A DNA stretch of 53,788 nucleotides from Minisyncoccota bacterium (GTDB lineage: Bacteria; Patescibacteriota; Minisyncoccia; Phycocordibacterales; XYD1-FULL-46-19): assembly GCA_041663165.1 (NCBI GenBank), contig JBAZRF010000006.1, positions 1-53,788 of the forward strand. The letters are read 5' to 3'. A program made the position numbers and the translations under genes. How positions within the stretch are numbered: position 1 is the first letter of the stretch; each line of letters starts with the position of its first letter. The notes beneath the pieces were generated by a model. The model made no database searches. It worked only from the letters and a program-made list of their open reading frames with translations, and was not told where the DNA came from. Below, in pieces: positions 1 to 53,788 of the stretch.

Positions 1-935
1 CAGGTAAGTTCTGACGTGCACGAATGGCGTAACGACTGGGGAACTGTCTCGAGGATTTGCCCGGTGAAAATACAGTGGGGGTGAAGATGCCCTCTACCTG
101 CAGTTAGACGAAAAGACCCCAGAAGCTTTACTACAACTTGATATTGAGTATACGTTTGAACTGCGTAGCATAGGTGGGAGGATTTGAAGTGATGGTCTCG
201 GCCATCATGGATCCGACAGTGAAATACCACTCTGCTCGAAGGTATATTCTAACCGGCCGTGAAAAACACGGTGGAGACAGTATCTGGTGGGTAGTTTTAT
301 TGGGGCGATATCCTCCTAAAAAGTAACGGAGGAGTTTATTAAGGTCAGCTAGGCGCGAATGGAAACCGTGCCGATAGTGCAATGGCATAAGCTGGCTTGA
401 CTGCAAGACGTGCGTGTCGAGCAGGTACGAAAGTAGAACATAGTGAACCGACGGTCCGTATTAGACGCGGCCGGAGATTAACGGATAAAAGCTACTCTGG
501 GGATAACAGGCTAGTTGTGCCCAAGCGTCCATAGCGACGGCACAGTTCGGCACCTCGATGTCGGCTCATCTTATCCTGGGGGTGGAGAAGCTCCCAAGGG
601 TATGGCTGTTCGCCATTTAAAAAGATACGCGAGCTGGGTTCAAACCGTCGTGAGACAGGTTGGTCTCCTATCTACTGCAGGCGTTGATAATTGAGAAGAT
701 CTGCTTCTAGTACGAGAGGACCGAAGTGGACTGACCTCTGGTCTAAGGGCTGTACCGCCAGGTGCATCGCCCTGTAGCTAAGTCGGGAATGGATAACCTC
801 TGAAAGCATCTAAGAGGGAAGCCAACTTCAAGATTAATTATCATTATGAGACTCCTAGAAGATTACTAGGTTGATAGGCTTTAGGTGTAAGCATAGCAAT
901 GTGTTAAGCCGAGAAGTACTAATGTGTCCATTCCT
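1..935 (+). rRNA. rrl: 23S rRNA, 3'-terminal ~935 nt (gene begins upstream of the window)
   Basis: Conserved 23S strings read directly: GACGAAAAGACCCC (107-120), GGGGATAACAGGCT (499-512), GGCACCTCGATGTCGGCTCATC, GAGCTGGGTTCAAACCGTCGTGAGACAGGT, AGTACGAGAGGACCG (709-723). The 3' end was placed by eye after GTACTAATGTGTCC. Confidence 0.95.
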
Positions 936-1011
936 ATCAGGAAACTTGAAAATCATTTTTTAATTTTTTTATCCCGAGTATTGTCGAGGGGCTACCTACA
1001 TTTTGGATTCT

Positions 1012-1124
1012 TTGTTTCGGTGGTTTGACGCCGAGGTCACACCTCTTACCATTCCGAACAGAGCCGTTAAGCTCGGTCGTAGCGATGGTACTCGCAAGGG
1101 GAGAGTAGCTAGCCGCCGGAACAA
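1012..1124 (+). rRNA. rrf: 5S rRNA
   Basis: A 12-bp helix I forms between TTGTTTCGGTGG (1012-1023) and CCGCCGGAACAA (1113-1124). The internal 5S signature CCATTCCGAACAGAGCCGTTAAGC is present. The gene lies ~75 nt after the 23S end and is followed by a terminator. Confidence 0.9.
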
Positions 1125-1140
1125 AGGATCTAAACTTCAC

Positions 1141-1170
1141 AAAACCCGCCTTTTCTTTGGCGGGTTTTGG
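1141..1170 (+). terminator. Rho-independent terminator after 23S-5S
   Basis: AAAACCCGCC (1141-1150) pairs with GGCGGGTTTT (1159-1168) across a T-rich loop, with a T tail. Confidence 0.75.
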
Positions 1171-1224
1171 CTTGCCCCGTTAAAACTACTTGGTAGTTTT
1201 TTTGCGGGGTGTTATTATCTACTC

Positions 1225-1995
1225 ATGTTCACTTGGGCGCGACGGCGACAATTGTATTATTTATTGGGGGTGTTGGCCTTTTTTGCCGTGATTGGGTTGA
1301 TTTTATTTTTGATTTATCGGCCGCGGCCGACTTGTTTTGACGGCAAACAAAATCAAACCGAAACGGGTATTGATTGTGGGGGAACTTGCGCTTTGGCCTG
1401 CGCGCCGGACGTTATCCCGCTCAAAGTTTACTGGGCGAGACCCCTAAAGGTTAATGACGGTTGGTATGACGTGGCCGCCTTAGTTGAAAATGAAAATTTA
1501 AACTTTGGCGTCCGCCGTGCTCCTTACACTCTATATCTCTACGATAAGGATCATGTTCTCTTGAACAAACAAACGGGCGAAACCTTTATTAACCCAGCCG
1601 AAAAGTTCATTGTTTTTGCTAGTCGTTTAAACACCGGCTCAAGTATCGCTGACCAGGCTTTTTTAGAGTTCGGTAATAACCTTGTTTGGGAGAAGGCTAG
1701 GCCAGTGCCCAGAGTAATTAATATTGAGCGTAAAAACTTTACCAATAAGCCTCGACCCCAATTGCAAATTACCGTGACCAATCTGACGCTCGATCCAATT
1801 TCTAATCTCCGGGTTTCAACTGTTTTATCTGATGGTAATAATAATGCGATGGCGGCTTCGGCAACTTTTGTTGATAAATTAAAGGCCCAAGAGACAAAAG
1901 AAATTTTTTTAACTTGGCCAATACCCTTACCCCTTGATCCGACCTTTTTTGAGTTATACTGGCGGCTAAACTCTTTTGATCTCCTAGCTAATTAA
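1225..1995 (+). CDS. Hypothetical membrane-anchored protein with a Cys-rich CxDGxxNxxExGxDCGGxC motif
   Basis: The tracked ORF 1003..1995 starts inside the 5S gene, so the first ATG after the terminator (1225, MFTWARRR) was taken. One N-terminal TM helix (LYYLLGVLAFFAVIGLILFLIY) is followed by CFDGKQNQTETGIDCGGTC and a beta-rich domain. Confidence 0.7.
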   Translation: MFTWARRRQLYYLLGVLAFFAVIGLILFLIYRPRPTCFDGKQNQTETGIDCGGTCALACAPDVIPLKVYWARPLKVNDGWYDVAALVENENLNFGVRRAPYTLYLYDKDHVLLNKQTGETFINPAEKFIVFASRLNTGSSIADQAFLEFGNNLVWEKARPVPRVINIERKNFTNKPRPQLQITVTNLTLDPISNLRVSTVLSDGNNNAMAASATFVDKLKAQETKEIFLTWPIPLPLDPTFFELYWRLNSFDLLAN

Positions 1996-1996
1996 T

Positions 1997-3130
1997 ATGT
2001 TATTAGCCCTCAAGAAATTGAATTGCCGTCTCGACTGGCTACTCATTTCGGCGACCTTACCGCTGGTGGTTTTTGGCCTCATTACGATGAACTCATTTTT
2101 GACGGAGAGTTATTTTTTTGATCGACAAATTACCTGGGTTCTTTTTTCCTATGCTTTGCTCTTGGCCCTGTCTTTTGGTGATTGGCGTTTTTTGCGTAAA
2201 AGCTGGCTTTTGGTAGTTTTTTATTTTGTGGCAATTGCGGTTTTGGCAACCCTTTTTGTTTTGGGGCAAGTTACCAAGGGAGCTCAAAGCTGGCTCTCCT
2301 TTGGTGGTTTATCTCTCCAGCCTGCCGATTTTATGAAACTGGTTTTAGTCTTAATGCTTGCCAAATATTTTTCGAAACGTCACATCGAAATTGCTAACAT
2401 CAGACACATTATTGTTTCGGGCCTATATGCACTTATTCCCTTTATTTTTATTTTGCTTCAACCAGATTTTGGTTCGGCTTTAATTATTTTTTTGATCTGG
2501 CTAGGCATGATTTTAGTTTCAGGTGTATCTAAAAAACATTTAACCTTTTTAACCATTGCCGCTGTTTTGGTCTCGGTTATTGCTTGGTCGTTCGTGCTTC
2601 AACCCTACCAACAAAAAAGAATTATGACTTTTATCCATCCGCTAGCTGATATTCACGGCTCGGGCTATAACGCTTTTCAGTCCACGATTGCCGTTGGCTC
2701 GGGGCAAATTCTGGGCAAAGGGGTTGGCTATGGTACGCAATCGCGGCTCAAATTTTTGCCAGAATACCAAACCGATTTTATTTTTGCCGCTTTTGCGGAG
2801 GAGTGGGGACTGATTGGCGTGTTAATTTTATTCCTATTGTTTGGCGTGGTTATTTGGCGTATTTTGGCGAATGCTTTGGTCGGGGCGACCAATTTTGAAA
2901 CCTTATTTGGGTTAGGTATTGCCATTATGTTTCTCTCTCACTTCATAATTCACGTCGGGATGAATATTGGGATTTTACCGGTGACCGGTTTGCCAATGCC
3001 GCTTATGAGTTATGGCGGATCGCATTTAATGACCGAGTTTATTGGTCTCGGCATCCTCATGGGCATGCGCAAATACTCCTTATCCTTCCATCGTGACGAT
3101 GCGAAAAATGAGTTTATTGGGCCCCAATAG
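1997..3130 (+). CDS. SEDS-family peptidoglycan glycosyltransferase (RodA/FtsW)
   Basis: 377 aa polytopic membrane protein. Carries the C-terminal SEDS signature GILPVTGLPMPLMSYGGSHL and the PDFGSALI motif. Confidence 0.9.
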   Translation: MLLALKKLNCRLDWLLISATLPLVVFGLITMNSFLTESYFFDRQITWVLFSYALLLALSFGDWRFLRKSWLLVVFYFVAIAVLATLFVLGQVTKGAQSWLSFGGLSLQPADFMKLVLVLMLAKYFSKRHIEIANIRHIIVSGLYALIPFIFILLQPDFGSALIIFLIWLGMILVSGVSKKHLTFLTIAAVLVSVIAWSFVLQPYQQKRIMTFIHPLADIHGSGYNAFQSTIAVGSGQILGKGVGYGTQSRLKFLPEYQTDFIFAAFAEEWGLIGVLILFLLFGVVIWRILANALVGATNFETLFGLGIAIMFLSHFIIHVGMNIGILPVTGLPMPLMSYGGSHLMTEFIGLGILMGMRKYSLSFHRDDAKNEFIGPQ

Positions 3131-3143
3131 GCGCTCGGTTGCT

Positions 3144-3265
3144 CCCGCTTAAAAACCTCGCCTTAAAATTTTCCAGCGAAAATTTTTTGCTCCTCTCGAA
3201 CGATTTGCTCCTCGCTTTGCTCGGAGACCATGCCAAATCGTTCTGCGAGAGGCTTTTTAAGCGGG
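3144..3265. terminator. Long nested inverted repeat between convergent genes (candidate bidirectional terminator or structured RNA)
   Basis: The outer 12-bp stem pairs CCCGCTTAAAAA (3144-3155) with TTTTTAAGCGGG (3254-3265). The inner stem pairs CCTCTCGAACGATTTG (3192-3207) with CAAATCGTTCTGCGAGAGG (3234-3252) and has a 3-nt bulge. Confidence 0.4.
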
Positions 3266-3302
3266 ACAACCTCGCTTGGTTGAAGCAGCAAAAACAATTT
3301 TC

Positions 3303-4055
3303 TCAAACATGGTTGGGTTTTCTGTATACATTTACTACTCCTCCAGAGGAGGAGGCTGTGCCAGGTATAGTTTTTTCTTTGATAAAGCCTGCTGTCAAAA
3401 GGTCTCCATCGTATTCAAGACCATGTAACGAAATCGCTCCTCTTGGGGTCACGCGGAAAATCTGTTCCGCTAAGTATTTTGCGTATCTCTTTTCTTCTGG
3501 CCTATCGCTACTATAAAGTACTCCTTCTTCGAATAATCCAAAACTTACAACAACTTCCGATTCGTCAGGTTGACGTATTAGACACGACAAAGCATCAATT
3601 CCCGTTTTAATATCTACTGTGTCAAAATTAGAAGTTCCTATTGCGCCGAAAAATGGGGCGTTTATTTTTCTCCCTGCATCGCCAATTTCTATGACCCTTA
3701 CCCCTTCAAGTTCGTTGTGCAAAAACCCCAAAATGGCACCATCTAAACTATATAGGTCATAAGGACTTTTATCTTCTTCAAATTGTGTTTGAGAAGCTGG
3801 TGTTTCAGTAAAGCTCTTAACAAGGTTTTGAGCTTCTTCGTTGGTAAACAATCCTAAGAGTTCGGGTGTTATTTTATCCAAAATTTCTTTCTCGGCATCT
3901 TTTTTTATCTCTGCTGGGCGTTCGCTCGCACTTCTTAAATACCAGGGCACATCTTCTTGTCCTACCACTTCGGCTATCGGCAATAATTCTTCTCGCGCCT
4001 TTTTAATCCTTAAGGCTATTTCATTTGCATTTCTACTGTTGGGGGTTGTTTCCAT
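3303..4055 (-). CDS. Hypothetical protein (250 aa, soluble, acidic)
   Basis: Long ORF with host-like codon usage. It starts 8 nt downstream of the stop of the GT4 gene on the same strand. I recognise no motif. Confidence 0.6.
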   Translation of the reverse strand: METTPNSRNANEIALRIKKAREELLPIAEVVGQEDVPWYLRSASERPAEIKKDAEKEILDKITPELLGLFTNEEAQNLVKSFTETPASQTQFEEDKSPYDLYSLDGAILGFLHNELEGVRVIEIGDAGRKINAPFFGAIGTSNFDTVDIKTGIDALSCLIRQPDESEVVVSFGLFEEGVLYSSDRPEEKRYAKYLAEQIFRVTPRGAISLHGLEYDGDLLTAGFIKEKTIPGTASSSGGVVNVYRKPNHV

Positions 4056-4062
4056 GGGTCAT

Positions 4063-5205
4063 TTATTTTCTATAAAGCTCCACTGTTTTTTCTACCATCT
4101 TTTTGAGCGAAAAATTGGCCGTCACGCGTTGGCGGAGGTTTTTGCCGGCGAGGTCGCAATACTTCGGTTTTTTGAGCATGAAAAGGAGGGATTTTTTAAT
4201 TTCCTCGACATTGTCGGGCGGGACGAGGATGCCCAGTTCGGGGTCGGTAATCACTTCGGGAATACCGCCAACTTCGGAGGCGATAATCGGGAGGCCGGCG
4301 GCGCCAGCTTCGAGGATGACGTAAGGGAAGGCTTCGGTTCGCGAGGTGAGGGTAAAAATATCAAAGGCTTTAAGATAGGCACGAGCATCTTCGACACGGC
4401 CAAAAAAGTGGATACGGTTTTCGAGTCGTTTGGCGCGAGCTAGTCTTTTTAATTGCTCAAGTTCTTCGCCTTCACCAATAATCATTAAGTTCATTGACCA
4501 GCCAAGCGAGTTCCCGATAAGGGCGCGTACCGTTAGGGCAAAAGCGTCAATCAATGAATCTAGGCCCTTGTTAGGATGAAGCTCGGAAATTGTGCCAATC
4601 CAAAAACGATCGTTATGGCCAGGGAAAAGTTCTCGCCGGGCGACCGATTTCTCAAAAAATTTGATCGTCGGCAAACCGTTATAGATAGTTACCAATTTAT
4701 TTTTAATAAACGGCCAAGAGCTGATTTGGTTTTTTAGACAATCGGCGACCGTAATCACCTGATGGCATAAAATAATTGAGAGCCAATGGCTTAATTTGAT
4801 TAAACTTTTTTGCCAATTCGGTCGGGTCTCGTTGAAGGCTAAACCATGAACGGTAAAAATAATTTTAGGCACGCCGGCGAGTCTCCCGGCTAAAGAACCT
4901 AATCCGCCAATTTTTGAGCTATTTAAATGAATTATTTGAGGCTTCTCTTTTTTAAAAATCTTTAAAAGTTGCCAAAATGATTTTAAATCTTTAGCAAAAT
5001 TGATATCTCGTCCCAATTCGGGAATTTTAATGGTCTTAACCCCGGCGCCGACTAACTTTTTTTCGAGCGCCTCAAACTCGCCCATAATGACGGTTGTGTC
5101 AAAGTCGGCGCGGGGGAGGGTGGTGGCTAATTCATAAACATAACGTTGAGCGCCACCCCAATTTCCCTTGGTGATAACATAAAAAATTTTGGTCTTTTCG
5201 GCCAT
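4063..5205 (-). CDS. Glycosyltransferase family 4 (GT-B)
   Basis: Begins with N-terminal IFYVITKGNWGGAQRYV. The C-terminal part carries TSRTEAFPYVILEAGAAGLPIIASEVGGIPEVI, the EX7E-type GT4 signature. Confidence 0.85.
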   Translation of the reverse strand: MAEKTKIFYVITKGNWGGAQRYVYELATTLPRADFDTTVIMGEFEALEKKLVGAGVKTIKIPELGRDINFAKDLKSFWQLLKIFKKEKPQIIHLNSSKIGGLGSLAGRLAGVPKIIFTVHGLAFNETRPNWQKSLIKLSHWLSIILCHQVITVADCLKNQISSWPFIKNKLVTIYNGLPTIKFFEKSVARRELFPGHNDRFWIGTISELHPNKGLDSLIDAFALTVRALIGNSLGWSMNLMIIGEGEELEQLKRLARAKRLENRIHFFGRVEDARAYLKAFDIFTLTSRTEAFPYVILEAGAAGLPIIASEVGGIPEVITDPELGILVPPDNVEEIKKSLLFMLKKPKYCDLAGKNLRQRVTANFSLKKMVEKTVELYRK

Positions 5206-5253
5206 GCCAAAAGTGTAGCATAATCGGGCTTTTTGGTGTATGCTAGCCCTGAT

Positions 5254-6567
5254 ATGAAGATCACGTCCAAAAAGGAGACACTGGTACTCTTGGTGGGCGA
5301 TATCATCGTCTTCTGCGTCGCTCTCTGGCTCACCTTGTTTGTTCGTAACGCCGAATATCCGAGTGGCTCGCTTTTCTATTCCTTGCTCATCCCTTTCTCG
5401 TTCATTTTTATTCTCTGGGTGTTGGTTTTTTATATTGCTGATTTATATGGCAAGCACACCTCAATTTTTCGCCGCAAATTGCCCCGGGTAATTTTTTATG
5501 CTCAATTAGCCAACTCCACCATTGCCGTGATCTTCTTTTATTTCATTCCTTATTTTGGCGTTACTCCTAAAACATTGTTGTTTGTTGATCTCTTCATCTC
5601 TTTCTTTTTGCTATTTGCTTGGCGCGGTTGGTTGGTCCCTAATATCCATCTCAATTTGCCAGAGAAAATTTATTTTGCCTGCCGCGGCCAAGAGGTTAAT
5701 GACATTATTTCAGAAATAAAAAGCAATCCTGGTTACAATATTTCTATCGCTAAAGAAAATGAAATTAAAGATATTAAAAAAACGGGCATCACCGCTATTG
5801 TGGTTAATCTTTATGACGAGGAGATAACCGAAGCGCTGAAGAATTTTTATGGCATGATTTTTTCAGGTATTCGTTTTATTCCACTTCATATTCTCTACGA
5901 GGAGTTGTTTGACCGCGAACCGGTCTTGTCGCTTAAGGAGCAATGGTTTTTAGAAAATATTTCCAATCGGCCCAAACCGGTTTATGACGGTCTAAAGCGA
6001 TTGATGGACATCATTATTGCCGGACTCTTGGGTCTAGTCTCCCTCGTTTTTTATCCATTTGTTTACCTTGGTATGAAACTTGATGACAGAGGAGATCTCT
6101 TCAGTTTTCAAGATCGAGTTGGCAAGAACAATAAGATTATTCGGATGATTAAATTTCGAACGATGAGAATTGCCAATGACGGTGCCCAATTTACCAAAGG
6201 CAAAGCTGATAATGAGGTCACTAAGTTTGGCCACTTTTTGCGCAAAACGCGTATTGATGAGGTGCCTCAGCTTTGGAACATCTTACGTGGCGATATTTCG
6301 TTAATTGGTCCGCGACCAGAATTTGCCGACCCGGTGGCACTCTATAGTCAAGAAATTCAGTATTATAATATTCGCCACATTATCAAGCCGGGCCTCTCGG
6401 GTTGGGCGCAGATTTATGGCGAGCATCCCCATCACGGGATTGATATCAGTAGTACGCGCAATAAATTTTCTTACGACTTGTATTACATCAAAAACCGTAG
6501 TTTCTGGTTGGACCTAAGCATCGCTCTTAAAACGGTCAAAATTTTATTAATGAGGAAGGGGCGATAA
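5254..6567 (+). CDS. Polyprenyl-phosphate sugar-phosphate transferase (WbaP/EpsL-type bacterial sugar transferase)
   Basis: N-terminal TM helices precede the C-terminal signature KFGHFLRKTRIDEVPQLWNILRGDISLIGPRP. The start is uncertain: ATG 5254 was chosen, and the tracked ORF opens at TTG 5233. Confidence 0.88.
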   Translation: MKITSKKETLVLLVGDIIVFCVALWLTLFVRNAEYPSGSLFYSLLIPFSFIFILWVLVFYIADLYGKHTSIFRRKLPRVIFYAQLANSTIAVIFFYFIPYFGVTPKTLLFVDLFISFFLLFAWRGWLVPNIHLNLPEKIYFACRGQEVNDIISEIKSNPGYNISIAKENEIKDIKKTGITAIVVNLYDEEITEALKNFYGMIFSGIRFIPLHILYEELFDREPVLSLKEQWFLENISNRPKPVYDGLKRLMDIIIAGLLGLVSLVFYPFVYLGMKLDDRGDLFSFQDRVGKNNKIIRMIKFRTMRIANDGAQFTKGKADNEVTKFGHFLRKTRIDEVPQLWNILRGDISLIGPRPEFADPVALYSQEIQYYNIRHIIKPGLSGWAQIYGEHPHHGIDISSTRNKFSYDLYYIKNRSFWLDLSIALKTVKILLMRKGR

Positions 6568-6571
6568 TAAT

Positions 6572-7474
6572 ATGTCAAAAATTATTGTCACCGGCGGTGC
6601 CGGATTTATCGGTTCTAATCTCACTGACAAGTTAATTGAACGAGGCGATGAGGTTATTGTCATCGATAATTTATCGGGTGGCAAAAAAGAACAAATAAAC
6701 CCCAAAGCTATTTTCCATCAACTTGATATTACCAATCTCAAATCAATTAAGCCGATTTTTACCGGGTTTGATTACGTTTTCCATTTAGCAGCCTTACCGC
6801 AGGTATTTTATTCAATTGACCATCCGGTTGAAACTAATGAAATTAATGCCACGGGGACACTTAATGTTCTCTTGGCGGCCAAGGAGGCGGGTGTTAAAAA
6901 AGTTATTTACTCAGCTTCCGCTTCGGTTTATGGCGTTCAGGAGAAAATGCCCTTGAGAGAAGATGCTCCGGCCTTGCCCAATAGCCCTTATGGTTTGCAA
7001 AAATATATCGGGGAATTATATTGCCAGCTTTTCTCTGAGATTTATGATTTACCAACTGTTCGACTGCGCTATTTTAATGTTTTTGGTCCAAGACAGAGTG
7101 AAGAGGGCGCCTACGCTCTCGTCGTGGCTAAATTTCTCAAACAACGACGCGAGGGTCAAGCTTTAACGATTATCGGTGATGGCACACAAACTCGAGATTT
7201 TGTTAACGTTCGAGATGTCGTCCGAGCTAATATTTTGGCAATGGAAAAAGATGTTCCGGCCGGTGAGGTTTTAAACATTGGTTCCGGGGTTAACTCCTCG
7301 GTTAAAACCATTGCTGATTTAATTGGGGGAGATATTGAATATTTGCCGGCTCGATTAGAATTGCACGATAGTTTGGCCGACAATGCCAAGGCTCGTAATT
7401 TGCTGGGCTGGGTACCCGAGGTGGGGCTAGAAGAGGGGATTGCCGAGCTAAAAAAATTACAAAATTTAAAATAA
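6572..7474 (+). CDS. NAD-dependent sugar epimerase/dehydratase (GalE/WbpP-like SDR)
   Basis: Contains the Rossmann motif VTGGAGFIGSNL and the catalytic YxxxK motif in SPYGLQKYIGE. Confidence 0.88.
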   Translation: MSKIIVTGGAGFIGSNLTDKLIERGDEVIVIDNLSGGKKEQINPKAIFHQLDITNLKSIKPIFTGFDYVFHLAALPQVFYSIDHPVETNEINATGTLNVLLAAKEAGVKKVIYSASASVYGVQEKMPLREDAPALPNSPYGLQKYIGELYCQLFSEIYDLPTVRLRYFNVFGPRQSEEGAYALVVAKFLKQRREGQALTIIGDGTQTRDFVNVRDVVRANILAMEKDVPAGEVLNIGSGVNSSVKTIADLIGGDIEYLPARLELHDSLADNAKARNLLGWVPEVGLEEGIAELKKLQNLK

Positions 7475-7477
7475 ATT

Positions 7478-8266
7478 ATGATTGTCGATGGTAAAAAATT
7501 AGCGGACGATATCAAAACGACCCTTCGACTCGCCTTGCTCGCTCAGGGCAAGAATTTACGGCTAGATGTTATTTTGGTTGGTGATAACCTCGTGTCGCAG
7601 AAATATGTCAAACGAAAGAAAAAGGTTGGCGAGGAAATTGGTATCGAAGTAATCGTCCATGAATTGATGAGAGAGATAACCCAAATTGAATTAGAAGAAG
7701 AAATTGAAAATTTAAATAATAACGAAAGGGTCAATGGGATTATTGTTCAATTGCCACTGCCGCCACAGATTGACCAAGAAAAAATCTTAAATTTGGTTTC
7801 GCCCGACAAAGACATTGATGCCTTGAGTCGTGAGGCCAAAGTTTTGTCACCGACCGTCGGGGCGATTAGAGAAATTTTAGAAAAAAACAAAGTTTCGCTT
7901 GCTGGCAAGAGGGTCGTGGTCGTTGGCAATGGTAAATTAGTTGGTCGGCCCGTTTCAGTTTGGTTAACCCAAGAGGGAGTTAGTGTTGAGGTCATTGACA
8001 TTGATACAAAAAATCCGGAAGAGGCCTTGCTTCAAGCCGATATTATTGTGAGTGGGGTCGGGAAGCCCGGCTTAATTACGTCGGATAAAATAAAAGAAGG
8101 AGTTGTTTTAATTGATGCTGGCACGGCCGAATCGGGCGGCCAGCTTAAGGGCGATGCCGATCCGGCTTGTGCCGAAAAGTGCTCGCTCTTCACTCCGGTC
8201 CCGGGTGGTGTCGGCTCTCTCACGGTTGTGATGCTTTTCAAAAATCTTCTCGAACTATCTCAATAG
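7478..8266 (+). CDS. folD: Bifunctional methylenetetrahydrofolate dehydrogenase/cyclohydrolase
   Basis: Matches FolD over its full length: SQKYVKRKKK, GIIVQLPLP, VVVGNGKLVGRP, TPVPGGVG. Confidence 0.9.
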   Translation: MIVDGKKLADDIKTTLRLALLAQGKNLRLDVILVGDNLVSQKYVKRKKKVGEEIGIEVIVHELMREITQIELEEEIENLNNNERVNGIIVQLPLPPQIDQEKILNLVSPDKDIDALSREAKVLSPTVGAIREILEKNKVSLAGKRVVVVGNGKLVGRPVSVWLTQEGVSVEVIDIDTKNPEEALLQADIIVSGVGKPGLITSDKIKEGVVLIDAGTAESGGQLKGDADPACAEKCSLFTPVPGGVGSLTVVMLFKNLLELSQ

Positions 8267-8281
8267 GTTTATAATAATTTA

Positions 8282-8743
8282 GTGGATTACCTAATTTATT
8301 TTTGCGCTGTAATTTTGCCTTGGGTTTTGGGAATCGGACTGGTTGGTTATTTTGTTGTCACCAAGAAAAAAATTGCGGCTTTGCGCTTGATTGGCCTGTC
8401 ATTTTTGAGCGCGCTTATTGCTTGGTTTATCGTCAGTTTATATAAATACAATTTTCCCAGCCCTCGCCCGTTTGAGGTTCTAACTAATCTCAAGCCATTA
8501 TTTGTTACCGGGAGGGGAGACGCTTTTCCCTCCGGCCACGCCACTTTTATGGGTGCCCTGGCCATCGGTGTTTTTCTCCAAAACAAAAAACTTGGTCTGG
8601 TTTTTATCGCCGGGGCGATTATTATCACTATTGCTCGTGTGCTTGCCAATGTCCACTGGCCCATAGACGTGGTTGCTGGCTTGCTCTGGGGCGCCCTGGT
8701 CTCAATCGCCGCTTGGTTGATTTTTCGTCGATTTTCCTTATAA
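8282..8743 (+). CDS. PAP2-family phosphatase (likely undecaprenyl-diphosphate/lipid phosphatase)
   Basis: GTG start. Four TM helices. PAP2 motifs PSGH (FPSGHATF) and ARVLANVHWPIDVVAG are present. Confidence 0.8.
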   Translation: MDYLIYFCAVILPWVLGIGLVGYFVVTKKKIAALRLIGLSFLSALIAWFIVSLYKYNFPSPRPFEVLTNLKPLFVTGRGDAFPSGHATFMGALAIGVFLQNKKLGLVFIAGAIIITIARVLANVHWPIDVVAGLLWGALVSIAAWLIFRRFSL

Positions 8744-8752
8744 TAGCCCTAT

Positions 8753-10060
8753 ATGACAAAGATCCGGTTTTGGGCCATTATCCTGCTCCTGGCGGGAATT
8801 TTAATTGGCTATTTCAATTATTACTCACAAGTTAACCCACAATGGAGTTTTTATAAACCCTTTAAATTAGGCCTTGACCTCTCAGGCGGTAGCCGCTTAA
8901 CCTATGAGGCCGATGTCTCGCGCTTAAATCCGGCCGATGTCCAAGATGCCATGTCCTCTTTGCGCGAGGTCATTGATCGTCGCGTTAATGTCTTTGGCGT
9001 ATCAGAGCCAATTGTCCAGACCGAGAGTTCCTCTCTTTCTGGCACAACTTATAATCGCCTAATCGTTGAATTGCCCGGCGTGACCGATATTAAAGAGGCT
9101 ACCAAAATGATCGCCGCCACCCCGCAATTGGAATTTCAAGTCCTAAAGCCAGGGGTAACGGCCGAAACCGCCAGCTCAACTGATTTTATCGCGACTGGTT
9201 TAACCGGCCGATATTTGAGGAAAGCCCAAGTGACCTTTAATCAAAACTCTTTATCGCCGTCGATTTCTATCGAGTTTACTAGCGAGGGGGCGAAACTTTT
9301 TGCGGCCATTACCAAAGCTAACATTAATCGTCCGGTGGCAATTTTGCTTGATAACCAAATTATTTCAGCGCCGAATGTGCGCGAAGAAATTCGTGATGGC
9401 CGGGCCGAGATTAGTGGCCAATTTACGGTTGATGAGGCTCGCAATTTGGTGCGCGACTTAAATCTTGGCGCTTTGCCGGTTCCGATTAAGTTAGCGTCGA
9501 CCGAAATTATTGGCGCCACACTCGGTAGCGAAGCGGCGCAAAAGGGCGTTGAAGCGGGACTCATCGGGCTACTGATTGTCGCCGTCTTTATGATTCTTTG
9601 GTATCGTTTACCCGGTTTAGTCGCCGTGGTCTCACTTTCCATTTACGTGATGCTGATGCTCGCCATCTTTAAACTTTTGCCGGTTACCTTAACGGCGGCT
9701 GGCATGGCTGGCTTTATTCTCTCAATTGGCATTGCGGTTGACGCTAATGTCCTGATCTTTGAGCGCTTTCGCGAAGAACTTAAGGCGGGGAAGGGGATGC
9801 ATGAGGCCGCCAAAGAGGGCTTTCATCGCGCCTGGTCTTCGATTCGTGATTCGAATCTGTCGAGCGTTATTTCGGCCGCGATCCTCTTTTGGTTTGGCAC
9901 GAGCCTAATTAAGGGTTTTGCCCTGACACTGATTTTGGGCATTATCGTGAGCATGTTTACGGCCATTGTCGTTACTCGAACCCTCCTTTTTGCTCTTGGC
10001 TTTCGTAATCAGGTCGGCATTACTAAATTCTTATTCGGCAGCGCTTTCTTCAAGCACTAA
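8753..10060 (+). CDS. secD: Protein translocase subunit SecD
   Basis: N-terminal TM helix, a periplasmic domain (LGLDLSGGSRLTYE) and a C-terminal 5-TM block. It lies directly upstream of secF. Confidence 0.92.
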   Translation: MTKIRFWAIILLLAGILIGYFNYYSQVNPQWSFYKPFKLGLDLSGGSRLTYEADVSRLNPADVQDAMSSLREVIDRRVNVFGVSEPIVQTESSSLSGTTYNRLIVELPGVTDIKEATKMIAATPQLEFQVLKPGVTAETASSTDFIATGLTGRYLRKAQVTFNQNSLSPSISIEFTSEGAKLFAAITKANINRPVAILLDNQIISAPNVREEIRDGRAEISGQFTVDEARNLVRDLNLGALPVPIKLASTEIIGATLGSEAAQKGVEAGLIGLLIVAVFMILWYRLPGLVAVVSLSIYVMLMLAIFKLLPVTLTAAGMAGFILSIGIAVDANVLIFERFREELKAGKGMHEAAKEGFHRAWSSIRDSNLSSVISAAILFWFGTSLIKGFALTLILGIIVSMFTAIVVTRTLLFALGFRNQVGITKFLFGSAFFKH

Positions 10061-10069
10061 AATAAACAT

Positions 10070-10987
10070 ATGCAAATTGTAAAATACAGACGAATTTTCT
10101 TCACCGGCTCACTGATTCTGGTTGGCATCGCCCTCTATTCCTTATTTAGTTTTAGCTTAAATCTTGGTTCAGATTTTACCGGTGGAACAATCATGGAGAT
10201 TGAATATGTTGGGGCGCGGCCAAATGTGGCTGATATCAAAACGGCGCTAGCCAGCACAAAGTTAGAAAGTCTGTCGGTTGTGCCAATGGGAGAGAAGGGT
10301 CTTATCGTCAAGGCTAAGGTAATTAGCGACGCCGAAAAGGATACCGTAAATAAAGCGCTCTCGCTTGGTGGCAAGGCGCAATTCACCGAAAAAAGATTTT
10401 CCCAAGTTGGTCCTTCGCTTGGTAAAGAATTATCTCGCAAGGGGATGATCGCCATTGTATTAGTTGTCTTGCTCATCATCATCTTTATTGCTTTTGCTTT
10501 TCGCCAAGTCTCTAAACACCACATGGCCTCATGGAAATATGGCGTGGCGGCAATTATTGCCCTAGTCCACGACATCACTATTTCAGCCGGGGCGATGGCT
10601 TTGCTGGGACATTTCTACGGCGCGGAGGCAGACGCCCTTTTCCTCACCGCTCTCTTAACTATTCTCGGCCTCTCGGTAAATGACACCATCGTTGTATTTG
10701 ATCGAATTAGAGAGAACCTAAATCGCCATGAGAGCAATGATTTTGCCGAAGTGGCGGGAATCAGTATTAACGAAACTTACATTCGTTCAATCAATACCAC
10801 TCTTACGATTATCATTACGCTGATTTGTTTGTTAATCTTTGGCCCCGAATCGACTCGTTATTTCTCGGCTGTTCTCCTCGTTGGGATGACGGTGGGAACT
10901 TATTCCTCAATCTTCGTGGCCTCTAACCTCTTGGTAGAATGGGAGACCTGGCAACGCCGTCGCTTGGCCGTTAAGGTCAAAAAATAA
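10070..10987 (+). CDS. secF: Protein translocase subunit SecF
   Basis: Contains LGSDFTGGT and the SecF TM block, including TILGLSVNDTIVVFDRIREN. Confidence 0.92.
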   Translation: MQIVKYRRIFFTGSLILVGIALYSLFSFSLNLGSDFTGGTIMEIEYVGARPNVADIKTALASTKLESLSVVPMGEKGLIVKAKVISDAEKDTVNKALSLGGKAQFTEKRFSQVGPSLGKELSRKGMIAIVLVVLLIIIFIAFAFRQVSKHHMASWKYGVAAIIALVHDITISAGAMALLGHFYGAEADALFLTALLTILGLSVNDTIVVFDRIRENLNRHESNDFAEVAGISINETYIRSINTTLTIIITLICLLIFGPESTRYFSAVLLVGMTVGTYSSIFVASNLLVEWETWQRRRLAVKVKK

Positions 10988-11002
10988 GGAGATATAAAAT
11001 AC

Positions 11003-11040
11003 AGCAGAAAATGGCCCAATTGGGCCATTTTCTGCTTTTG
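11003..11040 (+). terminator. Rho-independent terminator after secDF
   Basis: A perfect hairpin forms between AGCAGAAAATGGCCCA and TGGGCCATTTTCTGCT (11003-11036), followed by TTTT. Confidence 0.85.
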
Positions 11041-11049
11041 TGGATAACC

Positions 11050-11077
11050 TTGACGCTCTTTATTTTTCCTGTATAAT
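11050..11077 (+). promoter_or_regulatory. Sigma70-type promoter for 16S rRNA
   Basis: TTGACG (11050-11055), a 16-nt spacer, then TATAAT (11072-11077). It lies ~210 nt upstream of the mature 16S 5' end. Confidence 0.6.
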
Positions 11078-11242
11078 GGCCTAGTCACCAGTTTTTAGCT
11101 GGTGCCTATTTAGATAGTCCCTTGTCAATTTAAGCATCAAAACAAAACCCCCAATTTTACACGGTAAAATTAGGAGGGTAACCAGTGTTAACCCTATAGA
11201 GTATAGCAAGTACTCATTAGGGTAAATTAAGTAAGATGAAGA

Positions 11243-11268
11243 AAATGTTTTTTCTTCTGTCCCGTTCT
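11243..11268 (+). other. 5' strand of the pre-16S processing stem
   Basis: AAATGTTTTTTCTTCTGTCCCGTTCT is the exact reverse complement of 12899-12924. Confidence 0.8.
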
Positions 11269-11289
11269 ATTAAGCTAAATCAAATGCTT

Positions 11290-12750
<1,461 letters not shown>

Positions 12751-12898
12751 ATTACGTTCCGAGATTGCCACAAGCAATCAAGGAAAATCGGCGATATCGT
12801 CTCTGACGATAAGGTGATGATTCTATTTTCACCAATTGAATTCTTTTCGAAGGAATTCAAAGAACAATGAATTCGAGGTTTCGTCTCGTAAAACGATA

Positions 12899-12924
12899 AG
12901 AACGGGACAGAAGAAAAAACATTT
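12899..12924 (+). other. 3' strand of the pre-16S processing stem
   Basis: AGAACGGGACAGAAGAAAAAACATTT forms a perfect 26-bp complement with 11243-11268. Confidence 0.8.
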
Positions 12925-12982
12925 ACCCAGTGGAATATAGCGAAAATTCCACAGGGTGAACTTAACACTTTGATGCTTTAAG

Positions 12983-13022
12983 GCACTCAAAAGACGCCCT
13001 AAGATGGGCGTTTTTTGAGTGC
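12983..13022 (+). terminator. Terminator after the 16S transcription unit
   Basis: In GCACTCAAAAGACGCCCTAAGATGGGCGTTTTTTGAGTGC, an inner GC stem (GACGCCC/GGGCG) is followed by a T6 run. An outer stem pairs GCACTCAAAA with TTTTGAGTGC. Confidence 0.7.
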
Positions 13023-13050
13023 TTGACAAAGATCCTGTTTATGCTATAAT
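13023..13050 (+). promoter_or_regulatory. Consensus sigma70-type promoter of the PASTA-lipoprotein cassette
   Basis: TTGACA (13023-13028), a 16-nt spacer, then TATAAT (13045-13050). Confidence 0.65.
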
Positions 13051-13130
13051 GGAAGTTGGTAATAAGGAATGTTCTTCACATAATGGTTGTCGCTCATCAC
13101 GAGCGACATTACTTACAAGGAGAAGTCGAA

Positions 13131-13466
13131 ATGCGGAAGAGAGTGGCGATTGTCGTACTATCGGTGTTGGGCCTGTTCGCCCTGGTTTCTTGTTGGGTGA
13201 ACACTCCATCGCCGACTAAGGTTGTCCCGGTCGCTTTCCATGCCGTTGAGGCAAAAGCGGCGGACATCAAAGTGCCATCGTTCCTTGGGCTGAAGCCCGC
13301 TGACGCCGAACTAGTGGCCAAAGGGGCAGGTCTCGAGTTGGGTCAGAGTTTCGTCTGGACGACGCCAACCAAGAAGGAGGACGGACGAGTCATCGCTCAA
13401 ACTCCCAAAGCGGGGGAGAGGGTCGATGCCGGTTACTCCTTACAACTGGTGTACGGGAAGTACTAG
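13131..13466 (+). CDS. Small lipoprotein with a single PASTA domain (111 aa), G+C-rich
   Basis: AAGGAG (13117-13122) lies 8 nt before ATG 13131. Signal peptide with lipobox: MRKRVAIVVLSVLGLFALVSC. PASTA-like module: VPSFLGLKPADAELVAKGAGLELG...VIAQTPKAGERVDAGYSLQLVYG. The codons are GC3-rich, unlike those of neighbouring genes. Confidence 0.8.
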   Translation: MRKRVAIVVLSVLGLFALVSCWVNTPSPTKVVPVAFHAVEAKAADIKVPSFLGLKPADAELVAKGAGLELGQSFVWTTPTKKEDGRVIAQTPKAGERVDAGYSLQLVYGKY

Positions 13467-13485
13467 TCTCCAGACCTTAAGTTCA

Positions 13486-13524
13486 GCGCTCGCGCCGATG
13501 GAGATACATCGGAGCGAGCGTTTT
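13486..13524 (+). terminator. Rho-independent terminator of the PASTA cassette
   Basis: GCGCTCGCGCCGATG pairs with CATCGGAGCGAGCG across a GAGATA loop, followed by TTTT. Confidence 0.8.
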
Positions 13525-13533
13525 GTATTGAGG

Positions 13534-13562
13534 TTGAAATCGGCTCATTTTTTTGATACAGT
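13534..13562 (+). promoter_or_regulatory. Candidate promoter for the tRNA-Ile/murDC unit
   Basis: TTGAAA (13534-13539), a 17-nt spacer, then TACAGT (13557-13562). Confidence 0.45.
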
Positions 13563-13645
13563 TTAAACTGTCCACCTTCGTTCGCCGGGGCGAGCTTCGG
13601 CGGGACGCTAAATTTTTATAGTCGCTTCGCTTCGTAAAAATTTGC

Positions 13646-13719
13646 GCGAGTATAGCTCAGATGGTTAGAGCGCGTCACTGATAATGACGAGGTCCCAGGT
13701 TCGAGTCCTGGTACTCGCA
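13646..13719 (+). tRNA. tRNA-Ile (anticodon GAT)
   Basis: A cloverleaf was folded by hand. The acceptor stem pairs GCGAGTA with TACTCGC. The D arm is AGCTCAGATGGTTAGAGC. The anticodon arm is CGTCA-CTGATAA-TGACG. The T arm is CCAGGTTCGAGTCCTGG. The discriminator is A and no CCA is encoded. Confidence 0.93.
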
Positions 13720-13724
13720 CTAAA

Positions 13725-15122
13725 ATGATAAATTCTTTGAATTATAAAAACTTCTTTAAGGGCAAGAAGATCACCGTTCATGGTCTCGGACTATTGGGGC
13801 GGGGGATTGGTGATGTAATCTTTTTGGCGCAAAACGGTGCGGATTTGTTGGTAACGGATTTGAAGACCGAGGAGCAATTGGTGCCGTCACTCGCTAAAAT
13901 TAAAAAAGAATTAGGACCCACTTTATATAAAAAAATAAAATTTGTTCTCGGCGAACATCGGCTTGGAGATTTTAAAAATAAGGACTTTATCTTAAAGTCG
14001 GCTGATATTCCCCTCAATTCTATTTTTATTGACGAAGCCAGAAAGAACAAAATTTCGATCAAGATGGATGCTTCCTGGTTTGCCGAATTGGCGCCGGCGG
14101 GAGTTAAAATTATTGGCGTGACGGGAACAAGAGGTAAATCGACGACGACACACTTAATTTTTAATATTATTGAAGAAGCCCTTCAACTTCGCTCGGGGCA
14201 AAAAAACTCAAGAGTTTTTTTGGGTGGCAACGTTCGCGGTGTCGCGACTTTGCCCTTGCTTAAGAAAGTCAAAGTTGGCGATATGGTCGTGATGGAGTTA
14301 GACTCCTGGCAATTGCAAGGTTTTGGTGATGCTAAGATCAGTCCAAACATATCGGTTTTTACGAATTTAATGGTTGATCATCAAAATTATTATAAGAATG
14401 ATATGAATCTTTATTTTACTGACAAGGCTAATATCTACCGCTTCCAAAAAGAAGGAGATTATTTGGTTGCCGGGAGTGAAGTAGCCAAGAAAATAAAAAA
14501 AGAAAAATTAAAGAGTCAATTAATTATCCCCGATACCAAAGTTATCCCAAATCCGCCAGCTGGCGGATGGAAGGTTAAATTATTAGGTGAGCATAATCTG
14601 CTTAATATTGTTTATGCTGTGACCGTTGCTCGACTTTTAGACATTTCCGAGAAAGTTATCAAGAAAGCGGTAGAAAGTTACGCTGGCATACCGGGACGAC
14701 TTGAATTTATTCGTGAAGTGAAAGGTGTTAAGTATTACAACGACACGACGGCCACGACGCCTGATGGGGTCATCGCGGCCTTAAAGTCCTTAGATCAATA
14801 TGCCGGTAAAATTATCTTAATCGGTGGCGGACGCGACAAAGAGCTAGATTATAAAAAGTATGCGCCAGTCGTAAAAAAATCGGTTAAGGCTCTCGCGTTA
14901 TTTGCCGGAACAGGAACCGATAAAATCATCAAGGCATTGGATAAAACGAAATTGCCGATTCAAGTTTTTGACAACATGCCGGAGGCTTTTAAACAGGCGC
15001 AGAACCTAGCCCAAAAGGGCGATATTGTTTTGCTCTCGCCCGGCGCGACGAGCTTTGGTGTTTTTAAAAATGAGTTTGATCGGGGGGATCAATTTGTTGG
15101 TCTAGTTAAAAAATTGAAATGA
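13725..15122 (+). CDS. murD: UDP-N-acetylmuramoylalanine--D-glutamate ligase
   Basis: Contains GLGLLGRGIG and the P-loop GVTGTRGKSTTTHLI, with Mur ligase C-terminal motifs. The stop overlaps the murC start (ATGA). Confidence 0.9.
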   Translation: MINSLNYKNFFKGKKITVHGLGLLGRGIGDVIFLAQNGADLLVTDLKTEEQLVPSLAKIKKELGPTLYKKIKFVLGEHRLGDFKNKDFILKSADIPLNSIFIDEARKNKISIKMDASWFAELAPAGVKIIGVTGTRGKSTTTHLIFNIIEEALQLRSGQKNSRVFLGGNVRGVATLPLLKKVKVGDMVVMELDSWQLQGFGDAKISPNISVFTNLMVDHQNYYKNDMNLYFTDKANIYRFQKEGDYLVAGSEVAKKIKKEKLKSQLIIPDTKVIPNPPAGGWKVKLLGEHNLLNIVYAVTVARLLDISEKVIKKAVESYAGIPGRLEFIREVKGVKYYNDTTATTPDGVIAALKSLDQYAGKIILIGGGRDKELDYKKYAPVVKKSVKALALFAGTGTDKIIKALDKTKLPIQVFDNMPEAFKQAQNLAQKGDIVLLSPGATSFGVFKNEFDRGDQFVGLVKKLK

Positions 15123-16447
15123 TTGATTTAAATAATATTAAAAAAGTCCATTTCATCGGCATTGGCGGAATTGGTATTTCCGCTTTGGCTCTGCTGATGC
15201 ACAACGACGGGAAGATAATTTCTGGGACAAATGATAATCCGAGCCCTGATACTCTGAATCGGATTCGGGCGCTGGGTGTTCAAATTAATATCGGGGCTGA
15301 TCTTGCGAAGATACCGCCCGACGTTGACCTAATCGTCTATAGTCTAGCTTGGGATGATCGGGAGCCAGATTTGATGAAAGCGGTTCGGGCGCTTGGTGTG
15401 CCGGTGCTTTCTTATCCGCAAGCCCTAGGCTTAGTCTCCGTGGCCAAATACACGATTGCCATATCGGGCACCCATGGCAAGACAACAACCACGGCCATGA
15501 TTGGCGAAATGATGATCGCCGTTGGGCTTGATCCCACGGTTGTTGTCGGCAGTTTACTCAAAGATATTAAAAGTAATTTTGTTGCCGGCCAGAGTAATTA
15601 TTTTGTCGTTGAGGCTTGCGAATATCGGCGGTCATTTTTAAATCTCCGTCCTAAGATTGCCGTCATTACTAATATTGATAATGACCATCTCGATTATTAT
15701 AAAGATCTAGCAGATATTCAAAGCGCTTTTGCTGAATTTGCCGAACAAATTCCGGCTGATGGTTTTTTGATTTGCGATAAAAACGACCCCCTTCTCTTGC
15801 CGGTTTTAGAAAGAACAAAGGCGCAAATTATTGATTATAAAAAATTACCAGAAATAGATAATTTATTGGTGCCTGGTAAACATAATATTAAAGATGCCCA
15901 ATGCGCTCTCGCGGTAGCCGAAGTTCTTAAAATTGATCTAGCTAAAGCACAAAATTCGCTGAAAAAATTTACTGGCACTTGGCGGCGATTTGAGTATAAG
16001 GGTCAAACAAAAATGGGAGCGTTGGTTTATGATGACTATGCGCATCACCCCACCGAAGTTGGGGTGACGATTGAAGCGGCGCGAGAATTTATGAAAAAAA
16101 ATCCGTCGGCTGACGGATTGCCCGGCAAATTAATTGTCGCTTTTCAACCTCATCTTTATAGCCGGACAAAATTATTGAAGGAAGATTTTGCTCGTGTTTT
16201 GGCCGGGGCCAACGAAGTTATTTTAGCGCCGATTTATGCGGCTCGCGAACAGGCTGATTCGGAAATTAGTTCAGAAATTTTGGCAGAACTAATCAGATTA
16301 AAAAACCCAAATGTTTTCTCACTGCCTAATCTGATTGAAGTGGCCAAGAAACTTAAAGAAGAGGGTAAATCTGGTGATTTGGTTATAACAATGGGAGCGG
16401 GAGATATCGGGACGGTAGGGGATAAGATAATTGAGCCAGTAGCCTAA
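15119..16447 (+). CDS. murC: UDP-N-acetylmuramate--L-alanine ligase
   Basis: Contains HFIGIGGIGISALA, the P-loop ISGTHGKTTTTAMI and DDYAHHPTE. Confidence 0.9.
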   Translation: MIDLNNIKKVHFIGIGGIGISALALLMHNDGKIISGTNDNPSPDTLNRIRALGVQINIGADLAKIPPDVDLIVYSLAWDDREPDLMKAVRALGVPVLSYPQALGLVSVAKYTIAISGTHGKTTTTAMIGEMMIAVGLDPTVVVGSLLKDIKSNFVAGQSNYFVVEACEYRRSFLNLRPKIAVITNIDNDHLDYYKDLADIQSAFAEFAEQIPADGFLICDKNDPLLLPVLERTKAQIIDYKKLPEIDNLLVPGKHNIKDAQCALAVAEVLKIDLAKAQNSLKKFTGTWRRFEYKGQTKMGALVYDDYAHHPTEVGVTIEAAREFMKKNPSADGLPGKLIVAFQPHLYSRTKLLKEDFARVLAGANEVILAPIYAAREQADSEISSEILAELIRLKNPNVFSLPNLIEVAKKLKEEGKSGDLVITMGAGDIGTVGDKIIEPVA

Positions 16448-16467
16448 ATTTGCTAGAATGGCCTCGT

Positions 16468-16686
16468 ATGCGACACATTATTTGGCGCAATCGGGCTAGC
16501 GCAGTTTTGGGGCTGGTGGTAATGCTCGTTCCATTTACTGGTTTTCCTGAAGTTATTAGGGAATCATTAACCGTCCTGGCCGGGTTTCTGATTGTTATTT
16601 TTGGTTTCTCCCGGGGCTACAACAATTACGCCTACTCGAACGGTGATGATAAGTCGGCAGGGGAGGCCAAAGCCGAACCTCATTAA
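16468..16686 (+). CDS. Small membrane protein (72 aa, two TM helices)
   Basis: ATG 16468 (MRHIIWRN) was chosen; the tracked ORF opens at TTG 16450. The protein has two hydrophobic helices and an acidic tail. Confidence 0.5.
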   Translation: MRHIIWRNRASAVLGLVVMLVPFTGFPEVIRESLTVLAGFLIVIFGFSRGYNNYAYSNGDDKSAGEAKAEPH

Positions 16687-16688
16687 CA

Positions 16689-17891
16689 ATGCCAGTGAAA
16701 ATATCTAGAAGAAACGGTTTAACTTTTTTAGCCGTAGTTTTAGTTGTTTTCGTAATTATTCTGATTTCTTTCTCCGCTTTTTTTTCTCTAGGGGCGACAA
16801 GTTCTCTCGATAATTCTTTGTCTCAGACGATTAGAAACTCTCCAGTCAATGACCTAACCCAGTTATCTCTCCCGCCAGTCATTGTGTCGCATCAGGCAAC
16901 TCCTAAGCCATTGCGAGCGGTCTACATGTCGAGCTGGGTAGCGGGTAACCAGGAGGCGCGAGACAAATTATTGGAACGCCTAAAAGGAACAAGTGTTAAT
17001 GCCATTGTCATTGATGTTAAAGATTCTTCCGGTAAAATTGTGGTTAAATTGGACGCGCCCGCTCTTGCTAAGTATGAATCACTGGCCAGTCAGGTGCCAG
17101 ATATTATAGAGTTTGTTAATGAGCTCCATCAAAAAAACTTTTATGTCATTGGCCATATCTCTGTTTTTGAAGATAATTATTTAACTCGGCGTCGGCCAGA
17201 TTTAGCCATTCAGCGCCTAGACAACAATCAACTTTGGGAAGATGACAAGGGTATGTCCTGGCTTGATCCGAGCTCTCAGGAGGTTTGGGATTATGCCATT
17301 GCCGTGGCTAAAGAGGCTTACGTTGCCGGTTTTGATGAATTAAATTTTGATTATGTGCGATTTCCCTCAGACGGCAAAATATCCAATATGCGTTTTCCTT
17401 ACTATGATCCAAACCAGAAAACAAAGTCGGAAGTTATCGAAGGGTTTTTCAGTTATTTGCATAATCAAGTGCAAAATATCGGCGTGCCAATTTCCGCTGA
17501 TATTTTTGGCATGGCGACAACCAACACCGATGATTTAGGCATTGGCCAGATCTTAGAAAAAATTTCTCCATACGTTGATTATATTTGTCCGATGGTCTAT
17601 CCCTCAAGTTACCCGTTAAATTTTCGAGGAATTAAGCGCCCGGCGCTTGCTCCTTATCAAATCATAAAATTGTCTCTTGATTCAGCGGTCAAGAGATTAA
17701 CTATTCAGGGGCTGCCCGTCGAAAAACTTCGACCGTGGCTTCAGGATTTTAACTTGGGCGCGGTTTACACGGCGAGCATGATTAAATCCGAAATTAAAGC
17801 CGTTAATGACTCGGGTCTGGATTCTTGGATGATGTGGGATTCGTCTAATAAATATACAATTAATGCCTATAGAAAAACGGATGCCAATTAG
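16689..17891 (+). CDS. Putative TIM-barrel glycoside hydrolase-like protein (COG1306/DUF4015-like), membrane-anchored
   Basis: N-terminal TM helix. The strings RAVYMSSW, NAIVIDVKDSSGKI and FDELNFDYVRFPSDG recall the COG1306 family. Assignment is from memory of the family, not from a search. Confidence 0.6.
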   Translation: MPVKISRRNGLTFLAVVLVVFVIILISFSAFFSLGATSSLDNSLSQTIRNSPVNDLTQLSLPPVIVSHQATPKPLRAVYMSSWVAGNQEARDKLLERLKGTSVNAIVIDVKDSSGKIVVKLDAPALAKYESLASQVPDIIEFVNELHQKNFYVIGHISVFEDNYLTRRRPDLAIQRLDNNQLWEDDKGMSWLDPSSQEVWDYAIAVAKEAYVAGFDELNFDYVRFPSDGKISNMRFPYYDPNQKTKSEVIEGFFSYLHNQVQNIGVPISADIFGMATTNTDDLGIGQILEKISPYVDYICPMVYPSSYPLNFRGIKRPALAPYQIIKLSLDSAVKRLTIQGLPVEKLRPWLQDFNLGAVYTASMIKSEIKAVNDSGLDSWMMWDSSNKYTINAYRKTDAN

Positions 17892-17908
17892 TTATAATAG
17901 GAGGGAAT

Positions 17909-19546
17909 ATGGCTCTGGCCACGATTAATTATTTTGCCCAAACCGATTTCCGCGGCAAACGGATTCCTTTTGGTATTAAGGCCGAAGATCGGGCCCGGCA
18001 CGTTTATGTTATCGGTAAGACCGGTATGGGTAAATCGTGCTTGCTGGAGAATATGGCGGTGCAAGATATCCAAAATGGTGAAGGGATGGCTTTTATTGAT
18101 CCGCACGGCAAATCAGCCGATTTATTGCTTAGTTTTGTTCCACCCGAACGCCTTAACGATGTTATCTATTTCGCGCCGTTTGATCTTGAGTATCCGATTT
18201 CCTTTAACATCATGGAGGATGTCGGCGCTGATCAACGACATCTAGTCGCCAACGGTCTAATGTCGTCATTTAAGAAAATTTGGCCGGATGTTTGGTCAAG
18301 TCGAATGGAATATATTTTGAATAATTGCCTGTTGGCCCTGCTTGAATATCCCGATTCAACGCTTTTGGGCGTTAACCGCTTATTGTCCGACAAGGACTAT
18401 CGCAAACTAGTGGTTGATAATATTACTGACCCATCGGTCAGATCTTTTTGGCTCGACGAATTTGCTAAATATAACGAACGTTATATGCAAGAAGCGGGCG
18501 ATGCGATTAAAAATAAGATCGGCCAATTTACCGCGAACCCCTTAATTCGCAATATTATTGGCCAAACCAAATCATCTTTTAATTTGCGCGAGGCAATGGA
18601 TAATAAGAAAATCTTAATCGTTAACTTATCCAAGGGTCGCCTCGGTGAACAAAATGCTAATCTGCTTGGCGGAATCTTGATTACCAAGATATATTTAGCC
18701 GCGATGTCACGCGCTGGCGCGGGGGCGGGGATTTCAAAGTTACCCCATTTTTATGTTTTTGTTGATGAATTCCAATCGTTCGTCAATGATTCCTTTGCTG
18801 ACATCTTATCGGAAGCGCGTAAATATAAACTAAGTTTAACCATTGCTCATCAGTATATCGAACAAATGCCTGAAGAAGTGCGCAACGCCGTTTTTGGCAA
18901 CATTGGCACGACCATTGCCTTTCGCGTTGGTCCGTTTGACGCCGAAGTGCTTGAAAAGATATTTTTGCCGACTTTTACCCAAGAAGACCTGGTTAATTTA
19001 GGCTTCGCTCAGATTTATCTAACTTTGATGATTGATGGCGTCGGCTCGCCGCCTTTTTCGGCGGTGACCCTGCCGCCCATTGTCGCGACCAACACCTCGA
19101 TTGAGGATCAGATTATTAAGAATTCACAAAAAAATTATGCCAGTCCGCGCGAAAAAGTGGAGGCGATCATTAATACCTGGTTTGAGCCGGTAATAAAATT
19201 TACGGCTAAAAGTCCAACCGACAAGCCCGAAGCCAAGAAATTGACCACTCCTACCCAAGTTTTTACGGCCAATCCGGCGCCCGCTCTTAAACCCAAGATT
19301 CCAACCGGTTCTAACCCGCCCAAAGCCTTCTCGTTAAATGTTTTAAAAAATAAAACGAAAGAAATTAACAAAAACAAGGACGAGCTTAAAGCTTTCTTAA
19401 GTGACATCATGGCGAACAAAAAGCCTAAGACCGTGGTCCCAACCCCTGCTTCGGCTCCGGTGGCTAGCCCGACCACTCAAGTTTCTAAGAAAGAAATTCC
19501 GCAAAATGTACTGGAGGATTTATTAAGAATTAAACCAAGCGAATAA
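17909..19546 (+). CDS. VirD4/TraD-like (T4SS coupling-protein-type) P-loop ATPase with a disordered C-terminal tail
   Basis: Walker A is VIGKTGMGKS and Walker B-like is HFYVFVDEFQSF, followed by ARKYKLSLTIAHQY. There is no TM helix. The last ~130 aa are Pro/Lys/Thr/Ala-rich and of low complexity. Confidence 0.6.
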   Translation: MALATINYFAQTDFRGKRIPFGIKAEDRARHVYVIGKTGMGKSCLLENMAVQDIQNGEGMAFIDPHGKSADLLLSFVPPERLNDVIYFAPFDLEYPISFNIMEDVGADQRHLVANGLMSSFKKIWPDVWSSRMEYILNNCLLALLEYPDSTLLGVNRLLSDKDYRKLVVDNITDPSVRSFWLDEFAKYNERYMQEAGDAIKNKIGQFTANPLIRNIIGQTKSSFNLREAMDNKKILIVNLSKGRLGEQNANLLGGILITKIYLAAMSRAGAGAGISKLPHFYVFVDEFQSFVNDSFADILSEARKYKLSLTIAHQYIEQMPEEVRNAVFGNIGTTIAFRVGPFDAEVLEKIFLPTFTQEDLVNLGFAQIYLTLMIDGVGSPPFSAVTLPPIVATNTSIEDQIIKNSQKNYASPREKVEAIINTWFEPVIKFTAKSPTDKPEAKKLTTPTQVFTANPAPALKPKIPTGSNPPKAFSLNVLKNKTKEINKNKDELKAFLSDIMANKKPKTVVPTPASAPVASPTTQVSKKEIPQNVLEDLLRIKPSE

Positions 19547-19550
19547 TTCT

Positions 19551-20648
19551 ATGGGCAAGCGAGTTCTGATCTATTCAACCGCTTATTTACCCTTGGTCGG
19601 CGGGGCCGAAATTGCGGTCAAAGAGATTGCCGATCGCCTCGGTGATTACTCGTTTGATCTTGTCACCGCTCGCCTTGATCACCGTTTGCCGAAAGAAGAA
19701 AAACTCGGCCGGGTTAAAATCTACCGTCTCGGTTGGGGTTGGGCTATCGACAAACTTTGGCTGGCGATGTGGGGCGGGAGCTTTGGCCGACGGCTTCACG
19801 CTAATAATCCCTACGATATTGTCTGGGGGATAATGGCGAGTTTTGGTGGACTAGCCGCGCTGCGCTTTAAAGAACTGGTTCCCGGGGTCAAATTCGTCTT
19901 AACTCTACAAGAAGGTGATGACTTGACTGCGATTGAAAATAAAATGAAATTTCTCGCCCATCGTTTTAAAAAAATATTTACCAAAGCTGACCATATTCAG
20001 GCCATATCCAATTATCTGGCGGCTTGGGCAAAAAGAAGGGGGGCGCTGGCGCCGATCGAAGTTGTGCCTAACGGTGTTGATTTGGATAAATTTAAATTTG
20101 TTGAGAGACAAAACAATCGAACGATTATTACCACTTCGCGCCTGGTTAAGAAAAATGGTGTTGACACCTTAGTTCGCTCGCTCCTTTTCTTGCCGGCCGA
20201 ATATCGATTACAAATTTTCGGAACCGGACCGGAAATAGAAAATTTAAGAGTTTTAACGTTAAAATTCAAATTGGCCGGTAGGGTTGATTTTCTCGGTTTA
20301 ATTGAAAATGATAAATTGCCACTTCATTTGGCCAAAGCTGAGGTTTTTGCTCGACCCTCTCGATCAGAAGGTCTAGGCAACTCTTTTTTAGAAGCGATGG
20401 CTTGTGGTCTGCCGGTCGTTGGCACACCCGTTGGCGGTATCCCAGACTTTCTAATTAATGGGCAGACTGGTTGGTTGTGCGAATTGGATAGCCCTTTCGA
20501 TTTGGCCGAGAAAATTAAATTGATTACCAATCCTGAAAATGCCGATTTGGTTAAGCGGGTAATTATCCAAGCCCGACAATTAATCGCTGACAAATATGAT
20601 TGGAATAAAATTGCCTTGAAAATGGACCAAATTTTCAGTAACGTGTAG
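19551..20648 (+). CDS. Glycosyltransferase family 4
   Basis: Contains YLPLVGGAEIAV and SRSEGLGNSFLEAMACGLPVVGTPVGGIPDFL. Confidence 0.85.
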   Translation: MGKRVLIYSTAYLPLVGGAEIAVKEIADRLGDYSFDLVTARLDHRLPKEEKLGRVKIYRLGWGWAIDKLWLAMWGGSFGRRLHANNPYDIVWGIMASFGGLAALRFKELVPGVKFVLTLQEGDDLTAIENKMKFLAHRFKKIFTKADHIQAISNYLAAWAKRRGALAPIEVVPNGVDLDKFKFVERQNNRTIITTSRLVKKNGVDTLVRSLLFLPAEYRLQIFGTGPEIENLRVLTLKFKLAGRVDFLGLIENDKLPLHLAKAEVFARPSRSEGLGNSFLEAMACGLPVVGTPVGGIPDFLINGQTGWLCELDSPFDLAEKIKLITNPENADLVKRVIIQARQLIADKYDWNKIALKMDQIFSNV

Positions 20649-20651
20649 CTA

Positions 20652-21782
20652 ATGGCCGAAACAGACAAAAAAACCATATTGATTGCTACGGGTCTTTATC
20701 CCCCCGATGTTGGCGGCCCGGCGACCTACAGTTATTTACTAAATCAAGAATTGCCCCGCCGTGGCTGGGAAGTTAAAATTCTGAGTTTTGGCGAAGTTCG
20801 GTCTTGGCCTAAGATTATTCGTCATCTAGCCTACGGCTGGAAGGTTTTTCGGCTAGTTCGCCACTATCAGATCATTTATGTTCAAGATCCGGTTAGTGTG
20901 GGTCTCCCCGTTTGTTTGGCCTGTGCTCTGGCTCGTCGATCTTTTATTTTAAAAATTGTCGGTGATTATGCCTGGGAGCAGGGGAGTCAGCGTTTTGGCG
21001 TTATCGATTTGTTGGACGATTTTTCTCTTGAGTATAAAAAGTATATTTGGCCGGTCAAATTATTAAAATTGATTCAAAGGGGGGTGGCTCGTCGAGCGCA
21101 AAAAATAATTGTTCCCAGTAATTATCTAAAGAAGATTGTTTCCAATTGGGGGGTTAACTCCGATAAAATTAAGGTTATTTATAATGCTTTCAATTCGCCC
21201 GAGATCTTACCAGAGAAAGAAGTTTTACAGCGAGAGCTTGGTCTTAGTGGTCAAATCATAATCAGCGCTGGACGACTCGTTCCCTGGAAGGGTTTCACCT
21301 TGCTAATTGAAATAATGCCAGAGCTGCTTGCTGTTTATCCTGGTCTAAAACTTTATATCATTGGTGATGGGCCAGACCATGATCGTTTAGAGAAGTTAAT
21401 TACGAATAAAGAAATGTCCGGTTGCATTTTCTTGCTTGGGCGCTTGGCTCAAAAAGAACTTTTGAAATTCATTAAGGCCGCTGACCTTTTTGTGCTCAAT
21501 ACTTCTTACGAGGGCTTTTCCCATCAATTGCTTGAGGTGATGTGGTGCGAGACACCGATTGTGACAACAGCGGTCGGTGGCAATGTTGAATTAATCAAAG
21601 ATAAAGAAAATGGTTTGCTGGTTAATTTTAATGACTCCTCGGCAATGGAACGAACCATTAAGAGTGTTCTGGCTGATCGCCAATTAGCTTCTCGGCTGGC
21701 CAATAATGCCCAGCAGACAATTGCGGGATTTAGCCGAGAACGAATGATCACCCAGCTCTTGGCCCATTTGTCCGGGACTTAA
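20652..21782 (+). CDS. Glycosyltransferase family 4
   Basis: Contains GLYPPDVGGPATY and SYEGFSHQLLEVMWCETPIVTTAVGGNVELI. Confidence 0.85.
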   Translation: MAETDKKTILIATGLYPPDVGGPATYSYLLNQELPRRGWEVKILSFGEVRSWPKIIRHLAYGWKVFRLVRHYQIIYVQDPVSVGLPVCLACALARRSFILKIVGDYAWEQGSQRFGVIDLLDDFSLEYKKYIWPVKLLKLIQRGVARRAQKIIVPSNYLKKIVSNWGVNSDKIKVIYNAFNSPEILPEKEVLQRELGLSGQIIISAGRLVPWKGFTLLIEIMPELLAVYPGLKLYIIGDGPDHDRLEKLITNKEMSGCIFLLGRLAQKELLKFIKAADLFVLNTSYEGFSHQLLEVMWCETPIVTTAVGGNVELIKDKENGLLVNFNDSSAMERTIKSVLADRQLASRLANNAQQTIAGFSRERMITQLLAHLSGT

Positions 21783-22667
21783 TTATTTAGAATAAGCGTA
21801 GATCAAAATATCTTGAAATTTTCTCTTTTTCATTGGTGGCTTCGCGACCGTTGACAGTTGATAGCCAAAACCATTTTTTTCTAAGATGGTTAAAATCTCT
21901 GACAGCCTATCCTCGTCTCGCTTTATATGGTGATGATACTCTAAACAGATATTTTTTAGCAACTTTATTTTCTTAGTTTGGGCGAGTTCTCCAATTACTT
22001 CCGTTTCCGCACCCTCAATGTCTAGTTTCAAAAAATCCACTGGCCCGGTCACTTTTTCGGAGAGAGTAGCCGACTGAACTGTCTCGTAATTTTGCCCTGG
22101 ATGTCGCGGGGTGGTACTCGCAATTAAAGAACCCGGCTGTTCCTGGTCAGAGTAAAAATTTAATGATCCTGGCTTGTCGGCCAAAGCAAGATTATGGAGA
22201 GTGATTCCCGTTAGCTTATTAGTCTTAACGTTATCGGCTAAAACAGCGAAGGTCTGCCGGTCTGGCTCAAAAGAAATAATTTGGCAATTTGGCCAAAGTT
22301 TTTTGAAATAAAATATCGACATGCCAATATTGCTCCCGCCGTCGATGATCAAGGGAGAAGCTTCAGTTGTCTCGAAAAAATATTCTTGGCCGATAAAAAC
22401 CTCCTCAAACATATAGAGAAAGGTGGTATAGTCGAAAAATTTTATCGTCCAGCCGAGCAGTCGTTCGCTTTTAAGCGGTCGCTTAAGTAGTTTTACTAAA
22501 AATAAATATTTGAACTCTAACCTAAGATAAACAAAAAATAAATCGCCCTGGCGACCTCGGGCAATAAGGGCAAAATTCTTTGTTAGCTTCCAGATTTCCC
22601 TAGCAAAATTCATGATCGATTTTATACGCTCAATGTTTTTGTTGGCCCGAACTTGTGCTAGAATCAT
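21783..22667 (-). CDS. FkbM-family methyltransferase
   Basis: Contains IIDGGSNIGMSIFYF, ISFEPD and FLKLDIEGAE. The tracked start 22781 overlaps the divergent gene, so ATG 22667 was preferred, with ATG 22613 as an alternative. Confidence 0.75.
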   Translation of the reverse strand: MILAQVRANKNIERIKSIMNFAREIWKLTKNFALIARGRQGDLFFVYLRLEFKYLFLVKLLKRPLKSERLLGWTIKFFDYTTFLYMFEEVFIGQEYFFETTEASPLIIDGGSNIGMSIFYFKKLWPNCQIISFEPDRQTFAVLADNVKTNKLTGITLHNLALADKPGSLNFYSDQEQPGSLIASTTPRHPGQNYETVQSATLSEKVTGPVDFLKLDIEGAETEVIGELAQTKKIKLLKNICLEYHHHIKRDEDRLSEILTILEKNGFGYQLSTVAKPPMKKRKFQDILIYAYSK

Positions 22668-22718
22668 ACCATAACACGTCGTTCTTGTCTCAATGGCGGT
22701 GTCAATTCTCAATACATT

Positions 22719-23837
22719 ATGAAACTTTTGATGATTTCGACCGACCGGCTTATTTTTACCATTGGCAGCGAGGTTCGTCAACGGCTGCTTGATTATGGCG
22801 AATTATTTACTGAACTTCACGTCATCGTTTTTACTAACAAGAAGTTAAAATACAAAAAAGAACAATTAACCGATAATGTTTTTGTTTATCCGACGAATTC
22901 ACTGAGCCGTTTAAGTTATATCTGGAGAGCGATCAAGATTGGAGAAACAATTCTTACCAATCGCCATGATTGGGTTATTGCTAGCCAAGATCCCTTTGAG
23001 ACCGGTCTGGTTGCCTGGTGGCTTAAACGGGAAAGGGGAATTAAATGGCAAGCTCAAATCCACACCGACTTTCTCAGTCCGTTTTTTGGGCGCGAATCAT
23101 GGCTCAATTGGCTCCGAGTTAAGATTGCCCAGCGACTTTTGCCGCAAGCTGATAAAATTCGGGTTGTCTCAGAGCGAGTCAAAAGATCATTAATAGAAAA
23201 AAGCTGGCCGCTTAAAAGTGAACCAGTCGTCTTACCGATTTTTGTTTCACCCCAACTCGATAAAACTTGCGATGTCTCAACAGATCTTCATAAAAAATAT
23301 CCCCAATTTTCTTTTATTGTCCTGATGGCTTCGCGGCTTACCACGGAAAAAAATTTTAATTTAGCTTTTGGTTCTTTTGCCTCGGCGGCCCTTGATCGTC
23401 CCGATATTGGTCTGGTGATTGTTGGCCGGGGCCCAGAGAAGAAACATCTCCAAAACCAGGCTAGATCTTTTAATCAAGGGAAACAGATATTTTTTGAAGA
23501 TTGGCAGAGCGATTTAAATTGCTACTATAAGACAGCTGATCTTTTTATGCTCACCTCAAATTACGAGGGTTATGGCCGAACTATTATTGAAGCCGGTTTG
23601 AATGGTTGCCCCGTTCTCACGACCGAGATCGGCATCGTTGGAGAGGGGGTTAATGAAAAAAACGCTTTAATTTGTCCGGTCGGCGACGAGGATTGCTTGG
23701 CGCAAAAAATCAGCTGGGCTGTTGCTAACCACGGGCAAATGCCTTTCCTCGGCCAAAAACTAAAAGACGATCTCTTGGGTGGTTTTATTAAAGGCAAGAA
23801 TCAGTATCTGGATGCCTATCGCGGATCCCTAAAATAA
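22719..23837 (+). CDS. Glycosyltransferase family 4
   Basis: Contains SNYEGYGRTIIEAGLNGCPVLTTEIG within a GT-B fold pattern. Confidence 0.8.
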   Translation: MKLLMISTDRLIFTIGSEVRQRLLDYGELFTELHVIVFTNKKLKYKKEQLTDNVFVYPTNSLSRLSYIWRAIKIGETILTNRHDWVIASQDPFETGLVAWWLKRERGIKWQAQIHTDFLSPFFGRESWLNWLRVKIAQRLLPQADKIRVVSERVKRSLIEKSWPLKSEPVVLPIFVSPQLDKTCDVSTDLHKKYPQFSFIVLMASRLTTEKNFNLAFGSFASAALDRPDIGLVIVGRGPEKKHLQNQARSFNQGKQIFFEDWQSDLNCYYKTADLFMLTSNYEGYGRTIIEAGLNGCPVLTTEIGIVGEGVNEKNALICPVGDEDCLAQKISWAVANHGQMPFLGQKLKDDLLGGFIKGKNQYLDAYRGSLK

Positions 23838-23850
23838 ATTTTTGGTAAAA

Positions 23851-24882
23851 ATGAAAAATCGATTATTAATTATTACGCAAAAAGTAGATCGGAGAGATCA
23901 AATTCTTGGCTTTTTTCACCGCTGGCTAGAAGAATTTGCCAAACAATATAAATCGGTGGTGGCCATTTGCCTACAGGCTGGGGAGTATAGTCTACCAGAC
24001 AATGTCCGAGTGTTGTCATTAGGCAAAGAATCGGGAATTTCTCGCCTAAAATATCTCTGGCGATTTTATTGGCTACTTTGGCGGGAAAGAAATAATTACG
24101 ACCTGGTTTTTGTCCACATGAACCCAATTTATGTTGTCTTGGCAGGCTGGTGGTGGCGACTGTGGCAAAAACCAATCGCTCTTTGGTATACTCATCGCCA
24201 AGTGGACTGGAAGTTAAGACTGGCAGAAAAAATTGTTAATCGAATTTTTTCTGCTTCAGCGGAAAGTTTCAGGCTACCCAGCCGCAAATTGATAATTACT
24301 GGACACGGGATTGACACTGATTTATATCGACCGCTAGAAATAAAAAGGGATAAATTCGTTATTCTCTCAGTCGGACGCTTAGCCCGGACCAAAAACCACC
24401 ATTTGGCGATCGAGGCGATGGCTCTGGCTAACGGCTTAGATAAACCTTGGGAGCTTTGGCTCGTCGGGGAGGCGATTTATCCAGAAGATAGTCTCTATAA
24501 GCAAGAGCTGATAAAACTTATCGAGACTAAGAAATTAAATGGCCACGTGAAGCTTCTTGGGGCTGTTGCGCCGGTTGAGATGCCTAATCTTTATCAGTCG
24601 GCCGATTTATTGGTTAACTTGAGTGACACTGGGAGCTTAGATAAAGTTGTTTTGGAGGCAATGTCTAGCGGAGTAAGAGTTGTGTCGAGTAATATTGCCT
24701 TTATTAAAATTTTACCATCGGATTATTTTTGCTCGAAAGAGCCCACATCAATCGCTCTAGCCATTGTTCACGCTTTGGCTCGGCCAGTTGATCCGCGACT
24801 ACGGGAAATTGTTGTGGCCGAACACAATTTGTCTCGGCTCATTGTTGATCTTACCGCTCGCTTAGATGAATTAAAAAAATAA
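23851..24882 (+). CDS. Glycosyltransferase (GT-B, GT4-like)
   Basis: Contains GRLARTKN and DTGSLDKVVLEAMSSGVRVVSSN. ATG 23851 was chosen; the tracked ORF opens at TTG 23842. Confidence 0.75.
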   Translation: MKNRLLIITQKVDRRDQILGFFHRWLEEFAKQYKSVVAICLQAGEYSLPDNVRVLSLGKESGISRLKYLWRFYWLLWRERNNYDLVFVHMNPIYVVLAGWWWRLWQKPIALWYTHRQVDWKLRLAEKIVNRIFSASAESFRLPSRKLIITGHGIDTDLYRPLEIKRDKFVILSVGRLARTKNHHLAIEAMALANGLDKPWELWLVGEAIYPEDSLYKQELIKLIETKKLNGHVKLLGAVAPVEMPNLYQSADLLVNLSDTGSLDKVVLEAMSSGVRVVSSNIAFIKILPSDYFCSKEPTSIALAIVHALARPVDPRLREIVVAEHNLSRLIVDLTARLDELKK

Positions 24883-25679
24883 TGATCATGTTTGAAGCCT
24901 ATAGTGAAAAATACTATGAAGTAGCCGATAAGCATGACAATTGGGACGGTCCAACCCAGGTCAAAATTTTGGAATTCATAAAAAATCACTACCAAGCTGG
25001 CCAGCTAGTTGTCGAGCTTGGCTGTGGTTCGGCAAATATCACCGAGTTTTTGCCTAACGATCTGCGATATCTCGGCCTTGATTCTTCACCAGCGGCCCTA
25101 GTTAAAGCCAAAGCTCGCTCAGTTAAATTGTTATCCGCCGAATTTCAACAATCAGGTGATGAAAAGATAAATTTACTAAGCGGCACTGCTAATTTTATGC
25201 TGTGTTTTTATGTTCTAGAACATTTGCATCGGCCGAAGGAAATGCTGGCGGAAATGGCGAGGATTCTGGCTCCTGGTGGCTTTCTTATTTTATTGGCTCC
25301 CAACGTTGAATTTCCTTTCAGTCGTCTAAATGCCCTTCGGCACAAGAATTTGTTTTTCAAGATTTGGTGGTTTGGATTGCGTTTGATTGATTATTTAAGC
25401 CGGATCTTTGGTCATTTTAGGTTTCGTACGATCGCGGAGAATTTTTCTGAGGCCGTCGGCCATTACGAAAAACTAGATGATGATTTAACCTACGCCGTCT
25501 CCAGTTATGAAGTTATTAGTTTCTTGCAGTCCTTGGGGTTGAAACTGGAGTTTGTTGGCCAGCCCCAATTTAGTGCTAATTTTCTCGGCCGGATGAAGAA
25601 GCTCGTTAATCTTTTGCCGGCGATGAAATATTACGGCGATATTTTATTTGTGATAATGAAAAAACCAATATCCCAATGA
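24882..25679 (+). CDS. Class I SAM-dependent methyltransferase
   Basis: SAM motif I is VVELGCGSANI. Also contains FMLCFYVLEHL and LAPGGFLIL. Overlaps the neighbouring genes as TAATG and ATGA. Confidence 0.8.
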   Translation: MIMFEAYSEKYYEVADKHDNWDGPTQVKILEFIKNHYQAGQLVVELGCGSANITEFLPNDLRYLGLDSSPAALVKAKARSVKLLSAEFQQSGDEKINLLSGTANFMLCFYVLEHLHRPKEMLAEMARILAPGGFLILLAPNVEFPFSRLNALRHKNLFFKIWWFGLRLIDYLSRIFGHFRFRTIAENFSEAVGHYEKLDDDLTYAVSSYEVISFLQSLGLKLEFVGQPQFSANFLGRMKKLVNLLPAMKYYGDILFVIMKKPISQ

Positions 25680-26902
25680 ATTCAAAAAACAAGATATTAA
25701 TGGTGATGCCCAGCCTGCCTTATCCAGAAAGCGGAGCCGAACAGTCTGACCGGGCTTGGGGGATAAGACTGCTCAAAGAACTTGGCTATGAGGTAAAAGT
25801 TTTAGCCAAATGGCCTAAATTTAAATCGACAGATTTGATTGAAACGGCCAGAAAAGAGTTTGGGGTGGAGATTATCACTGTGCCATATGTTTTTAGTAGC
25901 ACTCAAATCAATTTATTGAAAAAAATTAAAAAATACCTTTACCAGATTAGCCACTTAATTTTTTTAGATGGTGCCGCTCTTGAATATGCCGAACCGGTGA
26001 TCGTGAAAGAATTTAAAGATATCTTAGATGATTGGCAACCCGATATCGTCTGGTTTGAATACACTTATTTGTGGCCACTCTATGCTCTGGCTAAAGATCG
26101 AAAATTAAGAATTATTACCCGTTCCCTAAACTTTGAACCGGACCATTTTTGGCAAGAAGATGGACCATCCTTTTTGCACCGAATAGTTTATTGGGCAAAA
26201 TTGAGAAGTGAAAAAATGGTCATCAAGAACAGTGATTACATTTTAGCGATTACTCCCAATGAAGCCTGTCGTTATTCAGAGCTTGGGGCGAAGCATGTCG
26301 GTGTTTTGCCATTGCGGGGGTTAAGCTCTTTAATCGGCCAGAACCTAAAAAAAGCGGAAAATCGTGTGGGGCCATATCAAGTTTTTTTCCTTGGCTCAAC
26401 TTACAATGTCTCCCATAATCGCCAAGCGCTGGAATTTTTGCTTAGAGAAATTATACCCTTCGGCAATCAGATTCATCCCGGGGAATTCGTTTTTAATATT
26501 TTTGGCGCAAAAGTCCCTGCCGAGCTTTTGCCTAACTTGCCAGGCAACGTGATTATTAGAGGTTACGTCCCAGATTTATCCTCGGCCCTTACTGAAATGG
26601 ATCTGGCCGTTACCCCGTCCCTGTTGGGTGCCGGCATGCAGCAAAAAATCTTTGAGCCCCTGGTTCGCGGCATCCCAACAGTCGCTTCGGCTCGAGGCTT
26701 GGCCGGCTATCCTTTTGTGGCTGGTGAGCATTTACTGACGGCTGATACGGCTAAAGACTTTGCCACGGCCTTGGGCCGTTTAGCCAAAGACTTTAAGCAA
26801 AGACAAGATTTGGCCGAGGCTGCCGTTTTGCTAAGCAAGAAATTATTTGCCAAAGAGGCAATTATCAGTATTATAAACGAGTCTCTGACAAAAGAGGTCT
26901 AA
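25676..26902 (+). CDS. Glycosyltransferase (GT-B, GT4-like)
   Basis: Contains MVMPSLPYPESGAEQ and the C-terminal GAGMQQKIFEPLVRGIPTVAS. Confidence 0.7.
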   Translation: MNSKNKILMVMPSLPYPESGAEQSDRAWGIRLLKELGYEVKVLAKWPKFKSTDLIETARKEFGVEIITVPYVFSSTQINLLKKIKKYLYQISHLIFLDGAALEYAEPVIVKEFKDILDDWQPDIVWFEYTYLWPLYALAKDRKLRIITRSLNFEPDHFWQEDGPSFLHRIVYWAKLRSEKMVIKNSDYILAITPNEACRYSELGAKHVGVLPLRGLSSLIGQNLKKAENRVGPYQVFFLGSTYNVSHNRQALEFLLREIIPFGNQIHPGEFVFNIFGAKVPAELLPNLPGNVIIRGYVPDLSSALTEMDLAVTPSLLGAGMQQKIFEPLVRGIPTVASARGLAGYPFVAGEHLLTADTAKDFATALGRLAKDFKQRQDLAEAAVLLSKKLFAKEAIISIINESLTKEV

Positions 26903-26903
26903 A

Positions 26904-27848
26904 ATGAATTGGCTTAAACGCTCATATATCTATCTAATTGGCTTTTACGTTAGTTTTTTAAACCGTTCAGATAAAGTGCGAGATTTTTTGTTGTGGCCCT
27001 TGGCGACGCGGGTCTTGGGCCGAGGCTTCTCCACGGCTCGTTTTTTAAAACAGGGTTTTTGGCTGAAGGCGGACATGGGCGACATCTTAAGTCGGTATGT
27101 TATTTTTTTCGGCCCGTTTAAGCGCGATTTTTGGGAGCCTCAAACGACGGCGGTTTTAAAACAATTAGTTAGGGAAAGAGAAGGGGATATTTTATTAGCC
27201 GGTTCTCATCTGGGTTATTTTACCGTCTTGGCTGGCCTCTTAGCGTCTAAACTAAACAAGAAGATCTATGCTTTTGAACCGGTTGATTATCTTTATCAAT
27301 TATCGGCCGAGAACATCAAACTTAATAAATTAAACGATTCAGTCGTTTTGGCCAAGGCCGCTTTAGCAGAAAAGACGGGCCAAGCCGAAATTTTTATTGA
27401 GAGTATTCGTTCTTCCCTCGTTCCTTATACGGCTGATCATTTAGCTCATGGTAAAAAAGAGTTTGTCCCGACTATTAAAATTGATGACTGGCGAAAAGAC
27501 CAGCCGATTAAAAAAATCGGTGTTATTTTTTTAGATATTGAGGGCTACGAACTTTTTGCTTTGCGCGGGGCGGAAGAGGTGCTTAAAAAAGACAAACCGA
27601 CTCTGGTTGTAGAAATTAGCCAAAAGATTTTGGATCAAATGCCAATTAGTGAAGATGACATTATAAATTACCTTGAATCACTTGGTTATGACTTGTATGT
27701 GATTGATGATAATTATGACACTGCTCATATCGAACGGGGCGCTTCGGTTGGTCCTGGCGGTATTCTTAAAAATCTGGCAGAATACAAAAAACAGCCAATG
27801 GCCGGCCAATATTATAACTTGGTTGCGGTGGCAAAAAGCAATGTCTAA
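26904..27848 (+). CDS. FkbM-family methyltransferase
   Basis: Contains ILLAGSHLGYFTV, YAFEPV and IFLDIEGYE. Confidence 0.75.
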   Translation: MNWLKRSYIYLIGFYVSFLNRSDKVRDFLLWPLATRVLGRGFSTARFLKQGFWLKADMGDILSRYVIFFGPFKRDFWEPQTTAVLKQLVREREGDILLAGSHLGYFTVLAGLLASKLNKKIYAFEPVDYLYQLSAENIKLNKLNDSVVLAKAALAEKTGQAEIFIESIRSSLVPYTADHLAHGKKEFVPTIKIDDWRKDQPIKKIGVIFLDIEGYELFALRGAEEVLKKDKPTLVVEISQKILDQMPISEDDIINYLESLGYDLYVIDDNYDTAHIERGASVGPGGILKNLAEYKKQPMAGQYYNLVAVAKSNV

Positions 27849-29307
27849 AATCCCTTGCACTGTCGGCATCTTAACCCTTAATTGCGCCGATTCTCTGTCG
27901 GCCTGTTTGGGTTCTCTTAAGGATTTTGCCGAAATAATTATCTGTGACGGTAACAGTACAGACGAGACGCAAAAAATTGCCAAAGATTTTGGGGCAAAAG
28001 TTATAAAACAATACGATAGCAACGAACCGAATTTAACTTGTGTTATGGATAAGTCGGCTGTTCGAGAAAAAAACATGTTGGCCGCTAGCCACGACTGGTA
28101 TTTTTTTATGGATGCCGATGACACCTTGTCGCCCGAAGTGGTCGAAGAGATTAGGGTAATTGTGTCTTTGCCCCGGCCGGAATTTTTGGCCTATCGGTTG
28201 CCGACGCGAATTTTTTTAGCTGGGCGAGAGATCAAATATGAGGCAACCTACCCTTCCTATCAATTGCGCTTAGTTCACCGCCTGGCGCACGGCCGTTTTA
28301 AGGGGCCGGTGCATGACCATTTAGTTTTTGACCAATCGGTAGCCGTTGGTACTTTAAAGAATTTTTATAACTTTTATTGGCCCAAAGAAAGAGTCAACGA
28401 ATTTTGGCCCTATCTCAAACGATATACCGACTGGGAAATTAAAACTATTGGATTCCTATCCTTGGCCTCTTTTCTTCGCTGGGGGCTATATCGCCGGCTC
28501 CGAACTATCGTTGGTTATCTTCTTTATCGTCTACCTAAGATGTATCTGGTTCACGGTTTTAAAAATTCAATGCCTCTCTGGATAGAGCTGACTATTGTCC
28601 GTTATCATTTTAGAATTTTATTTTTAAGTATTGGTAAATATCTCGGTCAGCTAAAATGGGTCACGATTTTTGGCGAAACATTAAGGGGTAAAGATATCAA
28701 CCGGATTTTGGCCAATCGATGTCTTAGAGAGATAGAAATTTGGGGCCGGACCCTTGATATTGGCAGTGGCCAGCAAGCCAGCTATTACCGTTTTCTTAAG
28801 ATGATAAAATGGCAGCGGCTGACGGTCGTTGATATTAATCCTAAAGCAAACCCAGACTTGGTTTTAGATATTGAAAAAGAAAGCTGGCCTTTTGCTGATA
28901 ATTATTATGATCAAGTTTTAGCTTTTAATATTTTTGAACATCTGTCGGATCCGTTCAAAGTTATCAAAGAGTCTTTTCGCGTTCTTTGTCCTGAGGGTCG
29001 ACTTATTGGCGGTGTGCCATTTTTAGTTAATGTTCATGCTGATCCTCATGATTATTGGCGGTTTACCGAGGAGTCTCTTGCTAAGTTGTTTGCCGAGGCC
29101 GGCTTTAAGACCGGTGAAATTAAACCGGTTGGTCGAGGGCCATTTTTGGCCGGTTATTTACAAACAGAATTTCTTTTCCCGCGTTTCTTAAAGATCTTAA
29201 TTTTGCCGCTGCTCTTTGGTCTTGATAAGAGCTTGAAGATTATCAAGCCCAAAGTTGATTGGACGGGAAAATATCCTTTGTCATTTGTTTTTATCGCCAG
29301 TAAATAG
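27841..29307 (+). CDS. Fusion protein: N-terminal GT2 glycosyltransferase plus C-terminal class I methyltransferase
   Basis: ATG 27841 (MSKIPCTVGILTLNCADSL...IICDGNSTDET, GT2 with the MDADD motif) overlaps the upstream stop by 8 nt. The C-terminal part carries LDIGSGQQASY, VLAFNIFEHL and LCPEGRLIG (methyltransferase type 11-like). Confidence 0.75.
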   Translation: MSKIPCTVGILTLNCADSLSACLGSLKDFAEIIICDGNSTDETQKIAKDFGAKVIKQYDSNEPNLTCVMDKSAVREKNMLAASHDWYFFMDADDTLSPEVVEEIRVIVSLPRPEFLAYRLPTRIFLAGREIKYEATYPSYQLRLVHRLAHGRFKGPVHDHLVFDQSVAVGTLKNFYNFYWPKERVNEFWPYLKRYTDWEIKTIGFLSLASFLRWGLYRRLRTIVGYLLYRLPKMYLVHGFKNSMPLWIELTIVRYHFRILFLSIGKYLGQLKWVTIFGETLRGKDINRILANRCLREIEIWGRTLDIGSGQQASYYRFLKMIKWQRLTVVDINPKANPDLVLDIEKESWPFADNYYDQVLAFNIFEHLSDPFKVIKESFRVLCPEGRLIGGVPFLVNVHADPHDYWRFTEESLAKLFAEAGFKTGEIKPVGRGPFLAGYLQTEFLFPRFLKILILPLLFGLDKSLKIIKPKVDWTGKYPLSFVFIASK

Positions 29308-29322
29308 ATTGCTTTATTTAAA

Positions 29323-30078
29323 ATGACTAACCAAGAAGCCCTAGAAAAATCCTATGATGCTTTTCAACCATTTTCCGATCGGCAACGGTGGGAGTTTAAC
29401 AATAATCTTTTTCATCTAAATTTTATTACCGCTAAGGTTAATAAGGGAGACTTAACCATTGATGTCGGCTGTGGCATTGGGTTGCTGGCTTTGGCCCTGA
29501 AGTTTTTGGGCTATCGGGTCAAGGGCTATGACAAATATGTTTTCACTGGTGATAGTTTTTATGACAAAACCGACAGCCAAACCTTGGCCAAGATTTGGAA
29601 AGAGAATGGATTAGAAATTATTTCTCTTGATATTTTGGCCGATCCGCTGCCCGAAAAATCCTTCGGCGGTGTTATTAGCATTGCCACTTTGGAGCATCAG
29701 TCGCACCCCAAATTGTTTTTGGAGAAAATAATTTCTTTGCTCAAGCCAAACGGTTGGGTCTATTTGGCAACTCCCAACATTGCGACCTTGTCAAATCGTC
29801 TTCGTTTTTTACTCGGTCGAAGTCCGATCTCAAATATTACGGAGTTTTATCGGCTAGCCGATAATTTTAGCGGTCATTGGCGGGAATACGTTTTAAGTGA
29901 GCTCTCATTTATGGTGGCGAGTTCCGGACTGGAGATTGAAGAGGCCCAAAATGTCGGAGTTATTACCACAAAAATTAAATTAAATCGAAAATTTTTTAGA
30001 AAATGCTTACTAGCGCTAGGCAATTACCTGCCCGGTTTTAAAGACACAATTTTTGTGTTTGCTCGCAGAAAGGGTTAG
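29323..30078 (+). CDS. Class I SAM-dependent methyltransferase
   Basis: Contains IDVGCGIGLLAL, VISIATLEH and LKPNGWVYL. Confidence 0.8.
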   Translation: MTNQEALEKSYDAFQPFSDRQRWEFNNNLFHLNFITAKVNKGDLTIDVGCGIGLLALALKFLGYRVKGYDKYVFTGDSFYDKTDSQTLAKIWKENGLEIISLDILADPLPEKSFGGVISIATLEHQSHPKLFLEKIISLLKPNGWVYLATPNIATLSNRLRFLLGRSPISNITEFYRLADNFSGHWREYVLSELSFMVASSGLEIEEAQNVGVITTKIKLNRKFFRKCLLALGNYLPGFKDTIFVFARRKG

Positions 30079-30095
30079 TATCTAGATAATATAAT

Positions 30096-31928
30096 ATGTG
30101 CGGGATAAATGGTTTTAATTTTGAAAATAAGGAGCTTATCGAACGGATGAACTTGGCTAATAAACATCGCGGGCCGGATGGCTCGGCTGTTTATGTAAAA
30201 GATGGCATTTCTTTTGGTCATAATCGCCTGAGCATTCTCGATTTGAGTACGGCGGCTGACCAACCAATGGTTAGCCACGATGGCCGGTACGTAATAATTT
30301 TTAATGGCGAAATTTATAATTTTCAGGAATTAAAAAAAGAGCTTGTTTTTTACCCCTTTAAAACAAAAGGGGATACAGAAGTTATCTTGGCGGCCTATGA
30401 ACGGTACGGTCTTGATTGCTTCCCCAAACTTAACGGTATCTTTGCGGTGGTAATTTATGATAAAGAAAAAGATGAATTGATTATGGCGAGAGATCCACTG
30501 GGAGTTAAGCCGTTGTTTTACCATCTGGCCGGGAAGAAGTTTTTGTTTTCTTCAGAAATTAAGTCACTTTTAGAGTTTTCCGAACTAGAGCGGAAATTGG
30601 ATTTAGAATCTCTGAATTTATATCTGCGTCTTCTCTATGTTCCTGGACCAAGAACGATGCTTGCTAGTGTTAAAAAATTAGAGCCGGGCTATCTGGGCAT
30701 TGTTCGTTCGGGGCAACTAGCTCTTAAAAAATACCATCAATGGCCAAAGGCCGAAAAACTCTCTGATCTCCCGGAGATCTATCCGCAAACAAAGAAAAAA
30801 GTTGAAGAGGCGGTTATTCGGCAGATGGTCTCCGATCGTCCGCTTGGCATATATCTCTCTGGCGGGCTAGACTCCAGCATTATTCTTAATTGTGCGAGCA
30901 AAAAACACCCAGCCATCGACACTTTCTCGGTGGGCTTTGATTTGCCAGATTCAGCTAACCGAGAGAAATTTAATGCTGACTTTAGTTTGGCGAGAGAAAC
31001 CGCTAAGTTCTACGGCGCTAAACATCATGAGATTTTGTTGTCGGCTAAGGAGGTTGGCGCTAATTTTGAAAAGGTTGTTTGGCAGATGGATGAACCGATT
31101 GGTAACGCTACGGCTTGGCCACTTTTTTCGTTGTCCCATTTTGCCAAACAAGAGGTGGACGTTGTCCTTGGTGGCGACGGGGGAGACGAATTATTTGGTG
31201 GCTATGAACGTTATCGCTTGAGCTGGCTTGCTGAGTATTATCAAAGAATTCCCGCCGGCCTAAGATCTCTCTTAAATAGATCATCAGTTCATTTTGCCAA
31301 GCTGGGTATTGCCGATTGGTCATCGCGCTGGTTGCAATTAATGGCGCAAAAAGATAATGAGGTTGCCCCGATTGTTTCCTCGCAATTTTATCAGCCGGCC
31401 TTGCCTGGGACGTGGCTTAAAAGTTCCTATGCCAAGGATGATGGCCAAAACAATATTGACTGGTTGATGGAACTTGACCAACAAACTTGGCTGGTCGATT
31501 TTGCTCTTGCCTTGGGCGATCGAATGTCGATGGCTCACGGTATTGAAGAACGGGTGCCCTTACTCGATCTCGAACTCGTCCAATGGTCGAGACGGCTTCC
31601 GCTTTCGTCTAAACTTGGCTGGTCAGGAACAAAACTTATTCTTAAAAAGGCCTTTCACGATGAGTTGCCGGCACATCTGTTTGGTCAGCCAAAGCGCGGC
31701 TTTTTTTCACCGGGCGCCAAATGGCTACGCGATGAACAGATTAAGAAAAAATCTCAGGAGATTCTTGATCCAAACTATTATCTCCCGATTAAAGAGCTAT
31801 TTGCTTGGGAGGAAATAAAGAGATATTTAGCTGAACACGAAACCGGCAGCGTCTATCATTTTAGCCTGCTTTGGGCCCTGATGATCTTTATTGTTTGGGC
31901 GAGAGAGTTTAAAATTCAGATAAATTAG
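30096..31928 (+). CDS. asnB: Asparagine synthase (glutamine-hydrolysing)-family amidotransferase
   Basis: Contains the N-terminal nucleophile MCGI, HRGPDG and the PP-loop YLSGGLDSS. Confidence 0.88.
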   Translation: MCGINGFNFENKELIERMNLANKHRGPDGSAVYVKDGISFGHNRLSILDLSTAADQPMVSHDGRYVIIFNGEIYNFQELKKELVFYPFKTKGDTEVILAAYERYGLDCFPKLNGIFAVVIYDKEKDELIMARDPLGVKPLFYHLAGKKFLFSSEIKSLLEFSELERKLDLESLNLYLRLLYVPGPRTMLASVKKLEPGYLGIVRSGQLALKKYHQWPKAEKLSDLPEIYPQTKKKVEEAVIRQMVSDRPLGIYLSGGLDSSIILNCASKKHPAIDTFSVGFDLPDSANREKFNADFSLARETAKFYGAKHHEILLSAKEVGANFEKVVWQMDEPIGNATAWPLFSLSHFAKQEVDVVLGGDGGDELFGGYERYRLSWLAEYYQRIPAGLRSLLNRSSVHFAKLGIADWSSRWLQLMAQKDNEVAPIVSSQFYQPALPGTWLKSSYAKDDGQNNIDWLMELDQQTWLVDFALALGDRMSMAHGIEERVPLLDLELVQWSRRLPLSSKLGWSGTKLILKKAFHDELPAHLFGQPKRGFFSPGAKWLRDEQIKKKSQEILDPNYYLPIKELFAWEEIKRYLAEHETGSVYHFSLLWALMIFIVWAREFKIQIN

Positions 31929-33059
31929 ATGACAAAAAAATTAATTTATCTAGCAAACATTCGTCTGCCCACGGAAAAGGCTCATGGTTTGCAAATCATG
32001 AAAATGTGCGAGGCTTTTGCCAAGGGGGGATTCACGGTTGAACTTTGGATTCCCTGGCGATTCAATCGCCTGAAGGAGGACCCTTTTGCGTTTTATGGTT
32101 TAGCCGACGCGAGCTTTGTGATTAGGCGCAATTTTTGTCTCGACCTTAATTCGTTAGGGTTTTTAGGCTTGTCCGGTTATTTAGTTCAAACTTTTTCTTT
32201 TTTGTTGGCCGTTAAAATCAAAAATCTTTTTAATCAAACTAATATTTTTTATAGCCGTGAGGCGTGGGCCAGCCTGTTTTTCAATCATTGTGTTTTGGAA
32301 GTTCACGATTTGCCTAAAAAAGTAAAGTCAAATAATCTTTGGCTCTGGCGTCGAGCAGGAAAAATAATTGTCTTGACGGCTGGCCTGAAAGCCGAACTGG
32401 CCAGATTGGGTTTGGTCGAACAAAAAATTCTTGTCGCGCCGGACGGCGTCGATCTTGAGGAGATTACGACGAGAGAGGATGGGGTGGCTTGCCGCCGCCT
32501 TCTTGGTTTGCCACCAAAGATTCCGATTGTCATGTACGTTGGGAGTTTCGGGCTTTATGACTGGAAGGGGATTGACGTTTTACTTGAATCGGTAAAATTT
32601 TTATCGCCAGAAATTGTCTTTGTTTTGGTTGGCGGATCAGCAATTGAAATAGCCCGACTTAAAGAAAAATATTCTGCCAGCAATATTGTTTTTAAAGAGC
32701 GGGTTAACCATAAACTCGTACCGTTTTATCTAAAAAGCGCAGACGTTTTGGTTCTTCCCAATAAAAGTGGTAATATCACTTCGGAGCGATACACCTCGCC
32801 ACTCAAGCTATTTGAGTATTTGGCGAGCGGGGTGCCCGTTGTTGCTTCGGATTTACCATCGATTCGCGAGGTTTTAAACGAGGGAAATAGCATTTTGGTC
32901 AAACCCAATAACGCTAGCGACTTGGCCCAAGGTATCTCTCGGCTGCTCGGCGATCCTGACTTATCTCAAGGCTTATCTCGCTCGGGCCTAGAAACGGCCA
33001 AGTTGAATACTTGGACTAAACGGGCGCTTAACATTATAAATTTTTCGAAGATTCAATGA
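31929..33059 (+). CDS. Glycosyltransferase family 4
   Basis: Contains LPTEKAHGLQIMKMCEAF and TSPLKLFEYLASGVPVVASDLPSIREVL. Confidence 0.85.
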   Translation: MTKKLIYLANIRLPTEKAHGLQIMKMCEAFAKGGFTVELWIPWRFNRLKEDPFAFYGLADASFVIRRNFCLDLNSLGFLGLSGYLVQTFSFLLAVKIKNLFNQTNIFYSREAWASLFFNHCVLEVHDLPKKVKSNNLWLWRRAGKIIVLTAGLKAELARLGLVEQKILVAPDGVDLEEITTREDGVACRRLLGLPPKIPIVMYVGSFGLYDWKGIDVLLESVKFLSPEIVFVLVGGSAIEIARLKEKYSASNIVFKERVNHKLVPFYLKSADVLVLPNKSGNITSERYTSPLKLFEYLASGVPVVASDLPSIREVLNEGNSILVKPNNASDLAQGISRLLGDPDLSQGLSRSGLETAKLNTWTKRALNIINFSKIQ

Positions 33060-33862
33060 ATTCATTTTTGGCTAGAATCGGCAACCTTATTGATTGGATA
33101 AAAATTTCCCTTGCTCTTGGGGACGATCCGGTTAATTCTGCCTGGCTCTTTTTCCTGCGCTTTAGATTTTGGTTCTTAAAAAAAACTGTCGGGGACAAAC
33201 TGTTTAAATTAAGATTGAAAAAATTCGGCCAGCCGTTTGAAATTTTTGTTCGTGACAATGGTGATCTGGCCGTATTGAAGGAGGTGTTTTGGCTTGGGGA
33301 GTATGATCTTAATTTAGTTAAAGAGCCTAACACTATTCTTGATCTGGGCAGCAATATTGGCTTAACGGCAATTTATTTTAAGCTTAAATATCCCAAGGCT
33401 AAAATCTATGCTTTTGAACCGGATCCGACGACCTTTAAACAATTACTACTCAATACTCAAAAAATGCCGGAGATTAGCTGTTATAACTTGGCCATTAGTG
33501 GTCAAAGTGGTTCTCTGACTTTTTATCCTTACCCGGGTAGCAGCATGTCTTCATCGTTGATTAAGCGGTTGCCAAATCAAGAAGGGGTAACCGTTGACGC
33601 CGTCTCGCTTGACGATGTCCTGGCGCTTGTTGAGGTGGACCAAGTTGATCTTTTAAAGTTTGATGTCGAAGGAGCGGAAGATGAGATCTTTTCTGTCTGT
33701 TCAAAAATTGGTAATATCTCTCGATTGATCGGGGAGGTTCACCTTGATTTGATGAAAAAAGATTGGCCGTCTTTTCAGTTAATATTCAGGCAAAACGGTT
33801 TTGTTTTGACAGAAAAAAAGATTTCCCTCAATCGATTATTGGTCAATATTAAAAAATTGTAA
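33056..33862 (+). CDS. FkbM-family methyltransferase
   Basis: Contains ILDLGSNIGLTAIYF, YAFEPDP and LLKFDVEGAE. ATGA overlap with the upstream gene. Confidence 0.8.
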   Translation: MNSFLARIGNLIDWIKISLALGDDPVNSAWLFFLRFRFWFLKKTVGDKLFKLRLKKFGQPFEIFVRDNGDLAVLKEVFWLGEYDLNLVKEPNTILDLGSNIGLTAIYFKLKYPKAKIYAFEPDPTTFKQLLLNTQKMPEISCYNLAISGQSGSLTFYPYPGSSMSSSLIKRLPNQEGVTVDAVSLDDVLALVEVDQVDLLKFDVEGAEDEIFSVCSKIGNISRLIGEVHLDLMKKDWPSFQLIFRQNGFVLTEKKISLNRLLVNIKKL

Positions 33863-33865
33863 GCC

Positions 33866-34342
33866 ATGCGTTTTTTTCTCAAAAAAATATACACTATCAA
33901 AAATCGTTTTATGATTAAACTAAGACGTTGGTTTTATAAAAAGATTTTTGGTGCTTTTGGTCCTCGGTCCTCGGTCATTGGGAGAATAAGCGTCTATCAT
34001 CCGGAAAATATTTATTTCGGAGACAATAGCACGATCAATGACTTAGTTGTCTTGAATGCTCGAGAAAAAATAGTTATCGGTAATTACGTTCACATTTCTC
34101 CCGGCTGTATTATCAACGCTGGCGGACTCAATTACTCTCAAAAATTAACCAACCGCACTCACTTGCACCAGCCCGTTACCATTGGCGATGGCGTCTGGCT
34201 CGGTTCTGGATCGATAATAAATCCTGGCGTTGTTATTGGAGAGAATTCTGTTATTGGTGCCGGCTCAGTTGTCACGAAAGACATTCCGGCTAATGTCGTC
34301 GCCTTCGGCGTGCCGGCTCGAGTGTTTAAGAATATAGATTAA
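33866..34342 (+). CDS. Hexapeptide-repeat (LbH) sugar O-acetyltransferase
   Basis: Contains the hexapeptide repeats IGDGVWLGSGSIINPGVVIGENSVIGAGSVV. Confidence 0.85.
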   Translation: MRFFLKKIYTIKNRFMIKLRRWFYKKIFGAFGPRSSVIGRISVYHPENIYFGDNSTINDLVVLNAREKIVIGNYVHISPGCIINAGGLNYSQKLTNRTHLHQPVTIGDGVWLGSGSIINPGVVIGENSVIGAGSVVTKDIPANVVAFGVPARVFKNID

Positions 34343-34350
34343 GGCCAAAA

Positions 34351-35601
34351 TTATTTGCTGGCTGAATAAAAATAAAGTTGTCCAAAGTTAACGAAACGGG
34401 TCACGACTCTTGCCCAGACAACTCCCCACAGACCAAATAACGAACCTAAAATTAAGATTCCCACAATTTGAACAATCGAGGCCCAAATATTATAGCGGTA
34501 CATGGCCTTTTTGTTGCTGGTTGATTGCAAAAGAGTGTACGGTAAAATAGAAGCCGTGGCGATTATTGATAAGGCATATACTTGGGAATAGGCGATGGCT
34601 GCCAAATATTTTGGAAAAAAGAGTTTGAACAGGAAAGGAGCAGCCAAAATATAAACAAGCACGATTAACCCGATTAACGCCACGAGCTTAAAGGTTTTTT
34701 GCCAAATCTCTCTTTGGACGGTGGTTGGATCTTTTTCAGAAAATTTTGGTAAAGCCAGGGTACCGAGATTTTTTAAAGAGTTTTTTATTTGTTCAGCTGG
34801 AGCGATCGCAATCGAATAAACAGCTAATTCAATAGCGCCAAAAAGATGAAAGACAACTAACCGATCAAGATAGAGGGCAATTGTCCCAATTACTCCCATT
34901 GCTGATAAGTGCCAGCCGTAGGAGATTGTTTCGGGGTCAACCTTGTCGTTAAGCTTGAACTGGCGAGTTGCCCAAAACCAAAATCCAATGCGCAAAATTG
35001 TCCAAGGTAGAAAATAGGCGAGCATGATAAAAATTAGATCTTTTGTCAGAAATAAGGTTATGATCATCACTAAAGCCGAAGTGATTGAGGAAATGGAAAA
35101 ATAACGGCTCGAGAGGTCAAAGCGTTTTTTCCCTTGGAGGTAGGAATCATAGAGGCCATAAGGATCCATCAGGGGCAAGAAAATTGCGCCAATCAGCATA
35201 GCCGTCGCGAGCGGCCAATTGCCCTGGAGATAATAATAAAGGCTGAAAATGAGAGCGATCAGGGCGCCCAAGGTTCCCCATTTAATTCGAGTTTGGAGGG
35301 CTTCTTTTAGGGAGCCGTCATAGCCTCTAGCCACAGCCTGAGTTACGGAGGTGTTTAATCCTCCCAGATTGGTAACAGATAATATACCAACAACCGATAG
35401 AATATAGCGATAATTACCAAGGATTTCAGCGGGAAGGAGGTTGGCGAAGGCGATTGATAAAATGAAGGAGGAGAGGGACGAGATAAATTGAGCAGCCGAA
35501 AGCCAGAAACCGCCCTTGGTCAAATAAACCATGTCTGTTTTGACGTAGCGTTCGCTCCAGCGGAGGAAGCGATAAAACTGGTTTTTTAATCGGTTTATCA
35601 T
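34351..35601 (-). CDS. Wzx-type oligosaccharide/polysaccharide flippase (MOP superfamily)
   Basis: 416 aa with about 12 predicted TM helices. Its position inside a glycan locus is typical for a flippase. Confidence 0.7.
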   Translation of the reverse strand: MINRLKNQFYRFLRWSERYVKTDMVYLTKGGFWLSAAQFISSLSSFILSIAFANLLPAEILGNYRYILSVVGILSVTNLGGLNTSVTQAVARGYDGSLKEALQTRIKWGTLGALIALIFSLYYYLQGNWPLATAMLIGAIFLPLMDPYGLYDSYLQGKKRFDLSSRYFSISSITSALVMIITLFLTKDLIFIMLAYFLPWTILRIGFWFWATRQFKLNDKVDPETISYGWHLSAMGVIGTIALYLDRLVVFHLFGAIELAVYSIAIAPAEQIKNSLKNLGTLALPKFSEKDPTTVQREIWQKTFKLVALIGLIVLVYILAAPFLFKLFFPKYLAAIAYSQVYALSIIATASILPYTLLQSTSNKKAMYRYNIWASIVQIVGILILGSLFGLWGVVWARVVTRFVNFGQLYFYSASK

Positions 35602-35672
35602 CAGGCTTTATCTTAGCTCAAAATGGGCCTTTTTTCTAGCGCCGGTTGTTTTTTTATGCTATATTATAGCCC

Positions 35673-37733
35673 ATGAATATTAATAAGATTTTGCGTTGGG
35701 GCGTACTCGTCGGCTTATTTGTTATGCCCTTTTTGCCATTATTGATCTCTACCAGCGCTTTTTTTCCGTTTATTACCGGCAAGAATTTTGTTTTCCGGGT
35801 AATTGCCGAAATTGTTTTTGCTCTCTGGTTAATCTTGGCCTTGCGCGATAAAAACTATTGGCCCAGAAAATCCTATATCCTTTTTGCGGTTCTGGCTCTC
35901 TTGGCGGCAACCGGACTAGCCACGATCTTTAGTGAGAATCCCTATCGCAGTTTTTGGTCTAATTATGAACGAATGGGCGGCTTAGTTAGCTTGCTTCACC
36001 TTGGGGCCTATTTTATTGTCTTGATCTCTGTTTTAAAAAAGAAGGCCGAATGGTTTTGGTTAGCCAATACTGCTCTAGTTGCCAATTGGTTAATTGTTAT
36101 TTATTCACTTTTACAACTGGCTGGCAAGATTGAGATTCATCAGGGAGGGGTTCGCTTGGACGCAACCCTGGGGAACGCGACCTATCTGGCTGTTTATCTT
36201 TTATTCAATATTTTTATTTCGGCCTATTTATTCTCATCAATAAAGAATATCGGCATAAGAGTTCTTTATGGACTAACCATTTTGGTTGATTTATTTTTGC
36301 TTTATCATACGGCTACTCGCGGGACGATTCTTGGTTTGTTAGTTGGTCTAGTTATTTTTGCCGCTGCCGCTGTTTTTCGGGGGTCTAGGGTTCAGAAAAA
36401 ATGGGCCGCGGGAGTAGTGGTTATAATCCTTATCTTGGCCGGCGGTTTTCTTTTGGTCAAAGATGCTTCATTTGTCAGGACTAGTCCAGTTTTGTCTCGC
36501 TTTGCCAGTATCTCTTTAACCGAGACAACGACCCAATCCCGTTTCTTGATTTGGAATATGAGCTGGCAGGGATTTAAGGAGCATCCAGTCTTAGGTTGGG
36601 GACCGGAGAACTACAGTATTGTTTTTAGTAAATATTATGTTCCCGCGATGTGGCGACAAGAGCCATGGTTTGACCGCTCGCATAATGTTTTCTTTGATTG
36701 GCTGATCGACGCCGGCCTGCTCGGTCTTCTCGCCTATCTCTCAATTTTTGTTTCGGCGCTATATTATCTTTGGCAGTCGAAAAGGGCGTCAATCTTTAAT
36801 TTAACCGAGAAAGCCATTCTGACTGGTTTGCTCGCTGGCTATTTCTTCCATAATATCTTTGTCTTCGATAATCTAATTAGCTACCTTTACTTTTTTGCGG
36901 TCATCGCCTTCGTTCATTTTGGGGTAACCAAAGAAAACAACGAAGAAGAAATAAAAGTAAAAAACAATTATCAAGCTAATAAAAAGAATTTGTCTTCGGC
37001 CGGGCAAATTACCACCGGAGTGAACGTTGCTTCCGTTGCCGTAATCGTTGTTTTACTGGTGTCCCTTTACTATGTCGATTACAAACCTTGGCATGTTTCG
37101 CGTGAGTTGATCGTGGCTATTCATCCCCAAACGTCGGTTGAACAAAGTTTAGCCGCTTTTCAGAGAATTTTTCAGCAAAATACTTTTGGCTCTAGCGAGG
37201 CCCGCGAACAATTAGTCAATAAAGTCCTCAATGTTCTAAACGATCCAAAAGTTTCTAATGAACTGAAAGGTCAATTTGTTAAATTGACCGAAGAGCAGAT
37301 TAAAATTCAGCTAACCAATTTTAACCGAGATGCTCGTTCCTATTTATATTTTGGCTCATTTATGTCAGCGATTGGTAACTCTGAACAGGGGATTGATTAT
37401 TTGCTAAAAGCTCAAGCTCTATCACCCAAGAAACAACAAATCTACTTTGAACTGATCGGAGTCTATGTCCGAATGCAAAATGCTCCCAAAGCTCTCGCTT
37501 TGGCAAAAGAAGCTTATGATCTTGATCCAGCCTATCCCGAGGCCCGTAAGATATATGCCCTCGTCCTATTGATGACAAATCAAAATAAAACAGCTCAAGA
37601 GATATTAGCCCCAATAAAAGACTCTGCCACTTACTACAATGACGAGCGTTTTAAGAGTTTGTATGAACAACTGGGAGATACTCAGTCGCTGCAGGAAATA
37701 AAAAATCTTCAATCAGCGGCAAATAAAAAATAG
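35673..37733 (+). CDS. O-antigen ligase/polymerase-like (Wzy_C) membrane protein fused to C-terminal TPR repeats
   Basis: Polytopic N-terminal ~420 aa containing HTATRGTILGLL and DRSHNVFFDWLIDAGLLGLLAYL. The C-terminal ~230 aa are TPR-like (AQALSPKKQQIYFELIGVY..., AYDLDPAYPEARK). Confidence 0.7.
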   Translation: MNINKILRWGVLVGLFVMPFLPLLISTSAFFPFITGKNFVFRVIAEIVFALWLILALRDKNYWPRKSYILFAVLALLAATGLATIFSENPYRSFWSNYERMGGLVSLLHLGAYFIVLISVLKKKAEWFWLANTALVANWLIVIYSLLQLAGKIEIHQGGVRLDATLGNATYLAVYLLFNIFISAYLFSSIKNIGIRVLYGLTILVDLFLLYHTATRGTILGLLVGLVIFAAAAVFRGSRVQKKWAAGVVVIILILAGGFLLVKDASFVRTSPVLSRFASISLTETTTQSRFLIWNMSWQGFKEHPVLGWGPENYSIVFSKYYVPAMWRQEPWFDRSHNVFFDWLIDAGLLGLLAYLSIFVSALYYLWQSKRASIFNLTEKAILTGLLAGYFFHNIFVFDNLISYLYFFAVIAFVHFGVTKENNEEEIKVKNNYQANKKNLSSAGQITTGVNVASVAVIVVLLVSLYYVDYKPWHVSRELIVAIHPQTSVEQSLAAFQRIFQQNTFGSSEAREQLVNKVLNVLNDPKVSNELKGQFVKLTEEQIKIQLTNFNRDARSYLYFGSFMSAIGNSEQGIDYLLKAQALSPKKQQIYFELIGVYVRMQNAPKALALAKEAYDLDPAYPEARKIYALVLLMTNQNKTAQEILAPIKDSATYYNDERFKSLYEQLGDTQSLQEIKNLQSAANKK

Positions 37734-37741
37734 TTTTTCAC

Positions 37742-37778
37742 AAAAAAATTCTGCAAAAAATATTTACAGAATTTTTTT
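37742..37778. terminator. Bidirectional terminator hairpin
   Basis: AAAAAAATTCTG (37742-37753) pairs with CAGAATTTTTTT (37767-37778). The A and T runs allow termination on either strand. Confidence 0.7.
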
Positions 37779-37782
37779 GAAG

Positions 37783-38025
37783 TTATCCACAACTTTTTGT
37801 AAAAAAGCATTGTCGATAATTTCTTTTTAGAGGATAATTAAGGGTAAGAGTAACAACGTTGATTAAAGGTCGAATGTTGTTTATCCTCTTTAGTAAGATA
37901 AAAAATAAAAAGTAAAAATTATGGCAGCAAAGAAAAAGGCCAAGAAAGTAGCTAAGAAAGCTAAGGCCAAGAAGAAGAAATAATTTTCTTTTCTCTGAGT
38001 ACACCGGGAAGACCTTGTCTGCCAC
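37783..38025 (-). CDS. Possible small hydrophobic protein (80 aa, GTG start); mutually exclusive with the + strand micro-ORF
   Basis: It is the only long ORF in the 340-bp gap. It has a predicted TM segment ([20 protein letters not shown]) and its stop lies 5 nt from the bidirectional hairpin. However, its Leu/Phe richness is the mirror image of the Lys codons on the + strand. Confidence 0.3.
37921..37983 (+). CDS. Possible 20-aa poly-Lys/Ala micro-ORF ([20 protein letters not shown])
   Basis: Runs from ATG to TAA. It is followed 30 nt later by a + strand terminator (38013-38045) and preceded by a 61-nt hairpin (37829-37889). Confidence 0.3.
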
Positions 38026-38045
38026 ACAACAGACAGGGTTTTCTT
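38013..38045 (+). terminator. Rho-independent terminator between the micro-ORF and secA
   Basis: CCTTGTCTG (38013-38021) pairs with CAGACAGGG (38030-38038), followed by TTTTCTT. Confidence 0.6.
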
Positions 38046-38074
38046 ATGCCCAAGATATGCTAATATGTAACGAC

Positions 38075-40582
38075 ATGTCTATTTTGTCGAAAATATTAGG
38101 TGATACCAGTAGCCATTATGTTAAGAAAATCGCCCCGATCATTGTCCAAATAAATGACCAAGAGGCGGGGATTTCAGCCTTATCTGACGAAGCGCTCAAA
38201 GCCAAAACAGAAGAGTTTAAGGTCCGACTAGGTAACGGAGAAACTTTGGATGAGATTTTACCCGAGGCCTTTGCCGTGGTGCGCGAAACCGCTAAGCGCC
38301 TCTTGGGCCAACGCCACTTTGACGTTCAGCTCATTGGTGGTTTGACACTCCATCAGGGCAAAATTGCCGAAATGAAAACAGGCGAAGGAAAAACCCTTGT
38401 GGCCACTCTGCCTGTTTACCTAAACGCTCTAACTGGTAAAGGGGTGCATATTGTGACGGTCAACGATTATCTGGCCCGCCGTGACGCCGTCTGGATGGGA
38501 CAAATCTATGCTTGGCTGGGTTTATCGGTGGGAGTGTTAAATAACCAAGCTTCTTATTTATATGATCCTAACCATCAAGATCTAGATAAGGAGCGAGACA
38601 TTGAAGGTTCGTTTAAGGTGATTCATGAATTTTTGCGGCCCTGTTCTCGATCCGAGGCTTATTTGGCCGATATTCTTTATGGTACTAATAACGAGTATGG
38701 TTTTGATTATCTGCGCGATAATATTGCCTATCGACCGATCGACCAGGTTCAACGGCCCGACCCTCTCTCTCGTCACAACTTTGCGATTGTTGATGAGGTT
38801 GACTCGATTTTAATTGACGAATCGCGCACCCCGCTAATTATTTCAGCGCCAAGTGGCGAGTCCGAGAAATTATATGGCACTTTTGCTCAAATTGCTCGAA
38901 CTCTCACCAAGGAGATAGATTACACCGTTGATGAAAAGTTCAAATCAATTTCTTTGACTGATGAAGGCATAACCCGCGCCGAGAAGACGTTGGGCGTAGA
39001 AAACATTTATACCGATAAGGGGATCAAATATGTTCATCATCTAGAAACGGCGGTCAGAGCTAAGGCGTTATTTGAGCTCGATCGCGATTACGTTGTTCGT
39101 GAAGGCGAAATTGTCATTGTTGATGAGTTTACCGGCCGCCTTCAACCTGGGCGTCGCTGGTCTGAAGGCTTGCACCAGGCGATCGAAGCTAAGGAGGGAG
39201 TTAAGGTTCAAGAAGAGTCTCGAACTTTTGCCACTATTACCCTCCAAAATTATTTTCGACTTTATCAAAAATTAGCGGGCATGACCGGTACGGCTCAAAC
39301 TTCAGCCGAAGAATTTCTTAAGGTTTATGGACTCGAAGTTATCTCGGTTCCGACCAATAAGCCAAACCAAAGGGTTGATCTACCTGACTACATCTTTCAG
39401 AGTGAAAAAGGGAAAATTGCCTCAGTTGTTAAAAAAGTTAAGGAGATTAATCAAACTGGCCAGCCGGTTTTGATTGGCACTTCGTCAATTGAGAAAAACG
39501 AGTTGTTATCAGCCTATTTTAAAAAAGAGGGGATTGAACACAAAATTTTAAATGCTAAAAATCACGAAGAGGAAGGCAGCGTCATTGCTGGTGCTGGCCG
39601 AAAAGCCAGCGTGGTTATCGCCACCAATATGGCCGGTCGCGGCGTTGATATTAAATTGGGTGGCCCAACGCCAACAACCGAAGAACAAGATGAAGTAAGA
39701 AACTTGGGCGGGCTTTTTGTCTTGGGGACCGAACGTCATGATGCTCGCCGAATTGACGATCAGTTACGTGGACGGTCTGGTCGCCAAGGCGATCATGGAA
39801 CAACCCAGTTTTACGTGTCACTTGAAGATGATTTGATGAGAGTTTTTGGTTCAGAACGGGTAAAAGGAATGATGGGTCGTTTCGGTATTCCGGAAGATGA
39901 GCCAATCCAAAATAGTTTCGTGTCAAAAACGCTCGAGGGGGCGCAAGGAAAAATTGAGGGTTTCAATTTTGATATGCGTAAGCATTTACTTGAGTATGAT
40001 GACGTGGTGAGCCATCAACGGCAGACAATATATGACCGGCGTAATAAAATTCTTTTGGGCGGCAAGGAAGAAATCGATGAATTTATAACCAAGGCCCTGG
40101 AAGCCTTGCCCGTAACCCCTGAAGATAAAGATCAATTATTGCAAGGAGTAACCCAGAAGAGACAAGAATTGGGCGAAGAAAAATTTACCTCTCAAGCTCG
40201 TCAGACAATTCTTCAGGTCATTGACATGTATTGGGTAGAGCATCTTGAAGCCATTGATTACATGCGGGGGAGCGTGCGCTTGCGCGCCTATGGTCAACGC
40301 GACCCACTGGTAGAATTTAAGAAAGAGGGACTGTCTTTGTTTAAGGATATGGAATTGGCGATTTTTGGCAACGTCTTAGAGTTGCTGGCTAAAATTGAAG
40401 GCGAAATCAAAACTGAAGAAATTAAAATTAAGGAAGTTCATGATCAGGCCGAATTGATTCTTAACTCAAGCTCAGCCCAAGCGAGTTCAACTCCGGCCAA
40501 ATCAAATGAGCCCAAAGTTGGCCGTAATGATCCCTGTCCGTGCGGGAGTGGTTTGAAGTACAAAAAGTGCCATGGGAAATAA
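38075..40582 (+). CDS. secA: Preprotein translocase ATPase SecA
   Basis: The start was moved to ATG 38075 (MSILSKILG), downstream of the terminator. Contains the Walker A motif [10 protein letters not shown], the [10 protein letters not shown] box and the C-terminal zinc motif [14 protein letters not shown]. Confidence 0.93.
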
Positions 40583-41054
40583 GATTAAAGCTATTTTTTT
40601 TGATTGGGGGCGAACATTGCATGACCCGGAGACAGACACCCTGTTCCCGGGTGTCTTTGAATTGATAAGGGAACTCTCGAAGGACTATCTTCTGGTTTTG
40701 ATTTCGCTCGCGGTAACCGCCTCTTCAGAAAAGCGGCGGGAGAGTATTGAGGAGAGCGGAATCGCCAAATATTTTAAGTTGATTTTGGTAAACGAAGAGA
40801 ATAAGGACGAAATGTACGAACGAGCCCTAGCCGAACTCGGTGTCAAGCCAGAGGAGGTCGCGGTAGTGGACGACCAAGTTTGTCGGGGGATTAGGTGGGG
40901 CAATAGTCGGGGAGCAATGACCATTTGGCTAAAAAGGGGTAAATTTGCCGACGAGTTACCAACCAAAGAAACAGGTGATCCTGCCCAAGTAATTGGTGAT
41001 ATTAGGGAATTAAGTCCTATATTCATAAATAGGGCCTGTTTAAAGGACAGTTAA
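40572..41054 (+). CDS. HAD-superfamily hydrolase-like protein (short, 160 aa)
   Basis: Motif I-like is IFFDWGRTL. Motif III/IV-like is VAVVDDQ. Overlaps the secA stop by 11 nt. Confidence 0.6.
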
Positions 41055-41092
41055 AGGACAAGCCTTGGATGAGAGCTTGTCCTTTAACTTTT
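41051..41092 (+). terminator. Rho-independent terminator after secA-HAD
   Basis: TTAAAGGACAAGC (41051-41063) pairs with GCTTGTCCTTTAA (41075-41087), followed by CTTTT. Confidence 0.7.
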
Positions 41093-41147
41093 ACCAGGTC
41101 TGAAATAATTTCATCCTAGCCACGGCTAAAGTCGTCTGGAGATGAAC

Positions 41148-41175
41148 TTGACAATAACCCTTGCTTTTTTAGAAG
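41148..41175 (+). promoter_or_regulatory. Candidate promoter of the repeat-protein gene
   Basis: TTGACA (41148-41153), a 16-nt spacer, then TAGAAG (41170-41175). The -10 element is weak. Confidence 0.35.
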
Positions 41176-41284
41176 GTTCTGCTAGTAATTAAACCAGCAT
41201 TTGATCCTCGTAGTGATCAGATCTTTGGAAAACTTGATACGCTCTTTTTCGGATTATTTTATCTGTTATCTGAAATAGGGCAAT

Positions 41285-43657
41285 ATGTTTTCTTCTCTCG
41301 CCAAATTAGGCAAACAACTCATCGTCCTCGCTCTTGTTGCGGGGGTTTTGATGATGCCAGTCTTGCCTTTGGTTGCAGAAGAGATAACCAATGCCCCCGA
41401 TGTTTCTTCCCCTGTTGTTTCAAGTGTCTCAGATACTCTCACTTCATTACCGGCAATTGAGGCTCCCGCTGAATCAGTCTCGTCAGTAATTACTCCCGAC
41501 CCGATTCCTGGTGCCGAGGCGATAATCATCGATGCGTCTACTACTCCAATCTCGACACCGACGATTGATTTGCCTGCCTCTAGCACTCCAGTAGTAAGTG
41601 AAGATACTATCGAGATTCAAACAACACCAACTCCCTCCCCGGTGGTAATAGACCCAGTTATGGCGGATGTAGCGGAAAACAGTTTTACCACCTTAAACGA
41701 TGGAGCTAACCCTCTTCCTATTTTGCCCGCAACCGATATCGTTGGTAGCGAAGAAAATGATTTTCAAACTCTAATAACGACGCCAACTGAGATACCAGAC
41801 AATTTAGCCATTAGTGACGAGAATCCTTTTGGCGAGATTATCAATACGGACAATCTAGCGATTAGCGATGAGGGGAACATAGAAACAACGAGTTCGGGAA
41901 CAGACAACCCGTGGGCTCTGAGCGACGAAAATTCATTCGTTACTCTCTCTGAGTCGGTCGACACGGTAGCACTTAGCAACGAACGGTCTTTTAATACGAT
42001 ATCCGTTCCCACTGATACCTTGGCGATTAGTAGCGAAAATTCTTTTGTTACTGAAGAGCCGATGATTAGTGCCCCAACGATTAGTGGTGAACACAGCTTT
42101 GTCACCGCCTCAACTCCGGTTGATACCCTAACGGTTAGCTCGGAGCGAAGTTTTAATACCTTAAGCGTCCCGATCGATGTTCTTGCTATTAGTGCCGAAC
42201 GAAGCTTTACAACTTTGACGGTACCGATCGACAATCTCGCTATCAGTGGTGAAAACAATTTTATAACGGCAACGGTTCCTATTGATACCTCAGCCATCAG
42301 TGCTGAGCACAATTTTACGACGCTTCCCGGTGGGCCAATTACTGAACCGGCAATCAGCGCTGAACACAGTTTTACAACGATGACTGTTGTCATTGATAAT
42401 CTCGCCATCAGCGGAGAAAACTCATTTACGACCAGGGCTGTTCCTGTTGATACTCTGGCAATTAGTCCTGAACAAAGCTTCACCACTGCAGCGATCGTTG
42501 TCGACAAACTTGCAATCAGCGGAGAAAACTCATTTACGACCAGCACGGTTCCTATCGATACCTTGGCGGTGAGCGAGGAAAATTCATTTACAACAAGGAA
42601 TTCTGAAATTGATACGCTCGCTGTAAGCGATGAAGTAGCCTTTAATACCCTTAACAACCCAATTGATAAATTAGCGGTTAGCGATGAGGGGTCATTTACC
42701 ACCACTGGAACACCAACAGACAATTTAGCCATTAGCGATGAAAATTCGTTTGTTACTTTGTCTGGTGGCGGCGGGGGTGGTGGCGGAGGCGGAAGCAGTC
42801 GCGTTCCTGTTGCCGGTATCGTTTTGGGCGAGCAAACTTATCGTTGCCCAATTTACTTAACGAAGTTTATTAAACTTGGCCAACCTAACAATCGTCGTGA
42901 AGTAATTAAGTTACAGGCTTTCTTAAAAGTTTTTGAAGGATTTAATAATCTTAAATTAACTGGTGTTTATGACCAGGCTACTTACCGAGCGGTCAAAATC
43001 TTTCAGACCCGTTACTTTAAAGATATTCTTGGCCCATGGCAACTCGGCCACGAGCCTACCGGTTATGTTTATATCACCACTCGCCAAGCGATCAACAATA
43101 TCTATTGTGGTCGGGATACCGAGGATAACTTACGTCTCCATAATCAATTAGCCTATGAGTACAATTTGGCGACGGGTGAAAATCTAGAAACACCGACCGG
43201 GGGAGCCGAAGGCGGTTACTTTATCGTCCCAACGACGACGCCGACGTCTACTCCAACCATAACGGTTTCGATTATAAGACCAAATATCTTTTTGGCCGGA
43301 GTTGGGGAGTTACTGGACTTTATTAGAGACAATTTCTGTTGGCTGTTGAATCTGCTTCTACTTCTTTTGATTTTCTTTTTGCTCTGGCTGCTTTGGTTAA
43401 CGGGTCGCGATGATGGTAATGATAATGATTCTCAAGCCAGTGACTTAGACACCCCTGTTCCTTTGCCTCCTGGTGCTATCCCGATTGAGGAAATCGTTGA
43501 TCAAGAGGATGAAGAAGAATTGGCTAAATTAGCCGAGGAGGACGAAGCTAAACTCGAAATACTCGATAATAACCCTTGGCAGGAGGCCATTGTGCTTGGG
43601 CCAGAGACTTCTTTTGCTGAAGAAGTTACTTTCCCGCCGGACGAAAAAGAATTTTAA
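41285..43657 (+). CDS. Membrane-anchored surface protein with ~20 tandem 18-aa repeats, a PG-binding-like domain and a C-terminal TM helix
   Basis: Signal peptide MFSSLAKLGKQLIVLALVAGVLMMPVLPLVAEE. Repeats of the type VPIDNLAISGENNFITAT. A Gly10 run. PG_binding_1-like LQAFLKVFEGFNNLKLTGVYDQATYRAVKIFQ. TM helix FCWLLNLLLLLLIFFLLWLLWL. Acidic tail. Confidence 0.85.
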   Translation: MFSSLAKLGKQLIVLALVAGVLMMPVLPLVAEEITNAPDVSSPVVSSVSDTLTSLPAIEAPAESVSSVITPDPIPGAEAIIIDASTTPISTPTIDLPASSTPVVSEDTIEIQTTPTPSPVVIDPVMADVAENSFTTLNDGANPLPILPATDIVGSEENDFQTLITTPTEIPDNLAISDENPFGEIINTDNLAISDEGNIETTSSGTDNPWALSDENSFVTLSESVDTVALSNERSFNTISVPTDTLAISSENSFVTEEPMISAPTISGEHSFVTASTPVDTLTVSSERSFNTLSVPIDVLAISAERSFTTLTVPIDNLAISGENNFITATVPIDTSAISAEHNFTTLPGGPITEPAISAEHSFTTMTVVIDNLAISGENSFTTRAVPVDTLAISPEQSFTTAAIVVDKLAISGENSFTTSTVPIDTLAVSEENSFTTRNSEIDTLAVSDEVAFNTLNNPIDKLAVSDEGSFTTTGTPTDNLAISDENSFVTLSGGGGGGGGGGSSRVPVAGIVLGEQTYRCPIYLTKFIKLGQPNNRREVIKLQAFLKVFEGFNNLKLTGVYDQATYRAVKIFQTRYFKDILGPWQLGHEPTGYVYITTRQAINNIYCGRDTEDNLRLHNQLAYEYNLATGENLETPTGGAEGGYFIVPTTTPTSTPTITVSIIRPNIFLAGVGELLDFIRDNFCWLLNLLLLLLIFFLLWLLWLTGRDDGNDNDSQASDLDTPVPLPPGAIPIEEIVDQEDEEELAKLAEEDEAKLEILDNNPWQEAIVLGPETSFAEEVTFPPDEKEF
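41790..42762 (+). repeat. In-frame 54-nt tandem repeat array (about 18-20 units)
   Basis: The motif LA[IV]S-x-E-x-SF-x-T recurs every 18 codons. The first and last units share GACAATTTAGCCATTAG. A 29-nt exact repeat occurs at 42407 and 42515. Confidence 0.9.
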
Positions 43658-43711
43658 AAAATCTCATCATTTTTTTCTAAAACAAGGGCCAATTTTGGTT
43701 AGCTTTTGGCA

Positions 43712-43741
43712 TTGACAAATCGTCTAAAACTGGTTAGGAAT
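43712..43741 (+). promoter_or_regulatory. Candidate promoter TTGACA-17-TAGGAAT
   Basis: TTGACA (43712-43717), a 17-nt spacer, then TAGGAAT (43735-43741). The same motif recurs at 45775-45805. Confidence 0.45.
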
Positions 43742-43887
43742 GGGGGCGGAAAGATCACTGTCTGAACACTGGCTTGCCTTATAGCTTGCCGGTATGAGAT
43801 GGTTTTGAATAGATTAAGTTTAGTGTAGTTAGTGTCGACGAAGTCTCAAACATCCCTGCTTGAGTGCGGGGGAGAAAGAGGTGCTCC

Positions 43888-45711
43888 ATGAAGACGGGTT
43901 CTCGCGCGTTTGTGTTAGTAGTCTCGTTGTTGGCTGTGACTGTGCTGCTGGGAGGGTGCCCGTTACCGATATCGGTGAGCGGGACACTCTATGACGCCGC
44001 TGGCGGGATCGCTCGCGACGGCCAGGTCCAGAATGGTGACCGGATCGTAGCCCCGGGCGGTGGACGACTGACAGCTATCGGGGTAAAGCGGGACGACGTT
44101 CTCATCACTCCGATTGTCGACAGCGCCAAGGGCATAACGGCCCAAACCGGCTACATCGTAGCTGGGGTGGTATCGATCGCCGTCGTCACCGGGGCGACAG
44201 TCGCCATCGTTGACGGCTGTGAACCGCCGGAACCGGTGGTGATTGACATTCCGCCCCTGACCGACGACCTGTTGGTCAATGTTGGCGGAGTCGTCACCTT
44301 CACCCTGCTTCGTGGTTCTACTGGCGAAGGTGAGGGCGAAGGCGAGTGTGAGCTTGACGCGAAGATCGTTGCCAAAGTTGGCGACGAGACTCTCAAGTCC
44401 GGTGACGAAGTCGCCGAGGGTGAGAGCGTGAGCTTCTCGACGGTTGTCACCGGAGGTGGTGGAAACCTGACTTACCTCTGGGACTTCGGCGAGGGCGATC
44501 TTGATCACCGGCCGTCGTTCACCTCGTCTTTCAATGGCCCAGGCAACGTCGACGTGACCTTGATGGTATCGGACGGTGGTTGTCAAAATCTCGATAGCCT
44601 CTCCTTTGTCGTCGTGTCTGCGGGAGAAGGTGAAGGTGAGGGTGAAGGAGAAGGGGAAGGCGAAGGCGAGGGAGAGGGCGAGGGTGAAGGAGAGCTAATG
44701 GGCTCAATAACCGTCCACCTGCTCCCAAGCGCGGCAGTCAGTGCCGGCGCACGCTGGCAGGTTGATTACGGTCCCTTGCAGGCCAGTGGAGCGACGGTTT
44801 CCGATCTCGCACCAGGGGAGCACTATCTCGCCTTTGCGGAGGTGAGCGGTTTCGTTGCTCCTATACCGATGACGGCAACGATTGCTGCCGGTCAGACCCT
44901 GGTTCTGTCTGCGACATACAGTGTCGCTACTGTCGAGGTTCCCAATCTCGCCGGAAAGAATCAGGCAGAAGCCGGCGTGGCCTTGGCCAGGGTTGGTCTA
45001 GCGATTGGTGAGGTGACGACCGAGGCGAGTTCAACGGTTGATATAAACACCATCATCCGTTGGTCGCCACACGGCAAGGTCCCAATCGGTTCGTCGGTTA
45101 ACATTGTTATCTCGACTGGTCCGGGGACGTCGACGGTTCCCAACTTGATCGGGCTGTCTCAAGCAGACGCTGAGTCTGCGATCAACGACACCTGTCTCAC
45201 GTTGGGGACGATCACTACCGCAACCAGTGCAACGGTTCCAGCGGGCCACGTCATCAGTACGACGCCGCCAGCCGGGACAACTGCTCCTTGTGAGTCAGCG
45301 ATTTGTCTCGAGGTGTCGACGGGGCCAACGCCCCAACCGATGTCGGTCAAGATCACCGACCCGTTGCCCGGTCAGGTGTACTACGTCGGGGACAAAGTAC
45401 CCGTCAGCGTTCTGCCTGATGGGGATCCGTCTCTGGGTGCCTACCGGCTTCGTATAGGAGCGGCTGGCAAGAAGGACATGGAGAAGATCGCGAAGGGTTT
45501 GATTTCGATCAAGGACCTTCTCGACGCCAAGGTTCTGCCATCGGCAACGTTCGAGAACGTGGTAATGGGGCAACTATATACCACGAAATTCGAGCTCAAC
45601 TTGATGGGCGAGGCGTTCTTTCTTGCCTATCTGGAGTTGACACCCGACGACGGAGGGGAGTTGACGTACGTGACTGACCAGGTCCCGTACGTCGTCAACC
45701 CCAAGAAGTAA
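43888..45711 (+). CDS. G+C-rich lipoprotein with a PKD domain, two (Gly-Glu)n linkers and two PASTA domains (607 aa)
   Basis: GGAGAAAGAGG lies upstream of ATG 43888. Lipobox MKTGSRAFVLVVSLLAVTVLLGGC. PKD-like LTYLWDFGEGDLDHRPSFTSSFNGPGNVDVTLMVSDGG. PASTA-like VPNLAGKNQAEAGVALARVGL...NIVISTGP and VPNLIGLSQADAESAINDTCL...CLEVSTGP. Codons are GC3-rich. Confidence 0.85.
   Translation: MKTGSRAFVLVVSLLAVTVLLGGCPLPISVSGTLYDAAGGIARDGQVQNGDRIVAPGGGRLTAIGVKRDDVLITPIVDSAKGITAQTGYIVAGVVSIAVVTGATVAIVDGCEPPEPVVIDIPPLTDDLLVNVGGVVTFTLLRGSTGEGEGEGECELDAKIVAKVGDETLKSGDEVAEGESVSFSTVVTGGGGNLTYLWDFGEGDLDHRPSFTSSFNGPGNVDVTLMVSDGGCQNLDSLSFVVVSAGEGEGEGEGEGEGEGEGEGEGEGELMGSITVHLLPSAAVSAGARWQVDYGPLQASGATVSDLAPGEHYLAFAEVSGFVAPIPMTATIAAGQTLVLSATYSVATVEVPNLAGKNQAEAGVALARVGLAIGEVTTEASSTVDINTIIRWSPHGKVPIGSSVNIVISTGPGTSTVPNLIGLSQADAESAINDTCLTLGTITTATSATVPAGHVISTTPPAGTTAPCESAICLEVSTGPTPQPMSVKITDPLPGQVYYVGDKVPVSVLPDGDPSLGAYRLRIGAAGKKDMEKIAKGLISIKDLLDAKVLPSATFENVVMGQLYTTKFELNLMGEAFFLAYLELTPDDGGELTYVTDQVPYVVNPKK
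44623..44694 (+). repeat. (GGN-GAR)12 hexanucleotide repeat encoding (Gly-Glu)12
   Basis: Twelve consecutive Gly-Glu codon pairs were read directly. A shorter GEGEGEGECE tract lies at 44323-44352. Confidence 0.9.
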
Positions 45712-45732
45712 TTGTTGTTCCCATTTGTGTTC

Positions 45733-45772
45733 ATGGCCGAGGAGTGCTTGCACTCCTCGGCCATTGTTTTTT
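45733..45772 (+). terminator. Rho-independent terminator
   Basis: ATGGCCGAGGAGTGC pairs perfectly with GCACTCCTCGGCCAT, followed by TGTTTTTT. Confidence 0.85.
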
Positions 45773-45774
45773 GG

Positions 45775-45805
45775 TTGACAAAAGAGTCTTCCCTATGCTA
45801 GGAAT
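45775..45805 (+). promoter_or_regulatory. Candidate promoter TTGACA-18-TAGGAAT
   Basis: TTGACA (45775-45780), an 18-nt spacer, then TAGGAAT (45799-45805) followed by AGGG, paralleling 43712-43745. Confidence 0.45.
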
Positions 45806-45873
45806 AGGGCATCAAAAGATCGATTTATAAAGCATTATTAGTGGCTTTTTAAGCCATAATTATTAAGTAAAAT

Positions 45874-46494
45874 ATGAGTAAATTTGCAAAGTTAATTAGC
45901 TTGATTGCGCTTGCTCTTTTGGTTATGGTAGCGGGTACTTCAGCGGTTTCGGCGGCTGGTCTCGCTGCAACCATCACTTCGCCAACTGCCGGGGCGACCT
46001 ACACTGTTGGTCAAACCGTCAATTTGTCAGCGACCAGTGCTGGTGCTGTCGGAGCAGTTAATTATATTTGGTCGTTCAGCGACGGCACTGCCAGTCGCAC
46101 TGGCCAAACTCAGACCGTTGCTTTTACTGCTGCTGGATCAAAGACTATTACCTTAATGGCCGGAGATGCCTCTGGTGCCAATAGCATTAAAACGGTTAAT
46201 GTCACAGTTAACGCCGGTTCTTCACAAAAGCCGGTCATTAGTAATATTGCTACCAGCAATATTACGCAGACCAGCGTGACAATTACCTGGACAACCGATA
46301 TCGTTTCGTCTAGTCGTGTGATCTATGACTCGACCAGCCACCCGGATATTTCCGGACAAGTGGCCCCGAACTTTGGTTATGTCGCCTCCACTCCGGAGAC
46401 CGACACGGTAACTAAGGTTACTAGTCATACTGTTACAATCTCTGGTTTGAGCCCGGGAACTAAATATTATTTCCGCGTTCTTTCTCAAGGCTAA
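45874..46494 (+). CDS. Secreted PKD plus fibronectin type III domain protein (206 aa)
   Basis: Signal peptide MSKFAKLISLIALALLVMVAGTSAVSA. PKD-like NYIWSFSDGTASRTGQTQTVAF...VNVTV. FN3-like ITQTSVTITWTTD...HTVTISGLSPGTKYYFRV. Codon usage is host-like. Confidence 0.85.
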   Translation: MSKFAKLISLIALALLVMVAGTSAVSAAGLAATITSPTAGATYTVGQTVNLSATSAGAVGAVNYIWSFSDGTASRTGQTQTVAFTAAGSKTITLMAGDASGANSIKTVNVTVNAGSSQKPVISNIATSNITQTSVTITWTTDIVSSSRVIYDSTSHPDISGQVAPNFGYVASTPETDTVTKVTSHTVTISGLSPGTKYYFRVLSQG

Positions 46495-46504
46495 ACTTAA
46501 ATTT

Positions 46505-46546
46505 AAACAAAACACCGTTCGCCATGGCGAACGGTGTTTTGTTTTG
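46505..46546 (+). terminator. Rho-independent terminator
   Basis: AAACAAAACACCGTTCGCC pairs with GGCGAACGGTGTTTTGTTT (a 19-bp stem), ending in a T run. Confidence 0.85.
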
Positions 46547-46568
46547 CTATGATTTACCCTATTGAGTA

Positions 46569-46586
46569 ATGGTGATTTATCACCAT
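46569..46586. promoter_or_regulatory. Perfect 18-bp palindrome upstream of murB (candidate operator)
   Basis: ATGGTGATTTATCACCAT lies 30 nt upstream of the murB start. It is nested in a wider inverted repeat, TTGAGTAA...TTACTCAA. Confidence 0.35.
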
Positions 46587-46615
46587 AAAATTATTAATAA
46601 TTTTTACTCAACAGG

Positions 46616-47506
46616 GTGAAAAAAATGAAACTCGAAACCAATTTTTTACTTTCTAAAATCACCACTTTTGAACTCGGCGGCCCAGCCCGGTTTTATTTAA
46701 AAGTAAGTTCGCCCGAAGAGGCGGTGGCCGCTGTTTTAATTGCTCAGGACAAAAAAATCAAACACTATTTGGTCGGCGGGGGAAGCAATTTAGTCTTTGC
46801 CGACAAGGGTTTCTTGGGCTTGGTGATTCATTGGTTATTGGCTAAACCGAAACTAGCTGATCTCAAAATCGTTAACTCAGAGATTGTTGCCTCGGCTGGA
46901 GTTAGACTGGCTGATTTAATTAAATTTGCGAACAAAAATGGTCTGGCCGGTTTAGAAAAATTGGCCGGCGTACCAGGCGTTGTCGGTGGCGCGGTGGTGG
47001 GTAATGCCGAGGCTTATGGTCAAAGTATTAGCGATTATCTCACCTGGGTTGAAATTTTCGACGGCGAGAAAATTCGTCGGATTGCCCAAAGAGATTGTCA
47101 ATTTAAGTATCGTGAGAGTATTTTTAAACATCAAAATTGGCTACTGTTGCGGGTCGGTTTTAAACTCAAAAAGGGAAAAGCCGCTCTCCTGATTGAAGAG
47201 AGTAAAAAAATTACTAAGATTCGTTGGGCCAAGTTTGGCCAGCACCCAATTTGCGCCGGCAGCTTTTTTAAAAACGTAATGGCTGATGGCAAAGTAATTT
47301 CAACGGCCAGTCTAATTGAGCAAGCAGGGATTGCTGATTTGAAACGTGGTGGCGTAAGGGTTGCTCCGTGGCACCATAATTTTTTAATCAATGACGGTAC
47401 CGGCACGACCAGTGATTTGTTGAGCCTTGCCAAGGAAATAAAAAAAATAGTCCACAAGAAATTAGGAATTAAGCTAGAAGAAGAGGTGCGCTTTGTGCTA
47501 AAATAG
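46616..47506 (+). CDS. murB: UDP-N-acetylenolpyruvoylglucosamine reductase
   Basis: FAD-binding TTFELGGPARFY and VGGGSNLVF, with a MurB C-terminal domain. The start is GTG 46616 or ATG 46625. Confidence 0.88.
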   Translation: MKKMKLETNFLLSKITTFELGGPARFYLKVSSPEEAVAAVLIAQDKKIKHYLVGGGSNLVFADKGFLGLVIHWLLAKPKLADLKIVNSEIVASAGVRLADLIKFANKNGLAGLEKLAGVPGVVGGAVVGNAEAYGQSISDYLTWVEIFDGEKIRRIAQRDCQFKYRESIFKHQNWLLLRVGFKLKKGKAALLIEESKKITKIRWAKFGQHPICAGSFFKNVMADGKVISTASLIEQAGIADLKRGGVRVAPWHHNFLINDGTGTTSDLLSLAKEIKKIVHKKLGIKLEEEVRFVLK

Positions 47507-47564
47507 ATAATGAATATTAAGAGTCTGATCTAAATTATTAATTTAATCCAAAATTTCTAACAGG

Positions 47565-48545
47565 ATGAAAAAACATATTTGGTTCTTTGTTGGCTTGATT
47601 GTTGTTGTTATCGCCATTGCTTTGTTGGTGACTTTTGTTCAAGTTGGTTTGCCTTGGTCGACGAGTCGAGGCGTATCTAATGGTTTTGGCGTTAATAGTG
47701 GTTCAGCCAGAAGTTCGGTTTCTAGCTTAAAAATGGCGGCATCCGACAGCGCCATCTCGGCGCCCATGTCTATTTCTTCGCCAACGCCGGCCGGCGGAGC
47801 CCCAACCGCCAGCATCCCGCGCAAAATTACCAAGACCGGCCAATTGAGTCTTTTGGTTGATAAGGCCGAAACTGCTGTGCAAAATATTCAGGCCATCGCC
47901 GAAAGCGCCACCGGTTATGTTAGCGACTCCAATCTTTATGAGGTAACCCCGGGCGTTAAGGCTGGTTCAATTACCATTCGCGTGCCAGCCGACAAGTTTG
48001 ACGAGACGATGGGAAAGATTAAGGAGTTGGCGTTTAAAGTTGAGAATGAGAGCTCTAATGCCAATGACGTTACCGATCAGTTCATTGACCTTGAGGCTCG
48101 TTTGAAAAATCTTAAAGCCGAAGAAACCCAATATCTTGATATATTAAAGAAAGCGCAAAAAATTGATGATATCATTAACGTCACCAACCACATCAATGAT
48201 GTTCGTAGTCAGATTGACAGTTGGCAGGGCCAGCTTAAATATCTTAATAGCCAGGTGGATCTTTCAACAATCACGGTTAACTTAACGGCCGAAAAAGAAG
48301 CGCAAATTTTCGGTATCAATTGGCGGCCGTTAACTATTATTAATCAAGCTCTTCATTCGCTCCTTACCGGTTTGGTCGGTTATGCCAATGTCATAATCTC
48401 GGTCATCATTTTCTTGCCAGTCATTGCCCTTTGGGTTGTCACCATTCTTCTTGTTCTCTGGATTCTCTGGCGAATTGTTAAACGACTAAGGAGGAGTTCG
48501 AGTGTTGGTGAAGTTAAAAAGAAAACGAAAAAACCAACCGCTTAA
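47565..48545 (+). CDS. DUF4349-like membrane protein
   Basis: N-terminal TM helix, a central coiled coil (DQFIDLEARLKNLKAEETQYLDILKKA) and a C-terminal TM helix. This layout matches DUF4349 as I remember it. Confidence 0.65.
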   Translation: MKKHIWFFVGLIVVVIAIALLVTFVQVGLPWSTSRGVSNGFGVNSGSARSSVSSLKMAASDSAISAPMSISSPTPAGGAPTASIPRKITKTGQLSLLVDKAETAVQNIQAIAESATGYVSDSNLYEVTPGVKAGSITIRVPADKFDETMGKIKELAFKVENESSNANDVTDQFIDLEARLKNLKAEETQYLDILKKAQKIDDIINVTNHINDVRSQIDSWQGQLKYLNSQVDLSTITVNLTAEKEAQIFGINWRPLTIINQALHSLLTGLVGYANVIISVIIFLPVIALWVVTILLVLWILWRIVKRLRRSSSVGEVKKKTKKPTA

Positions 48546-48590
48546 ACCCACCCGCTTTTCTTCGTTCTCTCGTTGTGTATAATTAAGTCT

Positions 48591-50021
48591 ATGTCCTATA
48601 AGCCAACCATTGGTTTGGAAATTCACGTGGAGCTGAAAACAGCGACCAAGATGTTTTGCCGGTGCCAGAATAATCCGGACGAGACAAAGCCCAATGTTAA
48701 TATTTGCCCGGTGTGTACCGCTCAGCCTGGGGCACTGCCGGTGATTAATAAAGAAGCGGTAAGGCATGTTCTGCGGGTAGGCTCGGCGGTAGGTGGCACG
48801 ATTGCCGATTTTACTGAATTTGACCGCAAAAATTATTTTTATCCCGATATCCCCAAAGGTTATCAGATTAGCCAGTACAAATACCCGCTAATTTCTGGCG
48901 GTCAGTTAAATGGCGTTGAATTAACCAGAATTCATTTAGAAGAGGATACAGCTAAGTCAACTCACAGCAACAAAGCCGACGAAAGTTTAATCGATTTTAA
49001 CCGTGGCGGATTGCCCTTGATGGAATTGGTGACCGAGCCGGTAATTCATGATGGTAAGACCGCCTCGGCTTTTGCCAAAGAATTGCAGACGCTAATGCGT
49101 TATCTTGGCGCTTCGGAGGCCAATATGGAGAAAGGCCAAATGCGCTTGGAGGCTAATATCTCTGTTTCGAATACTGAGGAGTTGGGCACCAAAGTCGAAG
49201 TCAAAAACTTAAACTCTTTCAAGTCAGTAGAGAAGGCGATTGATTTTGAAATTGACCGGCAAATCAAGCAGCTAGAGAAAGGGGAGCAAGTGGTGCAGGA
49301 GACGCGTGGTTGGGATGAGAATAAGCAAATAACTTTTAGCCAGCGCCTAAAGGAGTCATCACACGACTATCGCTATTTCCCCGATCCGGATTTACCAAAA
49401 TTATTTTTGAGTGAGATTGCTGAGTTTCGACCCGAAGCGATAAAAAAATCTTTACCGCAATTGCCGTGGGAAAGGCGCGAGCATTTTGCCAAGACTTTTG
49501 GTTTGAAGTCGGAGGACGTCGAAGTTTTTGTGCAAGATCATCAATTGGCCGAATTCTTTAGGACGGTAACGGAAGAATTTGATTTGACCTTAGAAACGGC
49601 CGAGGCCTATCTTAGGGCGGCAGCCAATTATATTACCTCAGATCTTTTGGGTTTGGCCGCCACGACCGGCGAACTGCGTTTACCTAAAGAAAAAGATTAT
49701 GCCGAGCTAATTAAAATGGTGGTGGCGAGTGAGGTCTCCTCACGTGGCGCTAAAGATATTTTGGCGGTGATGATCAAAGACGGCGGCGAACCGCGAGTGA
49801 TTGCTAAAGAGAAAAATTTATTTCAGGTTCATGACGAAGGCGCAATCAGTGAGATTGTCGATAAGGTAATCGCTGCCAACCCAAGCGTTTTTGCCGAATT
49901 TAAGGGCGGCAAAGAAAAATCCCTCCAATTTCTGATCGGCCAAGCGATGAAAGAGAGTAAGGGTTCAGCTAATCCGGAACTGCTCAAAAAGCTATTTGTT
50001 GAAAAGATCCAAAAGAGTTAA
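48591..50021 (+). CDS. gatB: Asp/Glu-tRNA amidotransferase subunit B
   Basis: Contains PTIGLEIHVELKTATKMFC and FDRKNYFYPDIPKGYQISQ. ATG 48591 was chosen; the tracked ORF opens at TTG 48573, ahead of the TATAAT box. Confidence 0.92.
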   Translation: MSYKPTIGLEIHVELKTATKMFCRCQNNPDETKPNVNICPVCTAQPGALPVINKEAVRHVLRVGSAVGGTIADFTEFDRKNYFYPDIPKGYQISQYKYPLISGGQLNGVELTRIHLEEDTAKSTHSNKADESLIDFNRGGLPLMELVTEPVIHDGKTASAFAKELQTLMRYLGASEANMEKGQMRLEANISVSNTEELGTKVEVKNLNSFKSVEKAIDFEIDRQIKQLEKGEQVVQETRGWDENKQITFSQRLKESSHDYRYFPDPDLPKLFLSEIAEFRPEAIKKSLPQLPWERREHFAKTFGLKSEDVEVFVQDHQLAEFFRTVTEEFDLTLETAEAYLRAAANYITSDLLGLAATTGELRLPKEKDYAELIKMVVASEVSSRGAKDILAVMIKDGGEPRVIAKEKNLFQVHDEGAISEIVDKVIAANPSVFAEFKGGKEKSLQFLIGQAMKESKGSANPELLKKLFVEKIQKS

Positions 50022-50058
50022 ACTTAACTCATTAACATTTTAATTTTTTAACAAACTC

Positions 50059-51078
50059 ATGAAAAAAGTACGAGTGGGGATTAATGGTCTCGGACGCATC
50101 GGCCGGGCCTTTCTCAAGTTAGCAATTAAAAATCCGGATATTCAAATTGTCGGCGCCAACGACCTTGGTGATCTAGATAATATTGCCTATCTTTTGAAAT
50201 ATGATAGTGCTTATGGTAAATTTGCCGGCGATATTAAAACGGGGGACGGTAAATTAATTGTCGATGGTCAAGAAATTAAATTTACTCAAGAAAAAGATCC
50301 GGCCCAATTGCCTTGGGGAGCGCTTCAAGTTGATGTCGTTGTCGAGTCAACGGGTGTTTTCGAAACCTATGCTAAGGCCAAGGCTCACCTAGATGCGGGC
50401 GCGCGCAAGGTGGTTATTTCGGCGCCGGTTAAAGATGCGCCGCTTGCCGGTGTGCCGGGCGGGACTTTTCTTATCAACATTAATGATGAAGCTTTGGGCG
50501 ATCAGGTGATCACCTCAAATGGCTCGTGCACGACCAATTGCGCCGCGCCGGTTATTAAAATTATGGACGAGGCAATTGGCGTGGAGAAAGCTTTACTAAA
50601 TACGATCCATGGTTATACCGCTACCCAAAAACTAGTCGATGTGGCCGATGCTAAAGATTGGCGTCGTGGTCGGGCGGGCGCGATCAACCTCATTCCTTCA
50701 ACCACTGGCGCGGCCGTGGCGGTTGGTCAGGTCATTCCGCAGGTCCAGGGCAAGTTCGATGGCATTGCCGTGCGCGTGCCGGTCATTACCGGTTCAATGA
50801 TTGACGTAACCTTTATCGCTAAGCGTCCAACTTCGGTTGAGGAAGTAAATGTCATTCTTGAAAAAGCCGCTTCGCTCCCGCAATGGCAAAAAACTTTCAG
50901 CGTGACCAAAGAGGCCTTAGTCTCCTCCGATATTCTTGGTAGCCCCTTTGCTTCAATTGCCGACTTGTCTTATACCAAAGTCGTCGGTGGTAATCTGGTT
51001 AAAGTCATGGCTTGGTATGACAACGAAGCCGGCTATACCAATACTCTTGTAGAACACGTGATAAAGTTGGGGCAATAA
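50059..51078 (+). CDS. gap: Type I glyceraldehyde-3-phosphate dehydrogenase
   Basis: Contains INGLGRIGR, the active site SNGSCTTNCAAP and WYDNEAGY. Confidence 0.93.
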   Translation: MKKVRVGINGLGRIGRAFLKLAIKNPDIQIVGANDLGDLDNIAYLLKYDSAYGKFAGDIKTGDGKLIVDGQEIKFTQEKDPAQLPWGALQVDVVVESTGVFETYAKAKAHLDAGARKVVISAPVKDAPLAGVPGGTFLININDEALGDQVITSNGSCTTNCAAPVIKIMDEAIGVEKALLNTIHGYTATQKLVDVADAKDWRRGRAGAINLIPSTTGAAVAVGQVIPQVQGKFDGIAVRVPVITGSMIDVTFIAKRPTSVEEVNVILEKAASLPQWQKTFSVTKEALVSSDILGSPFASIADLSYTKVVGGNLVKVMAWYDNEAGYTNTLVEHVIKLGQ

Positions 51079-51084
51079 TTAAAA

Positions 51085-51639
51085 ATGCTTATTATTCTCT
51101 CTGTTCTTTACACCATCCTTTTCGTCATTGTTTTGTTCGGGATGATCATGCAGGGGGTGACAGTTATCAGTCTTATTTTTACTCGGGGCGTACCTTTTGT
51201 TTCTACTCCGTCCAAGAGGGTGGCTATTATCTTGGCGGCGGCTAAAATAAAACCTGGACAAATTTTTCTTGATCTTGGTTGTGGCAAGGGCGAATTTTTA
51301 ATTGAAGCAAGTCGAGACTATGGCGCGACGGCTATCGGTTACGAAGTCTCTCTCTGGCCATATCTCTGGGCTAAGGCTAGAATTATGATTTCCCGATCAA
51401 CCGCTACGATCAAATTTGCCAGCTTTTTAAAAGCCGATTTAAGTCAGGCCGATGTTATTTATTGTTATCTCTTGCGCGGGATGATGGCAAAATTGGAAAA
51501 AAAATTTGTTGCGGAGTTAAAGCCGGGCAGCCGGGTCTTCACCTACGCTTTTCCCTTGCCCAATCGACAGCCTAATGAGATCGTCAAGATTAAAGATGAA
51601 CGAAAAGTAGAAGGAAACCTGTATATTTATTTTTACTAA
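51085..51639 (+). CDS. Small class I SAM-dependent methyltransferase with an N-terminal TM helix
   Basis: SAM motif I is FLDLGCGKGEFL. The N-terminus is hydrophobic (MLIILSVLYTILFVIVLFGMI). Confidence 0.65.
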   Translation: MLIILSVLYTILFVIVLFGMIMQGVTVISLIFTRGVPFVSTPSKRVAIILAAAKIKPGQIFLDLGCGKGEFLIEASRDYGATAIGYEVSLWPYLWAKARIMISRSTATIKFASFLKADLSQADVIYCYLLRGMMAKLEKKFVAELKPGSRVFTYAFPLPNRQPNEIVKIKDERKVEGNLYIYFY

Positions 51640-51659
51640 ATTTGCTATAATAGCTGAAT

Positions 51660-52121
51660 ATGACGATCTATTTAGGCGCCGATCATGCGGGGTTTGAGTT
51701 GAAGGAAAAAATCAAAGCCTACCTCAAAGAAAAAGGGTTCTCCGTCCAAGACCAGGGCGCCTTTGCCGTTGATCCTGAAGACGATTACCCTGATTATGTG
51801 AAAATTGTCGCTAAGATGGTGCAGGGCGATCCCGAAAGCAAAGGGATTATTTTGGGTGGTTCGGGCCAGGGTGAGGCAATCTGTGCTAATCGGTTCAAAG
51901 GAGTACGAGCGGCGCTTTTTTATGGCGGGTCATTCGACATTATCAAACTCTCACGCGAACATAATAATACCAATGTTTTGTCGCTTGGCGCTCGCTTTCT
52001 AAATTTTGACCAAGCTAAAGAGGTGATTGATTTGTGGCTAGCCACACCATTCTCACAAGACAAACGCCATGCTCGCCGAATTTACGAAATTGACGACGGC
52101 TCAATGGGTAAAGTCATTTAA
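51660..52121 (+). CDS. rpiB: Ribose-5-phosphate isomerase B
   Basis: Contains IYLGADHAGFELKEKI, GILGGSGQGEAICANR and NTNVLSLGARF. Confidence 0.9.
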   Translation: MTIYLGADHAGFELKEKIKAYLKEKGFSVQDQGAFAVDPEDDYPDYVKIVAKMVQGDPESKGIILGGSGQGEAICANRFKGVRAALFYGGSFDIIKLSREHNNTNVLSLGARFLNFDQAKEVIDLWLATPFSQDKRHARRIYEIDDGSMGKVI

Positions 52122-52123
52122 CT

Positions 52124-52762
52124 ATGGAAATTATTCCTTCAATTATTGCTCAAGATGCCGAAGAAGTGCGGACTAAAATCGCTCGCCTTGAGGGTTTGGT
52201 TAATTGGATAGAGCTTGATGTGGCCGATGGTGTGTTTGTCCCGAGTTTTACCTGGCCAATGCTCTTGGGCCAAGCGCCGGAGGATCTTAAAGAGATTGAT
52301 GGCAAGACAAAAATTAGCGCCCACTTAATGGTTGAACATCCCGAAACTTTGATTGATGATTGGCAAGATTTTGTTGATCGAATCATTGTGCATTATGAGT
52401 CAACCGACGAACTCGCCAAAATCATCAAGACGGCCGGTCCGCATATCGGCCTGGGGATTGCTCTGGAATTGGCCACTCCGATCGAGAAAATTTACCCTTA
52501 TTTAGATAAAATAAAATTAGTTCAATTGATGAGCATCGAGCGCGTTGGCTACTCAGGCGAAAAATTTGACGAACGCGTGATTGAGAAAATCAAAATGCTT
52601 AAAACTAATTGGCCGGACGTTAAAATAATTATTGATGGGGGGATTGACCTTGAAATTGGCCGACGGCTCAAAGAAACCGGGGCCGATGTTTTATCGGTTA
52701 ACTCAAAAATTTGGGGCTCGCCCAATATTGAAGAAGCGATAAAAAGTTTTCAAAATTTGTGA
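52124..52762 (+). CDS. rpe: Ribulose-phosphate 3-epimerase family protein
   Basis: TIM-barrel pattern: IIPSIIA, LDVADGVFVP, AHLMV, IIDGGI. Lies among pentose-phosphate genes. Confidence 0.75.
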   Translation: MEIIPSIIAQDAEEVRTKIARLEGLVNWIELDVADGVFVPSFTWPMLLGQAPEDLKEIDGKTKISAHLMVEHPETLIDDWQDFVDRIIVHYESTDELAKIIKTAGPHIGLGIALELATPIEKIYPYLDKIKLVQLMSIERVGYSGEKFDERVIEKIKMLKTNWPDVKIIIDGGIDLEIGRRLKETGADVLSVNSKIWGSPNIEEAIKSFQNL

Positions 52763-53592
52763 TTCTAACTGACGACAAACTCAAATACCTCGAAGACAAA
52801 GCGAAAAATATTCGTCGGGCGATTATTGAGATGCTAGTGGAAGCACAGTCAGGTCACACCGCCGGGGCGCTGGGCATGGCGGATATTTTTACCGTGCTTT
52901 ATTTTGGCATTTTGAATCAGGATGTTAACAAGCCTGATTGGCTCGAAAGGGACAGAGTGATTTTATCAAATGGCCATATTTGCCCGGTCCTCTATGCGAC
53001 TTTAGCTGAAGCGGGCTATCTCGAAAAAAAGGAACTCTCAACTTTACGCAAATATGGCTCGCGCCTGCAAGGTCATCCGCATCGCGAATTTTTCCCATTG
53101 GCCGAGACAAGTTCTGGCCCGCTCGGTGAGGGTTTGGCGCAGGCGGTGGGGATGGCGCTCGCTGACCGACTTGATGCTGGCAAAACCTCACAAAAATTTT
53201 TCTATTGTTTGATGAGCGACGGCGAGTTGCAAGAGGGCTCAACGTGGGAGGCGATCATGTTGGCGGGCAAAGAAAAACCCCATAACTTAATCGCCATTGT
53301 TGATCGCAATAATATCCAAATCGACGGCCATACCGAAGACGTGATGCCCTTAGAACCCTTGGCCGACAAATGGCGCGCTTTTGGCTGGCAGGTTACCGAA
53401 ATTGACGGGCACAGCTTTCAAGAAATTTTCGATGCTGTCGGCATGGCCAAATCGGTTTTTAATCGCCCGTCGGTTATCATCGCTCACACCACCCCCGGCA
53501 AAGGCGTGCCCGAATTCGAAAATAAGTTTGAGTGGCATGGCAAACCACCGACGAAAGAAGAGGGGAGACAGGCTCTTGACGAAATAAAGTAA
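52759..53592 (+). CDS. Transketolase, N-terminal (thiamine diphosphate-binding) subunit
   Basis: GTG start overlapping the rpe stop (GTGA). Contains SGHTAGALGMADIF, LSNGHICPVLYA, GHPH, SSGPLGEGLAQAVG and SDGELQEGSTWEA. Confidence 0.9.
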   Translation: MILTDDKLKYLEDKAKNIRRAIIEMLVEAQSGHTAGALGMADIFTVLYFGILNQDVNKPDWLERDRVILSNGHICPVLYATLAEAGYLEKKELSTLRKYGSRLQGHPHREFFPLAETSSGPLGEGLAQAVGMALADRLDAGKTSQKFFYCLMSDGELQEGSTWEAIMLAGKEKPHNLIAIVDRNNIQIDGHTEDVMPLEPLADKWRAFGWQVTEIDGHSFQEIFDAVGMAKSVFNRPSVIIAHTTPGKGVPEFENKFEWHGKPPTKEEGRQALDEIK

Positions 53593-53682
53593 AAGAGGTA
53601 TACTAAAAGTAGAAGTTAAAGGCCTGTCTGCCTTTGAAAACAGTGTTTGTAATCTCACGGGAGGGTATATACGTTGTCCACC

Positions 53683-53788
53683 ATGGAAAAACTTGATTGG
53701 GTTTGGTGTCTGCTTGTCCTGACGGGTTACGGCCTAACCTACGTTAGCGCGTGCAAGAGGGGAAGTGCGAAGTATCTTATGTATCTGA
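53683..53788 (+). CDS. Possible 5' end of a lipoprotein gene (runs off the window)
   Basis: ATG 53683 opens MEKLDWVWCLLVLTGYGLTYVSAC, a lipobox-like signal, and stays open to the window end. Only 35 codons are visible. Confidence 0.3.
   Translation, partial: MEKLDWVWCLLVLTGYGLTYVSACKRGSAKYLMYL

Follow-up and report, generated by a model that had tools for sequence, protein, structure and literature searches.

The window, by which we mean the whole 53,788-nt stretch of DNA analysed here, carries a series of genes, among them secD, secA, gatB and rpiB, whose start codons lie a few nucleotides downstream of a TATAAT-like hexamer (Table 1). An earlier note had listed nine such hexamers with their start codons, and all of them lie exactly where it placed them, with gaps of 6-10 nt. 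Five of the nine (1213, 16454, 35660, 38061 and 51646, named by the first base of the hexamer) have an extended -10 TGn, and four have a -35 element matching at least 4 of 6 positions at 16-17 nt spacing. Three of the start codons are fixed by a Pfam domain boundary, with position 2 of the SecA_DEAD model falling on residue 5 of SecA, position 2 of GatB_N on residue 6 of GatB, and position 1 of the model on residue 3 of RpiB. The least secure cases are 8270, which lies 15 nt past folD, starts with GTG and has a weak -35, and 17893, the least typical, which has AGGAGG within its 10-nt gap and whose message would probably have a leader of 3-4 nt. The gene at 35673 and a flippase-like gene are transcribed divergently, 71 nt apart. 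That boxes overlap upstream stop codons, a caveat already raised in the earlier note, is true of 8739-8744, which shares letters with the TAA stop of the preceding gene. Its description of the nine genes as operon-first is only partly borne out, as this is not established for five of them and several lie only 9-20 nt past a co-directional gene.

Table 1. Promoter-like boxes and related features in the window. Gap, nucleotides between hexamer and start codon.
Feature	Span	Strand	Box	Gap (nt)	Start codon and gene	Remarks
TTGGTA-17-(TGt)TATTAT	1190..1227	+	1213-1218	6	ATG 1225, 256-aa ORF without Pfam match, directly after 5S rRNA	9/12 match, TG present
TGcTACACT	5203..5220	-	5212-5217	6	ATG 5205, GT4 glycosyltransferase	further case, absent from the earlier list
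TATGCT	5239..5256	+	5239-5244	9	ATG 5254, sugar transferase	further case, weaker
TATAAT	8270..8284	+	8270-8275	6	GTG 8282, PAP2-family protein	
TTGATT-16-TATAAT	8717..8755	+	8739-8744	8	ATG 8753, secD	10/12 match
TTGACG-16-TATAAT	11050..11077	+				about 210 nt 5' of 16S rRNA; leadered
16S rRNA 3' tail, GGAUUUAUUUCA	12738..12751	+				no CCUCC (anti-SD)
TTGACA-16-TATAAT (perfect)	13023..13050	+			small PASTA-domain cassette	with leader and AAGGAG site
TTGAGC-17-(TGc)TAGAAT	16431..16470	+	16454-16459	8	ATG 16468, 72-aa hydrophobic ORF	DUF4015 gene 2 nt downstream
TAGAAA-17-TATAAT	17870..17911	+	17893-17898	10	ATG 17909, TrwB/VirD4-like ATPase	
TGcTATATT	35657..35675	+	35660-35665	7	ATG 35673, Wzy_C/TPR protein	
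TGcTAATAT	38058..38077	+	38061-38066	8	ATG 38075, secA	
TATAAT	48578..48593	+	48578-48583	7	ATG 48591, gatB	
TGcTATAAT	51643..51662	+	51643-51651 (with TGc)	8	ATG 51660, rpiB	

The candidate promoters of the genes at 5205 and 5254 stand back to back in a 48-nt divergent spacer, which leaves no space for leaders. The promoter upstream of the 16S rRNA gene is a positive control for the use of canonical sigma-70 promoters in this genome, and that of the PASTA cassette, leadered and SD-like, is the contrast case to the genes with a box at the ATG. Spacer-bearing genes of the window without a box include those at 41285, 43864, 45874, 46616, 47565 and 50059 (GAPDH).

Is this arrangement a property of the genome as a whole? 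The genome (741 kb, 44% GC, rated 100% complete) was analysed with a set of 678 crude gene calls in which the start is that of the longest ORF and hence independent of the motif. TANNNT begins at -12 in 13% of these genes and at -15..-12 in 33-35% of gene starts versus about 10% at control offsets, the background being 2.5-3% for each upstream position and, at internal ATGs, about 1.2%. The genome-wide comparison with shuffled controls that the earlier note had asked for comes out clearly in its favour: among the 260 genes preceded by 60 nt or more of intergenic DNA, 96 are boxed at -15..-12 versus 34 ± 5 in 1000 dinucleotide shuffles (z 11.7), none of which matched the observed number, and 29 at control offsets. 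At -22..-4 no hexamer is more enriched than exact TATAAT (64 versus 3.7 expected, 17-fold), and a count free of gene calls finds 88 TATAAT-N6-9-ATG sites versus 26 in the control. The box rate varies with the spacer, being 51-53% where the gap measures 20-99 nt, 43% where genes are divergent and 9% where they overlap. For spacers of 10-19 nt the TANNNT rate is 33%, partly from stop codons, and boxes in 9-20 nt spacers consist in part of TAA or TAG stops. With a strict rule (decoy rates of 0.26% and 2%) 101-137 genes are positive, and the signature is found on 26-35% (strict) to 48% (loose) of genes with an upstream spacer, about half of such genes having no box. Boxed genes start with ATG in 168 of 186 cases (90%) versus 151 of 202 (75%) for unboxed genes, a set in which longest-ORF calls inflate TTG and GTG. 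Position -1, before the A of the ATG, is mostly a pyrimidine.

The surroundings of the box are those of a promoter. In 249 aligned boxes the TGn positions are T in 54% and G in 49%, the -35 positions T, T and G in 58, 53 and 33%, and TTG occurs 35 times at spacing 17 versus about 5 at other spacings. A promoter scan returned 52 sites versus 30 ± 6 in shuffles, patterns built on the E. coli consensus cluster at gaps of 6-9 with no second peak farther out, and 78 of 220 extended -10 sites lie at gaps of 6-9, 37 of these at gap 6. A gap of 6, the mode, puts the hexamer in its canonical place, -12..-7, when the A is +1. A sigma-70 with regions 3 and 4 is encoded by a 448-aa ORF on contig 8. As far as sequence can tell, the boxes are thus supported as -10 elements of real sigma-70 promoters at leaderless distance.

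Within the order, the gatB box is kept in 23 of 30 orthologues and the TGnTAnnnT box of secA in 20 of 27, and a TGnTATAAT-type box with a gap of 5-8 (14 at gap 6) precedes rpiB in 16 of 29, with about 5 expected in each case. Public Parcubacteria gatB loci have the box in 61 of 79 cases versus 12 at control positions. A few secA orthologues have the same TGnTAnnnT 16-30 nt from the ATG, and this variable distance indicates that the box moves like a promoter, unlike a ribosome site; gaps of 10-16 occur in some orthologues. Eight relatives, each sampled over 100 kb, also show the -12 peak, though more weakly than this genome. Among named relatives the best are Vogel-, Taylor-, Zambryskii- and Nomurabacteria, with Candidatus Vogelbacteria the closest.

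The earlier note had also claimed that the anti-SD is missing. This is confirmed here and in all 16 relatives of the order with a readable 16S 3' end, none of which has CCUCC, and the stretch of roughly 150 nt that separates the 16S 3' end from the processing stem contains no hidden CCUCC either. In a sample of the class, CCUCC is present in 10 tails and absent from 15. We found no enrichment of the SD core before genes (about 1% at every upstream position). Neither uL1 (PF00687), for which the same search matched all 14 control genomes, nor bS21 was found in this genome. Despite the missing anti-SD, GGAGG is about 2.5-3 times commoner at 4-11 nt before the ATG of small GC-rich ORFs than at other spacings. 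Among four anti-SD-positive relatives (100-kb samples), SD use is not evident in three and modest in G042 (15% versus 8%). The 100-kb samples of the eight relatives show no simple link between signature and anti-SD status. The ratio of TATAAT-N6-9-ATG to its reversed control was also rejected as an anti-SD separator among 60 class genomes, being noisy and AT-dependent (about 0.8-5.8 with the anti-SD intact, 1.2-4.9 with it lost).

In light of these findings, how might translation start in this organism? We propose, with a probability of roughly 80%, that the TATAAT-like hexamers are sigma-70 -10 elements set at the ATG and that the mRNAs are leaderless, the reading from which we infer both the transcription start and the route of initiation. 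The earlier note had read the boxes in the same way, and promoter anatomy, clustering at gaps of 6-9, conservation in orthologues and the absence of both SD and anti-SD agree with it. Transcription would depend on promoters of the housekeeping sigma-70 type, often with a TGn extension and with a weak -35 (TTG, at 17 nt), and a gap of 6-9 nt between the -10 box and the ATG should place the first transcribed base on the A of the start codon or a few bases from it. Transcripts from these ATG-adjacent promoters would have no 5' leader (or perhaps one of 1-4 nt where the gap is 8-10 nt), and their 5'-terminal AUG would be bound directly by the ribosome and initiator tRNA, with no SD pairing. By this prediction, between a third and a half of transcription units should have a message that starts at the AUG. 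A leaderless start is impossible for tightly packed operon genes. Genes inside operons lie -4 to +9 nt from their neighbours, with junctions rich in A (50-57% A at -11..-3), and probably rely instead on coupling or re-initiation or, alternatively, on ribosome binding to unstructured A-rich RNA. The earlier view of SD-independent, largely leaderless initiation as the default is supported except for the word "default", which is too strong for a signature on 26-48% of spacer-bearing genes; many genes stand in tight operons, and some small GC-rich ORFs, a minority, have SD-like sites.

An unlikely variant is that the promoters are real and transcription starts a few bases 5' of the ATG, giving "near-leaderless" messages with leaders of 1-5 nt. 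About 60% of the -15..-12 boxes do begin at -13..-15, that is, at gaps of 7-9 and not 6, and the gap is 10 at site 17893 and 10-16 in some orthologues, but the mode is exactly 6, with +1 on the A, and a pyrimidine at -1 followed by the purine A is the preferred start dinucleotide. There is little functional difference between such messages and leaderless ones. Considerably less probable is that the hexamer acts in translation, on an mRNA with a leader, as a non-SD ribosome site or as the partner of an altered 16S tail, comparable to the A-rich sites of Bacteroidota. Hexamers that are complementary to the 16S tail of this genome, such as AAATAA and AATAAA, are commonest at -13..-7 (99 genes versus 24.5 in the control), and the A-richness before operon-internal genes fits such a signal, yet relatives whose 16S tails differ show an equal enrichment of these A-rich hexamers, on which ground specific pairing with the altered tail was rejected. 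Furthermore, the box stays constant while the tails differ between genera, TGn and a -35 TTG accompany it at promoter spacings, it is rarest before tightly coupled internal genes, and it stands away from the ATG in the secA orthologues described above. Chance matches in AT-rich spacers and stop codons, suggested by the stop overlap at 8739, by the stop-derived part of the boxes in 10-19 nt spacers and by three of the six TATAAT-N6-9-ATG sites of the window lying antisense inside genes, have a negligible claim on the set as a whole, where they are rejected by the dinucleotide shuffles, the positional controls inside intergenic DNA, the enrichment of TATAAT and the conservation of the box in orthologues, and could account only for individual sites, for instance 8270 and 8739.

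The leaderless arrangement that we favour has its nearest counterpart in the leaderless-rich "group C" of GeneMarkS-2, which includes Actinobacteria (Mycobacterium tuberculosis, Streptomyces) and Deinococcus-Thermus (PMC6028130, PMC3898074, PMC3160421, PMC12340547). As in group C, first genes of this genome have a Pribnow -10 box 6-8 nt upstream of the start codon (the defining range is about 6-10 nt, and the mode here is 6), a quarter to a half of transcription units are affected, and AUG starts appear to predominate. Group C, however, keeps the anti-SD and uses SD sites for its remaining genes, a dual model that does not describe this genome, in which the anti-SD is gone and SD sites are not enriched; it also differs from group C in its 0.74 Mb size, its 44% GC, and promoters that are often TGn-extended with a weak -35. 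Loss of the anti-SD has already been published for a large Parcubacteria subgroup that also lacks uL1 (Tsurumaki et al. 2022, RNA 28:1041, PMC9297842), with which this genome shares a 16S rRNA without CCUCCU and the failure to find uL1 and bS21. That study reports the loss, names no replacement for SD pairing and does not contain the word "leaderless" (PMC9297842), and the present data go beyond it in giving a candidate replacement. Bacteroidota (GeneMarkS-2 "group B") likewise make no use of SD and have an A-rich stretch before starts, including those of operon-internal genes, but they keep the anti-SD and place a non-SD motif before all genes in leadered mRNAs, whereas here A-richness is present and the dominant positional signal is a promoter. 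In leaderless archaea ("group D": Haloferax, Sulfolobus) most first genes likewise have no leader and the role of SD is small, but their signal, a TATA box, lies about 22-26 nt upstream and is used with the archaeal polymerase and initiation factors.

To our knowledge, the anti-SD of 16S rRNA is near-universal in bacteria. The host, one of the Parcubacteria/Paceibacteria, is an ultra-small bacterium of the candidate phyla radiation whose ribosome is without the usual mRNA docking sequence, and the promoter-at-ATG layout, conserved gene by gene across the order alongside a complete absence of SD use, offers a concrete and testable account of translation start after loss of the anti-SD. While the leaderless mechanism itself is already known from mycobacteria and Deinococcus, a literature search outside subscription journals found nothing on leaderless starts in Parcubacteria, Patescibacteria, Candidate Phyla Radiation or Saccharibacteria, and no paper linking the loss of the anti-SD in Parcubacteria to leaderless starts. 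We put at about even the chances that this is a lineage without any SD/anti-SD pairing, in which first genes would be leaderless, downstream genes coupled at A-rich junctions, and the freed 16S tail left to drift; if true, it would be a natural bacterial clade wholly without SD-led initiation. Since most of the sampled class members that retain CCUCC show no evident SD use either, the change in initiation mode would, on this reading, predate the loss of the anti-SD. The findings also bear on ideas of leaderless initiation as an ancestral or fallback mode. Finally, gene calling in the candidate phyla radiation is affected, as start models based on SD choose wrong starts; in the window, longest-ORF starts lie too far upstream by 20 codons for secA and by 6 for gatB.

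We interpret the TATAAT-like hexamers (TANNNT, here "boxes") lying just before many start codons of this genome as sigma-70 promoters, and the resulting reading, that such genes begin at leaderless transcripts, is supported, with qualifications on how far it is the default. The nine hexamers and start codons from which the proposal came are all present, separated by gaps of 6-10 nt. In five of the nine, TG stands one base ahead of the hexamer (an extended -10, TGn), and in four a -35 element matching the consensus at 4/6 positions or better is found at a spacing of 16-17 nt. Pfam domain boundaries pin down where secA, gatB, and rpiB start, with residues 3-6 aligning to model positions 1-2. Two further cases (ATG 5205 and ATG 5254) have their promoters back to back within a 48-nt divergent spacer.

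Features of the window that bear on initiation, by position
Feature	Position	Strand	Remarks
Hexamers of the nine sites (first nucleotide)	1213, 8270, 8739, 16454, 17893, 35660, 38061 (secA), 48578 (gatB), 51646 (rpiB)		
TGcTACACT	before ATG 5205	minus	additional case
TATGCT	before ATG 5254		additional case
TTGACG-16-TATAAT	11050-11077		near-consensus promoter; the 16S rRNA gene follows after ~210 nt
rRNA genes, unlinked	1-13720		23S rRNA (3' part) and 5S rRNA; 10 kb of protein genes (glycosyltransferases, folD, secDF); 16S rRNA, then tRNA-Ile
PASTA cassette	13023-13524		SD-like GGAGG/AGGAGG
SD-like site	17899-17905		GGAGG/AGGAGG

The pattern extends across the genome (741 kb in 16 contigs, 44% GC, the window being one entire 53.8-kb contig). 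A simple caller based on codon usage gave 678 genes; each was taken to begin at the earliest start codon of its ORF, which keeps the gene starts independent of the motif. Of these genes, 13% have a TANNNT starting at -12 and 33-35% have one starting between -15 and -12; the background is ~1.2% at internal ATGs and 2.5-3% for each position upstream. Over the four offsets from -15 to -12 the exact TATAAT totals 7-8% (~0.1% per position elsewhere), and it is the most enriched hexamer at -22 to -4 (64 observed, 3.7 expected). The earlier note had called for a comparison with shuffled controls. In 260 genes the 60 nt upstream are wholly intergenic; 96 of these carry the box (29 at other offsets), while 1000 dinucleotide shuffles gave 34 +/- 5 (z 11.7). 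A count made without gene calls found 88 TATAAT-N6-9-ATG sites versus 26 in the reversed control.

The anatomy of the boxes is that of a promoter. Among 249 aligned boxes, the TGn positions are T in 54% and G in 49%, positions -23/-22/-21 from the hexamer are T 58%, T 53%, and G 33%, and TTG occurs at spacing 17 35 times, compared with ~5 at other spacings. An independent scan of upstream regions for Escherichia coli consensus patterns (TGnTAnnnT, TTGnnn-16..18-TAnnnT, and TATAAT), which made no use of the alignment, found them clustered at gap 6-9. Of 220 extended -10 sites, 78 fall at gap 6-9, 37 of them at gap 6, versus ~1.5 sites at each other gap, and the scan showed no second peak for leadered promoters. 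Boxes precede 51-53% of genes after co-directional gaps of 20-99 nt, 43% of divergent genes, and 9% of overlapping genes. The genome encodes a sigma-70 of 448 aa with regions 3 and 4, and the 16S rRNA promoter is a positive control that consensus promoters are used here. With the hexamer at -12 to -7 from the A of ATG, the canonical transcription start would be that A; this start point, like the route of initiation, is an inference from the geometry of the promoters and from what is established for leaderless mRNAs of other bacteria.

The boxes also recur within the order. In 30 relatives, whose proteins are 57-87% identical and whose spacers cannot be aligned, TANNNT stands 5-10 nt ahead of the aligned ATG in 23/30 gatB orthologues, 20/27 of secA (nearly all TGn-extended), and 16/29 of rpiB (14 at gap 6), where control positions predict ~5 for each set. 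Several secA orthologues have the same TGnTAnnnT 16-30 nt from the ATG; hence the element can take up a more distant position, as is possible for a promoter. Among named organisms, GatB is best matched by Candidatus Vogelbacteria (81% identity), followed by Taylor-, Zambryskii-, Nomura-, Lloyd-, and Yonathbacteria, which by sequence places the organism in the Parcubacteria/Paceibacteria of the candidate phyla radiation. At public gatB loci of named Parcubacteria, 61 of 79 have the box (37 with TGn) versus 12 at control positions, and just 6 have an SD (Shine-Dalgarno) core. Elsewhere in the class, 100-300 kb samples show a weaker -12 peak (35 vs 6.2 in genome G047, 27 vs 7.8 in G040).

As the earlier note held, the anti-SD is missing: CCUCC is absent from the 16S rRNA end (...GGAAGCUGGUCGUGGAUUUAUUUCA) and the following 150 nt, as it is from the 16S rRNA of all 16 same-order relatives with a readable 3' end. 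Nor are SD motifs enriched, GGAG/GAGG/AGGA standing at ~1% per position upstream of starts, as elsewhere. Neither uL1 nor bS21 was found in this genome, rated 100% complete; IF3 is present, as is S1 in a short form of 437 aa with four domains. Anti-SD loss in a uL1-less Parcubacteria subgroup has already been published, with no mention of leaderless mRNAs (Tsurumaki et al. 2022, PMC9297842). Our literature searches found no paper on leaderless mRNAs for this lineage; the present case would add a known mechanism there, coupled with a total absence of SD and anti-SD. The tails of same-order relatives vary by genus (UUUAUUUC, ACUAUUCC, AUUCUUCC, AAUAUUUC, and others), a variation that resembles drift; across the class sample, 10 tails are canonical and 15 degenerate. 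Of the four genomes retaining CCUCC, three give no clear sign of SD use and one (G042) has a modest excess (15% vs 8%), which suggests, from few genomes, that SD-independent initiation preceded anti-SD decay.

One alternative is that mRNAs pair with the altered 16S tail. Hexamers complementary to the genome's own tail (AAATAA, AATAAA, and others) do peak at -13 to -7; they are equally enriched in relatives with different tails and so reflect general A-richness, not a new pairing. Degenerate tails (relatives' loci L001-L030) retain a loose AUUYCA-like core after GGA, which might be a processing signal instead of an mRNA partner.

Leaderless initiation fares less well as the "default" that had been proposed. 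Promoter geometry, conservation, and the lack of SD and anti-SD favour leaderless initiation as such. As to its reach, 388 genes either face a divergent neighbour or have an upstream spacer of 20 nt or more, and TANNNT at gap 5-10 precedes 186 of them (48%); ~160 co-directional gene pairs are spaced -4 to +9 nt, with junctions 50-57% A at -11 to -3. Genes so packed cannot be leaderless; presumably they are translated through coupling or re-initiation. Under stricter criteria (an ATG at gap 6-9 together with any one of TGn, TATAAT without mismatch, or 5/6 matching positions with a TTG), 101 genes remain at the first start (decoy 0.26%), and 137 when any in-frame ATG of the first 50 codons is allowed (decoy 2%). 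Within the window, genes at 41285, 43864, 45874, 46616, 47565, and 50059 (GAPDH) have no box at leaderless distance. Two neighbouring genes, with start regions at 46600-46630 and 47550-47580 and neither with a leaderless box, share the start AACAGG-(G/A)TG-AAAAAA and are possibly paralogous secreted proteins.

SD-like sites do occur. Genome-wide, roughly 30-50 ORFs, mostly small and GC-rich (0.50-0.63), have GGAGG/AGGAGG 4-11 nt upstream of their ATG. The motif is about 2.5-3 times commoner at this distance than at others, even though the 16S rRNA offers it no anti-SD to pair with. These ORFs could be foreign cassettes, or GGAGG could have another function. One such unit (13023-13466, between 16S rRNA and tRNA-Ile) has a perfect TTGACA-16-TATAAT promoter, followed by a leader and then by a small ORF with a PASTA domain, and is leadered and SD-like in contrast to its neighbours. 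G047, from another order and also without an anti-SD (L064-L068, L196-L205), shows an SD-core bump at -14 to -10 (9-14 genes per position vs a background of 3.3), which is odd for a ribosome lacking CCUCC.

What the first reader, a model, noticed from the sequence alone, without database searches (positions are those of the whole stretch)
13023..13524. Second G+C-rich PASTA-lipoprotein cassette inserted between 16S rRNA and tRNA-Ile
A complete expression unit sits where a bacterial 16S-tRNA-Ile spacer would normally be. It comprises TTGACA-16-TATAAT, a 5' UTR hairpin (GTCGCTC/GAGCGAC, 13088-13106), AAGGAG 8 nt before the ATG, a 111-aa ORF and a GC-rich terminator. The ORF encodes a lipoprotein (LVSC lipobox) carrying one PASTA domain. 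It shares the high-GC3 codon style of the 43888-45711 gene. Two separate GC-rich PASTA-lipoprotein genes in one AT-rich window suggest a gene family acquired or maintained under different constraints.
Basis: partly seen in the sequence, partly recalled or inferred. Interest (0 to 1): 0.65.

Follow-up and report, generated by a model that had tools for sequence, protein, structure and literature searches.

The report
Small PASTA gene in rRNA-tRNA slot
A real, self-contained gene for a small membrane-anchored PASTA-domain protein lies between the 16S rRNA and tRNA-Ile genes of an ultra-small (Paceibacterota, CPR) bacterium. Relatives across the order fill the same promoter-terminator slot with other small membrane proteins, so this is a fast-changing surface-protein locus and not a recent foreign insertion.

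Summary
At 13023-13530 there is a perfect TTGACA-16-TGnTATAAT promoter, a 74-nt leader with an 8-bp hairpin, AAGGAG 8 nt before the ATG (13131), a 111-aa ORF with one PASTA domain (Pfam E 6e-10), and a strong terminator. GC3 is 0.66 against 0.38-0.54 for neighbouring genes.

The interpretation needs revision. The genome is a 741-kb Paceibacterota ('Vogelbacteria') MAG with unlinked rRNA genes. The 16S-tRNA-Ile spacer is a conserved slot. Congeners keep both flanks and the promoter, but the ORF differs:
- Most hold an unrelated one-TM 'PVVQ' protein, also found there in other families of the order.
- One Logan contig and one other genus hold PASTA homologues (33-36% identity).
- One congener has an empty site.

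Every slot ORF read is GC3-rich (0.54-0.79). The composition is therefore a persistent property of this gene class, not a mark of recent import.

Two labels fail:
- 'Lipoprotein': Lgt is absent from 61 of 61 genomes searched, and LspA from this genome.
- 'Shine-Dalgarno': the single 16S lacks CCUCC.

SD-like motifs and lipoboxes occur almost only in the GC-rich gene class, which is unexplained.

The parts
11289..12751 (+). 16S rRNA gene, the only copy in the genome. Its 3' tail reads GGAUUUAUUUCAAA, with no CCUCC anti-SD.
   Evidence: Rfam RF00177, 1374 bits. 3'-end alignment. blastn finds a single copy.
12899..12924 (+). 3' strand of the pre-16S processing stem, the exact reverse complement of 11243-11268. 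DNA is conserved among congeners as far as about 12962.
12983..13022 (+). 17-bp hairpin flanked by an A run and a T run. It is the terminator of the 16S unit and the upstream boundary of the slot.
   Evidence: fold: -30.2 kcal/mol, z -7.7. Inverted repeat I1. A hairpin with a different sequence sits at the same place in relatives.
13023..13050 (+). Promoter TTGACA-16-TATAAT with an extended -10 TG. It is conserved as TGCTTGACAAAG...TATGCTATAAT in 7 of 8 genus-level sequences.
13088..13108 (+). 5'UTR hairpin with an 8-bp stem (TGTCGCTC/GAGCGACA). Relatives G003, G005 and G008 have a hairpin of different sequence at the same position.
13117..13122 (+). AAGGAG, a Shine-Dalgarno-like purine tract 8 nt before the ATG. 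How it acts is unknown, because the 16S lacks an anti-SD.
13131..13466 (+). ORF of 111 aa plus a TAG stop. It encodes a small PASTA-domain protein anchored at its N-terminus. GC3 is 0.661.
13131..13193 (+). N-terminal signal or anchor segment MRKRVAIVVLSVLGLFALVSC, with the lipobox-like motif LVSC (Cys21).
   Evidence: Read from the sequence. Predicted helix at aa 3-20. One of only 3 lipobox-type N-termini among 783 ORFs. No Lgt or LspA gene.
13266..13457 (+). PASTA domain (aa 46-109).
   Evidence: Pfam PF03793, E 6e-10 and 40.1 bits. Best PDB sequence hits are the S. aureus kinase PASTA domains 3M9G and 3PY9. Best fold hits are 5NOD and 5E12.
13485..13530 (+). Intrinsic terminator of the PASTA gene: a GC-rich hairpin at 13485-13522 followed by UUUUGUAUU.
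   Evidence: fold: -28.8 kcal/mol, z -4.7. Inverted repeat I3.
13534..13645 (+). Conserved downstream flank of the slot: the promoter-like site GGTTGAAAT-17-TACAGT and the tRNA-Ile leader.
13646..13720 (+). tRNA-Ile(GAT), 5 nt upstream of the murD start at 13725.
43864..45711 (+). Context: the other GC3-rich gene (GC3 0.659), with a PKD domain, two PASTA domains and an LLGGC lipobox-like motif. It holds the only other PASTA domains in the genome and has syntenic relatives within the genus.

Best explanation
The locus is a native, monocistronic gene in a lineage-conserved slot between the 16S rRNA gene and tRNA-Ile. The slot consists of the 16S terminator, a strong sigma-70-type promoter, a leader, a small ORF, a terminator and then the tRNA-Ile promoter.

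Across this order of Paceibacterota the slot expresses a small protein with an N-terminal membrane anchor and an external domain of about 50-70 aa. The usual occupant is an uncharacterised 'PVVQ' one-TM protein. In this genome, in one uncultured relative and in one other genus, that ORF has been replaced by a single PASTA domain behind a signal or anchor segment.

Inferred steps:
- The protein is exported by Sec (SecA, SecD and SecF are in the window) and stays tethered to the membrane by its N-terminus. Classical lipidation is unlikely, because Lgt and LspA are absent.
- It displays one PASTA module that binds peptidoglycan or muropeptide, either the cell's own or a host cell's.
- The ORF turns over quickly between species through divergence and replacement between the conserved 16S-side and tRNA-side flanks. 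I infer recombination in those flanks as the mechanism.

The high GC3, the SD-like tract and the stand-alone promoter and terminators are shared traits of a genome-wide class of hypervariable genes, many of which encode exported proteins. They are not marks of a recent foreign insertion.
For: Gene and domain:
- The ORF, Pfam PASTA domain, promoter and terminators are all present.
- The structure model has an N-terminal helix followed by a beta-alpha-beta-beta-beta unit. PASTA domains of StkP (5NOD) and PknB (5E12) are the top hits by Foldseek probability.

The slot:
- In the alignment of 8 genus-level sequences, flanks are 76-90% (5') and 65-81% (3') identical and the promoter is conserved. 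The interior is only 34-41% identical, which is the level of unrelated DNA.
- One congener (G006) has an empty site.

Occupants:
- PASTA homologues lie at the same position in a Logan contig (131 aa, 36% identity, with 16S and tRNA-Ile flanks) and in G014 of another genus (126 aa, 33% identity, E 2e-15).
- The PVVQ type is found in G001, G004, G005, G008, G017, G021, L027, L029 and L031, with likely variants in G003 and G050. It also lies between the 16S gene and a tRNA in two other families of the order (G073, G075), and beside a tRNA on G099's short contig, where no 16S was detected.
- This genome has no PVVQ gene anywhere.
- Other small TM ORFs sit in the slot in G011, G042 and G045.

Composition:
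- The seven genus-level slot ORFs read have GC3 0.54-0.79. The PASTA homologues have 0.58 and 0.66.
- Highly expressed genes reach only 0.44-0.56.

Gene class:
- 23 of 48 GC3-rich genes carry AGGAG or GGAGG before a start codon, against 48 of 735 other genes (odds ratio 13, p 2e-13).
- 46% of genes with GC3 of at least 0.60 have a hydrophobic N-terminus, against 28% of the rest.

Persistence:
- The 615-aa PASTA gene has syntenic homologues in the genus.
- No homologue above 37% identity exists among 1.84 billion representative proteins, so there is no recent donor.
Against: - No expression or read data could be examined.
- The patchy PASTA distribution also fits lateral acquisition: 2 of 43 family genomes and 0 of 400 phylum genomes.
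- The mechanism of replacement is inferred. No recombination breakpoints, target-site duplications or mobility genes were found, and the flank-tree incongruence test was inconclusive.
- Peptidoglycan binding is inferred from the domain family only.
- The structure model has only medium confidence (pLDDT 65).
- The persistent GC3 excess, the SD-like tract without an anti-SD and the lipobox without Lgt are not explained by this account.
Confidence: 0.7

Rival explanations
1. The gene was acquired horizontally from a higher-GC donor that uses Shine-Dalgarno initiation and has Lgt, for example a Gram-positive-type bacterium rich in multi-PASTA surface proteins. The foreign ORF recombined into the spacer and still carries its donor's composition, SD and lipobox.
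For: - GC3 is 0.66 in a 44% GC genome.
- AAGGAG is present although the host 16S has no anti-SD and core genes lack SD motifs.
- A lipobox is present although Lgt and LspA are absent.
- The gene is absent from all 8 genus representatives held in the genome collection and from 400 sampled phylum genomes.
- The best PASTA matches in the global library are repeats of giant multi-PASTA proteins.
- PASTA occurs only in family f1 among the families of this order that were sampled.
Against: - Homologues at the same site in L020 and G014 are only 33-36% identical, so the gene has been in the lineage a long time.
- No hit above 37% identity among 1.84 billion representatives.
- Unrelated slot ORFs (PVVQ type) in relatives are equally GC3-rich and also carry GGAG tracts, so these traits do not identify a donor.
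- The promoter is native and conserved.
- An old import of the PASTA module into family f1 remains possible and is compatible with the best explanation.
Confidence: 0.2
2. The cassette is an assembly or binning chimera: a GC-rich fragment from another organism was joined into the rRNA spacer during metagenome assembly.
For: - rRNA regions are prone to misassembly.
- There is a sharp rise in GC at the ORF.
- Read continuity could not be checked.
Against: - The same order (16S tail, terminator, promoter, PASTA ORF, terminator, tRNA-Ile) appears in an independent Logan contig from another run and in the genome of another genus.
- Seven independent assemblies of congeners have a gene in the same slot behind the same promoter.
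- The promoter and both flanks are contiguous with lineage-specific sequence.
Confidence: 0.03
3. The ORF is a decaying or non-functional remnant. The conserved elements would then serve rRNA or tRNA expression only.
For: - One congener lacks the gene altogether (G006).
- G002 has only a 72-aa ORF of unclear type, and G041 has no ORF of at least 55 aa.
Against: - The PASTA match is full-length, with no frame disruption.
- 20 positions are invariant across three homologues that are otherwise 33-36% identical, including the F-x-W-x-T, V-I-x-Q-x-P and L-V-Y-G motifs.
- The gene has its own consensus promoter and a dedicated terminator.
Confidence: 0.05

Closest known systems
Extracellular PASTA domains of Ser/Thr kinases and class B PBPs (StkP, PDB 5NOD; PknB, 5E12 and 3OUV; S. 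aureus Stk1, 3M9G and 3PY9; PBP2x, 2Z2L)
   Same: - Same Pfam family (PF03793).
- Same predicted small alpha/beta fold.
- External to the membrane.
- In those proteins the domain binds muropeptides or contributes to divisome interactions (PMC3145798, PMC7654742).
   Different: - Here there is a single PASTA domain with no kinase or transpeptidase attached, on a 111-aa protein.
- This genome has no PASTA kinase or PASTA PBP at all. PASTA occurs only in this gene and in the 615-aa surface protein.
   Same: - Conserved flanks with non-homologous content in close relatives.
- Many of the genes in this class encode exported or surface proteins.
- An empty site exists.
- No mobility genes.
   Different: - The unit is a single small gene.
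- The promoter belongs to the fixed frame while only the leader and ORF vary.
- The flanks are an rRNA gene and a tRNA gene.
- The cargo is richer in GC than the backbone in every genome examined.
Unlinked rRNA genes in symbiotic and CPR bacteria (bioRxiv 10.1101/705046; PMC7761764)
   Same: The 16S and 23S genes are separated: 23S-5S lies at 1-1121 and 16S at 11289-12751. This is reported as common in CPR bacteria and in symbionts.
   Different: Those papers are about the separation of 16S from 23S. What is added here is that the remnant 16S-tRNA-Ile spacer holds a conserved slot for a protein-coding gene.
Bacterial lipoproteins (Lgt/LspA pathway)
   Same: The N-terminus has positive charges, a hydrophobic core and L-V-S-C, which matches the lipobox consensus.
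   Different: Lgt was not found in this genome or in any of 60 relatives, and LspA was not found in this genome. The G014 homologue has no Cys at that position.

Membership tests
PASTA domain (Pfam PF03793) | Profile match above the curated cut-off over the full domain | tested here: met
   39.4 bits against a cut-off of 23.2, aa 46-109 covering model positions 1-63 of 64. 40.1 bits in the six-frame search.
PASTA domain (Pfam PF03793) | Small alpha/beta fold: one helix packed on a three-stranded sheet | tested here: met
   The AlphaFold2 model has H56-65, E68-70, E85-91 and E103-110, but only pLDDT 65. Foldseek probability is 0.96 for 5NOD and 0.97 for 5E12, with weak E-values.
PASTA domain (Pfam PF03793) | Attached to a penicillin-binding transpeptidase or a Ser/Thr kinase, the architectures that gave the domain its name | tested here: not met
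   The protein is 111 aa with no other domain. No PASTA kinase or PASTA PBP exists in the genome.
PASTA domain (Pfam PF03793) | Binds muropeptide, peptidoglycan or beta-lactam | not testable with these tools
   Needs binding assays with the purified ectodomain.
Bacterial lipoprotein (Lgt/LspA pathway) | Lipobox [LVI][ASTVI][GAS]C after an n-region and an h-region | tested here: met
   MRKRVAIVVLSVLGLFALVSC, Cys21. One of only 3 such N-termini among 783 ORFs.
Bacterial lipoprotein (Lgt/LspA pathway) | Lgt (PF01790) encoded in the genome | tested here: not met
   0 matches in this genome and in 60 relatives. The control search found it in 10 of 14 named genomes.
Bacterial lipoprotein (Lgt/LspA pathway) | Signal peptidase II, LspA (PF01252), encoded in the genome | tested here: not met
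   0 matches in this genome. The control search found it in 10 of 14 named genomes.
Shine-Dalgarno-led translation initiation | Purine-rich GGAG-type motif 5-10 nt upstream of the start codon | tested here: met
   AAGGAG at 13117-13122 with an 8-nt spacer. The motif is 8.5-fold enriched before starts of GC3-rich genes only.
Shine-Dalgarno-led translation initiation | Complementary CCUCC anti-SD in the 16S rRNA 3' tail | tested here: not met
   The tail GGAUUUAUUUCAAA aligns to the consensus GGAUCACCUCCUUU. There is a single 16S copy. Core genes show no SD enrichment: 2.2% against a 1.5% background.
Replacement-type variable locus (fixed frame, exchangeable cargo) | Conserved flanks with non-homologous interior in close relatives, and an empty site | tested here: met
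   Flanks are 65-90% identical and the interior 34-41%. Occupants are PASTA, PVVQ or other types, and G006 is empty.
Mobile cassette (integron, transposon or integrative element) | Flanking direct repeats or target-site duplication, terminal inverted repeats, attC-like sites | tested here: not met
   No boundary repeats beyond chance-size matches. The neighbouring ORFs are SecD, SecF, MurD and MurC. No integrase search was run.
Canonical rrn operon spacer (16S, tRNA-Ile, tRNA-Ala, 23S) | 16S, spacer tRNAs and 23S co-transcribed without internal terminators or promoters | tested here: not met
   The 23S-5S genes are 10 kb upstream. A strong terminator follows the 16S processing stem, and both the ORF and the tRNA have separate promoter-like sites.

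The most novel reading that the evidence does not exclude
Paceibacterota would keep a dedicated class of genes, many of them for exported proteins, in fixed slots whose promoters and terminators belong to the chromosome while the leader and ORF are exchangeable. The 16S/tRNA-Ile slot, bounded by some of the most conserved DNA in the genome, would act as a landing pad for swapping these ORFs between species by homologous recombination. The class-wide signature would be actively maintained and would mark a separate expression regime. That signature is GC3 about 0.2 above the backbone, a long structured leader, and a GGAG-type tract in an organism whose ribosome lacks the anti-SD and whose core mRNAs look leaderless. 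Possible causes are GC-biased gene conversion at recombination hot spots, or an SD-like element read by something other than the 16S tail.
Probability: 0.25. Interest if true: 0.7.

Novelty: new variant of a known kind. Interest (0 to 1): 0.5.

Why it matters
1. It shows that an apparently foreign cassette in an rRNA spacer is a conserved architectural feature of a whole order of CPR bacteria. The remnant 16S-tRNA-Ile spacer has been turned into an expression site for a small, rapidly changing surface protein. Such proteins are candidates for contact with a host cell or with phage in organisms thought to live attached to other cells. A stand-alone PASTA module would be a simple handle on peptidoglycan.
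2. It sharpens three paradoxes that can be tested: lipobox signals in a lineage without Lgt or LspA, SD-like motifs in a lineage without an anti-SD, and a GC3 excess that persists across genera instead of fading. Each bears on how translation, export and recombination work in ultra-small bacteria.
3. On the practical side, composition-based detectors of horizontal transfer will systematically mislabel this gene class as recent imports.

Tried and rejected
- Word-based homologue search found only the query itself.
- The exhaustive HMMER search was dominated by giant multi-PASTA proteins. Only one small homologue of the same type was listed among the best 150, P0148.
- Cluster look-up gave no useful names.
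- PASTA type and PVVQ type as diverged homologues: rejected, hhalign probability 1%.
- Recent intragenomic copy of a PASTA repeat from the 615-aa gene: not supported. Identity is 42% over 48 aa, no closer than to foreign PASTA repeats.
- GC3 richness as translational selection in highly expressed genes: rejected. EF-Tu, RpoB, RpoC and ribosomal protein genes have GC3 0.44-0.56.
- Mobile-element boundaries: none found.
- Dispersed repeat at the slot boundary: the hairpin at 12922-12960 has only one other copy in this genome.
- Different histories for the 5' and 3' flanks as a sign of recombination: inconclusive, because the sequences are too short.
- Fold of the PVVQ protein: model pLDDT 79, but no PDB match (best E 1.6).
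- Pfam on nine other GC-rich secreted proteins: none matched except one SPFH domain.
- Literature searches for anti-SD loss in Patescibacteria and for Lgt in CPR found nothing relevant.

Full report
**1. What is in the sequence**

The window is contig C6 of a 741-kb, 44% GC, 16-contig genome. Record titles of its congeners name them Candidatus Vogelbacteria or Paceibacterota, which belong to the CPR.

Rfam and ARAGORN place these RNA genes:
- the 23S 3' end at 1-943
- 5S at 1016-1121
- 16S at 11289-12751
- tRNA-Ile(GAT) at 13646-13720

SecD and SecF lie upstream of the 16S gene. MurD starts 5 nt after the tRNA, followed by MurC. The rRNA genes are therefore unlinked, and the 16S-tRNA-Ile interval is a remnant spacer, not an operon spacer.

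- TTGACA(13023)-16-TATAAT(13050) with an extended -10 TG, matching 12 of 12 positions
- an 8-bp leader hairpin at 13088-13108
- AAGGAG at 13117-13122, 8 nt before the ATG at 13131
- an ORF to 13466, 111 aa
- a terminator hairpin at 13485-13522 plus a U run (z -4.7)

Immediately upstream, at 12983-13022, a 17-bp hairpin with A and T runs (z -7.7) ends the 16S unit. It follows the processing stem, in which 12899-12924 pairs with 11243-11268.

Pfam finds one full-length PASTA domain (E 6e-10). The closest solved sequences are S. aureus kinase PASTA domains. A medium-confidence model (pLDDT 65) shows an N-terminal helix and the PASTA alpha/beta unit, and StkP and PknB PASTA structures have the highest Foldseek probabilities.

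GC3 is 0.661. The other window genes range from 0.38 to 0.54, except the 615-aa PKD-PASTA gene at 0.659.

**2. The spacer is a conserved slot**

Genomes of the same genus match the window up to about 12962 and again from about 13597. Most of them nevertheless have 500-600 nt in between. An alignment of eight genus-level sequences shows the following order:
1. 16S tail and processing spacer (76-90% identical to the window)
2. a terminator hairpin of variable sequence
3. a conserved promoter, TGCTTGACAAAG...TATGCTATAAT, in 7 of 8 sequences
4. a variable leader, often with a hairpin and always with a GGAG-type purine run
5. a variable ORF
6. a terminator hairpin
7. a conserved GGTTGAAAT-17-TAnAnT promoter-like site and leader
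8. tRNA-Ile

The interior is 34-41% identical, which is noise level. G006 lacks the promoter, ORF and terminator altogether, so it has an empty site.

**3. Occupants of the slot**

*PASTA type.*
- This genome.
- A 947-nt Logan contig that carries the 16S tail and the start of tRNA-Ile. Its protein is 131 aa with an LLSGC lipobox and is 36% identical.
- G014, from a different genus of the same family. Its protein is 126 aa, 33% identical (E 2e-15), with its own terminator, promoter, ORF and terminator between the 16S gene and tRNA-Ile.
- No other genome among 43 of the family or 400 of the phylum has this gene.

*'PVVQ' type.* This is a one-TM protein of 76-110 aa with no Pfam family and no fold match in the PDB.
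- It occurs in G001, G004, G005, G008, G017, G021, L027, L029 and L031, with likely variants in G003 and G050.
- In two other families of the order (G073, G075) it again lies between the 16S gene and a tRNA. In G099 it lies beside a tRNA on a short contig where no 16S was detected.

*Other states.*
- Other small TM ORFs occupy the slot in G002, G011, G042 and G045. G041 has no ORF of at least 55 aa.
- Profile comparison gives no similarity between the PASTA and PVVQ types.
- This genome has no PVVQ gene anywhere.

The most economical reading is that the slot is old, that PVVQ is its usual occupant, and that the PASTA ORF replaced it in a few lineages. Within the closest group, judged by 5'-flank identity, the states are PASTA (this genome and the Logan contig), a different 72-aa ORF (G002) and empty (G006). 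Turnover is therefore fast.

**4. Composition is a trait of the class, not a date stamp**

- The seven genus-level slot ORFs read, whatever their type, have GC3 of 0.54-0.79. The PASTA homologues have 0.58 and 0.66.
- Genome-wide, 48 of 783 ORFs have GC3 of at least 0.58.
- Genes with GC3 of at least 0.60 are enriched for hydrophobic N-termini, 46% against 28%.
- Nine GC3-rich secreted or membrane ORFs were scanned against Pfam, and eight had no match.
- Highly expressed genes reach only 0.44-0.56, so this is not ordinary translational selection.
- The 615-aa PASTA gene has syntenic, diverged homologues in congeners.
- No protein above 37% identity to the small PASTA protein exists among 1.84 billion representatives.

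Together these results argue against a recent import. They agree with earlier notes of this scan on other slots in the same genome. Those notes are not independent evidence, but I reached the same picture from separate data.

**5. Two labels that fail, and what remains odd**

*Lipoprotein.* LVSC is a textbook lipobox. However, Lgt is absent from this genome and from all 60 relatives searched, and LspA is absent from this genome, while the controls were positive. Only three ORFs in the genome have lipobox-type N-termini. All three are GC3-rich, and two are the PASTA genes. The G014 homologue has lost the Cys. The protein is therefore best described as N-terminally anchored, with lipidation unproven and unlikely by the classical route.

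*Shine-Dalgarno.* The only 16S gene ends GGAUUUAUUUCAAA where the consensus reads GGAUCACCUCCUUU. Core genes show no SD enrichment and often have TATAAT within 22 nt of the start, which suggests leaderless mRNAs. Even so, AGGAG or GGAGG precedes 23 of 48 GC3-rich genes against 48 of 735 others (odds ratio 13, p 2e-13). At the longest-ORF start the motif occurs in 22.9% of GC3-rich genes, against 2.7% inside those same ORFs. All slot ORFs in relatives keep a GGAG run. How this tract acts without an anti-SD is unexplained. Weak G-U pairing with UUUC, or a role as an unstructured purine-rich loading site, are guesses.

*PASTA distribution.* In this genome the domain occurs only in the slot gene and the 615-aa gene. 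In the family it sits on that variable surface protein. It was absent from the nine other families sampled. The module may therefore have been drawn from the family's own surface-protein repertoire, but the domain is too short and too diverged to show this.

**6. Mechanism proposed**

Shown:
- an autonomous transcription unit with a strong promoter and terminators on both sides
- an exported or membrane-anchored single-PASTA protein
- a fixed frame with exchangeable content

Inferred:
- Sec export
- tethering by the N-terminus
- binding of peptidoglycan or muropeptide, the cell's own or a partner cell's
- replacement of the ORF by recombination in the conserved flanks
- rapid divergence driven by interaction with host or phage

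**7. Rivals and limits**

An old or recent horizontal origin for the PASTA module remains possible (0.2). A non-functional remnant is unlikely given the conserved motifs.

**8. Verdict**

This is a new variant of known kinds: a stand-alone PASTA protein, and a replacement-type variable locus. The setting is unusual (an rRNA-tRNA spacer that is conserved as a protein-expression slot), and three linked anomalies are worth testing.

Noticed in passing
window 12738-12751: The only 16S rRNA gene ends GGAUUUAUUUCAAA where the bacterial consensus reads GGAUCACCUCCUUU, so there is no CCUCC anti-SD. The same tail is found in all 8 aligned genus-level sequences.
   Followed up: partly
whole genome (genome.fa): Core genes have no SD enrichment. 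TATAA and ATAAT are 5-7-fold enriched within 22 nt upstream of start codons, which suggests that many mRNAs are leaderless or have very short leaders.
   Followed up: partly
whole genome; for example C4:73879-74340, C5:61049-62194, C1:28404-29288, C9:17464-18513, C1:51888-52406, C14:7551-8072: About 48 GC3-rich ORFs are scattered singly through the genome. About half have AGGAG or GGAGG before the start. Many have signal peptides, and eight of the nine scanned had no Pfam match.
   Followed up: partly
L015 (G014:C3) about 100-140 and 300-345, beside the tRNA-Ile at 159-232; L012 (G003:C14) upstream of the tRNA at 1328-1401: Half copies or degenerate copies of tRNA-Ile flank the intact tRNA in two relatives. 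G014 has a 5' half upstream and a 3' half downstream. These may be scars of recombination or of integration at the slot's downstream boundary.
   Followed up: no
L013 (G004:C1) 1108-1256: In G004 the tRNA downstream of the slot lies on the opposite strand, with a second weaker tRNA-like match beside it. This points to a local inversion or rearrangement at the slot boundary.
   Followed up: no
L014 (G021:C1) 1072-1287, minus strand: G021 carries a second small ORF in the spacer: 71 aa with CxxC...CxxC, which looks like a zinc ribbon. It lies between the 16S gene and the PVVQ-type gene.
   Followed up: no
window 12922-12960 and C9:17016-17042: The hairpin element (TTTACCCAGTGGAAT...ATTCCACAGGGTGAA) at the 5' edge of the slot has a second copy downstream of another GC-rich gene on C9. 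It has several copies in G006 and G002.
   Followed up: partly
window 13601-13642 and C4:76664-76705: Part of the conserved tRNA-Ile leader (CGGGACGCTAAATTTTTATAGTCGCTTCGCTTCGTAAAAATT) recurs at 88% identity near the end of contig C4, presumably in front of another tRNA.
   Followed up: no
L029:398-631, L027:275-574(-), L031:473-703, L022:3745-4020(-), L026:2363-2608(-): The 'PVVQ' proteins have one TM helix and a beta-rich ectodomain of about 45 aa. They form an uncharacterised family with no Pfam model and no PDB fold match, and they are the usual occupant of the 16S-tRNA-Ile slot across the order.
   Followed up: partly
L033 (G073:C1) 2-478; rows for G015, G020, G039: The 16S genes of several relatives match the query or the model in separated pieces, consistent with the insertions or introns known in CPR 16S genes. 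L034 (G099) has a group II intron domain at 2556-2637.
   Followed up: no
window 43700-43890 and 45770-45875: The 615-aa PASTA gene and the next gene each have a TTGACA -35 box paired with a TAGGAAT-type -10 box, and a long leader. This is the same stand-alone unit style as the slot gene.
   Followed up: no

What the first reader, a model, noticed from the sequence alone, without database searches (positions are those of the whole stretch)
41285..43657. Surface protein built from ~20 copies of an unrecognised 18-aa repeat, tethered by a PG-binding domain and a C-terminal TM helix
After a signal peptide and a Ser/Thr/Pro-rich spacer, about 18-20 in-frame 54-nt units (~41790-42762) encode x-[IV]-D-x-L-A-[IV]-S-x-E-x-S-F-x-T-x-x-x. 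Examples are VPIDNLAISGENNFITAT, VPVDTLAISPEQSFTTAA and TPTDNLAISDENSFVTLS. The array ends in a Gly10 hinge (42764-42793). A PG_binding_1-like module, one TM helix and an acidic cytoplasmic tail follow. I cannot assign the repeat to any named family. An 18-residue period with regularly spaced hydrophobic positions is what one coil of a beta-solenoid needs, so it may form a rigid fibre projecting from the wall. That would make it a plausible adhesin for an episymbiotic CPR cell. The last two points are inference.
Basis: partly seen in the sequence, partly recalled or inferred. Interest (0 to 1): 0.7.

Follow-up and report, generated by a model that had tools for sequence, protein, structure and literature searches.

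The report
Detached fn3 strand repeated twenty times
The 18-residue repeat is the last beta-strand of a fibronectin-type-III domain, cut off from its domain and copied 20 times on a membrane-anchored protein; a gene two positions downstream encodes the same domain lacking exactly that strand, so the repeat array probably docks many copies of that protein on the cell surface.

Summary
ORF 41285-43657 (790 aa) has a signal peptide, an acidic spacer and 20 in-register ~18-aa units (core A[IV]S-x-E-x-SF-x-T). A Gly10 hinge, a PG_binding_1-like domain, one TM helix and an acidic tail follow. The units are only ~50% identical in DNA, so the array is not an assembly artefact.

The beta-solenoid reading is not supported. 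The unit matches the FG loop plus G strand of a bacterial fn3 (Pur_ac_phosph_N-type) domain. The gene two positions downstream (45874-46494) encodes signal peptide + PKD + an fn3 that stops two residues after its F strand. That truncation recurs in 79 homologues. It accompanies repeat-bearing proteins in 29 of 30 genomes (effectively 32 of 33). In repeat-less relatives the same fn3 is complete and fused in cis: one unit-like segment, then the same Gly hinge and anchor.

Best explanation (inferred, about 0.62): a gene split inside the fn3 domain was followed by tandem amplification of the detached strand. Each unit then donates the missing strand to one secreted PKD-fn3 subunit, giving a multivalent surface fibre or coat. 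I found no description of a tandem-donor scaffold.

The parts
41285..41377 (+). Signal peptide of the scaffold protein (aa 1-31, MFSSLAKLGKQLIVLALVAGVLMMPVLPLVA; cleavage site inferred)
   Evidence: Hydrophobic N-terminal segment, modelled as a helix at aa 2-22 and conserved in homologues. No signal-peptide predictor was run.
41378..41644 (+). Acidic Ser/Thr/Pro/Val-rich spacer (aa 32-120), variable between homologues
   Evidence: 13 D/E and no K/R. Poorly aligned across the family. pLDDT below 50.
41645..42763 (+). Array of 20 units of ~18 aa (aa 121-493), each an fn3 FG loop plus G strand with core A[IV]S-x-E-x-SF-x-T. Units 3 and 4 (Glu179, Glu196) are conserved variants of the AIS-x-E..G type.
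   Evidence: Periodicity and consensus. Sixteen cores score 10-23.5 bits with a PSSM built only from G strands of complete fn3 domains outside the family, against 0.06 hits expected. Out-of-family hits of the repeat profile are fn3 G strands.
42764..42793 (+). Gly10 hinge (aa 494-503)
   Evidence: Direct reading. A Gly-rich hinge at this position is conserved in the family and in the cis-fused relatives.
42830..43156 (+). Basic PG_binding_1-like helical domain with two invariant Cys (aa 516-624)
   Evidence: Pfam PF01471 scores 23.2 against a cut-off of 23. pLDDT is 83-93 and the model is helical. A Foldseek hit to the SleC PG-binding domain has probability 0.87 but E 0.85. Cys521 and Cys608 are invariant. 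pI is 9.5.
43334..43399 (+). Single transmembrane helix (aa 684-705)
   Evidence: Highest hydropathy window. AlphaFold helices at aa 668-682 and 684-709. Conserved.
43400..43657 (+). Acidic cytoplasmic tail (aa 706-790) with the conserved motif LAEEDE...NNPWQE, followed by the stop codon
   Evidence: 27 D/E against 4 K/R. The motif is conserved in close homologues. The cytoplasmic location is inferred from the topology.
43864..45711 (+). Variable middle gene of the conserved trio: a putative lipoprotein (LLGGC lipobox) with one PKD and two PASTA domains, and unusually high GC
   Evidence: Pfam. Present between scaffold and acceptor in every context examined, with PASTA, PKD or TSP3 domains. 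It has no G-strand-like segment. Its role in the system is unknown.
45733..45774 (+). Terminator-like hairpin (14-bp stem, 9 G-C pairs, T tail) between the middle gene and the acceptor gene
   Evidence: Consensus scan; a pattern match only.
45874..46494 (+). Acceptor gene: a secreted 206-aa protein consisting of signal peptide, PKD domain and an fn3 (Pur_ac_phosph_N-type) domain. It ends two residues after the F strand (KYYFRVLSQG, then TAA) and lacks the FG loop and G strand.
   Evidence: Pfam matches stop at 81/93 and 67/84 of the profiles. The truncation is conserved in 36 non-redundant loci and 79 database homologues. The AlphaFold model has pLDDT 89 and ends on the F strand. Foldseek matches tandem Ig/fn3 structures.

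Best explanation
The 790-aa protein is a membrane-anchored, wall-associated scaffold. Its 20 repeat units are detached copies of the last segment (FG loop plus G strand) of a bacterial fn3 domain. The matching fn3 domain, lacking exactly that segment, is encoded two genes downstream on a secreted PKD-fn3 protein. Proposed mechanism: both proteins are exported by Sec. Each unit of the scaffold then inserts as the missing edge strand into one PKD-fn3 subunit, antiparallel to its F strand. The invariant Phe14 would complete the hydrophobic core, and the invariant Glu11 would lie next to the invariant Arg of the F strand. The result is up to 20 non-covalently threaded Ig-like subunits on one acidic string, held at the membrane and wall by the PG_binding_1-like domain and the TM helix. 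This would form a fibre or bottle-brush coat. Proposed origin: an ancestral protein of the form [..fn3-Gly hinge-anchor-TM] was split between strands F and G, and the strand left on the anchor was amplified in tandem. Shown: the homology of the unit to the fn3 G strand; the conserved truncation; the co-occurrence; and the existence of the unsplit cis form. Inferred: the physical complementation in trans, the occupancy of all units, the residue contacts, and the biological role (coat, fibre or adhesin).
For: (1) The acceptor ends two residues after its F strand, and the Pfam fn3 and Pur_ac_phosph_N matches are C-terminally incomplete. AlphaFold models strands A-F at pLDDT 93-97 with no G strand.
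(2) The truncation is conserved: 36 non-redundant genomic ORFs stop 0-2 aa (one stops 4 aa) after [YF][YF]FRV[LI]S. Their stops are TAA 33, TAG 2 and TGA 1, and no G strand is encoded downstream. In the protein database, 79 of 95 such domains lie in proteins that end there.
(3) Co-occurrence: 29 of 30 repeat-bearing loci have the truncated fn3 gene 0.6-3.2 kb downstream, against 3 of 24 repeat-less loci. Those three are one protein with degenerate units and two ORFs cut at a contig edge.
(4) In the unsplit relatives L042, L083 and L056 the same fn3 continues in cis with one unit-like segment (VDSLSTVVSSEINATTLS, DASSTVVSTEVSALTLS, SPMVISGEFSNGT). The same poly-Gly hinge and anchor domain follow. 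Cis-fused fn3 was found only in the repeat-less class (7 of 24 against 0 of 30).
(5) An unbiased profile search of 1.84 billion proteins found the repeat only in this family. Four of the weak out-of-family hits (the four examined) are segments that directly follow an fn3 F strand.
(6) Reciprocally, a PSSM built from G strands of 29 complete fn3 domains hits 16 unit cores at 10-23.5 bits. Within the loci it hits only this family. It hits none of the 36 acceptors and none of the middle proteins.
(7) Appending a native unit to the acceptor extends the Pur_ac_phosph_N match to 93/93 for three of four units (46.0-48.7 bits). Controls stop at 82-87/93 (44.4-46.2 bits).
(8) Both proteins have N-terminal signal peptides.
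(9) The scaffold has no other candidate functional domain N-terminal to the anchor.
Against: The Pfam chimera gain over controls is only about 1-3 bits. AlphaFold models the acceptor confidently without the strand, so the model says nothing about a need for complementation. AlphaFold draws the isolated array as strand-turn-strand with pLDDT up to about 70, so some self-structure cannot be excluded. One repeat-bearing locus (L008) has no truncated fn3 within 6 kb. Unit spacing does not scale with acceptor size (rho -0.29, p 0.11). Spacings of 9-15 aa in some genomes may be too short for full occupancy. The co-occurrence statistics are not corrected for phylogeny, and all genomes come from one class (Paceibacteria).
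Confidence: 0.62

Rival explanations
1. Self-folding beta-solenoid or beta-hairpin stack. Each 18-aa unit forms one coil, or one strand-turn-strand rung, of a rigid fibre that projects from the wall. The neighbouring truncated fn3 is then unrelated or binds only at one end.
For: The period is a regular 18 aa in this genome and its close relatives. AlphaFold draws two short strands per unit with pLDDT 50-70 for aa ~300-478. The weak Foldseek hits are beta-helices and CsgA.
Against: The confidence is low and no Foldseek match reaches E 0.001. In the wider family only the ~10-aa core is conserved. Linkers are low-complexity (Gly/Asp/Pro or GGCTSxCG) and the spacing is irregular, from 9 to more than 40 aa. 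The unit matches a single edge strand plus loop of fn3. This reading does not explain the conserved truncation of the neighbouring fn3.
Confidence: 0.12
2. The units are donor or beta-augmentation strands, but mainly for another acceptor. One example would be Ig/fn3-like or other edge-strand proteins on a host cell, giving an adhesin that works like a tandem beta-zipper. The neighbouring fn3 would then use at most one unit.
For: The units are fn3 G-strand-like and sit on an exposed, probably flexible string. Paceibacteria are thought to be episymbionts, and secreted proteins with PG-binding domains are highly expressed in cultured, host-attached Paceibacteria (PMC10936435; homology to this family was not verified). 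Units 3 and 4 are conserved variants.
Against: The co-occurrence with a dedicated acceptor lacking exactly this strand is near-perfect. The gene sits in a conserved core-genome position and not in a variable, host-specific island. No host partner is known.
Confidence: 0.12
3. The array is an acidic flexible spacer or a modified stalk, for example with Ca2+ binding or O-glycosylation on the conserved Ser/Thr/Asp/Glu. The G-strand-like motif is then an evolutionary relic with no strand-donor role, and the truncated fn3 is stable as it is.
For: The array has 57 D/E against 7 K/R and is rich in Ser and Thr. pLDDT is low. AlphaFold models the acceptor confidently without a G strand.
Against: The exact G-strand core (Ser9, Glu11, Phe14, Thr16) is under strong purifying selection, with varied synonymous codons, in every unit and across lineages. 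The rest of the unit drifts. A relic would decay. Nothing sits at the N-terminal end for a spacer to present.
Confidence: 0.1

Closest known systems
Donor-strand complementation/exchange in chaperone-usher pili (PMC3960871, PMC4654587)
   Same: The acceptor subunit has an Ig-like beta-sandwich that lacks its C-terminal G strand. The fold is completed by a strand supplied by another polypeptide.
   Different: In pili every subunit both accepts a strand and donates one from its N-terminal extension, which gives a homopolymer. A periplasmic chaperone and an outer-membrane usher are also required. Here all donor strands sit in tandem on one anchored polypeptide and the acceptor has no donor strand. 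No chaperone or usher genes are nearby, and the organism is a CPR bacterium without a known outer membrane (the last point is my own knowledge).
Chaperone-free strand-donation filaments: TasA/TapA of Bacillus subtilis, archaeal threads, bundling pili and cannulae (PMC9674648, PMC10151520, PMC9715654, PMC9245690, PMC11722229)
   Same: These are extracellular assemblies built by beta-strand donation without an usher. TapA resembles the scaffold in that an anchoring protein donates a strand to the fibre subunit.
   Different: Those filaments are head-to-tail homopolymers. TapA donates one strand and not 20. None derives from a gene split inside an fn3 domain.
Tandem beta-zipper of fibronectin-binding proteins such as FnBPA and SfbI (PMC7480013, PMC5031765)
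   Same: A wall-anchored bacterial surface protein carries tandem, largely disordered short repeats. Each repeat binds one small beta-sandwich module by adding an edge strand.
   Different: The zipper binds complete F1 modules of a host protein, all on one chain. Here the partner is the bacterium's own secreted protein, with a fold that is incomplete by exactly that strand. The anchor is a TM helix plus a PG_binding_1-like domain and not an LPXTG sortase signal.
Engineered split Ig-like domains such as SpyTag/SpyCatcher (my own knowledge, not checked here)
   Same: A C-terminal beta-strand peptide reconstitutes an Ig-like domain from which it was removed.
   Different: Those systems are man-made and locked by an isopeptide bond. 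This system is natural and tandemly multivalent, and nothing in the sequence indicates a covalent lock.
Ordinary bacterial tandem fn3 arrays and the unsplit relatives [fn3-Gly hinge-anchor] (P0058, P0148, P0157; loci L042, L083, L056)
   Same: They have the same fn3 subtype and the same G-strand sequence (S-x-E-x-SFTT). In the unsplit relatives the Gly hinge and anchor module are also the same.
   Different: In those proteins each G strand is part of its own complete domain in cis. In the window the strand is separated from the domain by a gene boundary and multiplied 20-fold.

Membership tests
fn3 / Pur_ac_phosph_N (PF00041 / PF16656): the repeat unit as FG loop plus G strand | The unit sequence matches the G-strand consensus of complete domains | tested here: met
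   A PSSM from 29 G strands of complete fn3 domains hits 16 cores at 10-23.5 bits, against 0.06 hits expected. The examined out-of-family hits of the repeat profile are fn3 G strands.
fn3 / Pur_ac_phosph_N (PF00041 / PF16656): the repeat unit as FG loop plus G strand | A unit-like segment occupies the position directly after the F strand in homologous complete domains | tested here: met
   Cis forms in L042, L083 and L056, and relatives P0157, P0119 and P0146.
fn3 / Pur_ac_phosph_N (PF00041 / PF16656): the repeat unit as FG loop plus G strand | Appending a unit to the truncated domain completes the curated profile match | tested here: inconclusive
   The match extends to 93/93 for three of four native units (46.0-48.7 bits). 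Controls stop at 82-87/93 (44.4-46.2 bits). The margin is only about 1-3 bits.
fn3 domain protein (the 790-aa protein as a member) | Contains a whole fn3 domain that passes the Pfam threshold | tested here: not met
   No fn3-type hit on the 790-aa protein even at E 10. It carries only fragments of the fold.
Beta-solenoid repeat proteins | Constant coil length and conserved inward-facing positions across homologues | tested here: not met
   Spacing ranges from 9 to more than 40 aa and the linkers are low-complexity in distant members. Only the ~10-aa core is conserved.
Beta-solenoid repeat proteins | A confident solenoid model or a structural match | tested here: not met
   pLDDT is ~30-70 on the array. 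No Foldseek PDB match reaches E 0.001; the best is E 0.19.
Donor-strand-complemented surface assemblies | The acceptor has an Ig-like fold lacking one edge (G) strand | tested here: met
Donor-strand-complemented surface assemblies | A matching donor strand is encoded on another exported polypeptide of the same system | tested here: met
   The units match the missing strand. The scaffold has a signal peptide and is co-located with the acceptor in 29 of 30 loci.
Donor-strand-complemented surface assemblies | Physical insertion of the donor strand into the acceptor | not testable with these tools
No multimer predictor is available.
Chaperone-usher pili | Dedicated chaperone and usher genes, and a subunit that carries its own N-terminal donor extension | tested here: not met
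   No such genes appear in eight neighbourhoods. None of the 36 acceptors has a G-strand-like segment.
PG_binding_1 (PF01471): the C-terminal domain | The profile match reaches Pfam's gathering score | tested here: met
   23.2 bits against a cut-off of 23, which is marginal. PF01471 is precomputed for six homologues. The model is a confident helical domain. The SleC PG-binding domain is a weak Foldseek hit (probability 0.87, E 0.85). Peptidoglycan binding itself was not tested.
Sortase-anchored (LPXTG) tandem beta-zipper adhesins | A C-terminal LPXTG sorting signal and binding to host fibronectin F1 modules | tested here: not met
   Reading the C-terminal sequence shows no LPXTG motif. The C-terminus is a TM helix plus an 85-aa acidic tail. 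Host binding cannot be tested here.

The most novel reading that the evidence does not exclude
This would be a previously undescribed way of building a bacterial surface fibre. A single anchored polypeptide carries up to 20 tandem copies of a beta-strand excised from an fn3 domain. It templates the folding and docking of up to 20 copies of a secreted subunit whose fn3 domain lacks that strand (beads threaded on a string). The system arose by gene fission inside a protein domain, followed by amplification of the orphan strand. It is a conserved core envelope structure of a large group of Paceibacteria (CPR).
Probability: 0.5. Interest if true: 0.9.

Novelty: new variant of a known kind. Interest (0 to 1): 0.78.

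Why it matters
If the complementation is real, it adds a new architecture to strand-donation assembly: one scaffold with many donors, and an acceptor that is not itself a donor. It would also be a clear natural case of a gene split inside a domain whose two halves stay functionally coupled. It gives a concrete, testable model for a conserved envelope structure in Paceibacteria, a large uncultured lineage whose surface biology is almost unknown. It would provide a natural, genetically encoded, non-covalent peptide-tag and catcher pair with tunable valency. It also shows that an 'orphan' short repeat can be a fragment of a common domain, which domain databases cannot see.

Tried and rejected
- Tandem Repeats Finder found no 54-nt array, because the units are too diverged in DNA.
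- Pfam, NCBIfam and PDB-sequence searches of the whole protein gave nothing on the repeat. The PDB hits were driven by Gly-Ser linkers in scFv constructs.
- Foldseek on the low-confidence full-length model gave only weak, generic beta-helix hits.
The profile of 14 orthologues worked.
- P0152 looked like a natural cis form with two cores but appears to be a partial or chimeric ORF, so I dropped it.
- P0148 and P0161 (PF01471 plus fn3) are ordinary tandem fn3 proteins with an N-terminal PG-binding domain and not unsplit forms.
- The expectation that larger acceptors go with longer unit spacing was not met.
- I considered and rejected recoding or read-through of the acceptor's stop codon (33 of 36 are TAA, and no G strand lies downstream).
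- I considered and rejected the middle lipoprotein as the strand donor (no G-strand-like hits).
- Literature searches found no description of this family or of tandem-donor scaffolds.
Full report
OBSERVATION. The ORF at 41285-43657 (+) encodes 790 aa. The motif S-x-E-x-x-[FI] occurs 19 times in register, against 0.73 expected (maximum 5) in 2000 shuffles. Adding a first unit with core AENSFTT (Glu131) gives 20 units spanning aa ~121-493, nt 41645-42763. Ser9 and Glu11 are invariant in the 19 units tabulated, and Phe14 and Thr16 are present in 18 of them. The invariant Ser9 is always AGY, whereas Ala7, Leu6 and Thr16 use all their synonymous codons. Units are only 50% identical in DNA on average, and the longest shared exact word is 29 nt. 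TRF sees no DNA-level array. The repeats are therefore old and kept by selection on the protein, and an assembly artefact is unlikely.

NO NAMED FAMILY FOR THE REPEAT ITSELF. Pfam, NCBIfam and PDB-sequence searches give nothing on the array. AlphaFold on the full length, with 27 homologues, gives pLDDT ~30-70 on the array, drawn as strand-turn-strand. It is confident only for the C-terminal helical domain (83-93) and the TM helix. Foldseek finds no match at E 0.001 or better.

THE FAMILY. A homology search found 30 proteins with the same architecture, all from Paceibacteria/Vogelbacteria-type CPR metagenomes. It also found two proteins that share only the C-terminal module. A profile of 89 two-unit blocks was searched without a word index against 1.84 billion representative proteins. 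It hit only 38 proteins, and every convincing hit has the same architecture. Across the family only the ~10-aa core [AV][IV]S-x-E-x-SF-x-T is conserved. The linkers become Gly/Asp/Asn/Pro-rich or carry GGCTSxCG inserts, and the spacing ranges from 9 to more than 40 aa. This argues against a family-wide solenoid and for a short strand-like motif on a flexible string.

THE NEIGHBOUR. Synteny is conserved down to 34% identity. The order is (SecA) - scaffold - a variable lipoprotein with PASTA, PKD or TSP3 domains - a ~200-400-aa PKD/fn3 protein - (MurB) - GatB - GAPDH. SecA and MurB are each missing from some of the distant loci. In the window the third gene (45874-46494) encodes a signal peptide, a PKD domain and an fn3/Pur_ac_phosph_N domain that ends at KYYFRVLSQG followed by a stop codon. 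That is two residues after the F strand, and the Pfam matches stop at 81/93 and 67/84. AlphaFold, with 71 sequences, gives pLDDT 89 and a second domain with strands at 122-128, 134-152, 182-190 and 199-205. The chain ends on the last of these, and no G strand is present. Foldseek matches tandem Ig/fn3 structures with probability 1.0.

THE TRUNCATION IS CONSERVED AND REAL. Seven orthologues from the first contexts end at the same point. Eighty loci were fetched from GTDB species genomes. In these and the earlier contexts, 36 non-redundant separate ORFs stop 0-2 aa (one stops 4 aa) after [YF][YF]FRV[LI]S. Their stop codons are TAA 33, TAG 2 and TGA 1, and no G strand is encoded downstream in any frame. 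In the protein database, 79 of 95 domains of this subtype lie in proteins that end 0-2 aa after the F strand.

THE REPEAT IS THE MISSING STRAND. Four lines of evidence agree.
(a) The examined out-of-family hits of the unbiased repeat profile (P0050, P0056, P0057, P0058) are segments that directly follow an fn3 F strand, for example tyyyrvisndeal-NPAVSAEHSFTT.
(b) In relatives of the acceptor that keep a complete fn3, the F strand is followed by IVSDENTFVTTG, ISVSDEYTFKTAT + poly-Gly, or ATSGDNTFTTS.
(c) A PSSM made only from 29 such G strands hits 16 unit cores of the target at 10-23.5 bits, against 0.06 hits expected. In all loci it hits two or more times only in anchor-domain proteins (36 of 79). 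The single exception is an ORF that abuts an anchor ORF, probably a frameshifted member. It hits none of the 36 acceptors and none of the middle proteins.
(d) Appending a native unit to the acceptor extends the Pur_ac_phosph_N match to 93/93 for three of four units (46.0-48.7 bits). Reversed and shuffled controls stop at 82-87/93 (44.4-46.2 bits). This is a weak but consistent effect.

THE UNSPLIT FORM EXISTS. In repeat-less anchor-domain proteins of other Paceibacteria, the same fn3 subtype sits in cis directly upstream of the hinge and anchor. In three of them (L042, L083, L056) the stretch between the F strand and the poly-Gly run is a single unit-like segment. L042 reads ...YYFRGIS-VDSLSTVVSSEINATTLS-VPPVNPPSGGGGGG...C-PYLL. 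L083 reads DASSTVVSTEVSALTLS + poly-Gly. L056 reads SPMVISGEFSNGT + poly-Gly. The PPVNPP-Gly hinge of L042 is the same as in family members P0004 and P0008. The simplest history is a gene fission between strands F and G, followed by tandem amplification of the strand left on the anchor.

CO-OCCURRENCE. I considered non-redundant loci with at least 5 kb of downstream sequence. Of 30 repeat-bearing proteins, 29 have the separate truncated fn3 gene 0.6-3.2 kb downstream. Of 24 repeat-less proteins, 3 do (Fisher p 8e-11, not corrected for phylogeny). The three are one protein with five degenerate units and two ORFs cut by contig ends, so the counts are effectively 32 of 33 against 0 of 21. Cis-fused fn3 occurs only in the repeat-less class (7 of 24 against 0 of 30). 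Unit number falls as acceptor size rises (rho -0.54, p 0.001), but unit spacing does not track acceptor size (rho -0.29, p 0.11). Neither test is corrected for phylogeny.

MECHANISM (INFERRED). Both proteins are exported. Each unit would supply the missing G strand to one PKD-fn3 subunit by beta-sheet augmentation next to strand F. The invariant Phe14 would enter the core, and the invariant Glu11 would face the invariant Arg201 of the F strand. A unit of 18 residues is long enough for neighbouring ~35-40 Å domains to sit head to tail; this is my own geometric estimate. Twenty units could therefore carry up to 20 subunits, giving a fibre or bottle-brush. The basic PG_binding_1-like domain and the TM helix would hold it at the wall. 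The role of the middle lipoprotein, of the variant units 3 and 4, and of the conserved cytoplasmic tail is unknown.

COMPARISON AND NOVELTY. The principle, an Ig-like fold lacking its G strand that is completed by a strand from another chain, is known. It is the basis of chaperone-usher pili, TasA/TapA, and archaeal threads, bundling pili and cannulae (PMC3960871, PMC4654587, PMC9674648, PMC10151520, PMC9715654, PMC9245690, PMC11722229). Tandem repeats that each add a strand to one beta-sandwich module are known from the tandem beta-zipper of fibronectin-binding proteins (PMC7480013, PMC5031765). What I did not find described is the combination. That combination is one scaffold carrying many donor strands, an acceptor with no donor strand of its own, no chaperone or usher, and an origin by fission inside a domain. 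Kuroda et al. report that secreted proteins with PG-binding domains and a PKD/Ig-like protein are among the most highly expressed unknown genes in cultured Paceibacteria (PMC10936435). Whether those genes belong to this trio was not verified.

VERDICT. The solenoid interpretation is not supported. The repeat is a detached, amplified fn3 G strand (confidence about 0.9). Multivalent complementation in trans of the neighbouring truncated fn3 is the best explanation (about 0.62), and it awaits a structural or biochemical test.

Noticed in passing
window 43864-45711: The middle gene (putative lipoprotein with one PKD and two PASTA domains and (GE)n runs) has GC 0.59 and GC3 0.66, while its neighbours have GC3 of 0.41-0.48. 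The same gene is GC3-rich in the relatives L001 (0.60) and L004 (0.73). This is a persistent gene-specific bias and not a recent transfer, and it is unexplained.
   Followed up: partly
window 45733-45774: A strong terminator-like hairpin (14-bp stem, 9 G-C pairs, T tail) lies between the middle gene and the acceptor gene. The acceptor may therefore be transcribed separately, which could allow a different expression level.
   Followed up: no
window 41764-42732 (- strand): A 322-aa antisense ORF runs through the repeat array. It is probably a by-product of the periodic codon pattern and not a gene.
   Followed up: no
window 41789-41893 (units 3 and 4, Glu179 and Glu196): Two variant units (DNLAISDENPFGE, DNLAISDEGNIET) lack the F-x-T ending. 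They are conserved at the same position in orthologues, and similar AIS-x-EF-G units open the array in distant members. The cis G strand of L056 (VISGEFSNGT) is of this type. They may act as a cap or bind a different partner.
   Followed up: partly
window 42830-43399; loci L042-L090: The PG_binding_1-like domain with two invariant Cys, followed by a TM helix, is a widespread C-terminal anchor module. 259 stretches in GTDB species genomes encode a relative. It ends very different Paceibacteria surface proteins of up to ~1700 aa, including proteins with vWA and DUF11 domains (P0031, P0032).
   Followed up: partly
L063 9420-10714: A 163-aa ORF with three G-strand-like cores abuts a repeat-less 267-aa anchor ORF. 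This is probably one scaffold gene split by a frameshift or a sequencing error.
   Followed up: no
window 43400-43654: The acidic cytoplasmic tail carries a motif conserved in close homologues (EDEEELAKLAEEDEAKLE..LDNNPWQE). Its function is unknown, and it may be a cytoplasmic docking site.
   Followed up: no
window 40572-41054: A 160-aa HAD-like hydrolase ORF overlaps the end of secA by 11 nt and sits between secA and the scaffold gene. It is absent at this position in the closest relative (L001/L002).
   Followed up: no
L008 (protein P0027): This is the only repeat-bearing locus with no truncated fn3 gene within 6 kb downstream. A 502-aa PAF-AH/PETase-like protein follows the middle gene instead. 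The acceptor may be encoded elsewhere in that genome.
   Followed up: no

What the first reader, a model, noticed from the sequence alone, without database searches (positions are those of the whole stretch)
43712..45772. Compositionally foreign, G+C-rich lipoprotein gene combining PKD, two PASTA domains and (Gly-Glu)n linkers
The coding region is visibly far more G+C-rich than its surroundings. For example, I counted 40 G+C in the 60 nt at 44161-44220. Third codon positions are mostly G/C, whereas neighbouring genes prefer A/T. The gene has its own promoter-like motif, an SD-like GGAGAAAGAGG and a perfect terminator. The product is a lipoprotein (LLGGC lipobox). It has a PKD domain flanked by GEGEGE linkers, an unassigned beta-rich region, two PASTA domains and an unassigned C-terminal domain. 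PASTA domains are classically parts of PBPs and PknB-type kinases, so a stand-alone PASTA surface lipoprotein is unusual. Horizontal acquisition, possibly from a host lineage, to bind host peptidoglycan or muropeptides is an attractive hypothesis but remains inference.
Basis: partly seen in the sequence, partly recalled or inferred. Interest (0 to 1): 0.7.

Follow-up and report, generated by a model that had tools for sequence, protein, structure and literature searches.

The report
GC-rich variable surface lipoprotein of Paceibacterota
The G+C-rich gene is real, but it is neither a misassembly nor a recent foreign import: it is the local version of a fast-changing, membrane-anchored surface protein that sits at the same chromosomal spot, and is G+C-rich, in every related ultra-small (CPR) bacterium examined.

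Summary
The gene at 43888-45711 (+) has 58.9% GC and 65.6% GC3, against 43.7% and 44.4% for 41 other ORFs (z about 6). Its tetranucleotide signature is also deviant (z 10). The product is a 607-aa lipobox protein: N-domain, (GE)4, PKD, (GE)12, beta-sandwich, two PASTA domains and an Ig-like C-domain.

The interpretation of recent horizontal acquisition or a chimera is not supported. Ten related Paceibacterota/Vogelbacteria genomes carry a homologous lipoprotein gene in the same slot: secA, repeat protein, SLOT, PKD/fn3, and murB in most. The promoter and terminator are native-type. In all but the one 50%-GC genome (L100) the slot gene is clearly G+C-richer than its flanks. No empty site was found.

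The family is tiny: 13 hits among 1.84 billion representatives. It is modular and fast-evolving (33-56% identity, flanks 63-92%). Its allele classes disagree with the flank tree. The G+C excess also covers the clade-specific N- and C-domains. Flank synonymous sites are near saturation, so the excess is not a relic of one old transfer. Something keeps it up, and that cause is unresolved.

The most likely function is a membrane-tethered, non-catalytic binding stalk. It resembles the ectodomain of PrkC/PknB without the kinase and probably binds peptidoglycan-type ligands.

The parts
43712..43741 (+). Promoter-like element: TTGACA (-35), 17-nt spacer, TAGGAAT (-10-like)
   Evidence: Pattern search gives 3 matches in the window against 0.27 expected. 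The element is conserved upstream of the orthologous genes in L001, L003, L005 and L013. A strict sigma-70 scan does not report it.
43742..43887 (+). 5' leader of about 145 nt, partly conserved among relatives, ending in SD GGAGAAAGAGG (43871-43881)
   Evidence: Alignment A3. No Rfam match at E <= 1. Predicted fold is no better than shuffles, z -0.39.
43888..45711 (+). CDS of the 607-aa slot-family lipoprotein (stop included)
   Evidence: ORF. ATG aligned with orthologue starts. GC 0.589, GC3 0.656.
43888..43959 (+). Signal peptide with lipobox LLGG-C (Cys24)
   Evidence: Sequence. G23 and C24 are invariant in the 8-member family alignment.
43960..44316 (+). N-domain type A (residues 25-143), family-specific, with a very hydrophobic segment at residues 88-108 (nt 44149-44211)
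   Evidence: Homologous to the N-domains of P0001, L003 and P0002. Kyte-Doolittle 19-residue window 2.48. AF2 pLDDT below 50. No Pfam hit.
44323..44346 (+). (GE)4 acidic linker
   Evidence: Six-frame regex search. TRF period 12.
44344..44622 (+). PKD module (residues 153-245; Pfam match at 175-232)
   Evidence: PF00801 34.9 bits (cut-off 23.5) and PF18911 30.7 bits. PDB 4l9d, E 8.6e-4. Present in L003, absent from P0001/L001, L005 and L007. AF2 low confidence.
44623..44694 (+). (GE)12 acidic linker, an imperfect 6-nt DNA repeat
   Evidence: TRF period 6, 10.8 copies, 83% matches. Repeat family D2.
44698..44928 (+). Beta-sandwich module (residues 271-347), PEGA/CarboxypepD_reg-like in sequence pattern; unique to the window among the slot genes compared
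   Evidence: AF2 pLDDT 79-92, all-beta. 49% identical to repeated modules of P0009 (contig L102, 61% GC); the same module type occurs in P0015 next to (GE)n and PKD. No Pfam hit at E <= 1.
44929..45327 (+). Two PASTA domains (residues 348-413 and 414-480)
   Evidence: PF03793 78.2 bits, 2 stretches. PDB PknB/PrkC ectodomains, E down to 5.8e-13. AF2 pLDDT 88-96; Foldseek hits 3py9, 5e12 and 5e10.
45328..45708 (+). Family-specific C-domain (residues 481-607): Ig-like beta-sandwich with a two-helix insertion ('long' allele class)
   Evidence: AF2 pLDDT 93, pTM 0.86. Only generic Ig/fn3/Hoc-like fold matches, query-normalised TM <= 0.62. Only 13 relatives among 1.84 billion representatives. 61% identical to L001/P0001, 33-37% to the short class.
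45733..45774 (+). Intrinsic terminator: perfect 14-bp stem, 4-nt loop, T-run
   Evidence: A G+C-rich hairpin lies at the same place in every orthologous locus.
41285..43657 (+). Upstream neighbour of the conserved surface-protein cluster: 790-aa secreted repeat protein with PG_binding_1 and a C-terminal TM
   Evidence: Present upstream of the slot in the related loci whose upstream flank was recovered.
45775..46494 (+). Downstream neighbour: a second TTGACA-N18-TAGGAAT promoter (45775-45805) and the 206-aa secreted PKD/fn3 gene (45874-46494), used here as the synteny anchor

Best explanation
Window 43888-45711 encodes the resident allele of a small protein family restricted to one clade of Paceibacterota (Parcubacteria, CPR). 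I call it the 'slot family'. Its gene always lies between a peptidoglycan-binding repeat-protein gene and a PKD/fn3 gene, and in most of the genomes murB follows.

Shown. The gene has a native-type promoter, leader, SD and terminator. The product has a lipoprotein signal, a family-specific N-domain with a hydrophobic segment, acidic (GE)n spacers, PKD, a beta-sandwich, two PASTA domains and a family-specific Ig-like C-domain. It has no catalytic or signalling domain. The distal half has the same layout as the PrkC ectodomain (PASTA repeats plus a terminal Ig-like domain).

Inferred. After Sec export and lipidation at Cys24 the protein is tethered to the outer face of the cell membrane. The charged (GE)n spacers and the beta-modules hold the PASTA/Ig tip tens of nanometres out, through the wall. 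There it binds a peptidoglycan-type ligand (muropeptide or lipid-II-like). The ligand could belong to the cell's own wall or to a partner cell. So the protein acts as an adhesin or scaffold, not as a transducer.

The locus evolves by module gain and loss, PASTA copy-number change and allele replacement or paralogue sorting, as expected of a surface protein under diversifying selection.

The G+C richness is a property of the whole family in nearly every genome, not a mark of recent import or misassembly. About half comes from amino-acid composition and half from codon choice. It must be actively maintained. The most likely cause is that alleles circulate by homologous replacement within a wider, partly higher-GC Paceibacterota gene pool. 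Gene-specific selection on codons or biased gene conversion are less likely.
For: Synteny and family. P0001 sits between a gene of more than 590 aa and a PKD/fn3 gene. L002/3, L005/6, L007-9, L013, L091, L100/101, L103 and L104 all have one or two lipobox genes in the slot. Three of these loci were recovered identically in two or more separate assemblies.

Composition. Slot genes are 51-61% GC, flanks 39-54%. They share an oligonucleotide signature with each other (r 0.43-0.76; 0.56-0.76 for those over 1 kb). They do not share it with the low-GC flanks. In the 50%-GC genome L100 they look native (r 0.69).

The clade-specific N- and C-domains are as GC3-rich as the widespread modules. Flank four-fold sites are 39-44% identical against 28% at saturation. 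A single old import should therefore have ameliorated.

Family limits. The C-domain has 13 hits among 1.84e9 representatives. Those fetched with a complete N-terminus all carry a lipobox. Among GTDB species genomes it was found only in two Paceibacterota.

Rapid evolution. Slot proteins are 33-56% identical in pieces, flanks 63-92%. Architectures differ. The WIN/L001 'long' C-domain class is 32-40% identical to the short class of L003, L005 and L007, although their flanks are 82% identical. The short class is 49-61% identical to the distant L100. PASTA best hits are mosaic across the classes.

Native signals.

Structure. pLDDT is 80-96 for residues 270-607 and the top fold hit is 3py9, the whole PrkC ectodomain. 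C-domain pLDDT is 93. PASTA ectodomains bind muropeptides, and a role in peptidoglycan binding has been suggested for the PrkC Ig-like domain (PMC3601408).
Against: No ligand, localisation or expression data exist. PASTA domains do not all bind muropeptides (PMC3601408). Some family members have no PASTA domain at all (P0162, L103 slot), so PASTA cannot be the only functional core.

Lgt and LspA were not seen in the window and could not be checked genome-wide. The hydrophobic segment in the N-domain could be a transmembrane pass, which would contradict the proposed topology. AF2 gives no model for the N-domain.

The allele-class discordance can equally come from ancient tandem paralogues with differential loss, since L100 and L091 have two genes in the slot. 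No near-identical alleles shared by distant genomes were found, so direct evidence of recent exchange is lacking.

Read-level continuity of this particular window could not be checked. The exact protein is not on record in any other assembly.
Confidence: 0.6

Rival explanations
1. Recent horizontal acquisition by this genome of a gene from a G+C-rich donor, for example the host lineage.
For: Strong compositional, codon and tetranucleotide deviation confined to one gene. The PASTA pair is 42-51% identical to multi-PASTA proteins of 55-65% GC Acidobacteriota, Nitrospira and Hydrogenedentota. The beta-module is 49% identical to repeats in P0009, whose contig is 61% GC. (GE)n linkers also occur in Hydrogenedentota proteins.
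Against: The gene is present at the same locus in all 10 related genomes and no empty site was found. The best whole-gene relatives are the syntenic CPR genes. The N- and C-domains are clade-specific and equally G+C-rich. 41 of 43 PASTA modules are closest to other family members. Promoter and terminator are native and orthologous. There are no mobility genes, tRNA or flanking direct repeats at the gene.
Confidence: 0.04
2. Assembly chimera: a G+C-rich fragment from another organism was joined into a CPR contig.
For: Sharp composition boundaries. The exact protein is not found in any other assembly.
Against: The boundaries coincide with the start codon and the terminator. The leader and the downstream spacer, right up to the CDS, align with orthologous loci. 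The same kind of G+C-rich gene sits in the same slot in independently assembled relatives from JGI, ENA, Logan and NCBI, and three of those loci were recovered identically in two or more assemblies. The protein's N- and C-domains are homologous to those of the syntenic genes.
Confidence: 0.01
3. One ancient transfer of a (GE)n-linked PASTA surface-protein gene from a G+C-rich lineage (Hydrogenedentota- or Acidobacteriota-like) into the ancestor of the clade. The present G+C excess is a slowly ameliorating relic.
For: The module kit (PASTA, PKD, PEGA-like beta module, GE linkers, lipobox) recurs in such lineages (P0013, P0015, L051). The commonest nearest outsider of the family's PASTA modules is a Hydrogenedentes protein, best outsider for 10 of 43 modules.
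Against: Flank four-fold sites are already 39-44% identical against 28% at saturation within the closest group. The deeper relatives (60-65% protein identity) are beyond saturation, yet the excess persists in nearly all of them and is largest in L104. The clade-specific domains are just as G+C-rich. This idea may explain where the PASTA modules came from, but not why the composition persists.
Confidence: 0.12
4. The gene is native, and its codon bias reflects translational selection in a very highly expressed surface protein. NNC is preferred over NNT. The rest of the G+C excess comes from amino-acid composition.
For: The strongest signal is the C-ending preference at two-fold pyrimidine-ending codons (0.72 against 0.29, z 8). 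By general knowledge that is the usual direction of translational selection. The gene has a perfect -35, a long leader, a strong SD and a strong terminator. About 55% of the excess is amino-acid composition.
Against: G-ending Lys/Glu/Gln codons are also preferred (0.70), which points to a general GC bias. GAPDH, the likely glycolytic workhorse, shows no such bias (Y 0.25). Neither does the PKD/fn3 gene, which has the same promoter type (0.32). By general knowledge CPR bacteria grow slowly and have few rRNA and tRNA genes, so translational selection should be weak. No ribosomal-protein genes were available for a test.
Confidence: 0.13
5. The locus is a recombination hot spot and GC-biased gene conversion raises its G+C.
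For: There are mosaic module relationships and allele classes discordant with the flanks. The neighbouring PKD/fn3 gene has raised GC3 in some relatives (L003 0.55, L100 0.65).
Against: A GC3 excess of 12-30 points is, by general knowledge, far larger than the effects attributed to gBGC in bacteria. The boundaries are sharp at the CDS ends. The upstream repeat-protein gene is equally variable but is not G+C-rich.
Confidence: 0.08

Closest known systems
Extracellular sensor region of PASTA Ser/Thr kinases (S. aureus PrkC/Stk1, PDB 3PY9/3M9G; M. tuberculosis PknB, PDB 2KUI, 5E12)
   Same: Linear PASTA repeats outside the membrane. In PrkC they are followed by a terminal Ig-like domain, as here. 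There are sequence hits (E 5.8e-13) and the top structural hits. These ectodomains bind muropeptides (PMC3601408).
   Different: No kinase domain and no transmembrane helix: NF033483 scores 86 bits against a cut-off of 450. The protein is lipid-anchored instead. It has extra N-domain, PKD, beta-sandwich and (GE)n spacers. The C-domain has no sequence similarity to the PrkC Ig-like domain. With nothing on the cytoplasmic side, it cannot signal the same way.
Uncharacterised non-kinase multi-PASTA proteins of Hydrogenedentota, Acidobacteriota (Bryobacterales, Terracidiphilus), Nitrospira and Pseudomonadota, for example HOQ31962.1 (Ca. Hydrogenedens), P0013 and the L051 lipoprotein
   Same: PASTA arrays 40-59% identical per module. 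Some have a lipobox (L051) and E/G-rich linkers (P0013, P0007). They combine with PKD and PEGA-like modules (P0015).
   Different: They lack the slot family's N-domain and C-domain. They are not at this locus. They are not compositional outliers in their own G+C-rich genomes.
PASTA domains of class B penicillin-binding proteins (PBP2x type)
   Same: Same domain family, PF03793.
   Different: No transpeptidase or dimerisation domain in the window protein.
Variable surface lipoprotein loci of wall-less or host-associated bacteria (Mycoplasma Vlp/Vsp, Borrelia Vls/Vmp). This comparison rests on general knowledge.
   Same: Lipobox-anchored surface proteins with repetitive linkers that vary strongly in length and modules between close relatives. 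They sit at a fixed locus with a conserved promoter and leader.
   Different: There is no sign here of silent cassettes, invertible promoters or perfect slippage-prone tracts. The (GE)n DNA is an imperfect repeat (83% matches). Variation is seen between species, not shown within a clone.
Genomic islands or horizontally acquired genes recognised by atypical composition
   Same: Deviant GC, GC3, codon usage and tetranucleotide signature confined to one gene.
   Different: The locus is conserved in all relatives, regulatory DNA is native and there are no mobility signatures. The anomaly is inherited with the family.

Membership tests
PASTA domain (Pfam PF03793) | Match to the family HMM above the gathering score | tested here: met
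   78.2 bits against 23.2, two stretches at residues about 348-413 and 416-477.
PASTA domain (Pfam PF03793) | Small alpha + 3-beta globular fold arranged linearly | tested here: met
   AF2 pLDDT 88-96 with helix plus strands per module. Foldseek hits PknB/PrkC PASTA structures, TMt up to 0.82.
Stk1/PknB-family PASTA Ser/Thr kinase (NCBIfam NF033483) | N-terminal Hanks-type kinase domain, single TM and whole-protein score above the cut-off | tested here: not met
   86.4 bits against a cut-off of 450, and only model positions 348-502 are matched. No Pkinase hit in Pfam.
Class B PBP with C-terminal PASTA (PBP2x type) | Transpeptidase (PF00905) and PBP dimerisation domains | tested here: not met
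   No such Pfam hit at E <= 1.
Bacterial lipoprotein (signal peptidase II substrate) | N-terminal basic n-region, hydrophobic h-region and a lipobox ending in Cys (PROSITE PS51257-type pattern) | tested here: met
   The sequence MKTGSRAFVLVVSLLAVTVLLGG-C fits the pattern as I recall it. G23 and C24 are invariant in the family alignment. A lipobox Cys is present in the further members fetched with a complete N-terminus.
Bacterial lipoprotein (signal peptidase II substrate) | Genome encodes Lgt and LspA, and the protein is acylated | not testable with these tools
   Neither gene lies in the 53.8-kb window. The rest of the genome is not available.
PKD domain (PF00801 / PF18911) | HMM match above the gathering score | tested here: met
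   34.9 bits against 23.5 and 30.7 against 27. AF2 confidence for this module is low with the shallow alignment.
PEGA / CarboxypepD_reg-like beta-sandwich (for residues 271-347) | HMM match to PF08308 or PF13620 | tested here: inconclusive
   No hit at E <= 1 for the window protein. The resemblance rests only on sequence pattern and the all-beta AF2 model. Relatives of the module occur in P0009 (DUF7743) and P0015.
Recently acquired genomic island | Atypical composition | tested here: met
Recently acquired genomic island | Absent from the same site in close relatives | tested here: not met
   The slot is occupied by a family member in all 10 related genomes.
Recently acquired genomic island | Mobility signatures: integrase or transposase, tRNA target, flanking direct repeats | tested here: not met
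   None near the gene. Only the unrelated contig of P0010 has an rve transposase.
Diversity-generating retroelement target | Reverse transcriptase plus a template repeat / variable repeat pair | tested here: not met
   No repeat matching the gene elsewhere in the window. No RT domain in any of the ORFs scanned, which were those of about 150 aa or more. An element elsewhere in the genome cannot be excluded.
Slot family (defined here) | Lipobox, family C-domain and position between the repeat-protein and PKD/fn3 genes | tested here: met
   C-domain 61% identical to L001/P0001 (66% over the phmmer-matched stretch, E 1.4e-29). Synteny.

The most novel reading that the evidence does not exclude
The slot is a dedicated diversification locus for a CPR cell-surface adhesin. 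Complete alleles and single modules are swapped among related Paceibacterota by homologous recombination. The conserved promoter/leader and terminator, and the purine-rich (GE)n-coding repeats, serve as joints. The gene's composition and oligonucleotide signature therefore follow a shared gene pool rather than the resident chromosome. The PASTA/Ig tip would determine which partner cell wall the epibiont can attach to.
Probability: 0.2. Interest if true: 0.75.

Novelty: new variant of a known kind. Interest (0 to 1): 0.5.

Why it matters
How CPR/Patescibacteria recognise and attach to partner cells is largely unknown outside a few cultured Saccharimonadia. This locus is a concrete, testable candidate. 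It encodes a lipid-anchored, fast-evolving stalk whose tip has a peptidoglycan-sensor-type (PASTA plus Ig-like) architecture, and it is present in a whole clade of Paceibacterota.

The finding is also a caution for genome scans. A gene can carry a strong 'foreign' signature (GC, codon use, tetranucleotides) and still sit at the same site across the whole clade. Composition alone does not establish recent transfer or a chimera.

Finally, a compositional anomaly that persists past synonymous saturation is unusual. It invites a test of allele circulation against selection against biased conversion in organisms with tiny genomes.

Tried and rejected
- The exact protein was looked up in public assemblies and is not on record.
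- The full-length family alignment A1 was too divergent for locus scanning. It was replaced by A2, the PASTA pair plus C-domain.
- The metagenome scan added only three relevant loci, two of them already held.
- The viral contig scan and PHROGs gave no relatives, so a phage origin is not supported.
- The third protein-database search used a concatenate of the N-domain, PKD and beta-module without linkers and returned nothing. That search was wasted.
- DGR hypothesis: no template/variable repeat and no RT in the window (and the Pfam scans).
- Regulatory RNA in the 145-nt leader: no Rfam hit and no unusual stability.
- Donor search by oligonucleotide signature was not discriminating. Acidobacteriota loci and the 50%-GC Paceibacterota locus L100 all give r about 0.6.
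- AF2 gave no usable model for the N-domain or PKD with the shallow alignment.
- Fold searches of the C-domain gave only generic Ig-like matches.
- Literature searches for PASTA in Patescibacteria, for GEGEGE linkers and for Paceibacteria surface lipoproteins found nothing relevant.
- Translational selection could not be tested, because no ribosomal-protein genes are available from the window or the fetched loci.


Full report
1. WHAT IS IN THE SEQUENCE

The ORF lister gives GTG 43864 to 45711. The likely start is ATG 43888. It lies 6 nt after GGAGAAAGAGG (43871-43881) and aligns with the start codons of all orthologues. The 607-aa product starts MKTGSRAFVLVVSLLAVTVLLGG-C, a lipoprotein signal with Cys24.

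Pfam finds a PKD domain (residues 175-232, E 1.6e-8) and two PASTA domains (E 4.6e-22). (GE)4 and (GE)12 runs flank the PKD module. They are the only (GE)n>=3 runs in any frame of the window. A perfect 14-bp hairpin plus T-run follows the stop (45733-45774). Upstream lies TTGACA-17 nt-TAGGAAT (43712-43741).

2. THE COMPOSITION ANOMALY IS REAL

The gene has GC 0.589 and GC3 0.656. The 41 other ORFs average 0.437 (sd 0.024) and 0.444 (sd 0.034), giving z of about 6 for both.

I recoded the protein with the window's own codon frequencies, which gives an expected GC of 0.522. So about 8.5 of the 15 excess points come from amino-acid composition: Gly 13%, Val 11.5%, Ala 9%, Thr 9%, Pro 6%, Lys 3%. 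About 6.8 points come from codon choice (z 5.5).

The largest codon effect is at two-fold codons. The C-ending share of Phe/Tyr/Asn/Ile/Asp/His codons is 0.72 against 0.29 +/- 0.05. The G-ending share of Lys/Glu/Gln codons is 0.70 against 0.34 +/- 0.07.

The tetranucleotide profile is the most deviant in the window (z 10.4). After normalising for base composition it correlates with the window mean at only r = 0.15, against 0.82 +/- 0.11 for other segments. All modules of the gene share the bias, GC3 0.60-0.75, except the (GE)n tracts.

3. WHOSE GENOME

The window holds the 3' end of 23S, 5S, an unlinked 16S and tRNA-Ile. It also carries cell-envelope genes: FtsW, Mur ligases, SecDF, SecA, MurB and a large glycan cluster. 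Orthologues of the downstream PKD/fn3 gene are named 'Candidatus Paceibacterota bacterium' and 'Candidatus Vogelbacteria bacterium' by their sources. That places the window in the Parcubacteria group of Patescibacteria.

4. THE DECISIVE COMPARISON: THE SAME SLOT IN RELATIVES

The best database hit, P0001, is 56% identical over the C-terminal 255 residues and 32% over the N-domain. On its contig it lies between a gene of more than 590 aa and a 207-aa PKD/fn3 gene.

I used the PKD/fn3 protein as an anchor and fetched its orthologues' contigs. I found the order secA, (variable small gene), repeat protein, SLOT, PKD/fn3, murB, (DUF4349), gatB, gap. It holds in L002/3/4, L005/6, L007/8/9 (= GTDB genome JBAZMZ01), L013, L091, L100/101 (GCA_001890035.1) and L104. 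L103 (GCA_964422485.1) has the same order without murB.

Every slot holds one or two genes that start with a lipobox. Apart from the PASTA-only second gene of L091, each ends with the same C-domain or a recognisable variant of it. No empty site was seen in ten genomes.

Three of the loci were recovered with identical sequence in two or three separate assemblies from JGI, ENA, Logan and NCBI. The upstream promoter, parts of the leader, the SD, the terminator hairpin and the next promoter all align between the window and these loci.

This excludes a chimera as the general explanation.

5. THE ANOMALY TRAVELS WITH THE FAMILY

GC/GC3 of the slot genes and their flanks:

| Locus | Slot gene GC/GC3 | Flanks |
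|---|---|---|
| Window | 0.59/0.66 | 0.46/0.45 |
| L001 | 0.54/0.58 | spacers 0.31-0.44 GC |
| L003 | 0.54/0.60 | 0.45/0.45 |
| L005 | 0.53/0.59 | 0.45/0.42 |
| L007 | 0.59/0.66 | 0.47/0.48 |
| L013 | 0.56/0.62 | 0.45/0.41 |
| L091 | 0.55 and 0.57 GC | 0.46 GC |
| L104 | 0.61/0.73 | 0.39-0.46 GC, 0.36-0.49 GC3 |
| L103 | 0.55/0.57 | 0.40-0.53 GC |
| L100 | 0.57/0.65 and 0.51/0.56 | about 0.52/0.56 |

Only in L100, whose locus is 50% GC, are the two slot genes inside the range of their neighbours.

Slot genes share an oligonucleotide signature with each other (r 0.43-0.76; 0.56-0.76 for those over 1 kb). They resemble the low-GC flanks poorly (0.15-0.59) and the L100 flanks best.

6. WHY A SINGLE OLD IMPORT DOES NOT EXPLAIN IT

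(a) The family-specific parts are as GC3-rich as the widespread modules. The last 115 codons have GC3 0.54-0.76 and the first 140 codons 0.54-0.71.

(b) The C-domain has only 13 relatives with E <= 1e-3 among 1.84 billion representative proteins. Those fetched with a complete N-terminus all have a lipobox, an N-domain, E/G-rich linkers, 0-3 PASTA domains and the C-domain. In 185,579 GTDB species genomes the C-domain was found only in two Paceibacterota. Everything else matched the PASTA pair alone.

(c) I extracted 671 PASTA modules. Of the 43 from slot proteins, 41 are most similar to a module of another slot protein (47-86%). Outsiders reach only 40-59%. The commonest nearest outsider is a Hydrogenedentes protein.

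(d) Between the window and its closest relatives, four-fold sites of identical residues in the flanking genes are only 39-44% identical, against 28% expected at saturation. The deeper relatives have 60-65% flank protein identity and are beyond saturation. A foreign GC3 should have decayed by now, yet the excess is present in nearly all lineages.

So something keeps it up. I cannot decide which force is responsible. The candidates are treated as the preferred reading and the rivals in the corresponding sections.

7. THE LOCUS IS HYPERVARIABLE

Flank proteins are 63-92% identical between the window and L003, L005 and L007. The slot proteins align only in pieces, at 33-56%. Architectures:

- Window: N-A, GE, PKD, GE, beta, PASTA x2, C(long)
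- L001: N-A, GE, PASTA x2, C(long)
- L003: N-A, GE, PKD, GE, PASTA x1, C(short)
- L005 and L013: N-B with a TSP3-like motif, PASTA x2-3, C(short)
- L007: N-C, GE, PASTA x2, C(short)
- L104: N-A, PASTA x4, C(long-like)
- L103: N-B, (GE)17, PKD, C-like, no PASTA
- P0002 and P0003: five PASTA
- P0159: two C-domains
- P0162: no PASTA
- L091 and L100: two genes in the slot

The C-domain identity matrix disagrees with the flank tree. The window is 82% identical to L003, L005 and L007 in its flanks but only 34-37% in the C-domain, and 61% to L001. L003, L005 and L007 are 58-61% identical to each other and still 49-61% to the distant L100. PASTA best hits cross these classes.

Two readings fit. Alleles may be exchanged within the clade, or ancient tandem paralogues may have been lost differentially.

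8. STRUCTURE AND LIKELY FUNCTION

AF2 with a 15-sequence alignment gives pLDDT 80-96 for residues 270-607. That region comprises a beta-sandwich, PASTA1, PASTA2 and the C-domain. The N-domain and PKD score below 50. The best PDB match of the whole model is 3PY9, the entire extracellular region of S. aureus PrkC (three PASTA domains plus a C-terminal Ig-like domain). PknB PASTA structures follow. Sequence search of the PDB agrees.

The C-domain alone folds with pLDDT 93 as an Ig-like sandwich with a two-helix insertion. It has only generic Ig, fn3, pilin or Hoc-like neighbours.

PASTA ectodomains of PrkC and PknB bind muropeptides, though not every PASTA domain does. A role in peptidoglycan binding has been suggested for the PrkC Ig-like domain (PMC3601408).

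The window protein has no kinase (NF033483: 86 bits against a cut-off of 450), no PBP domain and no other catalytic domain. I therefore read it as a lipid-tethered binding stalk. Its neighbours are also wall-related surface proteins: a PG_binding_1 repeat protein upstream and a PKD/fn3 protein downstream, with murB next.

Whether the ligand is the cell's own wall or that of a partner cell is not known. The rapid turnover of modules fits an interaction surface under diversifying selection from a partner or from phage.

9. WHAT REMAINS ODD

(a) The cause of the persistent G+C-rich signature.

(b) A segment of about 20 aa in the N-domain (residues 88-108) that is as hydrophobic as the signal peptide. 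Its position is conserved and it is usually bracketed by cysteines. A full membrane pass would put the PASTA part on the wrong side of the membrane. A re-entrant second anchor or a disulfide-stapled hydrophobic loop is more likely.

10. VERDICT

The recent-HGT and chimera interpretation is not supported. The gene belongs to an undescribed, clade-restricted, modular surface-lipoprotein family whose compositional anomaly is inherited with the locus.

Interest is moderate. It offers a concrete candidate for CPR cell-surface interaction and an unusual, still unexplained case of composition decoupled from the genome. It has no demonstrated new mechanism.

Noticed in passing
window 1-13720: The rRNA genes are unlinked and in an unusual order. 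The 23S 3' end (1-943) and 5S (1016-1121) come first. About 10 kb of protein genes follow (FtsW/RodA, glycosyltransferase, sugar transferase, epimerase, FolD, PAP2, SecD, SecF). Then come 16S (11289-12751) and tRNA-Ile(GAT) (13646-13720).
   Followed up: no
window 41285-43657: The upstream neighbour is a 790-aa secreted protein. It has about 20 degenerate 18-aa 'LAISxENSFTT' repeats, a Gly9 run, a PG_binding_1 domain and a C-terminal TM. Its length varies from 480 to 795 aa among relatives, but it is not G+C-rich. The 322-aa antisense ORF at 41764-42732 is a by-product of the repeats.
   Followed up: partly
window 43712-43741 and 45775-45805: The same promoter-like motif, TTGACA-N17/18-TAGGAAT, precedes both the slot gene and the PKD/fn3 gene. 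It is conserved at both places in the related loci. There are 3 matches in the window against 0.27 expected.
   Followed up: partly
window 44149-44211 (residues 88-108): The N-domain contains a very hydrophobic Gly/Val/Ile/Ala segment. It is conserved in position across the family and usually flanked by Cys residues. In P0160 it follows the lipobox Cys by only 7 residues. Its topological role is unclear.
   Followed up: partly
window 19551-37733: A long surface-glycan gene cluster. It holds at least seven GT1/GT4 glycosyltransferases, several FkbM and class I methyltransferases, an AsnB-like amidotransferase, a hexapeptide acyltransferase, a flippase (34351-35601, minus strand) and a Wzy/O-antigen-ligase protein with TPR repeats (35673-37733).
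   Followed up: no
window 17909-19546: A 545-aa protein with a weak match to the TrwB/type IV coupling-protein ATPase domain (E 1.2e-6). It lies between a DUF4015 glycosyl hydrolase gene and the glycan cluster.
   Followed up: no
window 40572-41054; L100 1057-2079; L103 3466-3861: The spot between secA and the repeat-protein gene is also variable. It holds a HAD hydrolase in the window, an ASCH gene plus a ParD/HigB toxin-antitoxin pair in L100, and an ACT_7 gene in L103.
   Followed up: no
L100 4347-7890; L091 3515-5378: Two genes occupy the slot in some relatives. L100 has two full family members in tandem. L091 has a 392-aa member plus a separate 170-aa signal-peptide protein made of two PASTA domains, each with its own promoter and terminator.
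   Followed up: partly
contig of P0010 (ENA ERZ1426829, 3262 bp): A slot-family protein with a duplicated C-domain-like module lies next to an rve-family transposase gene. This is the only mobility gene seen near any family member.
   Followed up: no
L003 8001-8621; L100 8001-8666: The PKD/fn3 neighbour gene has raised GC3 in some relatives (0.55 in L003, 0.65 in L100) but not in the window (0.44).
   Followed up: no
P0013, P0015, P0007, L051 4035-4061: Long E/G-rich linkers of the (GE)n type join PASTA, PKD and PEGA-like modules in proteins of Hydrogenedentota and in unassigned G+C-rich contigs. No literature on this linker type in bacteria was found.
   Followed up: partly
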